Shown piece after piece: positions 1 to 64,000 of a stretch of 64,000 bases of DNA (positions within the stretch are counted from its first letter, which is position 1; each line of letters opens with the position of its first letter). Position numbers and translations under genes: made by a program. The DNA is from Octopus vulgaris. Its lineage: Eukaryota. Below the pieces are notes generated by a model, which had not been told where the DNA came from, did not search any database, and saw nothing but the letters and a program-made list of their open reading frames with translations. The stretch lies in the NCBI GenBank assembly GCA_951406725.2, contig OX597814.1, forward strand, positions 91,140,001 to 91,204,000, given 5' to 3'.

Positions 1-102
1 TGTTTTCGCTCAATAAACACACACAAAGCTCGGTCTGGGAATCGAAACCGCGATCCTCCGACCGCGAGTCCGCTGTCCTAACCACTGGGCCTTTGCGCCT
101 CC
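1..102 (-). mobile_element. tRNA-headed SINE, 5' part (same family as 1580-1885), cut by the window edge
   Basis: The reverse complement matches the 5' head of the copy at 1580 (GGAGGCGCAA..GTGGTTAGG..GCGGTTTCGA..CCCAGACC..TATTGAGCGAAAACA). Confidence 0.85.
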
Positions 103-1151
103 ACTATTCTAATAATGCTTATAATTAAATTTTACTGATGTTGTGAGTAATCTTAAATCGTCAATACAATTGTAAGAATAACTGTAAAGTACAAAAGTTT
201 GTCATTATGCTTTGTGTTATAGGAGGAAATTGATTCAGACAGAAGAAATGCGATTAAAATTCTTAATCAAAGATCTCTATGTAATGTGCAGACAAATGGG
301 CACTCAGTAAGTCTGAGTGTATAGGATTGATACTCTATACACTTATATTTAAACGCATCCACGTTCCTCAAACTTTCTGGTAGTGTTGCTAGATTCCAAA
401 CAATTAAGCATTCATAACTATTTATTTATTGTAAAATTTTATTGCAGCGAATTGAAATAGTAAACTAATCAATGTCTTATCCTTTCTTAAATACTTCATA
501 TTGGTTTCAAATTAGGAAAAACGCGAAAATATTTACGTTACGTTAATTCATTATTTAGCACATTCAGACCTCCGTTTATCAACTTGAACGTTATATCTGC
601 ACATCAATGTGATAGCTTAAGCAAGATTTTCAGAAGCTTCGCAGAACCATGCAAGCCATTTCTTTCGAAGTTCTCATTTTTTGTTCATTCGAAATCCACC
701 AGCATGGGGCAATAAATTTTTCAATAAAATCTATTAGACGTGTCGCTGTCAAAACTTAAAGATAAAAACAATAAACATCATACGGTATCTTGTCCGATCC
801 TCAAACAGTTTCAATCACTAAATCTTATAATAATACTGCTTGCGTTACTTAACCCGTCGGTAACGCTTTCACGCAATTAAAGAAAAAGAGGGAGAAAGAA
901 AATAGGAAGAGAAAAACGAGGGAGAGAGAAGCGTCCATTATGTGAGGTAATGATATAGAGGAGAGTTATGAATATAATTTTAGCAGAGGGGGGATGTTCT
1001 GATGATGAGATTAAGGAAAGGCAGAGAAAAAGAAAAAGAGAGAGAGAGATGGGGGAATAAGAGGGGTGTTGGTGGTGCTGGTGGCGATATCGCATGCACA
1101 GTGAAAAGTAACTTTTTAAAATAGTTTTTTATATCATCTATCACTTAACGA

Positions 1152-1370
1152 ATGCGCACCTCAAACTTTCCATACATTTTAGAAAGAAACAAGTTTCCCC
1201 TTCGCCTGTCATCTGCAATGACTATCAATAAACTACAAAGGCAGACATTTGATGAAGTGAGGCTATTCTTGCCTAAACCTCTGTTCGGCGATGTAGGAGT
1301 GAATTTTCTCAACAATCACAAACAAGAGAAAAGCAGAGAGAGAACTTACACGAAGAACATTACCTATACT
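1152..1370 (+). pseudogene. Helitron/Pif1-type helicase C-terminal remnant
   Basis: FPLRLSSAMTINKLQRQTFDEVRLFLPKPLFG resembles the Pif1/Helitron motif QFPxRLAFAMTINKSQGQTFxxVGLYLPxPVF. Confidence 0.8.
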
Positions 1371-1579
1371 GGTTTGAAAGGTGTGCGCAAGTTAAAGTGT
1401 ACGCAAAGTGAAATGTGTATGGGCTCGCCTGATTTGTCTTATAAGTTATTAACGATGTGCTTTTCAGAGTATGCCATGCTGCATTAAATTTTCACTTTCT
1501 TTGAAACTGTGACCCCTAAATTTTACATATAAAATTAATTATTTACTGTATTTTTTTGTTTTCTAGATATGATATTGTG

Positions 1580-1885
1580 GAGGCGCAATGACAAAGTGGT
1601 TAGGGCAGCAGACTCGCAGTCGGGGGATCGCGGTTTCGACTCCCAGACCGGACGTTGTGTGTGCTTATTGAGCGAAAACACCTAAAGATCCACGAGGCTC
1701 CGGCAGAGAGTGGTGATGACCCCTGTTGTACTCTTTCTTCCGGTTTCTTGAGTAACGCAGCGATGGACTGGCGTTCCGTCCAGATGTGGGGAACAGCTGG
1801 ACGGGAACACATACGCTATAGAAACCGGGAAACCGGGCCCATGAGCCTAGCTAGGCTTAAAAAGGGCGCATAAATAATAAAAACA
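1580..1885 (+). mobile_element. Full-length tRNA-derived SINE with 15-bp TSD
   Basis: A/B-box-like head, A-rich tail, and direct repeat AGATATGATATTGTG at 1565-1579 and 1886-1900. Confidence 0.9.
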
Positions 1886-2399
1886 AGATATGATATTGTG
1901 ACCATGTAAATTTTAAAATGTAGTTTTTTTCTGTTTATAGGGAACATTGAAAAATTAGAGTGCTGTTTATCAAATCTATGAAATTGTGCATATAAGCGCA
2001 TTGAATAATCATCGTACTCCAATCACCTTCACTTTTCAATGAATAACAGATGAGCAACTATCTTTTGATATACACAACACAGGCTACGCTTTCAAGACTT
2101 TTGGATAAAATGTTCAGGAATCACCTAACAGGTTTACTATTAATTCCGTGAAATATTCATGGGTCCCACCAGTCACAGATTAATGTAAATTATCAACCTT
2201 GAAATGATGCAGTGCACTTTTTTCCGGTTGGATTTGAACATGAAATGCCGATAGAATTCCGCGATTTATTCTTTCAAACATTCATCCCTTCTATTTTATT
2301 AAACTCTAATCTACATTGTTAAACTATAAATCTGAATTAAATCAAACAGAAAACAGTAACGTAAGAATTGTAGAGAAATTTTATAAATGATCTAGACAG

Positions 2400-4770
2400 C
2401 CCATGATCCGTTGTGTCACCAGTAGTTCAAGGAACCCGAAATACGGCGCAACCCGTGGTCCGATTTACGCGAAAATTGTGTTATTCCGTTTGTATTCACA
2501 TTTCAATGGCACCTTTACTTTCAAAGCATTTCTCTCCTTATACGCCAGGTACTCGAAAAAGACATGTATCTCAGTAATCCGTGGTCGGACTTACGCGAAA
2601 CGTGTTTTACTCCGTTTGTATTCAGATAAGCATCCGATTCATGATATCTCTTGCCTTTGTTGCTCCCTTGTTTCACCTGATCTTTCCTGCTTCTTTCCCT
2701 CTCCCTTTGTTCTGCCAGATACTTAGCTCTCTCCCAATTTTGGGTAAATATTTCGCACAGGTCCGGTTCGTAATTGGGTGTGAAATTATTTTTTTGCACA
2801 GGTTTTTTTCTTGTGCATTCAACGTATCTCACCTTCAAACCACTCTCTTACAGAAAAGAAAGGGGGAGAGGTACCTCGGAGTTTCCCGAGAAACCCTTTT
2901 TCCACCAACGGAGTTTTGTTTCGCGGGGTTTTTTTCTTTACCAGGTAATTTCGCATGCTTTCATCGAATGAATCATCGAACTCACTGGTAAACGTCTCCT
3001 TTACTCAGAAAAGAAATATTTGGCTGCCATTTCTAGCACACACTGCTACCACATACGTTATTTGCGATAAAGGACCCGAAGTGGCTGTTACATGGTAGCA
3101 GGGCATGCTATAAGTAGTGGCCAAATCTTTCCTCTTCCGGGAAAAGAAACCGTTTACGCGTGATTTCGATATCACAGTTTGAAAGCAATCGAAATAATCT
3201 GGGAAAAAAGACACCCGCAAGACAGAACGTCCTTGGTGGGAAACTCCGAGATCCCACCGACCCTCCACCCTCTTCTTTTCCGGAAAAAGTGGCTTGCGGG
3301 GGATTTGAAGGTAAGATACTTTGAATCACCCGAAGAAACTTGTGGAAAAAGTTATTTCACCCCGTGGTTTGAAAGGGTCCTTTACGAAATATTTATTTTT
3401 TTACAATCATTTTACTTAAAAAGATACTTTTAGATAGGCCAAAAACATTTTTGTAATGGTATTCACTTGAAAATAATTTCAAAATATTTAATATTGTCTG
3501 CTTAAAGAAAGCTAAAATATAAATACTTACAGTACTAACAACTTGTATTTTTGAAATCATATTCATTCAGAAATATTTCTAATTCATTAAATGTTGTTTA
3601 ACAAAAGCCAAAGTAAAAACATCTACTGTAAAAAAAAAATTAAAAAAATAAACTCGTATCTTTTCATTGGCACTTTAAAGTCATTAAGAATTTTTGCTCA
3701 GGTCACAAAGTTTGTCTTCAAAATACAGAATAAATTGATCTTAATGTCTGAAATGGAAAGGTTAGAGTTTCTTCCCATTCAGGGTTGTTATTTTCGGAGT
3801 ATTTTCTTATTATGCACAGTTTTGTGTGTTTAGGAATATCTCAAAACCACCATCATATCTTAGGAATCTGTGGTCCGATTTACGCAAAACTTATTTTTAC
3901 CGTTCTATTTACATTTCAGGAGCCCTTAACTTATAATATTTTCCCATTATTCGCCACTTTGGCTGTATTAAATGACAGAGAAGCAAGCATGCATTCACAG
4001 AGTTTTGGTACTATACAAGACTAATTGTTGTCTATTTGGTTACCAGTAGTTCTAGGTACTCTAAAAAAACCCGCGTATCTCTAGAATCCATAGACTGGTT
4101 CACACGAAATGGGTTATTCCGTTTGTATTCAAGTTTGAATGGTACCTTACTTTCAAAGAATGGTTACCATTATACGCCGGTTTGGTTATCTATAAAAGTA
4201 CCTGGAAAAGCCGAGTATCTCGGTAACCCGTGTCCAATTTATGCGAAACTTGTTTTATTCCGCTTGTATTCGCATGAGCATCCGATTCATGATATCACTT
4301 GCTTTTGTCTATTTCCTCTTTCACAAGACACTCAGCTCTCCAAGCATCCGATTTCTATCTCCTGTTTCTGTCTGTCTGTTTCTGTTCACATCAAGAATGT
4401 CGCAACACGAATAGATAAACGAAAATAAAAACATTTACTGTAAAAAACAACTGGTACTTTTTCGTTGGCAATTTAAAGTTACTAAGTATTTTACTCAAAC
4501 TATAGAAACCATTAGTCATAATGTCTGTAATGGAAAGGTTATGGTTTCTTCCCTTTTATGATGATGTTATTTCCGGAGCACTTCCTATTATGAACCGTTG
4601 TGGGTAATGATAAAGTGCTGAACCCCACTCTATATCTTACTACTCCGTGGTCCAATTTACACGAAACGTGTTTTGATCCGTTTGCATCGACATTTCAGAG
4701 GTACCTTAAGTCATAGTATTTTCACATTATTCGCCAGTTTGGCTGTATTAAATGACAGACAAGCTTGCTA
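2400..4770. repeat. Modular repeat complex: about six diverged copies of a CCGTGGTCCGATTTACGCGAAA...TTCCGTTTGTATTC unit plus a larger diverged duplication (~3610-4000 vs ~4425-4770)
   Basis: Unit starts near 2452, 2579, 3868, 4095, 4228 and 4646. Shared blocks such as GGCTGTATTAAATGACAGA at 3961 and 4741. Confidence 0.75.
2745..3395. repeat. Diverged inverted repeat (arms ~2745-2965 and ~3180-3395)
   Basis: CTCGGAGTTTCCC / GGGAAACTCCGAG, CCTTCAAA / TTTGAAGG and TAAATATTTCG / CGAAATATTTA pair in nested order. Confidence 0.75.
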
Positions 4771-7185
4771 AGCAATACGTTTTAGTAGTATATAGATAGA
4801 TGAATATGTTTTTAATATGCCAAATGAAGTATAAATACTAATCACTTACTAGGGTATAAATAGAATATTAACAATTATTTACTCTATACACACACATTAA
4901 GCCTTCCTCTATGAACACGTTTCTGGTCTCCGATCAAGCTACCAAACACAATTGTAATCATTACTTTGGACAATTTGGAAAACTAAATTCTCGTTCAAGG
5001 ATGACAATGTAATTCATTTTTACTGAACAGCAGGTATATGGACATTCGAAAGATAATTTAAATCAGGACAAATTAAACAAACGAAGTTGAATATAAATTA
5101 GCTACTAATAACTATCGATTTTCGGTGTCAAGATTATAGTTATTTCCCAGTAATAAAACAAGTTCAGTTTTGTTCTGAACAACTTAGAATATATTTCTAT
5201 TAAATTTAAAATTATCAATAGCCAAGTATCTTTAACATTGCAAGTGCCTTTTTTTATATAGAAATTGCATTCAGAAATGTTCACCCGGTATGTAGTTACT
5301 TCTTTTCTAACTATTCCCCAGCTTCGAACGTCTTTCACTCTAATCTCCACACTTCTCAAAGTTTATCTTTCCAATTGGTACCTGTGCATATTCTAAGCAC
5401 CATGGTAGAAGAGCAGTTATTCGTTGGGATATTTCGTTATACCTGTTTCAGTTCACCCTGCTCCTAGTTCAAATTCCAACAATGTCTACTTTTCATTTCA
5501 GCTTTTAAAAATAAAGTACTCGTCCAATACTAGAAATACTGAGCATTTCTCTATTTCGCTTCTTTACGAGAATAAAATCAGACGACATCATAGAAGTCTT
5601 ACTCGCAGCGCAGATTAAAAAACGAAAAAAAACATTCGTCCTCGAGTTTTCCAGGTATACGGTGTTATCATTGTAATGACAAAGTGTTAATTATCGAACT
5701 ATTTATAGTTACCAAGCCATTGGTACAGATATTTATCACGAACGGGAGTCTTCGTAATACTTGTGCTTGAGTCAAATATGGCAATCAAACATATAGAATG
5801 TATTTTTAAGGCTGCTAAATGAAAAAATGCAATGTGGGATTGTTTCTTTTATTCTCTACGCACCGAATTTAAAATTTCGTAACTAAGACTAGCTGGCAGC
5901 ATCAAATGTACTCTTTTTCTCTGCTAAAGCAGTAAGATTAATGTAAATTAGAATTTTAGCTATGAAAAAGTAGCAAATAAAAGTGGATTCTACTAATTAA
6001 CAGAAGAATTCAAAGCTGGTGCTAATGTTATTTTATATGCAGCTGAACAAAGTCAAATTAATTTTAAGAGTATTGTATAACTTGAAAGTATTTAAAACAG
6101 ATACGTATATTATTCTTACATAAAGGCAGCTACTGCTGTGTGGACGATACTACATTCAAAATGAATTATTATAAAATGCCTAGTCTGTTACAGCAAATTT
6201 ATTTTATAGATAGTTACAAATTGCAGCAATAGTAATGTTAGACGTTCTTTTCAATACTTCAATAGACCAAATTCGAAATGGACTTCAAGCTATTTCTGAG
6301 ATGTAATTAATCTGAAAATGCAGCATCTCGCATCTCAAGTTATTCTGCTGATATCTTCTGTTGAATTAGCAACAAGACACGATTTGCAGTTTCAACATTT
6401 GAATATTCTCATGGAAACCTATGCTAGAAAGTACAAAAATAAAGGGGAAAAACAAAATTCGAATTTCCATTTGTCGAGACGTCGGAAAGTCGTTTGCTGC
6501 AATTGATCAGGTTACCAAATTGTATTCTTCCCAAATATTTGGAGATAAAGGCATATTTTAAATTATTACTAACAAGTACTATGTATCCAACAAAAGCGTA
6601 AATTGCTTCAATGAAATTGTCTCTATCCTGTGATCAATGCACAAATGAAACAAATAATACGCTCGTTTAGGTCACAAGAAAATTTGCTTACAGTTGCAAT
6701 CATAACGAACGTCATTTCTAGTCAGTGTAGTTTGACTAAAATGTTAGACAATACACTAACGTATTATCATTAAATTTTGGAATTAAATTCATTTAAGTGA
6801 CATGCTCGTTTGTTTCATAATTTTTTCTTTGTGAATTTACAGTTTTCTATGGATACATTGCCTCAAAGTAATCAATAATAACTTATTTTTAAATGATGTC
6901 TATGGTAAAGAATTATTTTTTATACATTGGTTACAATTACGATTTAAAAATCCACAAAATTTAGTGTTTAATGGTGCCCGGTTTTCCATGGAACACAGAT
7001 ATAAAATGCAGAATTTGGCTGCTAGAGATGTGTCGAACAAATAAAGTAACTGAAAATGATAAAAGAATTAAGTGTTTTATGCACTGAATAAAAGATAATG
7101 ATGTATATAAATTTAGAATTTGGTATGTATGTACGCAAGGAAGCCGTCGATTTTAATGAATGTGATATCATAAAAGCACACACAA

Positions 7186-7270
<85 letters not shown>

Positions 7271-7296
7271 TAAGGGCCGGGGAGGTAGAAAACATT

Positions 7297-8094
7297 TCAG
7301 TCATTTGTAGGACCGTTCATAAGGACTAGTTGAATATCATTTGTGCGTTGTTCAGCAGGACTCACACCAAATTTAAGACAAATATACAAGCACAAAATAG
7401 AACCACCACATACGAACACTCCTATAGATATCGCAATGGTAGCTGGAAGGTTGCGAGTGTTAGATGGAGTAAGCCTGGAAGATATTGGATAATCTCTAGT
7501 TGTAGTGCTTTCATTTCCCGATGTTAAAGTTGTCTGCATAGGCATTGAGCGAGCATTCGCAGAAACGTATTCAGTAATTGGATATTTTTTCAAAATCTGT
7601 GAATTCAGGACTGATCGCTTCAAAATCTTCGTCTCTCGTTTCAATTTATAATCCGCTACATATTGTGCCATACCAAAATTCTCCTCGAATCTTCGTAGTG
7701 AGTTCTGATTATTCTTATATCGACGGTTAGAAATAATTACGGGTGCCCCCTTTTTTAATTTCTGTGGAGTGATAATGGAAGTATACGGTGGTGTACTGGT
7801 AACCAATATGCAGAGGATACTTCTTTTAGAAATACACCTCAAATATGAGTCTCTTAAATCGGCAAACATGCATCTCCTCAAACAATTCTGCTTCAGATTA
7901 ATATGGATATCGCGATACTGAGGTCCTCTATAATTTAAGTCTTCAACTGTAGATTGATTTTTTCTCGAGGAAAGTATTCTAAATTGTCTGCCATAAACAC
8001 CTATTTCGGAGGTATTTAGTTCTGGAGATATTTTCAAAACGTTGCACACCACAAGTAAATATTGAGCGAAAAGGACGAAAGCAAACATTCTCAT
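7297..8094 (-). CDS. Single-exon predicted type-I membrane glycoprotein (265 aa), paralog A
   Basis: Uninterrupted ORF with hydrophobic N-terminus, KILKRS basic site, S/T-rich stalk, TM (IAISIGVFVCGGSILCLYICL) and short tail. Clear colinear similarity to 26771-27373. Confidence 0.75.
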   Translation of the reverse strand: MRMFAFVLFAQYLLVVCNVLKISPELNTSEIGVYGRQFRILSSRKNQSTVEDLNYRGPQYRDIHINLKQNCLRRCMFADLRDSYLRCISKRSILCILVTSTPPYTSIITPQKLKKGAPVIISNRRYKNNQNSLRRFEENFGMAQYVADYKLKRETKILKRSVLNSQILKKYPITEYVSANARSMPMQTTLTSGNESTTTRDYPISSRLTPSNTRNLPATIAISIGVFVCGGSILCLYICLKFGVSPAEQRTNDIQLVLMNGPTND

Positions 8095-8814
8095 AGCGTG
8101 AAATATGTTGGGGAAACCTTTCTCTTCGAACCATAAATCAATTTCTATAAGCTAATTAATAGACAGATGAGTGATTATATAAATTTTCCATTTCCAATTT
8201 AAATAATTGAACATTCGAAACATTTGTATATGAAATAATAGAATTGATCTTTTGCCAAAATGTGAAACAAATATGAAATAATAGAATTGTCCAATAACAA
8301 TTCTAGTAACACAAAAACCAAGATATGTTGACAATATGTAATGACTGAGGAACGATGCATTTATGTACAAATTAAACGGCATATTCGCCACGGTTTCGAC
8401 TCCTAATTTAAATTATTTAATTTCATTTATGAGAACAATTTTATTTCGGAACTGAAGTTCTGAGCATATGCCTGTTAAAAGAAAGACAGTTAAGGTACAT
8501 CAGAATGCATTATATTTCCCTTTACTAAAAAATTAATGGGTTTAGTCACACTTCAAATACCATTAACCCATTCATATAGCTTATTTGGTAATAAGCTCTA
8601 CAAAAGAAAAGAAAAACTGTAGGTTAATGAATCCCAGTGCCGATCGTATATATTGATATAACTAAGCATTTTCAAATAGCTATTTGTATACCCTAATCTG
8701 AATGATGTAGTTGTTCCCTTTTTTTCTTTATAACTGATTGTTTAGTTGAGAGCAGCGTAAAGCACTATATTATGCCAAACAACATGTGATAAACAATGAG
8801 AAAATAACCCATTG

Positions 8815-9594
8815 AGATCTTTACCTTTTGACCGACAGATGGAAAAAATAATTTTTTGTAACCAAACACTTTCAAACTTCGGACACTGGTAGAATGTGTC
8901 ATATAAAACATCTTTTACTCGTAGCGTTTTAGAGAAAAGGTTATATTTAGGAAGTCACTTCATGTTAAAGTTGTCGTATTTCGGTAATTTCAACCAATTA
9001 ATGACGTGTCTTCAGCTGAAGAAAATTACTGCCGTTGTTTGTCAACAACAACTATAGGCAGTGTATGTTTCGCTTGACACTGTTATTCATGACATCGTTC
9101 ATGCGTTTGTGCTGGTTTTAGCATTTAGGGGTTAGGGTTAGGCTTTTAGGGTTAGTGTTAGGCTTTTAGGGTTAGGGTTTGAGGCTTAGGGTCTTAGGGA
9201 TAGTATTTTAGGGTTAGGGTTTTAGGGTTAAGGTTAGGGTTTTAGTGTTTGGGTTTTAGGGTTAGGGTTTTAGGGTTAGGGTTAAGGTGTTAGGGTTAGG
9301 GTTTTAGGGTTGTTATAAAAAGCAGTAACAAACGTAATATACATCGCCGGAAGCTTTTGTTGACAAACAACAGCAGTAATGTCGTATATTCAAGTGAATA
9401 CACGATATTAATTGGTTGAAATTACCAAAATACGACAACTTTAACATGAAATAACTTCCTAAATATAAACCTTTCTCAAAAACGCTAAGAATAAAAGATG
9501 TTTTATATGACACAGTCTACCAGTGTCGGAAGTTTGAAATTGTTTAGTAACAAAAAATTATTTTAAAAATCTGTCGGTCAAAAGGTAAACAACC
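8815..9594. mobile_element. Long-TIR non-autonomous DNA transposon (Merlin-like MITE/foldback) with a central telomere-like array
   Basis: Inverted arms of about 270 bp (GATCTTTACCTTTTGACCGACAGA / TCTGTCGGTCAAAAGGTAAA). 8-bp TSD ACCCATTG at 8807-8814 and 9595-9602. Confidence 0.85.
9115..9312 (+). repeat. Interstitial degenerate (TTAGGG/TTTTAGGG)n array
   Basis: Directly visible TTAGGG and TTTTAGGG units between the two TIR arms. Confidence 0.9.
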
Positions 9595-10356
9595 ACCCAT
9601 TGCTTCTCAGAAGTGTATATATATATATATATATATATGAGACGAGAAACAGAAATACGTTCACGTCACACACATGATGCTTATCTAAAATATATACATA
9701 TATATTGCGATGTATTATGAATTGGATTGTCTTCTCAAACAGAAGACGAGGAGTCCCGCATTGCTTAAGATCTAAAAGCAAAGATCAAGCCTAATACCTC
9801 AAACAGTTTCAGGATATCAGCTGATCCAAACTTTGTGAACACTGAAACAGTGCTGTCAGGATTGATTCTTTCATACATAAACGGATGCAGGATGTGATGG
9901 ATATGCTTACTCAACGACTATAACGGAAAGTACTCATCTCATCTAGTGTACTCTTTGTATATATACATATACTCCACTTATTCATATGGTAAATACTATA
10001 TATTGACTTGACATTTAGCCTACCTATACAGCGACGGAGAAGACATAACTAATGTAACTTTGTTACAAAGTGAAACTAGACAAGTACTATGATCTCGCTC
10101 GCTGTAGGATTGTTATCTCTCCTGTCAGTGCATTGACATGTGCTTCTTTGAGGCCTTAAAAGCTTTCGACTTTTAATTTTAGCAATGTAGGTGCTCCCCA
10201 GCAACATCAGTCACAATTAGTGACCATTGAACTTTTATTATATAGTTTTACATTGCTTGTAACCGCCTTTGTTATTTTATCACTCTCTCACTCTCTCTCT
10301 CTCTCTCTCTCTGTATATATGTATATATGTATATATATGTGTGTGTGCATATATGC

Positions 10357-10421
<65 letters not shown>

Positions 10422-10699
10422 GAGGTGTATATATGTATATATACGACATTAGATGATGATATTTTGAATGCAAGCATTGAAGAAAACTCAGTTAATGCAT
10501 CAGAGAAGTTGCAGAGAAATTGGAATTTCCCCAAGGTATTGTTCACGGACACTTTGTGGACATTGGGTATGTTTCACTTCATGACATTTGGGTGCCTCAC
10601 AAACTGTCAGAACAAAACTGCATGGACTGGTTTTCTCTCTGATATAGAAACACAATGAAAATAAAATTTACTTGAAACAAATGGTATCTGAAGATGAAA

Positions 10700-11260
10700 A
10701 ATGAAATGTTTACCATTATATAGCGAGAAAAATATTCGGCAGTAGACGTGAGGATCCTACAAAATAGCTTCCGCAGTAGAATATCAATTCAAAATTAACC
10801 ATCACTTGTGTATGGTGGTATTTCAAAGGCATTATTTACTATGCGCCAATCCCACAGAATCATAACCTCAATGCTGATGAGTACAACCATCAGCTAGCAA
10901 TTATGAATATAAAAATTAACGAATTGAGGCCTGCGCTCTCCAACACGGGTTGTACTCCATCAGGACAATGCCTCACCCCATGTGTATTTAGTTACCTGCA
11001 CAAAGTTGCCTGAACTTGGATGTAATCTCTTATCTCATCCAACATACTCACCTGACATTGAACCAACCATGTGACTATGATTTGTTTTCGTCTCTGCAGA
11101 ACTGTCCAAAAGAAATATCAATTTACGATTTAAATGATATTCAAATCCACTTCGATAACTTATTTTACTCTGAAGCAAATTAATTTTATGCCGATTATTT
11201 TATGCCTGCTAGGTGGACTAGGGCCATAGAAAACAATGGAAATTACATTAACAAATAAAG
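10700..11260 (+). mobile_element. Mariner transposase remnant
   Basis: Frameshifted LHQDNASPH ... LSHPTYSPDIEP ... DYDLFSSLQN, matching the mariner HDNAxPH and HPPYSPDLAPSDY motifs. Confidence 0.8.
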
Positions 11261-11366
11261 ATTGAAGTATGTTTTAAAATGTATTATGTATTGCTTTTAA
11301 AGAAAGCGTTAAGACCTTTTGGGTCAAACTCACATATATGTATGCATGTATATATGTCTTTGGGGG

Positions 11367-11417
<51 letters not shown>

Positions 11418-11585
11418 ATATATATATGTGTGTATATATATATACACACTTTTATCTATACACACACATATATATGTATATCCGTATATATACATACATA
11501 TATAATTGTTAAAGAAGACAACAGACCATTGAGTTATGGTAAACATCTCATGTCGTATACAATATTATCATTGGAAAAATTCTAA

Positions 11586-12540
11586 GTCTTGCAGCTGTTT
11601 CTGGGATATCCCTGAGTATGGGATATTCCGTGACAAGTTGGGAAAATAGGGAACATAAGAATAGTATATATTAATGAGTTGATGACATAGAAGAAAAGAG
11701 TAAAAGAATAAGGAGATGTAGAGAAAAAAGAAAAAGAGAAAAAAGAGCATAAAAGTTCATAGTTCAACTTACCGTTGCTGAAGAAACAAGAGCATAAGTC
11801 CTTAGGCGCAATTCTGCATAGATCCATGTAGGTTAAATACCAGATATAGTAAACATCCAGAGGAAAAAGACGCGAACATATCGATGTTCAATAGCAGACT
11901 GGTAGCGGAGGTGGCTTGTAAGTGGTAAAAGGAAAGTATAGAAAATATATATAGATAGATTGAGGTGGGGAGGGAAGTTATAGACTGGCTTTAGGAAAAA
12001 GTAAAGTGTATAGGGGTATAGTGTCTAAGAATTGTGTATCAGTTAGCCGAGAAGAAAAGGGAGAGGATTAGGAGGTAGAGGAAGATAGGGTAAAAAATAG
12101 GGCTAAATGAAAGGAATTTAAAGAGAGCAGAATGTGTCTGTGGTAGTCATAATGACTACAGCTGTTGGGAAGAAGATCTAGTAGTAAATAGCTGTGTCTG
12201 TTTTGGCTAAGGTCAGTGGTTGTAGAGTTATTTTTAACAAACAGTTATTTTTAACAAACATGTTATGGGTGTATAGGTAGCCGAGAATGGAGGAGCTATT
12301 TGAATGTTAATTTATTTATGAGTGGGAGTTATAGTCAGAGGTTAGGGGATTTATTGGATTATAGTTTTAAAATAAATTTAGGTTAAATTAAAGAATTAAT
12401 ATTTATCTCATAATTGATGAGGTAAGGTAGATTGAAGAGATTTAATACATAAGGTATAAATAAGAGATATAGTGATATAGGATAAATAGAAGAGGTAAAA
12501 AGGTGTATGTGTTAACCCACAACTCACCACAATTGCTTAA
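11586..12540 (-). mobile_element. Degenerate Penelope-like element region with hammerhead-like motif
   Basis: Hairpin plus AGAAACAGCTGCAAGAC at 11586-11636 (minus), shared with 53370-53417, followed by purine-skewed UTR-like DNA. Confidence 0.4.
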
Positions 12541-12600
12541 TAAATACAACGGAGCCTTCCCTACGTGTAAGCACAAATTCTTCCGCACTTTTAAATTCTT

Positions 12601-13830
12601 TCATAGATCTAAATGTAAGTTCACCCCACGCAAATAGTACCCAATTACAAACCCCTTGTTGTTGGTGAAGCAGAGATCCAATATATTATTCGCTCTGGTT
12701 GTTCGGAGCACCATTTGCTCAATGAATAGGGTATAGGTGAGGGTGAGCAGGGACTCCACCAGTACTTGTTTGCAATGAGTCATTCCTAAGAGCATAAGGC
12801 CCTTGGGCCATTTGACAGTAGAGAAGTTGAAATCACCAATAAGAAACACATTCACATCTTGTTCCAGTTTCATGAGGGTGACTTTTATTATTGTGAGGCA
12901 ATCTTCAAATTTATCCGCGTGATTTGGAGCATTCGATGGGCGATATGTACTGCATATGATTATATTGTGTTGTCTTATGGATATATCTTGAGTGTCATTT
13001 ACTGAATTTCAGTATGACAGTAGTACCTGGAGTGAGAGGTCCTCACGGATGTATGCAGCAACTCCACTATGGTTGCTTTCCTTTCTGTTTGTTCGCAGTA
13101 TACTATATTTTAGTAAGTTTACTCCTGCATCCCCTATAAGGTAAGTTTCCATGAATGCTATGCATTAGGGCTTGATTGTATGCAGCAAGGTCTCTCGGAG
13201 AAAAGATTTTGCTTTTGTTGTAATGGAACTGGCCTCCAAAATTTAGTAAAAATATTGCCGTGACGACAATGCTGTTGACTGTTGTTGGTAAGGGTCCGTG
13301 TTTGCGCTTGATGTAGCTAGGTCAGCTACTGCACAAACTTTTGCACCATGCTCAGAAAAGACACTTGCACAGCTGCTGCTTTTCGTGTAACATCTGAAGA
13401 GCGCACTGCATCATGCATACTTTCTCTTTGAAACGATAAGTGCCTCACCTCTGGGAAGAATTGACACTTAAGACACCTGCAGTTTTAGCGAGGTCTTGGG
13501 TGAGCAAACAGGCAGTTTGTACCGTTCTCCATGCCAAAACTTACGTTGCAGGTAAAATGTTCACGTCTTTCTTGTCTTTAATTCAATTTTCTTCTATCAT
13601 TAGAGTTGGGGAATCCATTGGAGACTATATACTTCGGTTGATTTTCGTTTTTTGTTCGTTGGTCTTGGGTTTCGCTTTGAATTTTAGATGTTTCGTCATT
13701 TCCAATTCCTTTCCCTACCACTCTTTTTTATGTTTTTGCTCGTGGTCTTTCCGTCCTTTACGGGTGCTGGCCTTATGTCCCCTTGGTTGTTCACTCGGGA
13801 GGGGACTCCACTCTTTCGTGTGACCACAAA
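12601..13830 (-). mobile_element. 5' part of a CR1/L2-type LINE: Cys/His-rich ORF1 remnant plus APE endonuclease remnant
   Basis: IGDFNF..VKW and TRANNILDLCFTNN are APE motifs. Upstream YRPS-like and GVA-like blocks carry stops. Confidence 0.8.
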
Positions 13831-14059
13831 GAATTATGTTTGATGAATCATCTCAAATATCTTTATCAGTATTACTACAGTTATTTTCCTTGTGACACCA
13901 AGAGTATCAAAAGGGGTATAATAAGGGCAGAGAATCGGATAGATTTGTGTGTATATATATATATATAAAACGTATGTACGTACATATATGCCTATATGGA
14001 TAAATATTTATGTTTACTTCAAAGATAGATAAACTTTTTTGTAATGATTGTGATTATGA

Positions 14060-15832
14060 ATGTATATTGTTGTGATTATAAATATCGCGGTAAATGCCAG
14101 TAGCAATCCAAAAACCTTCTTTGCCCATGTCCAGCGGAATTCCCGCTTGAACAACCAGATTGCAACGTTGGTAGACTCAACAGGCGTATCGATTGAGGAC
14201 CCTTATCAACAGAGTCAATTAATTGCCGAGGCCTTTTCAACTATTTTCAAACGAGATGATGGTCGTGAACCCCCTCCATTTGATAGATCGGTACCTCCAA
14301 TGCTCCGATTGGTCATCACGCGGGACGAAGTCAAACGTGTTATTCAAGGCCTCGATGTCAACAAGGGTCACGGCCCTGACGGCATACACCCACGGGTTAT
14401 CAAAGCGTTGGCTCCGGTCATCTGCGAGCCCTTAACACGACTATTCAATATGTCATTGGCGACGGGTGTTATACCTGCAGACAGGAGAACAGCGATAATC
14501 TGCCCAATTTTAAAGAAAGGGAGCCGCGAAGACCCGCTTAACTACCGACCGGTTTCCCTTACATCAATAATCAGCAAGATGTTCGAAACCATCCTTAAGA
14601 AAAGTATGATGCTCCACCTCCTAAACACAGCCTCTATCTCTGATTCCCAACACGGCTTCGTGCCGAAGAGATCATGCTTGACCAACTTACTAGTAATGGA
14701 AGAATTGGTGACGCGCATCCTCGATGATAGTGATGCTGTTGACATCGTTTTATTGGACTTTGCCAAAGCTTTTGACTCGGTAAACCACCGCCTATTACTT
14801 GTCAAGCTTCAAGCATATAGTTTCCATCCGGATATTATACGATGGGTTGGTGCCTTCCTCTCAGATCGCTCCTTCCAAGTCCAAGTTAATGGTTCGCGGT
14901 CCGACGTCTCCAGTGCGAGCAGTGGCGTGCCTCAAGGTTCAGTGCTTGGGCCCTTGTTGTTCTTAGTCTTCATAAATGACTTGCCCGACGACCTCACGCA
15001 ACACACCCTTCTATTTGCCGACGATATCAAACTGGTCGCTCCCCGCGGTAATATAGAGGATCTTCGTCGATGCCTCCACCAACTTTGGAAGTGGTCTAAC
15101 GATTGGGACCTGTGTCTGAACGTGTCAAAGTGCTGTCATCTGCCTGTCGGCTCTACTCCTGCAACTCAACTTGATTTCGAGCCGGGTCGTCTGCTGCTGG
15201 AGAGGACCGATCAGGTAAAGGACCTGGGTATCTTGGTGGATTCCTCCTTTTCGCCTTCGGCCCAGTGCGTCCATGCTGCCAACAAAGCACGTGGAACTCT
15301 GTTCTTGATTCGACGGTCATTCGGAATGCTCACAGCAGCCATATTCCTACCATTCTATGTCACGCTGGTGAGACCCATATTGGAGTATGGGATTCAAGCC
15401 TCTTCTCCTTATCTCCTCAAAGACATACAGCATCTCGAAAGAGTCCAGAAGCTGGCTACCCGCATGGTTCATGGTCTCAAAAATTTGTCCTACGAAGAAA
15501 GGCTGAGGACGCTCGACCTTTATTCTCTTGAAAAATGCCGCCGCCGTGGTGATCTCATTCTCGCCCACAACATCATAAGCGGAAAGTGTAACCTCTCGAA
15601 AGAGCTGTTCTTCACTCCTGCTCCAGAGCGTCGGCTGCGGGGTCATTCCGAAAAGCTCTACCTGCGACGATTTCATCTCAATCGAAGGAGAGGAGCTTTC
15701 TCCGTCCGGGTTGCGGATCCGTGGAACAAGCTGCCAGACGAGATGGTGAAGATGCCGACGACCGCTTTGTCCAAAGCCTCCCTGGACTTCAAGTGGCCTG
15801 AACTCTTTACAGGAACACCACCCTGTACTTAA
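14060..15832 (+). CDS. Reverse transcriptase ORF2 (5'-truncated) of a CR1-clade LINE
   Basis: GPDGIHP, NYRPVSLTS, QHGF, LDFAKAFDSV, SGVPQGSVLGPLLF, LFADD, KDLGI, and the CR1-type C-terminus RGHSEKL...FSVRVADPWNKLP. Open for 590 codons; the ATG is probably in flanking DNA. Confidence 0.95.
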   Translation: MYIVVIINIAVNASSNPKTFFAHVQRNSRLNNQIATLVDSTGVSIEDPYQQSQLIAEAFSTIFKRDDGREPPPFDRSVPPMLRLVITRDEVKRVIQGLDVNKGHGPDGIHPRVIKALAPVICEPLTRLFNMSLATGVIPADRRTAIICPILKKGSREDPLNYRPVSLTSIISKMFETILKKSMMLHLLNTASISDSQHGFVPKRSCLTNLLVMEELVTRILDDSDAVDIVLLDFAKAFDSVNHRLLLVKLQAYSFHPDIIRWVGAFLSDRSFQVQVNGSRSDVSSASSGVPQGSVLGPLLFLVFINDLPDDLTQHTLLFADDIKLVAPRGNIEDLRRCLHQLWKWSNDWDLCLNVSKCCHLPVGSTPATQLDFEPGRLLLERTDQVKDLGILVDSSFSPSAQCVHAANKARGTLFLIRRSFGMLTAAIFLPFYVTLVRPILEYGIQASSPYLLKDIQHLERVQKLATRMVHGLKNLSYEERLRTLDLYSLEKCRRRGDLILAHNIISGKCNLSKELFFTPAPERRLRGHSEKLYLRRFHLNRRRGAFSVRVADPWNKLPDEMVKMPTTALSKASLDFKWPELFTGTPPCT

Positions 15833-15903
15833 CTCCATGTCCCCCTATATGGCCTTGCTATTTGCTTTTGAGCCAAATTAACAAACTAACTAAACTAACT
15901 AAC
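14084..15903 (+). mobile_element. 5'-truncated CR1-clade LINE with (CTAA)n-like 3' tail
   Basis: Abrupt GC rise near 14084, short 3' UTR, and tail AACTAACTAAACTAACTAAC ending near 15903. Confidence 0.9.
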
Positions 15904-16854
15904 ATATATCTTGAAAGAACGAGCAGAGGAGTGAAGTGAGTTCATGTGAAGACTTGCACTATTCAACTTTGAGTGGGCGGTTTCCTTTTCAAACTGATTT
16001 GATCTACATTATATATATATATGCACATAAAAATATCAATATGTACACTTATTTTTTATGCAATTGAATTATACAAGCTTCTTTTATTTTATTAACTTTT
16101 AGTTTACTTTTTGTAATATATGTCATATAAATTGAAATAAAAATGGATGGCCCACTCATTTTGGGTAAATTTAAGTCATTTTAGACTGTTTAACTTTACC
16201 CTTCTGCCCAATTAATTTATGTTGCATATATATTATTACTGATACTTTATTATTACTTTCTAATTTTAATTTTAAATTATTATTTTTTAATTATAAGGAT
16301 CTAAGTTCTTGATAACAATAATATTGTGCTGCAACTTTTAAAAGTGAAATAGGTACAAAGATTTAACAGAATTAATTATGATATAAATGAAATAATAATA
16401 GTTTTTCACTGTTAAAAATTTGCACTTAAAAATCTATTTTCTGTTTGATAATTTCTATACATTATTGTAATTTTTATCTTTGTTTGATGAAATGGTTTTG
16501 TCGTTTGGTTGTAACAGTAGTCACCTACCATTTTTTCTGCCTTAAAATATTCATTAGATTTGTATGTATTTAAGATTACAAATGATTTAAAATTTTTAAA
16601 AAGTGCAACAAAATGCGTTTTGGTGAATTTTTATGAGATACTTTCAAAACGTATTAGTAATTTTTTAGAAATAAATACCTACTTGTTTCTTTCTTTTTAA
16701 AGTCTAATATTGGTTGATATTTTTTCAATAGAGCATTTTGTTGAATTACTTTATTTTCTTTTTCAAGAAATCTTTTCCCATAAAATTTGTTCCCTTTTTA
16801 GATTATATTTTTAAGCATTAAATTTTCATCAAGAAAAAAACAAGTACCAGTACC

Positions 16855-17079
16855 TATTTCTTTACTACCCACAAGGGGCTAAACACAGAGAGGACAAACA
16901 AGGATAGTTAAACGATTATATCGACCCCAGTGTGCGTAACTGGTACTTATTTAATCGAACCCGAAAGGATGAAAGGCAAAGTCGGCTTCGGCGGAATTTA
17001 AACTCCGAACGTAGCTGCAGACGAGTTACCGCTACACATTTCGCCCGGCGTGCTAACATTTCTGCCAGCTCGGCGCCTT
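16855..17079 (-). mobile_element. tRNA-headed SINE with a Tx1-like LINE-derived 3' tail
   Basis: Head GGCGCCGAGCTGGCAGAA..., tail ...GCCCCTTGTGGGTAGTAAAGAAAT, and imperfect ~18-bp TSD AAA(A/C)CAAGTA(C/A)CAGTACC. Confidence 0.85.
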
Positions 17080-17547
17080 AAAACCAAGTAACAGTACCAT
17101 CGTTAGCCCGTTATCATAGGTTTACACCCACATACCGCGAGGAGGTGATAGTTGAATTTAATGGGGGAAAGCTGCCAAATATTTAGTTTATTAGTTTATT
17201 AAATAGAGAAATGCAATTTCATATCTTTTAATTCATTTATTTTTTAAAAATTTGATTAAATACCTTCAAAAAGTAACGCAATAATAATATTCATTTTAGA
17301 AAGGAAATTGACATTATATGTCGTAAATTGAGTGTCACTAATAATATTCCAATTGTCATTATTTTTAACTATGCAAGTATAATGACCACTATTGACTTCA
17401 TTCAATGTATACATTATGCCAGCTTTTGATTTAAAATTAGTGCCAAAAATATTTTGCTTTCTGGTATTAAAATATGTGAATTCAGCATTAATTCTTCTGA
17501 CAATATCATTATCAATAGCATCGCCACTTTATAAAAAAAATATAAAT

Positions 17548-18225
17548 AATGTTAAAGGCAATTTCTAAAAGAAAAAATATAATTTCGAAAAAAATATACA
17601 TTGAGAACTATTAAAAGTAAAAATTATCTGATATTTAATCCAGTATAAATATCTTTTTTAAATTAAAAAAAAATTAAATTTGCGCTTAAAAGACATTCCA
17701 AAAATATTTATGGTAGTGTCAGTGTTTCTGTGTTAGTTTTTATTGTATCAATATTAATTATGGTGGATGGAGTATTTGCAAGCAATCTTCCAAATGTCGA
17801 TCAGCATAGCAAACGTCTTGAATTTGCAAAAATACTTTGTCGTTAAAAAAATATGTATCATCATGTTTGAATGAAATTGCGACGCTTTGCAAAGATCTAT
17901 AAAAAAATTAATGAAAGTAAAAATTTAAATTTCGATTTTTTCAAAAATCGGCGATTTTTCGCCATTCTAAAAAAAATTATAAATGAAATAATTTTAAATG
18001 CAAATTCTAAAAGAAACAATATAGTTTCAAAAAAACTATTAAAAGTAAAAATTATCTGATATTTAATCCAATATAAATTATTTAAAAAAAATTAATTTTT
18101 AATTTTGTGCTTAAAAGACATTCCAAAACAAAAAAATTATAGCGTCAGGGTTTCTCTGTTAGTTTTTATTTATGGTAGCGTCAGTGTTTCTGTGTTAGTT
18201 TATATTATATTAATATTAATTATGA
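17548..18225 (+). repeat. Diverged direct duplication of about 220 bp (~17548-17765 and ~17990-18225)
   Basis: Shared AACTATTAAAAGTAAAAATTATCTGATATTTAATCCA and GTCAGTGTTTCTGTGTTAGTTT. Confidence 0.8.
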
Positions 18226-19214
18226 CCTGCCGCTAGCCGAGCCGCAGTAATAACAATGAAAATCGATAGACCTCTCGTGTAACACCAAAGAGCTTATTAG
18301 ATTTCAGTGGCTGAATGAAAGTCAGAAAATGATGACGACTCAAAAATGCAAATAAAATTCTAATTAATGAATTAAGAATAAAATTTTAAAAATACAAATT
18401 ATATGTATTTACAACCCTTGTAATACAAGGAACATGTTAATATAAGTTTCGTTCTAATGAGTTAATACATATAAATAATAGGACCCGGGTGCGCATTAGG
18501 CATTTATAGACGAGCACGTCGTTCGAGCCTCTAATTTTGTTGAGACTCGCACTCAGCCGTACTCGTCTAATGTGACTAGCCTGCATAAAAGAGTCAATAG
18601 ACAACATATTTTTCATGTAAAATTAGTGTACATTTATACACAAAAGAGGTTAGCCTACCAGGACACCTTACAGGCTAAAAGGAGCAGTCAAAATCCAAAA
18701 CCAAGATTAAGAGTAGATTTCGAAGGGGATGAAAAATAAATACATTTTCCATAGTTACCACATGTACCTAAGTTTCTAACATTAATGAACAAACAAAATA
18801 GATTTTGACATCGGTGTTCTCATCACCCCGGCGCTACAATTGATTTATATTGATGACATTATAGACAGCATATGTCCCATTTACATACATTATATTATTT
18901 CAAATACATCACACAAATGCAGTTATAGTCGGTAGCAAATAAAAATATATGTACCAACGTCAAAATTACGAAAAGTATATTACGATAATATATATAGGGT
19001 AGAAAAATAAGAGAAATTCTCTACAAATGGCTGTGGGCCTTTGTACTCTATACTAGTGCAGCACCTGGTCCTGAATTTATACGGAGTACGCGGTTCCTTT
19101 GGTACAATACAATGGCAGCCAGTTCTGGCATTTGTATAACACTCGATGCCAAATTTAGATACTCGCCCTTCAAGTAGAAAATGTTATGAGGGAAAATGTC
19201 ACGAAATTTGTTAT

Positions 19215-19325
19215 AAACTGGCAGAAACGTTAGCGCGTCGGGTGAACTTCTTAGCGATATTTCGTCTGTCTTCACGTCTTGAGTTCAAATTTCGTCGCGG
19301 TCGACATTTCCATTTCGGATCTTAG
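19215..19325 (+). mobile_element. SINE head fragment (family of 16855 and 55812)
   Basis: CTGGCAGAAACGTTAGC...TTGAGTTCAAATT..GTCGAC. Confidence 0.7.
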
Positions 19326-19513
19326 TTCAAATACCACAGCGTTATTCCTTACCTTTCTGTCGTATATACTGTAAAGTAAAAGTATAAGCAGAACGGGGCT
19401 CATTACACCCCACACACGCCTTTAATAATTAGTAGATGCATGTGTAAATCAGAAACCATCATGCATGTGTTTACGTATTCATAATTGTATGTGCACACAC
19501 ACATATATATCTC

Positions 19514-19989
19514 TTGAAAGGTATAACGAATAGACGCTCTAATTGATCAAAACAAATTTATAATATTCCAATATTATAACAAATCAAACAGATATATATT
19601 AAAACATCGCAGAATGCTAAAACTCAATCGCATAAAATATACACATGTATACGAATAAGAGGGGGATAAATCCTAAACGATAATACGAGTGAAGTTGAAT
19701 GAAGAAAAATATATGGATTAAATTAAAGCATAATAAAAGCATTGCCTTAAATTTTTAGCCGCTTTTATTATTCATTAATTTAATCCATATATTTATCTAC
19801 ATTCGACTTTACACGTATTACCCTTTTAGAATTTTTCACCATTTATTCCTGTATGTGTATATTTTATGTTATTGGGTTTTACCATTCGATGCCCTGATGT
19901 TTTAATATATATTTATGTTCCATTTATAATATGGGAATGTTATAAACTTGTTTTGACCAATTAGAACGTTTATTCGTTATATCTTTCAA
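19514..19989. repeat. Diverged foldback/palindrome of about 475 bp
   Basis: TTGAAAGGTATAACGAATAGACGCTCTAATTG at 19514 pairs with CAATTAGAACGTTTATTCGTTATATCTTTCAA ending at 19989. Inner ATATATGGATTAAATTAA / TTAATTTAATCCATATAT. Confidence 0.85.
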
Positions 19990-20099
19990 TTTACTTTTCT
20001 TTTTGTTTCAGTGTTACACGAGTACTACCGTATGCAGTCCCTCTTTATTCTTCGGTTTAACGAAATTATAAAATTATCCTTACATACATACCGAAATTG

Positions 20100-20290
20100 T
20101 ATTAGCATGCTGCACTGATGGCACAAAACTGTCATATTTTATAATTTTTAGAAGACATTGCCTAAAGAAAGGATACCCAATGGCATTTATGTTCGTGTCC
20201 ACCCAAAAGGTTTGATGGATGAGGGAGAAATGAAACTGTGGCTTGATAAAGTTCGGTCCAGGTGACTTGGGCTATTACAGAAACGTGCAT
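20100..20290 (+). mobile_element. pogo/Tigger-family DDE transposase fragment
   Basis: KTLPKERIPNGIYVRVHPKGLMDEGEMKLWLDKV resembles the pogo-type motif KGWMDE..MK.WL.KVW. Confidence 0.75.
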
Positions 20291-20844
20291 ATTTTTCTTA
20301 CACCTGAAATTTCTTCTAAACTGTGACTTGCTATATATTCATTTTATTGGTACGTTATCTGCGTATCTGTATATCTGTGCATATATATATAGCATGAATT
20401 ATTCGTGATAAGGTGTTCGAAAACTGAGGTACTACTGTATACATATGAAATGTATATTAAAAAGTGGGCCGTGTGAAAACTCATTTAAATGGGGCTGTGA
20501 ACCAGTGTGAAACGATTTTGAACCACTGTCTTTAGCTTTTGCAAATGATACACACTCAGGATTGTCAATGGACTATCTTGTCTCAAGCATTCACATTACA
20601 AACTGTGAAATCGTGTTTTCTTTTTTTATTTTTTTTGCAGTGTTAATCTTTTTTGAGAGAGTCTAGACATATTCTGTCGCAACGCTCTTCAAATGCACCC
20701 CATTTCTGAGCAATATATTAATTTTATTGGTACGTTATAAGCGTTCCAGAGTTACATGCAACTATCTGTGGTCAAAAATCACTTACATTTATTTGTTTAT
20801 TTATTTATTTATTTAGAGAAAATTGTGTTAATAGATTACGTATA

Positions 20845-21212
20845 TCTCTCTCTATATAAACGGCAGTTTGCCTGTGCATTTTCTGTGTGTCTGTTTTCTC
20901 GTACCCTCACTCTGGCCACGGCTTTCAACCGATTCTGATGAAACTTGACACACATAGCCCAATGTCATAATTCAAAACTAACGCAGCGAAAATTTTGAAA
21001 AGTTCCCCCAGTTCTGAAAAAAAATCGATAAATTCGACATGGGGTCGAGAATCAGAAACCCAAACCACAGACCGTCTAGGGGACGCAACTCCACCTTTTT
21101 AACTCTCAAAAAAAAATTTACCATAATTTTTTTTTTTTTGGCTATAACTCTCTAAAAATGCTTTATAGTTATTTCCCTTACAAACCTGAGCAACGCCGGG
21201 CGATACTGCTAG
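20845..21212 (+). mobile_element. Non-autonomous Helitron
   Basis: 5' TC after host A, subterminal hairpin CCTGAGCAACGCCGGG, 3' CTAG followed by host T, and no TSD. Confidence 0.8.
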
Positions 21213-21849
21213 TTAAATATAAAACAGTAAACCATATCGTTTGCCATCGTGAAATGCCTGTAATATTGTGTCAGCTCTTCTGCATGGTACATTTAAATTT
21301 CACCTGAATTACAACATCCATACTTCAATCAAAACTATTATGAATAAGGTAAATAATATATTCTAACAACATGCTCATTCTTAAGACAGAATGTGTCACT
21401 GGTACATTTTTTAAAGATAGAAGTTTACTGAAGCTTATTACGGGAACACGTCGTCGTGAAATATTCTTTTTCGGCCTATTCGTCTCTTCAAAGAATTCTA
21501 TTTCTAGGTAAGATTTTCAGATGAAATTTAAAGAATACAGTAGTGTCTATTTTCAGAGAATTTAAATTATAGACAGAAGATACAGTCAGTGAAAATGTCG
21601 TTGCTCCGTTCATGTGCCTCACCTAGATGACGGGAGAATTGGCTGGTTACATTTGTATCTTTCACTAGTTTTAATGTATTTGGTCCCATCGTGCACATAG
21701 GGACACGCAGAATGGAATAGACAGTCAAGACTGGATCACACACTGAGAAGACGTAGCCGGTACCGGGTATTACAATAGACAGTTCCATCTGATTAGGTTA
21801 ATACTGAGACCGAGTCCAGTCTACACCCTACCCCAGCCTTGCAATGGTA

Positions 21850-22800
21850 GCTCAGGAAACAACATCTCATGCACATACAACGATCTACTGGTCACGCTCT
21901 GGACAAGCCCTAGGTTACTCCCTCAACATACTGTACATGCAGAGTATAGCAGTTCTGCACAGTAGTCACCGAAAAGTCTTGTCACGGATTCCCATCGCCA
22001 GTAGCCTCTCCTCTGAGGGCTGGAATCATGCGCCGCAAGAGCCACCGGTGAGTCCGCGCACTTCAACTGGCGACATAGCTCTCAAGGAGAGAGTTACGCA
22101 GTCTGTATTTGCGTACATTTGCATATTCGTAACAGTTATGTCGACGACTACTTTTTCAGAATAGCGAAGTACCAGGTCGGAAACCAGCTTGGTAGTAGAA
22201 GTTCAGTAGGCCCGATCCCATCCGACCTCCCAGTCCTATTTGTGCTTCCTTCGTTACCAGCAGTCATAGATTCCTATGCCTGGTCATTCTGAATTTAAGC
22301 CCAGATACTGGCCGCTGACGCGAGCTATCGAGTCAGTCCTCTTTCCACGACGCGGACAGGTAGCGGAGCCTCTGCCTCCGTTTGTAAGTCACCACCGGGT
22401 AGGAAACGTATTGGAGCGCATGTTATGTAACCACAAGTAGCATTCATCAGTTATCCGTCCCGGGCGTAAAATCCAACCTCTTTCCGATTGAACCCGAACG
22501 AAATGACAACGCGCAGGCACGCTGAACGTGTTGGGATGCCCACCTATCGGAGTACACTCGGGAATATACGCTCACGCCTAAACGAATCAAAAGATCGAAA
22601 CCCGAAACCATGTCTTGGTTCAGATCGGCAAGGCCGGTTGCCTTATTACTCGGACGAGCTCGTATCTTGATATTAACAAGCGAAGTTTCTGTCAAATATT
22701 AGCGCATCATCCTTGTCAACTGACAAAGACTCAACCGCCATCACTCCGACTACAATATAGGAAATGAAAAGACGTCGATTAAGGAAGGTGGAGTATTCTA
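21850..22800 (-). mobile_element. Degenerate 3' part of an REL-type non-LTR retrotransposon (R2/NeSL-like)
   Basis: Minus-strand translation gives NTFPTR..RGSATCPRRGKRTDSIAR (CCHC remnant), TRHRNL, LVSDLVLRYSEKVVVDITVT (PD..D nuclease), and VRGLTGGSCGA*...LLAMGI. Confidence 0.7.
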
Positions 22801-24507
22801 CGGCCTCCCAAAGAGATGGTTGTGTCCACCCTCTCGAAAAAGCATTAACCCATAAAGCGAAGCTGATAATCTTGTTCGATCATTCGTCGAGGTTTCAAAG
22901 GAGCATGACATTTTATCAATACTCCAGTTAAGCTTCCACAGAGTCGAAAACGAACTCCATGTGTCGATGCAATTCTAAATAGGGAACCAGATTTACTCTT
23001 CATTTTACAAACTGGAGAAAAGTGTTTTGCATTCCAGCATTGAAGTAAATTTTTAATAAAGCAACAGTGAACGAGGTAAATAGCATTAAAAATGATTGAG
23101 GTATTTTCTTTATTGATATTCAAAATTCAAAGATACATAAGAAATACATTCATTAACTCCTCTCCTCCATAGTGTTACAAATGATATTGATGAATAGGAG
23201 GAACTACTTTTATGTAAGAATTGTAGTTTAGCAAATTTACTCTTGAAATAAAGGTTTCAATTACTTAGTATATGCACTAATAATGTATCTAATCACTTTA
23301 AATGCTTATTTCCATGACTTTCAAGTGACCTAAAAAAATATCCAGCACTATCAACGCTAGAATTTGAGTATCTAATTAGTTCTTTATATTCTGGTACTTC
23401 TCACGCGAGGAAAGAAAATGGATTGCATTCTCGCATGTAAAAAGGAAATGTAAGTGTATTCTGCAAATTTTGAAGACTAAATTTAGAAATTCAAGTTTGA
23501 AAAAAAAATTTAAACAACGGATGCGGCACATGAGAATCTTCGCACGGACTGACAAAGTAGATTTCGGGCTTACACTTTCACCCTCAATGTCATGTGTACA
23601 GTGCGAAAGCAAATCCATTTCATATAGATGGCCTACTTACTGGCAGAAAAAAAAATTCATCGAAATAAAATTCTATAAAATGAGTTGTTCCGATTGAAAT
23701 CCAGACATTGCTTGAACAAAAAGGAATGCCTATCTGCCTTGAACAGCATGGTTTACTAACCGTTGACAGTTTATCAGGTAGAGTGTTGATGCTCTGAAGA
23801 GCAGAAGTAAAATATTTTACAATCCTTTTTAGCATTCACTGACAATTTGAAACCCTCTTTTTCTTTGAAGAAAGAGATGCATAAGCGCTTTCAATCAATT
23901 TTCAGTTTAGTCATATTTAGTGAGAGTTTAACCTATTTCTGCTTTACTCTGTAAACAAAGAATATTTAAGATATTCTGTCTATTAAAATAAGCAGTACGT
24001 ACTTGCTAAATGGTTTCCCACGTCCCGTTTAGCTTCTTTTAACCCTATTTGGACACCCTGGTGGATTGATCGGCCATGTGATACAAGCTGAAAGGACTAT
24101 TACACTTCAGGACGATAGATCGTCCTTCAGTTGATGTATCTCAATAGAAAAGAAATTGATATTTGGGGATACACATCAAAACACGGTGTCTCAAAAGGGT
24201 CAATATATTAAAAGTATTAAAATCAAATGTAGTATTAGAAAAACTTGAACCTAATGCAATATAGAAATTTTTTTTGTTGGAGGTAGAGGAGTGTACACAA
24301 ATAAGTTTGCTTGTACAATTGACAGTCAACTGATTTAAACTGCCGACTTTTCTTCCGTGGAGAAAAGTTGCAATATTTAAGACCTTTTCTGCATTGTAGT
24401 AAAAATATAAAGTAACAATTGGGTATATCTAATCTACACAAACTACGGATTTTAGCAAACAAAGAAAAATTATCAAAAGAAAAAAAAATTAGCAAACAAA
24501 AGAAAAA

Positions 24508-25258
24508 AATCTTTTCCTTTTGAACGGCACATGTCAACAATTTCTAGTTAACTAAACACTTAAACTTCGTTTACTGGTAGAATGTGTTTATAAAAAAATT
24601 TTCTTGGCTTTCAGAAAATTCTATAGTTTGTAAGATATTTCGAGCATTTCGGCAATTTTAACCAATCGCTGACCTCCATTTGGGGTGAAAATATTCCGTG
24701 CTGTATGAATATGTCCCTCGTTTAAGAAACAGATTGGGTTTATTTACATTTGCGAAGAAAAGACAACCTTCCCCCACTCCTAACTCTAAAATAGATTGAA
24801 ATGCAATAGATCGATACTAGGGTTATAATTATGGGTGACATTTTCATTTGACACCGCTAGAAAAAAATCCCATTTTCCGTAGCGGTGTCGTAGGAAATTG
24901 TCACCCATAATTATAACCCTAGTATCGATCTATTGCATTTCAATCTATTTTAGATTTAGGGTTAGAGTTAGGTTATGTTTTTTTTTTCTTCGCAAATGTA
25001 AATAAAACCAATTTATTTCTTAAACGAGGTACATATTCATACAGCGCGGAATATTTTCACCCCAAATGGAAGTCAGCGATTGGTTAAAATTGCCGAAATG
25101 CTCCAAATTAAAGTGGAAATATGTTACAGCATAGAATGTTCTCAATAACGCCAAGAAATAATGATGTTTTGTAAACACATTCTACCAGTATATGAAGTTT
25201 AAAAGTGTTTAGCTAACTAGAAAGTGTTGACATGTGCCGTTCAAAAGGAAAAAAATCC
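24508..25258. mobile_element. Palindromic dimer of the Merlin-like MITE seen at 39335
   Basis: Arms ~24508-24865 and ~24872-25258 are reverse complements of each other. Each arm is colinear with most of the 39335-39761 element. Confidence 0.85.
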
Positions 25259-25259
25259 G

Positions 25260-25496
25260 AAAAAAAATATATATCAAAGAAAAAATTAGCAAACAGTAAA
25301 ATATTATCAAAGAAAAAATTAGCAAACAAAAAAAATTTGCAAAAGGAAAAACTAAATTGCAAAAGGAAAAAAAAAAAAAAAATTTGCAAAAAGGAAAAAA
25401 AAAATTTGCAAATGGGAAAAAAAAAAAATTTGCAAAAAGGAAAAAAAAAATTAGCAAAGAAAAAAGATTAGCAAACAAAGAAAAAATTAGCAAACA
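25260..25496 (+). repeat. A-rich minisatellite (AAAAAATTAGCAAAC / AAAATTTGCAAAAGG)
   Basis: Visible tandem units; the same motif occurs at 24450-24505. Confidence 0.8.
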
Positions 25497-26770
25497 GCAT
25501 TGTAGTAAAAATATAAAATGACAATTGGGTATATTAAATCTACAAGTTTAACTACGGATTTTAGCAAACAAAAAATAGTAAACAGAAAAAAAATGTTGAT
25601 TCCACTCAAATACATAAAGTGCAGTTGCCAATGTCAGTTTCTTTATAAGTATTCAGGAAATACGAATCTAATTTTAGAATTTTGTAACCGATTTGATAGA
25701 CTGAACATTGATTAGCAAATTACTACGTAAAGGCAGTAAAATATTACTTTTATGCTAGAACTAGATTTTAAAATGTTATTCTTTTCTATAAAAAAAGAGA
25801 AAGGATTTATCCGGATTATATAATAGGCAGTACGATATTCCAGTATTACGGTTAGGCTTTGTTTAAAATATTTTTCAGAGCTAGGACTGTCCGTTTAATA
25901 TAAAGATTCACACCAATGTTACGTTTAGCGAGATTATTTTGTCGCATTTGTATTCTGATTTTATGATCAAGTTAACGATTTCAAATGAAAGTCTCGAGAT
26001 TTGACCAAATTTACCACTAATCATTAATATGCTTTCTATGGAGATATAGTTTAATTCTTTTAATTAGAGTTGGCATTTGTTGCTTCACTAAAAATTCTAA
26101 AATAAATATCTTACTAACTTACTTAGCCCCCCAAAATAACACAAATGAAGATATATCTAAAGTTAATTAAAATGCCATATATGAAATAGATTCAAATTCG
26201 TTTTAATTGCAAATAGTTTGCATGAAATAGACGTAAAAGCGAACGGGGTGTTGATAAGAAACAATCTATTTCCAATCATTGAAGTTTCAGTAAATATTTC
26301 GCAACACAACTATGTATTATTAAAACGCGAGAGAAGACACTAGAGTAACAAGTTCAGGTGTTTTATCATTATTACTTTGTTAGTTTACGTATTTGAGTGA
26401 AAACAGTTCAGCAGACAAAAAAACATCAATTCTGTTTAAGATGAACACTAGGATAATTTCAATTGTGTAAAGAAGATTAGATAAAAATATAAAAAGTTTT
26501 GGGATTTTTTTTTTCTTTTTTCAAATGAAGATTGCTTTAATGTTCCAAAACTTTGTAATTTATGATAAGCATATTATCAGAAAGATCAGATTTAGAAATA
26601 GGCAACCCCTAAGTAGTTGATTACAACCACGAAAAAGTAATATATAATCGAAAGTTATTAAAAATTTATAAAATTAAAAGCTTACAGGTTAGTTACTTAT
26701 GTTAGTTCATCTATAGGTGGTAGAAGAGTATAAGGGCGCCGATATAGATATCTTATGAAAAAAATGCGTC

Positions 26771-27373
26771 TCATATGCCGCTCAAAGGTGGTCGTATAGT
26801 GGCTAGCTCCATCGCATTGTTGCGTAGTTCTGGATAATAGACCGCTGGATTCTTCAAACGTATGTATACACAATAAATGCATATGGAGAATATAACTATT
26901 CCCAAACATACTGCAAGGATACCTACAATGTAGGAATGATTAGCTTTGGTATGAGGATTATTGGTAGTTGTCGGGTAATCAGCAGCAGTTGTAGTAGTTC
27001 CAATTTGTGAAGTAAAATTGGTGGGATCAGACATGGTGGAATCATTTGGAGAAACACGTTCAATTGCTGGAGAATTTGTCACATTCGTTGAATTCAAAAT
27101 CGACCGCTTGAAAATCCTCGCCTCTCCTTTCGGTATATCATATTTCATATCCGGGGTAAAGTTCGGCTTACACAATACAGTGTTATTATCAAAAGAGTAG
27201 TATTCGTCTCCTTTGCATTTCAAGTTTCCAACCGTTAGATTTTTCAACTCGTGACGAATTTTCAGCGGCTCGCCATAAACAGCTACATTAGAATTATTAA
27301 ATTCTGGATATAATATCGCGAAAGCGAGAACCACAAATAAGCGTTGAAACATAGTAAAAGCGAAGGAAGCCAT
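26771..27373 (-). CDS. Single-exon predicted type-I membrane glycoprotein (200 aa), paralog B
   Basis: Signal-like MASFAFTMFQRLFVVLAFA, about nine NxS/T sequons, RIFKRS site, T-rich stalk, TM (IVGILAVCLGIVIFSICIYCVYI), and a tail with YPEL. Confidence 0.8.
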   Translation of the reverse strand: MASFAFTMFQRLFVVLAFAILYPEFNNSNVAVYGEPLKIRHELKNLTVGNLKCKGDEYYSFDNNTVLCKPNFTPDMKYDIPKGEARIFKRSILNSTNVTNSPAIERVSPNDSTMSDPTNFTSQIGTTTTAADYPTTTNNPHTKANHSYIVGILAVCLGIVIFSICIYCVYIRLKNPAVYYPELRNNAMELATIRPPLSGI

Positions 27374-27779
27374 TGCGTGTTAATTATTTCGACAGTGTGT
27401 AAACCCGTACGCTGAATGAAAAATATACTGCGCTTTTTTGACAGTTACCACTTGTATTTCATATATATATATACAGGTGTGTTTTGGTCTATGCCACTTT
27501 TAAAAGAAATTGCGTTTGCAGTACATCCTTTGAAAAGTAGGCTGTCCTTACATATAAAATAATAGAACTTACTTTTTATTTTCGTTAGTATTATAATAAT
27601 ATATTTTTCGATATGTCGCAACTTACGAACAAAACAATTACATTCATATCAAACGGTTCCTTGAAGCCGGTTTCGAATCTCTAATTATCTCATTTCTTTT
27701 CTCTCTTATTGTATGGGGAAAGATCCTTAATATTCCGATGCATGACAGTGCTACATAATTGAGAGAAATATACCTGGCT

Positions 27780-29300
27780 CCTTTTTATTATCGGCATGAA
27801 GCCTTAAATATAGAGGGGACACTACATGGACAGACAACACAAACGGGGGTACATATAACGATTAACGAAGATTTATGAGGTGTGAAAAAATAATGATAAT
27901 GAAATGGCTTTCTTCCCACCAAAGTAGAAAGTTGCATTTTACAGTTTTTACTGTTCAGTTTATATTTATTTGTTTTACTGTTCAGTTTGTATCTTTTTTT
28001 TTTTAATATATCAGAAAACGTGTGACATCTTAAAAAGCCATCAACGGTGGTAATTCGTCGAATTGAACCCGCAATGGTGTTTTCTCCGTCCCATCTCCGA
28101 ACATCTCTTTCAGTCCGGCTGCCCCTTCATCATCCAAAAATACAGTTTTCATGCTTCCATTCACCCCTCCATCTGCCAGTTTCCCACCTACAACGCCTTT
28201 CAGTCCTGCCATCCGCTCCTCAACATCTACGCCCCTCCCACGTTTCACCAACATCCCATCGTGCCCTCCTTCAACTCTCTATGACATTATTGCTGGTGTT
28301 TCCATCAGATCTTTCAGCTCCTTTGGTCCCTTCACCTCCTCACCCGCTGACGGCTCCAGCTGTTGCATTTGCTCTCTTGCTGCTTCATCCCGTCTGCCTC
28401 CCCCTTTCTGCATTTCCGCTCCTTTTCGGTGGAGATTCACCACCTCCCCTCCTCTCGACCCCAGAACACTCTATTTCCTCCTCCGCCACTTCATTCACTC
28501 TTTCCGGGATCTCCCACTTCATCACCTCCCGTTCGTGTTTTTGGGGACACCCCGCCACTACGCCCCCCACTCCACATTAGAAGCCTATTGGTGGTCCACC
28601 CTCCACCACGACTCAAAGTCTGGACTCATCGGGCAGGACCATATCCTCATCACCTTGTGGAGGTCAGGGAGGCCGACAAGTACCATCACCTTGAGGCCAA
28701 ACCCCACCAGTACACCTCCGCTGTCCTTGACACTTTCATCGTCTCCACCCTCTCAACCGCATTGTAGAGGATGGCCGCCACAAGACTGTCTTCGTCTATC
28801 TCTGGTGACACTCTCCCCACTCTCACTCCGAACGCACGTCCTCCACAGCAAGTAGGGAAGAGTGCCCACCGTGCCGATCGCAAGGCTACGGTGGAGCATT
28901 TCCTTGCTTCGCTCTCACCAAAGAAGTGCACCTCCACCGTGCCGAACTTTCGTCCTCTATTACAGAATGTAATTACTTCTTTTACGTCCTTCAAACACCC
29001 CTCTATGCCATTTCCACCCTCCTTGTCGCTATATTTAACGTTCTGTACGTAATCATTTTTCCTTCCGTTTTCTCTGTTATTTCTTTATGGGGTGTCATCT
29101 TCATTTCTTCTTCAACAAGGTATTGAATTTCTGATAGTCTATATCCTTCACTTCCAGTACTTGTATCTGCAGTAGCTCAGCTTTCAGGCTTCTGCCCGTC
29201 ACTGCCGTAGAACTGCCTGTTTAGACCTGCATAATTCCGTTATTCACCGCCTCACCCACAACTGGGGAAGCCAAATATAACTTTTAACAAATTCAAAACC
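27780..29300 (-). mobile_element. Tx1/L1-clade ORF1-only (HAL1-like) retroelement, degenerate
   Basis: VEVHFFGESEARKCSTVALRSARWALFPTCCGGRAFGVRVGRVSPE aligns with the ORF at 40444. The 3' UTR ATGTACCCC...GTCCCCT...AATAAA follows without an ORF2. Confidence 0.7.
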
Positions 29301-29502
29301 AGAAAATCAAACATATTATTTAACAAGTCAAGAAACAACAGGTTTACATTAACCGGTTAAGAATTACGTTTCAAATCACTCCAAAAAACGACGACGTCGA
29401 AATAAGACTGTCAACACCCCAAATGAACAAGACTGCCACTAATATTATACCTGACTACTCATGAATAAATAACGTTACTGACTTCTTAAACACTGTCCTC
29501 TT

Positions 29503-30676
29503 TTATTCATTAAATTGGCCATAGAGACCTTACAAAGAAAGGAAGCTTCTGGCTAGACAAGGGGATGATGAGATGAAATGATAGACGATATAATAATGAG
29601 AGCAACAGCAACGCCCGCCGATTGCTGTTTACCCCAAGCACATTCTTCCTTATAAGTATCATATTTGAGGCTCAAAACCTCTTACATAGTTCAAACTAAA
29701 ACATCACTGATGCAATAAACCCCTTACATTTACAAGAAAGCCATTATGAGTCAGTAAACCTCTTACACAAGTCAATTATAAAATCAATAAAACAATACAA
29801 ATGAGGCACCAAGCCTCTTTCATTAATTACAAATCTTCGTGCCCGACTAGACTTCTCACCTTGGTCAAACACCTGGCCGGTATAAAGTCGTGCCGCTTTA
29901 ATAGAAAATTAAAAGTGTCCGCTGGGAAGGAGTTCAATATCCTGCACTGTTTCCCATATGACCTCCGCCGCCACATACGAAGGCCAGTCAGGGTCCTGTG
30001 TGCCCTTCCTTTTATACCTCTTAATGAAGTGTTCTATTGTTCCTCCCTTAAGGGAACAAAGACCACAAACTCCTCCTCCACAGCATGGGAGGGATCTACA
30101 GTTTCCACCTTTGGTGGCACGACTCCCACGGTAGGTACTTCGGGACACGCTGGCAATGTCCCGTTCTTCTTATTTTTCATTTTTTCTCTGAGCCACGGGA
30201 GGGTGGCTTTCCTCCGGTTTGTCCAGCAAATCCTTCCTTTCTCTCGCAGCCTTCGGACTTCCGGTGGGCAACCATTGCTGCCCACCTTTCGTTTTTTCCT
30301 TTTTCCGATGAGGTTTCCACCTCCTCGACTTCATCCTTCTCTCCCTCCAATGAGGGAAGAGGGAGCCGTATCTTTACCAACTGCTCCAGGGCCTTATTGT
30401 GGTCATTACGGCAGTTCTTTTTGATATGGCCAGGTTCCAGGCACAGGTGACACTTGGGTGGGGGTGCTCCCTCGAGCATCAGCGGATACTTAGACCCGGC
30501 CATTCTTAAAACATTTGGAAATACCAGATTTTCGTCTAATTGGGTTCATAGAGTCAAAACAGCTTCTGACCCCTTCCAATTAACCGCAGGCAGAATGTTT
30601 ACGTTTAGGAGCTTGGTACTGCTGCCACTCAGACCCGGTGGATACTATACTCAGACCCTGGCGGATAGCATCATCG
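29503..30676 (-). mobile_element. 5'-truncated ORF1-type retroelement with zinc knuckle and 15-bp TSD
   Basis: CHLCLEPGHIKKNC (CX2CX4HX4C). TSD AAACACTGTCCTCTT at 29488-29502 and 30677-30691. Confidence 0.75.
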
Positions 30677-30942
30677 AAACACTGTCCTCTTAATAGATAA
30701 CGTTACTGTTCTCTTAACTGTTTTCCTAAACAGAAATTGCGTTTGCAGTACGTCCTTTGGAAAGTAGGCTGTGCTTACATATAAGATAATAGAATTGACC
30801 TCCATTTTCGTTAGTATCTATACTATAATGGAGAAAGCTGCTTATTAATTAGGTATGAACAATTACTTAAAGTACTAAGAGACAAGTAATTATTAAAGGA
30901 TTGACCGTCTGGAAATATGGTTATAAATTCATGCTCTAAGAA

Positions 30943-31695
30943 GTTTATTTCTTTATTGCCCACAAGGGGCCAACGAAGAGGGGACAGCACAGCTTGATTT
31001 GGGGTCAGATACCAAAAAATGGAGTTAGAAATTTACAATGAAATCGAGTGATATAATCGAATGATAGACAATTGACAAAACATGGTAACAAACACAATGA
31101 GGCAGGGGAACAGGTTTTCGCTTCGACCCCACCAGCACTGTTTCACCACCGACATCTTTTTATATGACCTTTGTCATATTCACGAGGTCTCTTTCACACA
31201 CAACATTCGTGCTACACCTGCCCACATGTCTTTGTACATTTTCTCCGACAGAATTATCTATTCTCTATTTGTATAATTTGCTCTCCCCTTATATGAATAG
31301 CACTGTAGAGATGACTTTCGAAGATGAAAGCGTGAATCTGAAATCTACTATGCTGTCAGATTGTGCGAAGATTCTGATTAGTAACTTTCATTGTTTTCAC
31401 ATTTTTAAAACATGAATTTCCTTTTTAGGGGAAAAGTGAAAAAGCCCACATAAATCGAAGCCAGAGATGAAGTTGCCTGTCACCAATTCTTTCACTCTCG
31501 ACTTCCATATCACCTCTTTCGCGATTGCTACTATCACAAGAGAACAGTTTTTACCTTCTTTCGTTAGGAAATCGGGTGGATCAATTTTTAGAATCGACTC
31601 AGCCGATAGTTGTACTCTTCTTGTATCTAACAACAGATTTTCTGCATAAACCCACACTTCTGACACTTGCGGACGCTGAACAATAGAGTGTAGGA
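30943..31695 (-). mobile_element. Tx1-like LINE 3' fragment (ORF2 C-terminus plus tail)
   Basis: EVWVYAE...VAIAKEVIWKSR resembles the Tx1 C-terminus. Tail ...CCCCTTGTGGGCAATAAAGAAAT. Confidence 0.7.
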
Positions 31696-32042
31696 CGTAT
31701 ATATATATATATATATATACGTATATTTCTTTACATGTATTTTTATAGTTTATACTTTTATGTTTACGATTATACCGTAATGACTATTAAATATAAGGAC
31801 TACTATAGCAAGCCCAATTCGCGGATACAAGGAACAAAAATCAATGTGATTGTGAGAACTCTATTAATCTAATGGGGCACCAATTTATGTATGTTTGTGC
31901 CTGATGTGTCTCAAACTCCGCTGATGGATGCAACATGATTGGAGGCACAACATTCCAGCCATAAATGACAATCGCAGGTAGGGTGGAAACGATAGTTGTA
32001 CTGAAATAATGACTAACGCCAAATCTGCTTCATTCATAGAAT

Positions 32043-32043
<1 letters not shown>

Positions 32044-32107
<64 letters not shown>

Positions 32108-32119
32108 AAGAAGAATATC

Positions 32120-32166
<47 letters not shown>
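32044..32166. repeat. Compound microsatellite (AAT)n(AAG)n(TTA)n
   Basis: Directly visible. Confidence 0.95.
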
Positions 32167-32169
<3 letters not shown>

Positions 32170-32199
32170 AGAATAATGGAAAATAGATGGAGACAAACG

Positions 32200-32760
32200 C
32201 TTAAGATATTATTTAAATCATTTATTTCACCATATCACCGTATATGTTTCGATTGATGCATTAAAATAAATCCGAGAGGAAGAGTAATGTGAGAAAATGC
32301 ATCAATCCTATCAGCGAGGAGATTAATAACAGTGCTCATCAATAATCCATTTTTACAGATGTAAGAGACTATGTTATATAATGTATATGCAAAAACAAAG
32401 TTGGATAGGGAACGTTAGAAATATTTTAAAATGCCGTTAAGAAATTTGATGTCATAGGACGAGAGCAGAAGAGAAGGAAGTGAAAAAGAGTATTAAAGGA
32501 GTAATGGATAGAAAGATGAAGAAACGAATAGGAAGTATGGGATGAAAAGAATAAATTTTAAGTTGCAGGTATAATTAGGTAAGGGGCCAGATATTATTTG
32601 AAATAGCTGAAAGTTGTGTTTACCAATGTAAACACTTGTAGACACATTCTTTATAGGTGTTGGCCAGTGTACGTTTGGAAAAAGGGATAAATAGATGTTT
32701 GTCCTTACAAAAAGGGCAGAAAGATTTCCCCATCATTTTGAAATCAATCAACATTGGAAC
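32200..32760 (-). mobile_element. Penelope-like remnant (VYIG motif plus hammerhead-like 3' motif)
   Basis: SVYIGK near 32620 (minus). Downstream CTGATAG, a perfect 12-bp stem, then GAAACATAT at 32314-32241. Confidence 0.5.
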
Positions 32761-33267
32761 TAATGTGTTTCATATTTTATTATTGTAACTGTGGTCACTT
32801 AAGAATCACTTCGTCAAACCTCAAAATGTAATGTTTATATCTACAAGCATGCTAATATGTTTATGATAACTGAACCAAGAATGACTTCAGGAAGTTGACC
32901 ACATCGATGCAGCATAATTGAAAAGAAGCTTTTTCTCTCTCTCTGTATTCCCTTTTTTCTTTCTTCTTTCTTGTCTTTCTCATCCTTCTTCCTAAACTTG
33001 TAATCTTGAACGGTTATTTAGCAACCGCCATCTGTTAGCCAACAGAGACATGCTTTCTTATACTTTCTATTCTCTCCCTTTCCTTCTTCATTCTCTACTT
33101 CTAAACAAACAAAATTACATATACTCACACACACACACACAAACACACGCACACGCATACACATGTATTTTTCCCAGTCCTAAAGTGTATATTTTCAAAT
33201 ATGTTAATGAGAGAAGAGCAGGGAGAGAGAAAGAGATGCTTTCGAAAACAGTGACTCAACCAAGAAT

Positions 33268-33540
33268 TGATTTTTATTTGTCCACAAGAGATTAAGACAG
33301 AGGGGGCAGCACAAGGGGTCGGGGTGAATCGCCCACAAATGATGAAACATTTAAAAATTTATGATATATAATTCAATCGAAAGATTAATATGAAGTGATG
33401 GACACGTATGACCCCCACAGACCACATTCCACAAGTGAACCTTTTAAAGAACCTTTATGTCCTCCTTTAAGATGTCATATCCACTCTCAACATGTATGTC
33501 ACTTTCTTCCATCTTTTCGCATATAAAGCCACATAAATTG
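33268..33540 (-). mobile_element. Tx1-like LINE 3' tail fragment
   Basis: TTTTATTTGTCCACAAG..AGAGGGGGCAGCACA resembles the tail at 30945-30990. Confidence 0.5.
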
Positions 33541-33768
33541 TCAAACATGGCAAAAAGTACGCGAAGTCAATTTTGCTTTGGATAATTGATAGCATTCAAA
33601 TTAGAAAAATAACAAAAATATGCTTGGTAGCTTATAAATCACATATTTATTAACGAATCTAAACGAAATAAAACAGTTCGAAAGATTACATGAGGGAGGG
33701 AGGGATGCTACAGAGTGTGATATATAAAGTCGGTTAGTTTTGACTCTAATATACATACATACATACAT

Positions 33769-33805
<37 letters not shown>

Positions 33806-36477
33806 TATACGTATGTATGTTTGATTGTGTGTGTGTGGTGTGTGTTTATTGAATGCTTGAAGTGGTTTACAGATATTGTATATTAAGAAAAAGGAGGTAG
33901 AAGTTTGAATAAAGAACTCTTCCAGATAATGAACAGAAAGTTTCTTCGTCTTTTATATAAATTGAAAAGCGGATGTTGTTTGGCATTGTTTAGGAGAAGA
34001 GAAATTTCGATTTTGGAGACAAGAGAAAAAGAGGTAGATAGAAAGAAGGACAAACAAGAAAGAGAAAGAAAGGTGAAGAGGAGAGAAAGAGAGAAAATGG
34101 TTTGTTTACAATTATATTTTATCGATCTAGTCAACCAATTAAAATTTAATTACAATTCAAGATGTCATTCTTGGTTCAGCCATATTTCTCCCGGGTAGGT
34201 AATGCCGGTGGCGAGGGATCCAACTCGTCATTCTATAGAGGATTAGTAGAGACCAAGTGTGACGGTGTTCTGGGTGAAACACAGGGCTCTGGCGATGATC
34301 AGACGGCTAAGTCTGTTTTGATTAGTCAAATACATAATAAGATATTTGGGTTTAATTAATACTACCAATGTTCTTCTCAGTCAATTAGACATGACCTGTA
34401 ACATGTCCTTAATTTTTATACAATGCCTTTAATAATTGTTATGCCTATATTTTTATACGTTTTGTTGTTTACATGCGTTACGAGCAAGAACATTTGCGGT
34501 CATTATCTTAAATATTAGAGATAAACATGCTTGCTGTTACTTGTTAGATATGTTCCAAACGCTTGACATACGTTCAAAATTCCTATCAGTTTCTTAAAGT
34601 GTATAACGTCTTTCACTTTGGCGAAATATCGAAGAGTGCACAGTCGGCAGATAATTCATATGCTGATAAATACAATGAGTACAAAATTAGATTCAATTAT
34701 TTAATAGCCACAATCGTATCAAATGAACAATAACGTAAAGCTAACATAAAACTTATTGAAACACTTTAATTGATTTTACATCGATTTGAAACTAACGATA
34801 AATAAACATTGCAACATGGGGTATTATTGATTCGTAATCGATTTGCAATTAAAAATAAACATTTCCACTCTGGGATTTCATTGATCCTTAGAGAATTTCA
34901 TCGAAATCACATTAGAACTATATATACTGAAATGAATTCAGAGAATTGAAAATGTTAATAGTTTTAAATTACCTTTAAATGTAAAACTGTACTCGAATTA
35001 GATAATTACATAGAATTGTTACGCGTCAGAGAAATTCGTTTTAATGTTAGAAAATCATAGCCGTTAGTTTAGCATAATGCAATGCATATGATTCCCGTTA
35101 TATGAAGGATTATTATTAATACCTCTATACCAACGGATATTACGTAAACTGAATTAAACTTGATAATTATTGCAATGACAGATTCAAAGGTTTCCAATTT
35201 ACCTTTCTAAACATTTTCATGTATGTGCTTTAGAATATATTTCACCGGTATTCTATATGATATAGTGTTTAAAATTACAAACATCGATCCTGAAACGGTA
35301 TCATGTAATTGTTTTCGATCCTTCACTCCAAATATAGATTAAAAGTTGTTGTGCTAATAATTAACTATTTCATCAAATACCAACTTGAGCTTGCTACTCC
35401 AGAAATCAACTGAAATGATATTCTAAAATAAAATGGCGAATTAAACAAATGTGCTTTTATTCAAACTTAAATCCAACGTACAAAGATGCATGGACTGTCA
35501 AAAAGATTACTAAAATTTAACACGTGACAGAAATATCTTTGTCCCTCTAAAATGTAACTTGTAGATTTAATTCTTATCAACAAGAATATACAATTACGAC
35601 ATACACATTCATCATTTCGAGTATTGTACAGAAACTACCATAACTACTAATTTTATAGCTTATAGTATGAAGTTAACGCATCTTATAACATGAAAATACC
35701 TATTTTCCAGGTTCTTATCAGAATCAAAAGCACCTGGCTACAATTTTAATCCCTTGCGTATTGTAGAATAATCTCATAAGTATATATGATGAAGCATTGT
35801 ATTTCTGTTCCACGTTTAGAATATATTGAATAAATATCTATCTTACTCAAACTAACACACTTGATATGATAATTGCTTTGCGCAGATTCAGAATAATTGC
35901 GAAACACAACTGGGTGATCACTCTATCCGATATTATAAATGAGACAATTTGAGAACCGTTCCTTCTAAATCTATTAAAGCGAATGTAGTAGAATCTAGCT
36001 CTGAGAGTTAAAGTAATCATTTTCAAATTGTAACCACAGCTCTGGAGTGCTTGTCCCAATTAGAACGCTGGTCATTATTATTGTGATGTTGGCCGCGGAC
36101 GTAATTCTATTTTAGTGAGTGACACTGATCATAGATATACAAACTACGAACACATTCGACTATCCCAGCAAAGCACCGCTAGTGAAATATAATTCAGTAG
36201 CATCTGATGAAATTTACAAACTAAAATCAGATAGTAATGACGTTGTGCACAAGTTTTGAGGGAATATAGCAATAGGAACCTTAATTTATGATATTGGTTG
36301 ATCTGGAAACAATTTTTATTATTGGTCATTTGATGACCCGATCTGTGTATTTATTAAAAACATATTAGGTGTGTGACTCTGGATAACTGTCAGTACGATC
36401 GCACGAGCAAGTATCGACCAGCTTTCGCGCGACGGATCCCCCGCGAGTCCGCCCTATCAACTGTTTTATACATACAC

Positions 36478-36513
<36 letters not shown>

Positions 36514-37819
36514 ATTTAAATCGCAGGATAATGACTTCATCAACGAGGAAATACAACTGATTTTTGAGAGGATTATGTATCATGTGTTATTAGTTATTTT
36601 AAATTTATGTTTGATTTCGAACTCATTCCAACATAATGATGTGAAGAAAAATTCTAGAGGTAAATGTGATTAACAGGTTCTACGTTTCTTAAAAAAACCC
36701 GAAAAGGTCTAACTTTTGCTCTGATGTTATTAATCGAAAGCACAAAAAATAGGATATCAACTTATTTGCAAATTACACATTCGTATGAGTATTCTATGTG
36801 AGGTAATGTTACCTCTTATCAGAGTGCGTTTAACACTGTAACGAAAAAGAAAACCAGTCAAATCAGAAAATTAGATTTATGTACGCTAGAATTTGATCCA
36901 TGTAAATTGATTCTAGATTTCAAATATAACACAGGATTAAAATAACAAGATAAAGAATAATTTCACCGAACGAAAAAAAGAAAGTGACTTTCAAAGGAAT
37001 TAATAAATTTGTTTACATTGAATAGAAACCAACAAATTCATTTTCGAAATACAGTTGATCTTTTGTTATTTTTCTATAATTCAGATGTATACTGTGTAAA
37101 TCTAGCTACATAACCTATAATTACGATTTGGTCTCACTATTTTAACTCTCAGTATAAAAATAATGAAACGCAATCCATTGCATATTTTTGTTGGATTATT
37201 CGGATTCTGCAAGATGAGGTACCAACAGAATCATTAGTCCATTAAACAAAATTTTGAGTAAAATTTCTTCCTGCTCTTTACTTTCTGAGTTCAAATACTA
37301 CCGACATCATATTTGTATTTCATTCTTTCGGGATCCATAAAAAAAAAATACTGTTGATGGGTGTAATCAAGTTGTCCCTCCCCGCAGAATATCTGGTCTT
37401 GCGCCAAAATGAGAAACAATTAATTGCATAATGCATGCAATGTATATTTTGCATGTAACACACAAACACAGTGTCAGCGAAGAACCAATACATATAAACA
37501 TATATTTGGTAAGAAAATTTAAGAAAATGTAAATCAAATAGTTGAAGAAATACTTGGTTAATTCCTGTAGTTTTAGCAACACGCTATGTATCAATACATA
37601 TAATACATATTCTAACAATTATAATAAGCAATTGGTTGTACTTTCGAATATGTATTCTTTCCCTGAATACCATTTGGATAAATATGTTGAAATATATTGT
37701 AAATGATTCATTGCTATTTCATTGTTACTTCGTAATCCTGATGCGTATACTTTGTAACAAAGTGTACGAAATCCGAAATCTCATTGTTTATCTTTCAATT
37801 ATCTCATTATCTGCACTCT

Positions 37820-38120
37820 GTCCATGCTGAGGCACGGCCCTGAAGGGTTTCAGAGAACAAATTGAAAGCAGTACAGCACGTTGTAAGTCTCGAGTTTAGA
37901 CTAATAATCTACGTTTACAAACCGCTATATTATTCAAACTAAGCAAACCAACATCGGTTGTCAAACGGTGTATGGGACAAACACAAAGACACACACAATC
38001 ATACAAACACACACACACACGCACATGACAGGCGTCTTTCATTTTCCGCAAAGTGGGACCGGACCTAAGATCACATGTTTAGAAAATCGCCTTCTGAGCT
38101 ACGCAGCTCCGCTTGCGCTG
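37820..38120 (-). mobile_element. Degenerate SINE (family of 38349 and 48920)
   Basis: CATCGGTTGTCAA..GGGACAAACACA..(CA)n..GTGGGACCGGACC. Confidence 0.6.
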
Positions 38121-38314
38121 ATGTTTTTCATGTAAGTTCTAACTACAAAATGTTGCTATCGTTTACACAGAAAATACTATGGAGAAACGTCGAAGAATCA
38201 AAGGGCAAAAGCATACTCCAGAAGCCCTTAACTGTTTCGTATATTCACCTCCCACACATATGCGTGTGTGTATGTATGTGCACCTGTATATATATATATA
38301 TATACACACACACC

Positions 38315-38348
<34 letters not shown>

Positions 38349-38349
<1 letters not shown>

Positions 38350-38547
38350 TTTACTTGTTTCCAGTCATTTGACTGCGGCCATGCTGCAGCACCACCTTTA
38401 GTCGAGCAAATCGACCCCGGGACTTATTCTTTGTAAGCCCAGTACTTATTCTATCGGTCTCTTTTGACGAACCGCTAAGTGACGGGTACGTAAACACACC
38501 AGCATCGGTTGTCAAGCAATGCTAGGGGGACAAACACAGACACACAA

Positions 38548-38570
<23 letters not shown>
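38349..38570 (-). mobile_element. SINE 3' half (abundant family with an internal CA/TA microsatellite)
   Basis: TTTTACTTGTTTCCAGTCATTTGACTGCGGCCATGCTG...GAACCGCTAAGT...CATCGGTTGTCAAGC, shared with 48920 and 54750. Confidence 0.8.
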
Positions 38571-38637
<67 letters not shown>

Positions 38638-39334
38638 GTGTAAATGTATCATAAGTCACTTGTGAGATATTTCATGAGTGCTACTTGTAACTGCTGCATG
38701 GTCGTGTCGTCGGCGACTAAATCGGCAGCCACACGAAGCTTGCACGCTGAAGACGGTTGTAAAAACCTAGCAGGATTCAAACCAAGACCTGTGAAAAGAA
38801 TGCAAGAAGCAAGTGAAGCCTCCACAACGATCTATTAATACCAGGGCTATCAGAAATTCCAGATTGGTGCCTGTCGTTCTGGTAGACCACAGGGAGCGAG
38901 ACACTCCTCAGCTTTTGCTATAACCTGCGTCAGGAAACATATCACTTAGATATCTATCCGGATGTGAGGCAATGGCATTGGGGATTTTAGGGATCTTTTC
39001 TTGGTACTCCCATATATCTGAATCTGAGATTCTTGTATGTTGGCACTGGATATCTTTCCGTAGCTTATCTCTGGAACACACCAATAGCGTAGAGAAGGTC
39101 TGTGGTGTTTTGCAAGCCTCATTTAACGTAAAATATTAGGTTGCAGGATTGCTAGTGAGGTGACTTCTCAATAACCAATAGGGGCGGAGGGCGGCACTAC
39201 ATGGATGGAAACTGTGGGCGCGGCCCTAGGTTAAGCGGACCGCAGGTACAATAAACTTGAGCGTGGACATAGATGATATCTTTACATAGGCCTTGTCCGT
39301 AGTGATCTTCCACGGTCACGAGTAGAGGGCTATC

Positions 39335-39761
39335 GGGTCTTTTCCGTTTGAACGGCAGTTTTTAAAATAATTTCCACGTAACTAAACACTTTTAAACTTC
39401 ATATACTGGTAGAATGTGTTTATAAAACATCTACATCTTTTTCTCTCGGCTTTATTGAGAAAATTCCATAGTTTGTAAGATATTTGTTGTTTTTTTTCTT
39501 CAATTTCTGCAATTTCAACCAGTCAATGACGTCTATTGAGTTGAAAATATGTGCCGTATGAATGTGTCCCTCGTTTAAGAAACAGATTGGGTTTATTACA
39601 TTTCTGAAGAAAAAAGGATACCCTTCCCCCCACCCCTAACCTTAACTAACCCTCACCCTATAACAGATTGAAATACAATAGATCGATACTATGGTCATAA
39701 TCATGGGTGACAATTTCATATGACACCGCTAGAAAAACTGCCGTTCAAACCGAAAAGATCC
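39335..39761. mobile_element. Merlin-like MITE (427 bp)
   Basis: TIRs GGGTCTTTTCCGTTTGAACGGCAGTTTTT / AAAAACTGCCGTTCAAACCGAAAAGATCC. Perfect 8-bp TSD GGGCTATC at 39327-39334 and 39762-39769. Internal CCCTAA-like stretch. Confidence 0.9.
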
Positions 39762-40089
39762 GGGCTATCTTGTATCTATATACGTGTATTATTTTCAGCA
39801 GTTGTCAGTTATCTAACCTCCGGAATAAAATATTTATCATACTTATTTGTATGTATTGATAAAACATATCGCCTTCTAGTGTACCTAAACATAAATTAGT
39901 TTTATATTATTAACTAAACTGCACAAATAGAGATGAAGAGTGTAGCTGATCTCAACAGTTGCTGGAGCAGGCCACCGTTGTAGAAGTCAAACTCAGTACA
40001 TATGAAAACTAATTTTCTTTCTCGGCATTGGTAATTACTATCCATAACGTAAATCATCATTGTATACTCAATATATATGCACACCCATG

Positions 40090-41803
40090 CACACACATAC
40101 ACACATATACATACATACAAAGGAGAAGAAAGTAAAACCTTTGAATGTAGACCCCCATCCCACGGCCACCCCACACCCAACTACACCCACTTTTCCCCAT
40201 CCTCTCTCCTACAGACACCAACACCCACTCCCCTCCAACACAAAGAAAAACGCAGGCACGCAAGAGTTCCAAAACCTCCCCTCCCCGGCCGGTGTTAAAA
40301 GAAAATACGGAGTAATATACGACAGATCAAATATAGAACTCTGCAAAGAGATAGACACTTGTGAAGGCGTAATAACAGTTAATATGGCAACTAATACTGG
40401 GATACCATGGCGTTATAATTGTGTGCTGACAACCCAGGATTAAATGTCAAAAATAGTGAATTACAGTGATAACTTTGAATACTGGGGGAAAACAATGGAC
40501 ACCAGTCTGTTGCCAAGATACATAAACTATCTTGATCTCCGAGAGCATTACAAAATTGATATTCTACAGCCAGACAGTGCTAGATCGTACGCTACGGTAG
40601 ACGTGCGCTTCGAAAATGAAGACGAAGCGAAGGGGAACGCAGCGACAGTGTTGAGATCGGAAAGATGGGTTTTGCTCCCTACTTATTGTGGAAGGGGAGC
40701 GGTGAGAATGCGAGTAAGCAGAGTCCCACCGGAGCTTGATACCGAAGGAGTGGTAGGTGCAATGATCTGCAACTGCTGGGAGAGTGTGGACATGCTTAAT
40801 GCGGAGAGGTTGAATGAAATAAGCTGGTGGGGTTATGCGGTACGAGCCTTAGTCCATGTAACCATGCCAGATTTGTAAAACATCCCGGAGGAGTTGGTGT
40901 TCCCCGACGAGACACGACTGAAAGTCGTGGTGGAGCGGAGACCTCCAGTGTGTTATAAATGTAAGAGAAGAGGGCACATGAAGGGGGTGTGTCCTGAAGG
41001 AGAAATACAATATAAGAAGATGACACTGGAGGAAGCAATAAGAGCTTTGACAGAGGATTTAGGAGATAATTTGGAAAGTGACGACGAGTTGGTGAGGAGA
41101 GAGAAGAGGAGAGAACAAAAGAAAGAGAGGATAGAAAGCGAAAACGGGTGGAATCACCACCCAAAGGTAAAAAAAAAGAGAAAAAACTAAAAAGAAGTAT
41201 GCTGACGAGACGGAGGAACGAACGCACGAAGAGAGAGATACAGCAATTAAAGTGAGTGAAGGTTCAAGTTGGGAGGAAGCGATAAAATGGTCAACAAAAG
41301 TGGAAGAATGTATGAAAACATGCAAGGAAGGAGGACGACCCAAAGGAAAGAATCTCAGAGCCGTAATATTGTACACAAAAGATAAAGAAATTGAGAAAAA
41401 GTTAGCAGTAACGAAGAATCTAACCAGAGTGAAATTGAACCCGAGGATGTACGATGACGAAACAAAGGCTGCAATAGTGGAAAAAGAGACGGTAAATAAA
41501 TTAATAAAATTGTTTTCAGATACTGTTGTAACCATAAAGCTTTACGTTCGATATGACAGTTTGCCCGGAGTTATAGAGGAAGATGAATTACTCGTTTACA
41601 TTACGGACGAACACCCCAGATAGTATAACTGTAATATAAATGAAACTGCAAGCTTTGGGCGACTCGTAAGCAATTTCATTAATTCATTGTTAATAATTAA
41701 TTTCATTTCATATCATCCTTTTTTTTTTATTATATGTACCCCATGTCCTGTATTGTATTGTTATGTCCCCGCTTGAGTCAGGCCATTGTGCCTATAATAA
41801 AGA
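40090..41803 (+). mobile_element. Tx1/L1-clade ORF1-only (HAL1-like) retroelement, ORF broken by stops and frameshifts
   Basis: ORF pieces at 40444, 40894 (CYKCKRRGHMKGVC knuckle) and 41252, then 3' UTR ATGTACCCC..GTCCCCGC..AATAAAGAG. No EN/RT. Confidence 0.75.
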
Positions 41804-41879
41804 GAAAAGACAGTGCTGGATCGAATTAAGGTCGTGTAAACAGAATAAAAGAAGTCTCTCTGATGTGGAGTCGAAAAAC

Positions 41880-41990
41880 TTCATTTCATCTTTTCATTTT
41901 CAAATTTTTCTTTCATTCGTTCTTTTTTTTGTCCCCGCATGTTTTGTGTTGTCCCCTCTGTATTTACCCCGTGTGCGAAATAAAGAATTA
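41880..41990 (+). mobile_element. Additional Tx1-like 3' tail
   Basis: TTGTCCCCTCTGTATTTACCCCGTGTGCGAAATAAAGAA. Confidence 0.55.
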
Positions 41991-42016
41991 GATTTATTGC
42001 AGCTGTCTCGTTGGGT

Positions 42017-42842
42017 ATGGACACAGTCTTGCGTACTTCAGCGTTCATTCTATTCCTGCAATGTTCATTAACATATGCCATAATTTTCAATACGACTATC
42101 ATTTCAGAAAGATTTTCCAAGTCTATGAAGTACACGAATTTTAATGCAACAGAAATTTTATCTACAACAGAAGGTGGAACTCGGAACATACCAACTTGTA
42201 AATATTATGATAGAATCGGTTTTAGTAATGTAAATGTTCTAAACTCGGATGTTTCTTCTCATAAACCAGACGGAAACCATTTTATGCCCGAATCTCGTAA
42301 CTTCATGCCCTCAATTAATCCTACTAAAAGTGACGATCTTTATAGTTAGACGATCTTTATAAAAGTTAGACGTTCTTTATACCAGTTTCTATACAGTTAA
42401 AATGCATCACAACGTACTAAACACAACTCCATATACTGTAAGATATTTACCCACGAAAACCTTTCTTCTCAAATCAAGAATATAAAGAAATGCTAACAAA
42501 TCGATGTCCCAGGTTTCCTATACGGCAGTAGTTTCAGTAACAACAATGGAAGAGGCGGATAACGAATTTTTGTTCAGTACATTACGAACTACAACAATTG
42601 TATATAATGACATAACAAATATTGATTCAAGCGTAATACCTACAACCGGACACTCTACAAATATAACATTGTCAACCACTTCTGTCGTCATCGTAGTGGT
42701 TATTCTAACTTGCTTTTTACTGAACGGATGTATCTATCATGTGTCTGTCATTGTGTTAATTACAGAACGACTCGAAGTACTTCAAGTGTGCAGCGCGTAC
42801 AATATTATCCTGCCCTATCAAATGGAAGTGTACATGTATTAA
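42017..42842 (+). pseudogene. Disrupted type-I membrane glycoprotein gene, probable paralog C
   Basis: Signal-like SAFILFLQCSLTYA. A local GACGATCTTTATA triplication shifts the frame. In-frame KSRI*RN (TAA at 42483), T-rich stalk, and TM VVIVVVILTCFLLNGCIY. Confidence 0.65.
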
Positions 42843-44480
42843 TGTAGGCAAAGTATACCCGCAAATCATGTCTTAAGGCAATACTTATTTCCCTTATCCT
42901 ACAGAATTTTAGTTTTAGCTTTACTCTTCATATTACACTCCGAAATTATTCGCAATAAAACGATTAAAATTTTAACTCCGCAAAGAGTAATTTGAATTTA
43001 GATAGACAATATGTACATATCGTTTCTATATCTTTACAAAAGTTAGCACATTATGTATTTAAGTACCGTTTGCTCATTTTATATTTCTTGCCGCGATGGT
43101 TAAAAAATCAGTTGTTTTGTCTATTTATGTGTTTCGCCCCCTATGAGCAATAAAGAAATTGGAAGTGTTTCTGTTTGAAGCCGTTTTGCACGGGAGGGAA
43201 ACTATTTGACGTAAAAATTTTACAAATTTTGATCGTGAAACTGAAACCGACATAATGGACTACATTTCACAGGAAATTAAATCTTTGAAATGGTTCTTTA
43301 TGTTAACCGTTAACCTGCAAACGTTTTGTCGTTGTTATATTGCAAGTTAGATCAGAGTACAAGAATATTTCTAGAATGTTTTCTCTAAAACAAAACCCTG
43401 CTGAAATTTTTTTTTTCAAGATATTACTCCTGTGTATAGAGGCAAATAAAAAAAAAATAGGTAGGATTGTGTTTTCCCGCGGCACTGAGGTATGGGTTGA
43501 TTTTGAACAAAATTTAATGTGTCAACGAGAAGGAATATATCCATAAGTATGTCTGACGTACGAGTAAAAACAATGCTAAATTTCTGTATTGAAACAAATT
43601 ATCCTACATAAACCTATATGAAGACTAGTGGAGGTATCAATTGATATGTTTTAAACCAAATTTCCCTGTAGTTCCAAAGATTTTTTTGCTTGTTTTTTGA
43701 CACGCACATACATACTTTTGAAATTACATTAATCTTAAAATCCTACTCTGCATAAATATCATTTATACTTCATAAAATTCCACGAATCTTTTCGCAGTTT
43801 TATTAGCTCCACCTAAAATAAAATCGTATGATTATGGAAATGCTTTCAAATGTTTAGGGTTTTATTCACATTCCTCCTCAGTATTATTGATTCTACTTCT
43901 TTTATCAGGTATTTGAAGAGAAAATATTCATTATCTTTCGAGTCTCTTGATTTTTATCGGATTATAAATCCAGAATTTGAGAGAAATCCTCCCCAACAAC
44001 CTCGTTTGATGTAAAATACAATTAGACTTGGTTTTCACCGCGCAAAACTAAATTGGATATTGCAGTAAAGTCCCATAAATCCATCCAAATCTATGAATTT
44101 TTCCCATTCCCTTCTTCATTGACATGTTTTATAGATGTCCGTGTTTTTGCTACCGGGTTGTTCGAAAGGAAATGGATGAACATCTATCTCACCATGATAT
44201 TTATTACTTAAAACCACGCATAAACTATTTTACAGAACATTTGAGTACAGTCCTCGTAACTGGGGCTTTACAAATATTTGTAAGCCCGCTAACAATGTAT
44301 ACTGTTATTAGGGTCACTCTTATTATGGTCACAATGCTTAAAAACTTCTTGTGATAGGTATTGTATATAATATTTTCAGATTCATTCATCATTTATTCGG
44401 TAGTGTATCCTATTACCCCCGGCTTGTTTCTTCCGTCTTTCCTCCTACAGGAGTAATTTCCACTGCAGTCCAGTTTAAGC

Positions 44481-44519
<39 letters not shown>

Positions 44520-44599
44520 TAGATAGATAGATAGATAGGTAGGTAGGTAGATGTGCGTGCGTGTACTTGTCTGTGTATTATTTTATTCACTTAATTTTA

Positions 44600-44990
44600 T
44601 GTTCATTCTTTTACCACCTTCAAATTTCTCTCCATTTGAAGCCATGCATCGGTTCAGACGCATTTTCTACTGTTCGAAGCAGTCTCGGAACTCGTGGATA
44701 TCGATGCCTTTAAATGCTTCCATCTGATGTTTCTTTTTCACATCTGCCAAATGTTTCCTATAAGAACTTTTTTCATTTGGGGGTGGGGTTAATGTGTAGG
44801 AAGCCAGATCAGTTCACGGGGGAGGATGTGTAAGCGGAGATAATGCATATTGTAAGATATTTTTTATTGCACAAATGTTCTCGCACCCAAGAAGGTGTGA
44901 GCAGGAGCATTGTCGTAAGAAAACAACTAATCTCCATTTTGCTACAGATCAGGGTGCTTTTGTCTCTCCGCGTGTTGTAGATGTTTCAAA
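44600..44990 (-). mobile_element. Mariner transposase 3' remnant
   Basis: DNAPAHT on the minus strand near 44900 and a mariner-like C-terminal CFEQ..MRLNRCMASNG stretch. Confidence 0.65.
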
Positions 44991-45059
44991 ACTGCCAAGT
45001 ATTGGGTATCCTATGAATAATACGGTTTTTATACTTTTAGTTTTCAAAATTAAGATAAA

Positions 45060-45700
45060 GTTCTTTTTTTAATCTAAAATATACTGTCCTTCATTTTCTA
45101 CAATGCTCTTCCATCTATCCGGAAGACTTTCAAGGCCCCACTTCCACAAATGACATGTCTGTGACGAAAAATACTCTTTCAGTATTGTTCTGCACTCGTC
45201 TACAGAATTCATATCTTTTTCCGTCCAAATGATTTTGAAGACTGCAGAATAAATGATAGTCACATGGGGCAATCTGCGGCGAATATGGTGGGTGGGCATT
45301 GTTTCCCATTCAAACTGCTCCAGCATTCAAGTTTAAAATTTCAAAGTGGAGTAAACCTTTCATATCCCACCCAACAGATAACCTCTTACAGGGGTGAAGA
45401 TGTTCTTTGGCCTGGGGTGTTAGTGTTTCTCCTTTCCATATACACTGTCATTTTTATTGACAATCATTTTTATAGAGACACCATTTCTCGTTACCAGTCA
45501 CTAATCGATCCAAAAAATGGTTCATTCGCGAGACGTGACAGCAAAGAGCACATATCATTCTTAAAAAACCTTAACACGTCCAAGAAAATTAACTGTATAG
45601 AAACGCCTCAGCACAACGTTTACTCATTTCAGAACCATCTTTTTTTTTCTACATTCATGACAACATTTATCTGATTTTCTTTATATTATGTTCACAATAA
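45060..45700 (-). mobile_element. Mariner transposase remnant (second family)
   Basis: LEQFEWE..HPPYSPQIAPCDYHLFCSLQNHLDGK and GLESLPDRWKSIVENEGQYI. Confidence 0.85.
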
Positions 45701-47162
45701 GCTACATACATGTTAAGTCTGAAATGTCAGCAGATTATATTTGCTAGGATTAAAGTAACTTGTCTTATTGCCTCGGTAACGCAAAGTGAAGTCCATAATC
45801 ACATTTACGTCACATCAAAGGCGGCAATTTGTAAATCACTAATATACCCGGACTTAGTTCGAAATATTTGCGTATATTTTGTAGATTAAGGTAGTAGCTG
45901 CTTTATGGTTATTTGATTTGTCTGGAAGAAATCTTGATTATATGTCTCTATTTCCAACGCATCAGAAATATAGACATTTGTTTGTACTCGAACACTGATT
46001 AACAATATTAGCAGCTACTTACACACGAAATCGCTAATGCGTTTAGGACGTTTTTGACGATTCTGATTATATAGATCTGGAGGATATTATAGAAAACGAA
46101 TCAAATTGAAAACGACTTCGTGACAAATGATACTGCGAATATTTCATTAAAAAATTCAGGGGTCTAAAACTAAGAAAAATCTGCAATTTGAGAAAATACG
46201 AACTGAAACTTGTGTTGCGTAGCAAAAGATTTACAAGTGGTCTCAGGTTCACATTTTGTTGTCGTATTGTTTCTTCAATAACGTTCTTTATCAATGAACG
46301 GCATACTTATATGCATAAAGTGCAAATTATCAACAAAATTGTTTTGCAGTTTCTCAAAAAAAAAAATATTCCTCTGCTCTCGTTGTGATAAAGTCATAAT
46401 TGAATTGTTCGTGTGAGTCTGCTTATGAGTGTGTATGCGTGTTTTTTAGGCTAGTATGTGTATTTGATTGTGGATGTCTGTAATACATGTGTTTTAGCAG
46501 TTTTGGTTATAATGAAATAAACGTTAGCCAGGATTAATATTCTTACTATGAATTGATTTATGTAGGTTGTCTTATAAGAACTTTGTTTGTATATGTCTAT
46601 AGTCATGAATCTGATTTTGTTATTGGTAAACACCAGTGTGTATAATTCTACTAATATTATGAAGATGACCGTCTTTATGGTCAGTAACATTGGAAGAAGA
46701 TTAAATGCTGATACATCAATTAAATCTCTCTTACAACTGCACGTTTTTCATATAAACTTCTTTTTGCAAATGTTATGCGTAGAATGACTTTTGATACAGT
46801 ACGCTGCTCGTTTAAATTAATCTAAGGATAGTTGCTAATTTAAGTACGAATATGAGGGTATTGTGTCATTTTCTTTTGCAGATTTTTATATACACGTGAA
46901 GAGAAAAGAATGTATGTTGCTAGAATTGGTGCGGTCTGAACATATTAGGCTCGTAGAAAATTTCCAATCACCCAAGAATAAAACGTTTATATAAAATATT
47001 CCAAAAGTGGTATAAAAGACTGAGATTCTAAGGGTATAAACCACGCGAGCAAATATGCTAATGGCAATCTTACAGCTGAGACCAAAGTGCTACATACATC
47101 AGTCATTAAACGTCATTAAAAGAAGGCACATGCCTACGATTTATTGGATAAATATATTCGTG

Positions 47163-47211
<49 letters not shown>

Positions 47212-47212
<1 letters not shown>

Positions 47213-48904
47213 TAGAAAATGCACCCGTTCACTGGACGGTGCAAAGTATTATAATAGTGTACTCCTGTAGAAACTTTAAGTTGAACTGGTCTGCAGTTAG
47301 TCGTTTCAAGTTAATAAGCATGCAATGAGATCACAATCGTAGTAGGTATTAGAGATCCTTTGTGTTACATGAAGCGTTTTGTATCATGTACTTATTTTTC
47401 TCGTAATGCCTGACACAACTGCATTGATCTTTTTTAAAATGAAGGTCATGTATAATAAACGAAAGCAAACATTTATAACTAACACACAAATAGAATAATG
47501 GCAGTGTGCAAAAATAAATGTCAGAGCATGCTTATGAGCGAACAGCGTGCGTGAAGTAAGAGCGGTCACTGAAGTTAATGTACTGTCAACAGCAATCAGG
47601 GAAATGAAGCAAAATTCAATGAAATGCGTGCAAGAATTTTGATTGCTAATGTCTAGAGTTTGGCGTAGATGTGAAGATTGCAGTAGAGGAATAACTAGTG
47701 TAGGGCTGCTTTGTAGACGACATCGTTGGTCTTTCCTTCAGGAGTATAGATGAATAGGTTGTCAAGATGGTCGACTCTGAAACAACCGACGTAGAACTGT
47801 CCATGTGAAAAGCACGACGGTCCAATTCGTCGACTGCCTTTTTGCTTTGTTAATTGTCATGGTGAAGCTGAGTTTGAGAGGGTATTGCATAGGTAGGAGC
47901 AATCTGTTGATACTTCCCTTTCTGTTGCAAATGTATCCGATGGTCTTGCACTTCATGTGATTACGTGTCATTCCACATTTATCTAGAATAATTTCGCCTA
48001 CGTATCTATTGCATAGTGTCTATTTCGCAGAGGACATGGGCATTGCATTTATAGTATAAGCCTTTCTAATATCAGTGCAAATGACGTCAGCAGCTTACTG
48101 GAGTTTGTTTTTTTAATCAGTTTTTTTAACTTATTCAATTTCATATTTCAGAATCATATTGAAATGTGTGAGGATTAACAAACACTGTTGTTTCAGACAT
48201 TCACAGACTTCCAGCTACTGCATCAGTTGATCCTTTATGATATCAACTTATGCTGTATCATCATATAGAGGTATTACTAGATTTGTATGATATTGCGCTC
48301 GTTGTAGAATTTTAATATTTATGTTTTGTTTCAAATGTCAAATGTTCTCTACAACATTGAAATACAACTGTAATGTTTATATTCTTGATTGCACTACATA
48401 TTTTTTGTTAATTGCTGGACTCATTTAAAAGTAATTTTACTATCGTTCTTGAAGTTATCATTTAGTAATTTTATTTGTCTGCTAGTTGTTGCTGTTTTTT
48501 TTTATTTTAACTGATTTTGTTATGTTTTTGTATCATTTGCTTTTGTCAATATTAACTGGTTTGCTTGACATTTCTGATTCACGTATTTAATCAGTATTCT
48601 CATCATGACTTTATCTCCTGGAGTAGCTTCGTCACGTGGATTTGAGTGTTTAAGCCGTGGGTTTCTTTTGATTCTGATTTTCAATTAAAACATATTATAA
48701 AATACAAGCACATACAAAATTTCTAAAGAAAAAGTGGGATACGGGAAATAATGTTGCATCATGTACTGGAAAAGTCTGCATTGATTGAATCAAAATCAAG
48801 GCAGACAATACAATGAGTGTTTGTATGAAAACACAAACGGGTACAACAAACACGTATGTATGGCGGGGTGTATTTTAGCGTGTACTATTATCTGTATGAA
48901 TAGA
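47212..48904 (-). mobile_element. Internally deleted, degenerate Helitron with helicase remnant
   Basis: 3' CTAG at 47212-47215 with hairpin GCACCCGTTCACTGGACGGTGC, QYPLKLSFTMTINKAKRQS at 47830-47890, and a putative 5' TC at 48904. Confidence 0.7.
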
Positions 48905-48919
48905 TACATATATGCATAT

Positions 48920-49335
48920 TTTAAACTTGTTTCAGTCATTAGGTTGTGACTTTGCTGGCGTATTACCTTGGAAATTAATAGTCGAATGAATAGAATGCAG
49001 TATTTGTTTAAGTGCTGGTACTTATATTATTGGTCGCTTTTGCCGAACCGCTAAGGTATTGAGACAAACATAACACCATCGGTTTTCAAGCGGTGGGCGG
49101 AGGGACAATCAAACACATACACTTATGTATGTATGTATATATGTGAATATAAATATATATATATATATATACACGACGGGTTTCTTTCAGTTTCAGCCTA
49201 CCAATCCACCCACAAGTCTTGGTCGGCCCGAGACTATAGTAGAAGACACTTGCCCAAGCTGCCACGCAGTAGAACTGAACCCAGAACCATGTCATTGGGA
49301 AGCAAACGTCTTACCACACATCCACTCCTGCGCAT
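48920..49335 (-). mobile_element. Near full-length SINE
   Basis: tRNA-like head at ~49335-49260, central ACGACGGGTTTCTTTCAGTTT block, and the same tail as 38349. Confidence 0.85.
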
Positions 49336-50399
49336 ATATGTCTATAAAAATCTATACATAATGTTACGACATTAATTTAGACATTTCTCGCTGCATATAT
49401 CAATGTATGTAAAAGAGAAAGTAAGCAAAAAGAGAAGAAAACAATCGGAATGGTACTGAGAAAAAGTCAAATACGAAAATTACGCACATGTAAATGTATA
49501 TAAACACATTCCAGATGCACATGGGAAAAACTTTATTTATATGAGTTAAATCTATTACAAATGTAATTTGAAATCCGATAAACGAATAATAGCTTCGTCA
49601 TCTTTGAACTCAATAGTAAAATTAAACAACCGAAACGCTCTCTGAGATCCGCCTGGTACTTTTGAACTACAATATACTTGACATACAGAATAAGCTAAGT
49701 AGAAAATATCGGCAACAGAAGTTATTTCTTTGTTTCCATAAATACTCATACATTTATGTATGTATCTCATTCAAAATATTTTTCAATAACTCCAATATTA
49801 ACGAAAATATATGGCTGATGGTCCATAAGATAAATGAAGTGGAAAGCGGGTAAAGTTTTTAGATATATAGTATAAAAGGAAAGCAAATATCCATAACATG
49901 AATTAAAACTTATTGATGCAAACATCAAAACATCTGCACATGTAATAGGTAAGGTACTGTGCAGTTCAAACATTACCTATAGGTAAATGCAGTACAAACA
50001 TATGATATTTGCAACTCGGTTTCGCTTAATGCCATTGCTTGATTGTTCTCTTGACAATATGCAGAAGGAATATAACTTTGCAATCCTAATGACTTACGCT
50101 CTTTTGTACAGATGTGGCATTAATAGGTTCTATTTGCAGTAGATATACTATTGCTTTGATCAACATTCATAATGCATTTAAACTCTTCCTTATGCACATT
50201 GTTTCTTACACTCTTAGCAAATAGTCATGCGTATGTAATATTTAAGAATCCATTACGGGTTCTAAAACCTTTTTTTCTAGACACACATGCGCACACACTT
50301 AACGTAGTTAATGTGGGTGTAGCCAACATACACAGATCATTTGACTTGAAAATATGAATATATTACTTGAGCTCGTCATGCACAATACGATTTTCTTCG

Positions 50400-50655
50400 A
50401 ATTCCGCCTCCCATCATGCACTGCTTCCCTCCGCAATGAGCGATCTAGAGTGAGATTTTCCTATCACTTTTCTAGGATGTTGATCTCCGAAATATTCTGG
50501 GCTTCAATACTTATATCTTAATCTTCGTTTGTACACCAGTCAATTTTCCTTGCCTAACACCCGATACAGAAATTGCTTTAAGATTCGAACATCCTCCTTC
50601 CTAACCACATAGCTATTCTTTCTGGCAGACAGACTGCATTCCAGGACTTCACTAT

Positions 50656-50697
<42 letters not shown>

Positions 50698-51020
50698 ATA
50701 TCGAATACTCAGTATTCGGCTAAGAGTTTTCACGAAACCGCTACAAGTATTGTAGGCCTTCCACTCTATCTCGACTTGAATCGCAGACAGAGTCTGGGAA
50801 CGTTTATCCAATTTTCCTAATGTTACTATAGCTTTCTTCATTCGGAAAGAGATTTCATTATCAAGAATATTTTTCATGTTCATACTACTACATAAATATA
50901 TGAATATATCTATATCCTGCAGTTTCTCTCCATATGTAAATATTTTACAGATTCGGAAGAGCCTACCCTGGATAGGTTTAACTGGTGCAGTTTGACACAT
51001 TCGTACTGTCTTTTTCACTC
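50400..51020 (-). mobile_element. RTE-type LINE RT C-terminal remnant
   Basis: GEKLQDIDIFIYLCS...DNEISFRMKKAIVTLGKL resembles the RTE motif F.YLGS...D.EI..RI.KA...FG.L. Confidence 0.7.
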
Positions 51021-51855
51021 TGATTTCAAGACACTATGCACTGCATGGAGTCACGGAGTCGTCTAAAGACACAGCCTGCCACGTTAGGGGGAGGGGGTCA
51101 ATGAGATCACAGTTGATAGCATACAAGAATTTGTGTTAATGATGAGAACAGTTTCACTCAGGTTGTAAGCCAACTTATATATAGGTGATGTTGATAAGCC
51201 ACAGAAACAGCGAAATATTCGTATCCGTCACACGTGAATCGATCCGGGGCGTGTTGGTACACCTGTCTAGACGTGTATACACACGTGAGACTGGAGACTG
51301 GTCGTGCATGTAAGTTAATAAATAGCTATTTAAAAATATATGTGTATTGCTATATATATGTATATAAGGATAAAGTCTGCAGGTTCAAATGCACTCTTGG
51401 ACACTTACGCATATTTGCATATATACTTACACACAAGGGAATGTCCACTTTCGGCAGACACACGCTCGGTCACGGTGTGTAGACGTTTCTATGCGTGGGT
51501 GAGTGTGCGCGTGTCTGAATGAGTGTTCATACTACAAGTGTGAAGAGTGTGTACGTGTATATGCATCAGTGTAACGGATGTGTATGTTTATTCTGACGTG
51601 GATTTACGGCCAACATTACCAAAGCCAAATATCCATTAAGAAATTAATACTTCGGAGTCTGCTCGTCTCTACATTTACCCATGTCACTTAAATATTTATA
51701 ACAATCATTTTTACCCCTTACCGACAGCAATTATCTACTCATATCTTCCCACATCATTTTTCTCTTTTCTTCGTTCTTAACAACTTGAACCATTCCCACT
51801 CCTACATATTTCATCTTATCCTTTCCTTTTCCTAAGTCTTGACCGTATTATTTCT

Positions 51856-52050
51856 TCAAATATTTTTCATCCTGCGTTCTGGCCCACAACTCGTCCGGAA
51901 TATTTGTGTTAAATGCTGGTGAAGGACGTCACACATTTCGCTGGGTTCGTTTACTGTACGCCCATTTTGGTCGAACAACGATCGTATGGTGACCTTGTTG
52001 CCTCGTTGGACCTCTACCATACAAGCCCATCGAACGGCGTCGATTTTCTC
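51856..52050 (-). mobile_element. Tx1/L1 ORF2 linker fragment
   Basis: TIRSLFDQNGRTVNEPSEMCDVLHQHLTQIF resembles the L1/Tx1 EN-RT linker. Confidence 0.6.
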
Positions 52051-52292
52051 CTGTCTCATAGCACATGTCTTCAATACTGTTAAATAAATATAACGAGGCC
52101 CTAGGTACATGTAACCGCTGAGTTTTCCATACCTTCAAATTTTACCACAAATCTAAATGCAACATAAGTAACCACACAGTACATATCCCGAACGGCACTT
52201 TTCCATGACTTTTAAACTCTCCAATCTTATTTTAATTGTTTAATGCTACACATATGGGCATGCATATGCATACATATGCCGATGTATGTGAG

Positions 52293-52360
<68 letters not shown>

Positions 52361-52599
52361 GGTGTGTGTGTGTGAGTATATGCGTATGTACTTGTGCATG
52401 TATGCATGTATATGTACGTATATGTATGTTTCTATACGCATATGTATGCATGCATGCGTGCGGGTTTGAATACACAAGTATGCAGGCTTATATAATAATG
52501 CATACGCACACACATATATATGTACATGTGTGCGTGCGTAAATCGATATACACGTCTTTCTTTCTCTCTAATTCCTCTACCCACACTATCATATTCGCC

Positions 52600-53477
52600 A
52601 AGTTTAGAATACCCACACTATCACATTAGCCAATAGAATAAATACATAAGCCTGTTTATAGAAACCTGACCATTTTTAGTATTCTTCCCTTCCAATTTGT
52701 GTTTACTAGTCACTTTAGAAAACACCCCTTTTATGCCTTTTTCTGTATCCATCCATTAATACCTTTCTAACATATCACCCTACCCATACACATCACACAT
52801 ATTCATTATTTACATTCTTACCTCTTCCTATCCCTCCGCTACGCCTCTCCCATCCCCCTCATAATATCTTGACCACCAACTAACACTCCTTTTTTCACAT
52901 TTTTTTCATATTTTTTCACTTCCTTACATTCTTTTCATTTTCTCTTCCTCTCTCTTTCCTTCTTTTCTGACCTTTCTTTTGATTTCTCTCTTCATTTTAA
53001 CATACACATCTCTTCTCCCATCTCTATCCACTTAATACTACCATCACATTTCAAATTTTCATTCACACCACTAGACTCATGTGAATGAACAGCACATCGA
53101 ATCTACGTCTCCACACTTTCCATTTGTGATGTGGTGACAAATATGAACTCCTATTGGAATTTACATACCACGGACAAGAAGCATTTCTACCACTCAACAC
53201 ACCACTAAGCTTGGATAATGGAACTGCAACTATAAAATCTGTACACTATTTTAATTTCTACATTCATTCTCTTATCTCCATATATACTACTTATTTGCTT
53301 CCATTTCCAAATTAACTCCACATATTTAACTCTAATATTTTCCTCTGCTTAACCATCTCACATCAGCTCAGCTCTGATCAAGGGATGTCCCTAATATTCC
53401 AGAAACAGCTGCAAGACTAATGTTCTCTTTATAAATATCCTAAAAATTCAGCACAGCCTTGGGTTTGTCTCATACTA

Positions 53478-53480
<3 letters not shown>
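52600..53480 (+). mobile_element. Penelope-like remnant with degenerate hammerhead motif
   Basis: Pyrimidine-skewed UTR-like DNA and CTGATCA-stem-GAAACAGCTGCA at 53374-53413. Confidence 0.45.
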
Positions 53481-53543
<63 letters not shown>

Positions 53544-54744
53544 GTATTTACACATTTATACGTGTGTATATATATGTATATATATGTATATACATTTGTA
53601 CATGTATATATATATATATGTACATATGTGTGCGTGTGTGCGTGCGTGTGTGTGTAATAATGTTCTCTTGTAAATATATATACTCACTGAAGCGCAATCT
53701 ATAGTCACTTAATGTTCTTACTTTTTTGGGGGATAGCTTTCCAAGTTGTTCAACTATTTATATTATCTTTTATTTGACAGTTATTCTTCGTAAACTTAAT
53801 CTATTTTTGTATTTACATTGGCAGGTTAAGTGTTCATTAAGTTTTATAATTTAAATTTCAACTTCTGACGTGCCATCACAATCGTTTGTATCACCTATTT
53901 CAGCTTTTACTAAAATACCAATTTAGCATATACTTGACGTGTCAAATGTATGAGTGAGTATTTAATATATACTATTAAAATATACTATTGAAGCACCAAA
54001 GTAATATCAATAAATGTGAATCAAGGATATTGAAATATTGAAAGTATAAAGTTTTCGATGAAATAGCTGTCAGCAACTTTAATGCATAAATGCTATCTTC
54101 GTGTGAAATGCCCATTATCAATTTCATTTCACTGAGTTGGAATAAGTGGTTTTTTTGTTTTATTAAATTTTTCTTCTGTGAGCGCTACATTAGTGTCATA
54201 AGCGGAGTCTTATAGATGATGACCTTCTGATATTTACAAACTGAAAAGCAAATGTAAATTAAAATTTTTTGAGAAACATTTATGCCCCTATAATACTATC
54301 GAATATCTCTTCTTTTCACTTATGGATTTTTTAATATATATTTTGTTGAAATTTCTAAAACAAACTAATCATCTCCATCAGAAACGAGAAAGCATGTTTT
54401 TGTTGTTTTACATTTTACTTTCAAATATATTTGAACATAACATACACACTGATAATGCATACAAACAAACGCAAAATGAGAAGTATATATGTCCACGGCT
54501 CGTTCTGTAATGAATTTAGAATTTCGATATATTATTCTGGCAAAATACACATACATAAAAAATTTCATATATGGGTATACATTTATACATATATACGTAT
54601 GTGTATTCATATAAGATATACATATAAACTGGTAATCCGTCCATTATTCTGGCAAGGGTTTCAATTGATACTATCAATAGAACAACCTCCACTTGCTCGT
54701 GAAATTAATGTGTAAGTGGTTGGGCATTCCACAGACAAATCTTT

Positions 54745-55105
54745 TATCCTTTACTTATTTCTGTAATTTGACTGCGGCAATATTGGGGCACCACCTTGAA
54801 GAATATTTAGTCAAATAAATCAGCCGCAATACTTAATTTTTTTGTGTTAGACCTGGTAATTATTTTCTCGTTCTTTTTTTACCAAACCATTAACTAACAG
54901 GGATGTAAACACAATAACATCGATGCTCAAGAAGTGTTGGAAACAAACACAAAGAGACATGTATTTCCGTCTACCAAATCCACTCTTTTAGTATCTTCTA
55001 CTATAGCCTAGGCTATAATAGAAGAAATAAGCCAAGTTTGTCACGCAGTGGGACTGAACCAAGGGCCATGTTAGGAAGCATGCTTCGTACTACAGCGCCT
55101 CCGCG
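54745..55105 (-). mobile_element. Degenerate SINE (family of 48920)
   Basis: TTTGACTGCGGC, TTTCCGTCTACCAAATCCACTC and CACGCAGTGGGACTGAACC blocks. Confidence 0.7.
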
Positions 55106-55124
55106 TTAAGATTATTATCATTAC

Positions 55125-55622
55125 TCAGTGAGAGAGCAGCGCATGCCATCAAACACTGGGGTACAAATATACGTTGCCCGATACATCCATCGTGACAACT
55201 CGTCTGATATGAGTACACCAGGCATTACAACCATATGTACGTGACATGGTGATTTCATGTCGAGATGAACAGCGCATGAACTTACTGGTGGGGTCCGGTT
55301 ATAATTCTCATCACGTTAAATAGCCTGTCGTACCCAAAAGGTCCTTGAATGAGGGTTGTTTATGGATGATGAATGACACACAGATATTTCCAAAGGTGAA
55401 TTATTTAAGCCCCCAAGGAATTTCTCGCAACACATAGCTATGATGCGCCCCCCAGCTAATTCTGCTCGTGATCAGAGATGCATATATCATCAGCCACCAA
55501 GTGCCAATGCTCAACTGGTTAAGGTGAAATAATTGACAATCAAATATGTGGTATTGTACAGAATATTTATTGTAGCCCATTTTTATACCAAAACAGAACA
55601 TATACATCATAAAACTTCCAAT
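55125..55622. repeat. Interspersed repeat, older copy of 56230-56768
   Basis: Colinear similarity over about 500 bp (e.g. TTCTGCTCGTGATCAGAGATGCA, ATGCTCAACTGGTTAAGGT). Confidence 0.8.
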
Positions 55623-55642
55623 AAATTCTTCTTCTTATTAAA

Positions 55643-55652
55643 ATTATTATTA

Positions 55653-55700
<48 letters not shown>

Positions 55701-55709
55701 CATCATCAC

Positions 55710-55805
<96 letters not shown>

Positions 55806-55808
55806 CAT
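55643..55808. repeat. (TTA)n(TCA)n(TTA)n microsatellite
   Basis: Directly visible. Confidence 0.95.
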
Positions 55809-55811
55809 TGA

Positions 55812-56215
55812 AGGCGGTGAGCTGGCAGAATCGTTAGAATGCCGGGCGACATGCTTAGCGGTATTTCGTCTGCCACTACGTTCTGAGTTCAAATTCTGTC
55901 GACGTCGAGTTTACCTTTCATCCTTTCGGGCTCGATAAATTAAGCACCATTGGAGTACTGGGGTTGATATAATCAGCTAGCCTCTCTCAAACTTTCAGGC
56001 TTTGTACCTATAGTATAAAGAATTATTAATATTATTGATGTTAGTGTTGTCATATTTCGTCTGCCGCTACGTTGTGAGTTCAAATTCCGCCTAAATGGAT
56101 TTCGTCTTTCATCTATTCTGGGTCGGTAAATTAAGTATCAGTGAAATACTGGAGTCGATATAATCAACTATACCCTTCTCCACAAATCCAAGGCCTTGTA
56201 CCTACAGTGGAAATG
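55812..56215 (+). mobile_element. Two tandem tRNA-headed SINE copies (second one 5'-truncated)
   Basis: GGCGGTGAGCTGGCAGAATCGTTAG head. TTTCGTCTGCC..GAGTTCAAATT and GGC(T/C)TTGTACCTA occur twice. Confidence 0.85.
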
Positions 56216-56229
56216 ATTATTATTATCAT

Positions 56230-56767
56230 TGAGTGAGCGAGCAGAGCATGCCATCAAAGTGACACTGGGGTAAAATATACGAAGCCCAGTATACCCATCA
56301 TGACTACCCGTCTGATAAGGGTACACCAGGCACATGCATCACAACCATATGTGCACGACATGGTGATTTCATATCAAGATAAACAGCACATGACCTTGCA
56401 GGTGGAGCCCAGTTAGAATTTTTTTCAGATCGAGTAACCCATCCCGCTCAAAAGGTCCCTGAATAAGGGTTGTTTAAGGACGTTGAACGAAACACCCATG
56501 TTTCCAGGGGTGAATTATTCAAACCCCAAAGAATCCTTCTCAACACATGGCTATGATGCTCCCCCACTACTTCTGCTCGTGATCAGAGATGCACATATCG
56601 TCAGCCACTGAGGGACATGCTCAACTGGTTAAGGTCAAACAACTGACAAGCAAATCTGTGGTATTGAGCAGAATATTTGCTGTAGCCCATCTTTTATACC
56701 AAGACAAAACAATGTACATGATAACACTTCCAATCAGTCAAGATCAGAAGCCATGAGAGCCACTGCC

Positions 56768-56768
<1 letters not shown>
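56230..56768. repeat. Interspersed repeat of about 540 bp, family unassigned
   Basis: Second copy at 55125-55622; both are flanked by (TTA)n. Confidence 0.8.
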
Positions 56769-56940
<172 letters not shown>

Positions 56941-58411
56941 AATAGTAGTGTATTTACTGTTATTATTTATTGGTGTTTTCAATGTCAGTGGTGGTGGTAG
57001 CTCCGTTGTTATTGTTTTTGCTATGGTTGTTGCAGTTGTTGTTTTGCTGTTGTAGTAACTACATACTGAAGTCATGATGGCTTTGTTGTTATTATCGTAA
57101 TTCGACAATTTGTAACTTAAATTGATGGACAATGCATATTAGTGGAGAATATGCTGGCTTTAACGGACGTGGACCCACCAGTAGCGAGCCCCGAGTAAGT
57201 AGGACGATTCTGAACTAGCCGATGTTGAGGGAATCATCCTGGGGTTGTCGTTATGTTTTCTGTGGAAGTGAGACAAAAAAGAATTTTGCCTATACCTGTA
57301 TCTGAGGCATTTTGTATATTGTGTATTCGTATAATGCAGCTTACTCAAACGAAAGAACTCCCCCCACACACACATAGCAGATAGATACACAGACACGCAC
57401 ATCCTTGCATTCATACAGCAGAGACGCACACAGAGGTACACACCGATGACTGCAATTGTTGTCGTTTGAACACCAGCCACAGCATGAGATTCCACCAACA
57501 TTCTGTCCAGCGTCTTTGATGGCGCGGTAATATCAACAACACCATGTGATCTGCCTTTCCCAATATCAGCCCATATTCCAGCAGCAATTTGAACTTCATA
57601 CAGTTCGCCAATCTGTCGCCTGAGCCAGGTGAACTAACCTCGCCTACGAAACTTTAAGTTGAGAGGTACAGAACGAATGTTTTTCGTAATAAATGCAACT
57701 CCTGCAAAATGCGTCGATGGTCTAATTCATTCGTCAACTCTTTCGTGTGTGTGTGTGTGGTGTGTGTGTGTTGTGTGTGTGCATGTGCTGCGTGTGTGTA
57801 TGTGTTGCTTGTGTGTATGAGTTGCGTGTTTGTATTATTGGTAAACAAACCAGAAAGGCTTTGTAATTTATGGGCAGAAAGCTACTATGGAACACTCAGT
57901 AATTGATGTGTCAGCATTTGTTCCAATTGGATGCGTAAGGAGACGTGCTAGTGTTGATTTTCGGGTTCGATTCTAGCTAGAGTTAGCTCAGTATTTGTCG
58001 GTCATTTGTATTTAAATATTGGCACTTTAAATCGGAGACTTTTTATTATTATTATATATTATTATTATTATATATTATATATTATTTATTATTATTATAT
58101 ATTATTAAACATTTATCCATATACTATGAGCCTTCCATAGTAGATTTCTCTTCCTAACTTTCAAAGCCATTCTAGTTTGTTTACAAATATTATATGTAGT
58201 ATTAGACAGTTTAAGTATATATTCATTAAATATCGCTGAAATTGATAGGTGAGTGTTTGGCCCATTCAGATACGCCAGGAGCCGTGTTAGCGTTGATTTG
58301 TGGGTTCCATTCTGGCTAGGGTTAGCTCATCAGTTTTTCGGTCTTTGCGCTTTATTTTATAAAGTGTTGCTTCAAATCAGTTATACATACATATATATAT
58401 ATATATATATA

Positions 58412-58509
<98 letters not shown>

Positions 58510-59036
58510 GAGGATAAAATAAATCCCTTTCCGGAGTGGTATACACTCATACAACCGGATTCTCCAACTCCACACCGGACAGGAAACAGGATTACTCATG
58601 TTTGCCTGATGAGTGCAGCAATGTTAAAAGAAGTATTTTTTCAAGTGCAAAGCGTGTAGCCTAGTCTAGGAATCGACACCACAATCTTACGATGATATTC
58701 AAACACATTATATAGTAAGCTACTCGCTTCTACATATATTAATTTGTGCACACACATACACTCACGCACGTGTGAGTTTGTTATTAAGTTTAATTACATA
58801 CATATATGTCTATATTTTCACAAGTAATCAAATTGGTTTATTGCTTGAGAAAAGCAACCTACTAACAATAATCAGTGTTGACATATTCTGGAATTAAAAT
58901 CAGCAACATCATCCAGCTTGAATAAATGAGTTAATTTCGCATCAATTAGATTCGTGAAATATAGCAATGCTAGACATTCAATATTTCATAGATATTAACT
59001 AAATATTTTAAATATTCAGTTGTGTGTGTCTGTATC

Positions 59037-59091
<55 letters not shown>

Positions 59092-59099
59092 CTCTCTCT

Positions 59100-59150
<51 letters not shown>

Positions 59151-59165
59151 TATATATGCCTATAT

Positions 59166-59196
<31 letters not shown>

Positions 59197-61809
59197 ACAT
59201 ATGTGTATATATATCTATATATATTCAGAATATAGTTAAGAGGTTGCATGCGAGTAAATACATTTAGCCTAAAAAATAGAAAAACAAAGTAGTGTGAGAG
59301 TTTTATCATGGAATAAAGTGAGAAAATATGTTGATTTTTATGCAAATAAGTTACAGGTTTCAGTGTCTTTAAGAATAATATTTAATTATGCGGTAATAAA
59401 ATTATAAATAAATTGAAATATATTAAATGAAAATATATTCCTCAATATAAGTTGTAGATATTTACATATTTTCCCTATATGATGGTGACGTTTCGTTGCT
59501 TTCTTATGGATGCTTCGTAATAGAGGCAGTAACAGTTGTCGCCATGGCTGTTTCCGAAAGGGATAGTACGTAGGGCTATAAAATGCAGTATGGACAGGAG
59601 CAGGTGTGTCAGTGGCTTTGGAAGTCGTCAATCTAATGTTTCAGTAGCGTTCGTTTTCATTATCTCCCTTCGTCTCTCACAGTCATTCGAACGTGGCTGG
59701 AATTTGGTTACGAATTTTAATTTTTCATTTATGCATTGTTGCCAAGCTATGTAATCGCAAAACTGATATAATGGGAAAATTGGTAAAGATTTTGTTTTTT
59801 TCTTAGCTGCACGTATGTTTATATGCTTACTAAATACTTATACAGAAATAAGGATTTCAGTAGAAACTGTGATTTGTTCAATACTTCTGGTTTGTATAAA
59901 ATGTAGATCAGTTGTATCGATGGCTGCAAATACAAGACGCCTGTACTTCAGTAATTACAGAAAATAACCTAGCATTCAAGAGCTGCAGCACATCTTCCTT
60001 TCAATTCATTCTACTTGATATATTTGTCGAATAACTGTTTGACAATGTTCGTGTTTTGATTCATTTAGTATCGCTTTCATAACAGCGTCATCTGAGAAAC
60101 AAATCAACGGAAAAATATTTTTTTCCCAAATCTTATAACATAGGAAGAAATATATTCTAGAGATGTCATCTCAAATATATTGCTGTAAAAATCCTGCAAT
60201 TTGAGATATTTTGCTATTTTAAAAATGTTCTTTAAAAATCTCTACGCCAATATTTTATATATGTAATGTTCTATACGAAAAAAAAAAGGAAAGGGGTTTG
60301 AGAATGAAGTATAATTTCACGTTGTATAGTAGAGGAATAAATGCGCTTTTGTGCATAAAATTTTATTACTCTATATCTCCAAACAACATATTTCCGTTAT
60401 ATCACTTATTCTATTCAAACGTCTTCCTTCTTGTATGCGGAATGAAACAACTGAGTTTTCGTTCATTAGAAATCGGTTGTTGCTCGCACATAAGTAATGT
60501 TGCATATTTTCATAAAAGCTATCTGATCGATTTGTTTTGTTTTCACATAATTTATCACCTTTTAGTTTTTGGATATATGTGGTTTCTGTGGATAACGACT
60601 TCGCGTATGACTCGATGTATTCTAATTTGTGTCTTTTGATTGTAATGCCACAAATCGTTATACCAGACAACGTTTCTTGCAATTATTGTTTCAATTATCC
60701 TTATTACAATCTTTTATAAATTTCAATGGCAGCGTATCAAGATCACGAGACGAGAGCCTTTTTTCTTATTTGCAAGTTATCGGAAATAGAAATATAAAAC
60801 CATCTGTCTGATGAGTGAATATAACTCAGGAATATTGTCGGCTGTTCTCATTTTACCAATATAAGAACTCGAATGGGATTTGCAGTAATCTTACAGTGTA
60901 ACGCTATTTAACTATGTTTACTACGTTCCAATATTAAGTACTGCTAAATAGACATTAGAATAGGCTTTCATTATTCTTATCTCTATCCATGATATAACAG
61001 TCAAATGATGTGTGGCTTTCGTGGACTATTCCTCCACACTTTTGAGATGTTATGCCTATATTAGAAATAAAAGTTGATAGTCATGTACTATGTTTAATAT
61101 TTATCGTTATCTCTTATTTATTATGTTGCCTAAAAGACGTAAATGTTGAATACAAACCAAGGTCTTTCTTTTAAACAATTGTTTCCTTGTCCAATGTTTT
61201 AAGAATTCCTACTACAACAACTTGGATAGATAAAGAGGTTTCTGACAAGCTTGTCAGCACTCGTTTTCTTGTACTTGTAGTGAAATTAATTCTGCTTTTA
61301 GTTCTCCCCTCTTTACCAAAGTGGAAAATATATTTCTGGAAGACTGTAATGACATTTCTAACATAAGTAATCTTGTTAAGAGTTCTTCTGAACATTTATG
61401 GTAATCTAATTCAGATATTCGGCATTCAAATCAGTTATATATTTGCTCGAAATTTAAGAGATATTTTTAAACAAATTCGTAATTTCATGACAAAGTATTA
61501 GGGATGTTCAATGAAGTTGATGTCATTATTGATCTATTTCAACTTGGTTATATTAAAGCCATTTTTGTTTATATAAAATGAGTGTGTCCACAATCAATCG
61601 TGACACTATAAATCACATGAATTGAAAGTTATTTCATAAATGATGATATTGATGGTAAGCAAAAGTACATTTTCATACGTATTTTATTTGGATGATGGGC
61701 ATTGTTTTGAGATGTTCTTGAATCAGATTCGATCGTGAATTATTCTTTTGTCAGTATGTTTTCGGTTACTTCTTGAAGATTCTTAGCGGAATTCGTTGAG
61801 AGTTGGTAT

Positions 61810-61851
<42 letters not shown>

Positions 61852-61860
61852 ACATACACG

Positions 61861-61989
<129 letters not shown>

Positions 61990-62081
61990 GTATGTATTAT
62001 CTGTTGATTAGCACATTTTTATTGTTATACAGTTTGGGAAGGAAAATACAGCAGGTCCCTATAAATTTAAAATAGAGAGGT

Positions 62082-62117
<36 letters not shown>

Positions 62118-63071
62118 CGATTTAAAAAAAATCTTTTTCTCTTAATCATTATTATGATATACTTTATAGCCCTATGTATCAGTGAAATTGAAGTTACATT
62201 TCTGATGACAAAACAAATGGTAAACACATAGAGTATAAAATTTTATGGCACTAACAGTGAAGGTTATCGCCAGCGAAGTGCGTATGATCCTTAATTATAC
62301 ATATGCTTTAATATATTATTCTTTCACCTACATTATATGTCATATTACTGTTTTGTCCACATTCTTAATTCCGACTGAACCAAATATACGTGTTAAGCAT
62401 CTCGGGTAATTTGATGATATAATCTAATAATATCATAATGTGAAACTCAAGTATATGTATTTAACGTTTGTCATATAATTCAAACTGCGCTCATCTGTCT
62501 TATATTCCGATACTTGGCTCTAAAACAACACGAAGGCAAAACAGTTGAGAAATGTGACAGTACATGTCTGTGACTTTCGGCAAATAGATATAGAGAGAGA
62601 TGAAATGAGAGATATAGGTAGGGAGATAGGGATGGATAGAGAGATATAGACAGAGAGATACAGAGAGATAGTAAGATACGGACAGAGAGATATAGATGGA
62701 GAGATACAGATGGATAGAGAGATATAAATGGAGAGATATTGACGTCACTGACGCTAGAAAATCGGAAGTAAATATTTTTAAAAACATTCAAAGATGTGAA
62801 TGTAATATAAAAACCAATGTCTTTTATTTTTAATTTAAAAAAAAATCAAAGTTAGAGCCTAACATGTCTCCGAGTTCAAATTATTCACGCATCCCAGTTG
62901 TGGAAGTAATTGGTGAAGCTGTTTTCGTACGAAAAGTGAATACACACACATCTCTATTTTATATATTCGATGAGATTGTGATAATACAGTTCTATATTTA
63001 AGAGATGATGAATTATGTACATTATTTACATTGTTATTTGACAGATATTTGTCCTCATTTAGTTTGTTGTT

Positions 63072-63117
63072 AACACAACGTTTCGGCTGATATACCCTCC
63101 AGCCTTCATCAGGTGTT
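63072..63117 (-). ncRNA. Minimal type-I hammerhead ribozyme motif
   Basis: AACAC-CUGAUGA-A-GGCUG(loop)CAGCC-GAAAC-GUU-GUGUU: conserved core, 5-bp stems I and II, and palindromic AACGUU in place of stem III. Confidence 0.65.
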
Positions 63118-63170
63118 TTGGGGAAATTTTGAACCTGGGTTCTCGTTCCTAAGGTATTTTTATGTAGTTG

Positions 63171-63220
<50 letters not shown>

Positions 63221-63224
<4 letters not shown>

Positions 63225-63295
63225 TCACTGCCTGGGATCGAACTCAGAATCTTAGGGTTACCAGCCCGCGCACTTAACCACTACGCCATATGCCC
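63221..63295 (-). promoter_or_regulatory. tRNA-derived Pol III internal promoter (SINE head)
   Basis: A box TGGCGTAGTGG and B box GTTCGATCC on the minus strand. Confidence 0.75.
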
Positions 63296-64000
63296 GTGAG
63301 AAATTATGGAGTGAATTTTAGGGGGCTTATAAATCTAATGAGAACCCAAGTTCAAAATGTCCCCAAGGCAGGTGATAAAGGCTGGAGGATATAGAAGCCG
63401 AAACGTTGTGTTAACAAACAAGATGAGGACAAATATCCGTAACATATAAATATTGAGACTGTGATAATGTTTTGACGAATTGATGTAAGGAGGAAATCAA
63501 TTTCTGAAATTTACTTCGCAAAGTGTTACTTCCCTTCTCCACGTAACCTACGAACAGTGGTTTTCTTCCCCCAGGGGGCTCGTTACTCATTGTGTGAAAA
63601 GTTTTAATCGTCTTAAACCATCCCTAGGACGTAGGTAATGTGTTTTCACAGTTTGGAGAAAATCAGTTGAAAAATACGGCTGTTATAATCTTTTACACAC
63701 ATACACACACAGAAAGAACGGGATTTACATTATAGATTATGTATGTATAAGTATCTATGTTTCTCTGTATGTTTGTATGAATACATACGTATGTATAATG
63801 TGGGGTATGCCTTCGTAAAGGCATATGCCAAGGCTTTTTAAATTTAATTTGTTTTATTATATGTTTCATCTATAGTGTAATTTTCAGTATCATTATATCG
63901 AAGCATAACAGCTCTTTCGAAAATCAGCCTTAATTCCCTCTAAGTGTCATGCAGTGCAATCAGTTCAATCCAGACCGTTCTAGTGATTATTGTATTGTCG

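Follow-up and report, generated by a model that had tools for sequence, protein, structure and literature searches.

Podoplanin is a small mucin-type single-pass glycoprotein, and GPNMB, like Pmel17/PMEL, is a type I glycoprotein that is cut by a convertase. Class I viral envelope glycoproteins and syncytins combine a single coding exon, a signal peptide, glycans, a basic site and one transmembrane (TM) segment, and the hallmarks of class I and domesticated envelopes are R-x-K/R-R, a fusion peptide, CX6CC, a long helical ectodomain and a proviral context. In Pmel17, itself a type I glycoprotein, a dibasic, non-consensus KR is cut by furin or a similar convertase (PMC2172928). For the snail Biomphalaria, a published study (PMC7494358) describes PTC/GRC-type clusters of domain-less single-pass genes of 166–530 codons, as well as PTC2, which has no known domain and whose paralogs share less than 50% identity.

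The window analysed here, a stretch of 64,000 nucleotides from Octopus vulgaris (contig OX597814.1), carries a tandem pair of homologous intact frames, A and B, on one strand and separated by 19 kb (Table 1).

Table 1. Positions in the window of A, B, their parts, the public exon models and the broken frame C.
Feature	Position	Strand	Remarks
Gene A	7297-8094	minus	intact ORF, 265 aa
A residues 61-151	7642..7914	minus	65 extra residues, Cys 71/75/87/95, five more dibasic pairs
A I157-L-K-R-S161, candidate convertase site	7612..7626	minus	putative cleavage
A predicted TM segment, ~residues 219-241	7372..7440	minus	hydropathy; helix in model
Match to second exon of P0002	4324..4395	minus	replaces TM and tail of A
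Gene B	26771-27373	minus	intact ORF, 200 aa
B Cys53-Cys68	27170..27217	minus	predicted single disulfide loop
B I87-F-K-R-S91, candidate convertase site	27101..27115	minus	putative cleavage
B predicted TM segment, ~residues 149-171	26861..26929	minus	hydropathy; helix with pLDDT ~80
B transcript part under single contigs	26000..27451	minus	likely unspliced; two RNA-like runs
TATA-like (TA)n run	27461..27473	minus	candidate core promoter of B; putative function
Second exon of P0001	22848..23012	minus	replaces TM and tail of B; no contig joint at donor
C	42017..42842	plus	frame interrupted by two stops and a frame change

Homology and architecture of A and B

The A and B proteins are 35% identical, and their alignment scores 151 against 33.6 ± 5.6 for shuffled sequences, none of 1000 shuffles reaching 151. 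The homology proposed in the preliminary description is thus confirmed, and every peptide match that it cited, the shared start context (CACGCT-ATG and CACGCA-ATG) and the extra Cys-bearing block that makes A longer are present in the sequence. In B, an in-frame stop lies two codons 5' of the ATG. Five ORFs of at least 200 aa occur in the window, against none in every one of 30 block shuffles. Alignment of the A and B flanks beats 100/100 shuffles on the 3' side and 99/100 on the 5' side. The pair would likely have originated by DNA duplication, with the 65 residues gained by A afterwards.

Protein A is laid out as a hydrophobic N-terminus, a four-Cys ectodomain, the ILKR↓S site, a S/T/P-rich stalk, one TM segment and a short tail. 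Hydropathy, composition and models give both proteins the features of the small mucin-type class, namely a S/T-rich unstructured stalk (27–36% Ser+Thr), one TM segment and a short tail. The N-terminal hydrophobic stretch is a putative signal peptide, and both chains are presumably glycosylated, B carrying nine N-glycosylation sequons. The Cys pair of the predicted B loop recurs in the relative P0003 (Cys51, Cys70), while the first Cys is absent from A. The TM segments had been described as Cys-flanked; in fact the cysteines sit within the segment and at its inner end, and one Cys column is invariant. AlphaFold models are of low confidence (pLDDT 46 for B and 42 for A), and none of A, B, C1, C2, P0003 and D reached the threshold of any Pfam family. 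A PDB sequence match of the family profile to INO80 (E 0.0036) and weak PDB matches of A (E 0.05 or more) were taken as chance. Familiar tail motifs (TRAF-binding, YxxL and dileucine) were set aside, as they are not common to A, B and P0003, and a possible duplication of the KRSIL block inside A was not significant (61/1000 shuffles score as high).

The I-x-K-R↓S site is shared by A, B and P0003, with I87, K89, R90 and S91 (B numbering) invariant in all three, and its KR is the single dibasic pair of B. The distance from KR to the TM segment is 56, 52 and 57 residues in the three proteins, although the part before KR differs by 65. The label 'furin-like' is not borne out: R-x-K/R-R is found in none of the three, the P4 Arg being absent from each, and the site is a dibasic KR↓S. 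As 75% of column shuffles yield some block with four of five invariant columns, conservation of the KR↓S block is not above chance.

The probable B transcript and the public gene models

Two RNA-like runs, X1 and X8, which come from two studies and bear two organism labels, each provide a single contig (2,051 and 1,970 nt) that spans the whole B coding sequence (CDS) with no joint. 'RNA-like' denotes a guess backed by coverage, none of the 24 listed runs being recorded as RNA; 14 listed runs are nearly without the search words, and neither finding bears on expression or tissue. X1 depth is zero in all six bins that make up 27868–30669; the DNA-like run X10 has depth in 30/30 bins. The two contigs extend ~500–600 nt further on the 3' side beyond 26000 and end on the other side at 27442 and 27451, which is 69–78 nt 5' of the B ATG and 10–31 nt downstream of the TATA-like run, although they give neither strand nor true ends. 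Since both contigs traverse B with no joint and stop shortly before the ATG, behind this run, B is likely a single-exon gene, and the earlier claim that it is intronless stands as likely. A candidate splice acceptor 38 nt before the B ATG was dropped because the contigs pass straight over that position. A possible splice acceptor lies 57 nt before the A ATG.

Both ends of the A protein and of the B protein are missing from the public gene models, in which second exons replace the TM segment and tail; that of P0001 is likely a prediction error. The current annotation is wrong at both protein ends, and for this reason the pair is hidden as membrane proteins in databases.

Selection, variation, relatives and neighbouring frames

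The dN/dS ratio between A and B is 0.65 on 169 codon pairs (bootstrap 0.41–0.99, the upper limit touching 1) and 0.58 on all 192. In neutral simulation at similar divergence, both frames remained open in 1 of 2000 runs, which upholds the statement that they stay open despite divergence. By these values the purifying selection deduced from it is weak, with the upper limit of the ratio standing against it. The preliminary view of A and B as small single-pass glycoprotein genes, likely under selection, is supported. Four of the ten runs containing B were examined: among the differences listed, its CDS shows 0, 0 and 2 substitutions against X1, X4 and X8, both of those in X8 changing amino acids, and the only CDS indel seen is of 9 nt, in frame, in three of the four runs. 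A is identical to the O. sinensis model P0002 at 149 of 151 residues. No hyperdiverse alleles were seen in these runs for B or in this comparison for A.

P0003, encoded on a 1,829-nt contig of a public assembly, is a full-length relative, 54% identical to B and 30% to A, and has start, architecture and length class in common with both. When the genome was queried with A, B and P0003, at least A, B and one 131-nt fragment on another contig came up, which does not amount to the 'dispersed family' of the preliminary description. Its suggestion of lineage restriction fared better, as a search of 1.84 billion representatives returned three matches, all of them family members; the pair is likely octopod-restricted. 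Neither the viral contigs nor the metagenome contigs searched held a relative of A or B, and none of 5,954 candidates was a longer or fused form, which is weak evidence. Neighbours in the ESM Atlas are small single-pass proteins including TMEM154, glycophorin A and PRIMA1, and with all scores below 0.9 they serve as leads only.

Candidate C, previously counted as a third member, has a hydrophobic start, a S/T-rich stretch and a TM-like segment but no single ORF. Stops lie at 42347-42349 and 42483-42485, and a tandem repeat with a 20-nt period (42332-42381) contains the frame change. With X placed at the breaks, 115/1000 shuffles score as high against B and 527/1000 against A; the dibasic site is absent from both open pieces, and the CACGC(T/A)ATG start context is absent as well. 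An equally long, likewise broken frame appears in 17 of 100 shuffled windows, so that length alone is insufficient to call C a gene. C would be a decayed gene or a product of chance, apparently unrelated to A and B. A match of C2, L004 (E 0.008), was attributed to chance, as it has three stops and simple repeats. The neighbour D is an intact signal-plus-TM frame of 157 aa and was rejected as a relative of A, B or C (124–334 of 500 shuffles score as high). D, A and B, all intact signal-plus-TM frames, and the broken C lie within ~85 kb; no other convincing signal-plus-TM frame was found in 464 kb, in a scan made per 10-kb stretch that ORFs crossing a boundary could escape.

Interpretation and comparison with known systems

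We propose with moderate confidence that A and B form a tandem octopus pair whose products are likely small type I membrane glycoproteins, each with a likely single cut at KR↓S by which the outer end would be shed. A convertase of the kexin/PC type would cut after KR late in the secretory route. For B, the expected products are a released glycopeptide of ~65–70 residues with one disulfide loop and a membrane remnant made up of a mucin-like, S/T/P-rich stalk of 52–57 residues, the TM helix and a ~28-residue tail. The pair would likely serve in recognition at the surface of a specialised cell type, and such a role would account for the rapid divergence of A and B. Alternatively, the genes may be real and their products uncut, acting as glycophorin- or podoplanin-like coat proteins that provide a spacer, decoy or adhesion surface, with KR↓S present by descent or for some other cause. 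The chance-level conservation of the KR block, the missing furin consensus, the sequons of B, the Ser+Thr content of the stalk and the language-model neighbours (leads only, as stated) are all in keeping with such coats. We nevertheless regard them as the less probable, though still a sizeable, possibility, because KR is invariant in three of three proteins at 30–54% identity, with an aliphatic P4, Ser at P1' and a fixed distance to the membrane. It is unlikely, as a combined proposal, that B-type proteins are membrane-tethered precursors from which germ cells release, by a cut at KR↓S, a so far undescribed octopod peptide for recognition or signalling (~65–70 residues, glycosylated, with a disulfide loop), that strong expression in these cells left two pieces of B transcript inserted on another chromosome, and that A, D and the dead C belong with B to a cephalopod equivalent of the polymorphic transmembrane clusters of the snail.

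Rather improbable is an immune-recognition cluster in which A, B, C and D would be unrelated single-pass genes with parasite-driven diversity, as in Biomphalaria PTC2/GRC. The grouping of intact D, A and B with broken C inside ~85 kb would suit it, as would the resemblance to PTC2 in domain-less proteins (157–265 aa) with paralogs below 50% (PMC7494358); against it stand the few listed substitutions and the one 9-nt indel of B in X1, X4 and X8 and the near identity of A to its O. sinensis model. It is very improbable that B alone works and A is a relaxed duplicate nearing loss, or that the spliced, TM-less public models are the true products. A has lost the first Cys, its TM segment matches that of B at 6 of 23 positions (16 of 23 for P0003), and neither end is present in the O. 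sinensis model. Yet the 265 codons of A are still open after long divergence, a result matched in 1 of 2000 neutral runs, and the public model of B likewise truncates an intact frame, whose supposed donor the contigs pass without a joint, so truncation of the A model is no sign of damage. The domesticated viral envelope offered earlier finds no support, and derivation of the pair from a captured envelope glycoprotein is extremely improbable. Its outline fits, with a single coding exon, a signal peptide, sequons, a basic site and one TM segment, but the 20-residue stretch that follows KR is hydrophilic, its hydropathy averaging -0.34, -0.60 and -0.12, and forms no fusion peptide, CX6CC is absent from A, B and P0003, none of the three has R-x-K/R-R, and a mere 52–57 S/T/P-rich residues separate KR from the membrane. 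No LTR-like direct repeat pair was found around A or B (window positions 1-45000), and the searches of viral and metagenome contigs and of the representatives gave no match beyond the family. A fold search against viral glycoproteins gave a best E of 0.79, from a low-confidence model (pLDDT 46).

The architecture of A and B is in itself common. The pair is of interest as undescribed, fast-evolving and likely octopod-restricted surface proteins and, if the outer end is shed, as a candidate new ligand in gamete or immune recognition, both little known in cephalopods. From class I viral envelopes and syncytins A and B differ in furin consensus, fusion peptide, CX6CC, size and proviral context. 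With glycophorin A, TMEM154 and PRIMA1, which are vertebrate families, they share a short ectodomain that is rich in S/T and likely disordered, a single TM segment and a short tail; they differ in the additional Cys loop and KR site, the scores are below 0.9 and there is no Pfam match. Pmel17/PMEL resembles them as a type I glycoprotein with an off-consensus dibasic KR between a releasable N-terminal part and a membrane stub (PMC2172928), whereas A and B are one third the size, have no homology to it and no Pfam domain, and their cleavage is predicted. Compared with the Biomphalaria PTC2/GRC (TM1) clusters, the octopus proteins have no sequence match to them among the 1.84 billion representatives, their alleles are almost identical, the homologous members number just two, and a link to parasite resistance is a trait of the Biomphalaria clusters. 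In the same account (PMC7494358), these clusters are nonetheless alike in being molluscan, clustered, single-pass, domain-less, lineage-restricted and of similar size, with paralogs below 50%: A (265 codons) and B (200), at 35% identity, fall within the described range, and D, at 157 aa, lies slightly under it.

The A and B frames and their relatives

The window is part of a 2.8-Gb genome and is AT-rich, with abundant simple repeats and retroelement pieces. Frames A and B are both intact and, as the preliminary description proposed, related: the alignment between them has two blocks (E 6e-13 and 1e-8) and a full local score of 151 that none of 1000 shuffles reached (33.6 ± 5.6). Both proteins have a hydrophobic N-terminus and an S/T/P-rich stalk of 56–57 residues, followed by a single hydrophobic segment before a short tail; there are three sequons in A and nine in B. 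The sole protein match of B carries the label Octopus vulgaris and the sole match of A the label Octopus sinensis, which marks the DNA as octopus. A search of the text of openly accessible articles returned no paper on these genes. A and B are a real, apparently undescribed gene pair with an architecture of a common kind.

Genome searches with A, B and P0003 (a 194-aa relative encoded on a 1,829-nt contig of a public assembly) recovered, at the least, A and B themselves and a 131-nt piece on another contig, C4. No further homolog was found in the 200 kb scanned on each side, and an A+B profile run against 1.84 billion representatives gave three matches, namely the two public models (P0001 for B, P0002 for A) and P0003. 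P0003 shows 54% identity with B and 30% with A. Shared features are the start, I-x-K-R-S, D-Y-P, the end of the TM segment and the tail, together with the Cys pair of B. No convincing match to Pfam or to a solved structure was found for the family, nor a fold of good confidence. Given this narrow list of matches, A and B form a tandem pair of narrow range rather than the dispersed family first suggested, and we infer that the family is restricted to octopods.

C (nt 42,017–42,842), described earlier as a third frame of the same architecture, is broken by a stop (nt 42,347–42,349), by a tandem repeat at which the frame changes, and by another stop further on. Read through with X at the breaks, its outline resembles A and B, and shuffle comparison detected no homology to either. 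A broken frame of this length arose in 17 of 100 shuffled windows, and C is either the decayed remnant of an unrelated gene or a chance frame. Its two open pieces, like the neighbouring frame D, are single-copy in the genome (counts being lower bounds).

D specifies a hydrophobic start and a very short outer part, followed by a single TM segment and a long tail that contains several Tyr; its ATG is preceded, at 2 nt, by a strong splice acceptor. It is unrelated to A, B and C, and had no match in the protein collection or Pfam. The reverse-transcriptase frame is likely to belong to a non-LTR element, and the zinc-knuckle and broken frames resemble remnants of LINE first ORFs. One copy of the inverted-arm element is located 0.7 kb upstream of A and another just beyond the 3' end of B; TTAGGG-like repeats occur within the first copy.

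Features in the window, its flanks and contig C4
Feature	Position (nt)	Strand	Description
A	7297–8094	minus	265 aa, frame intact
Inverted-arm element	8820–9589, 24637–25108, 39338–39740		arms 150–200 nt
Reverse-transcriptase frame	14060–15832	plus	590 aa, intact; between A and B; Pfam RVT_1 at E 1e-32
B	26771–27373	minus	200 aa, frame intact
(TA)n run	27461–27473		upstream of B
Zinc-knuckle frame	30177–30503	minus	E 0.005
Broken frames	40444–41623	plus	just upstream of C
D	L023:7842–8315	plus	157-aa frame, ~42 kb left of window
Long open frames	L045:5000–8800, L017:500–5800		in flanks; retroelement look (endonuclease-like, reverse-transcriptase-like, by eye)
Piece of B CDS	L002:1538–1668 (G000:C4)		131 nt (TM + tail), 92%
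Piece of B 3' flank	L053:935–1691 (G000:C4)		~340 nt, 89–98%; split by insertion of ~390 nt

The probable transcript of B

The B stretch is present in 10 of 24 listed sequencing runs, none recorded as RNA, and four of the ten were compared with the B region (nt 26,000–40,000). In X1 and X8, from two studies, one contig each (2,051 and 1,970 nt) spans the whole B CDS without a joint, ending 69 and 78 nt upstream of the ATG (nt 27,442 and 27,451) with three and zero letters left over. Depth in X1 is zero over the next six bins (nt 27,868–30,669), and in X8 does not exceed 6.3 there, versus 367 on B; in the DNA-like run X10, 30 of 30 bins have depth. Among the rows listed, such a profile matches what an unspliced B transcript of ~2 kb would give, the contigs being strandless and their ends a weak hint. 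The proposed absence of introns is therefore likely for B, the gene at which the four runs were compared. Both public models take an inner Met as their start and have a splice donor where the TM segment begins; as the contigs cross the donor of P0001, that model is likely wrong.

Contig C4 holds two pieces from inside the B transcript span, 1.3 Mb apart, neither with a poly(A) tail; two control stretches had no copies elsewhere. These pieces hint weakly at germ-line expression of B, two against zero and zero being a thin count. The CDS piece is flanked by two copies of a ~190-nt repeat, within which an ATG would open a 56-aa frame. It differs from B by five silent and six replacement changes, four of the latter agreeing with P0003.

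Sequence change and probable duplication

The Nei-Gojobori dN/dS between A and B was 0.65 (bootstrap 0.41–0.99) on 169 well-aligned codon pairs, the 23 of the gappy middle being dropped; on the full set of 192 it was 0.58. When neutral evolution (substitutions only) was simulated at 60% identity, both frames stayed open in 1 of 2000 runs; the real identity is 57%. Among the differences listed for the four runs, the sole indel in the B CDS is an in-frame 9-nt insertion at nt 27,149, which X4, X8 and X10 have and both X1 and the window lack, and which is variable within one organism label. X8 differs from the window in B by F72V and N185D, with no silent change. Taken together, the dN/dS, the simulation and the in-frame indel show reading frames that are preserved under rapid sequence change; the purifying selection proposed earlier is weak, with a dN/dS interval that reaches almost to one. 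The flanking DNA of A and B shows weak similarity, a level matched by 0 of 100 shuffles on the 3' side and 1 of 100 on the 5' side. This favours DNA duplication, rather than retrocopying, as the probable origin.

The basic site and its interpretation

The site reads I-F/L-K-R|S in A, B and P0003. R-x-K/R-R occurs in none of the three, so that 'furin-like' gives way to 'dibasic'. B has no dibasic pair other than this KR, which lies 52–57 residues from the membrane in all three proteins; speaking against conservation of the site, column shuffles yielded a block with four of five invariant columns in 75% of cases. The type I glycoprotein Pmel17 shows that a dibasic site which departs from the furin consensus can be cut by furin or a similar convertase (PMC2172928). 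Cleavage at the KR of the A and B proteins is a fair guess.

The reading we lean towards, at somewhat better than even, is that the chain passes into the secretory pathway and, once glycosylated, is cleaved behind KR. From B, a glycopeptide of ~65–70 residues with one disulfide loop would be shed, leaving a mucin-like stub at the cell surface; from A, the piece shed would be larger, with four Cys and further dibasic pairs. Fast sequence change suggests that the pair may have a recognition role on a specialised cell. That the same proteins serve uncut, as a coat, is possible but distinctly less probable. Decay of A, or correctness of the spliced public models, is very unlikely. A viral envelope gene would be expected to show a fusion peptide after the site, CX6CC and a surrounding LTR pair; here the sequence after KR is hydrophilic, CX6CC is missing, no LTR pair was found around A or B, and viral and metagenome contigs gave no family match, so that descent from an envelope, raised in the preliminary description, is the least credible reading of all.

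A PTC-like immune cluster is improbable, as no hyperdiverse alleles were seen among the differences listed for the B CDS in the four runs. The snail PTC2 cluster is defined by very divergent alleles, in which it differs from B; in layout it is the nearest mollusc analogue of A and B (PMC7494358).
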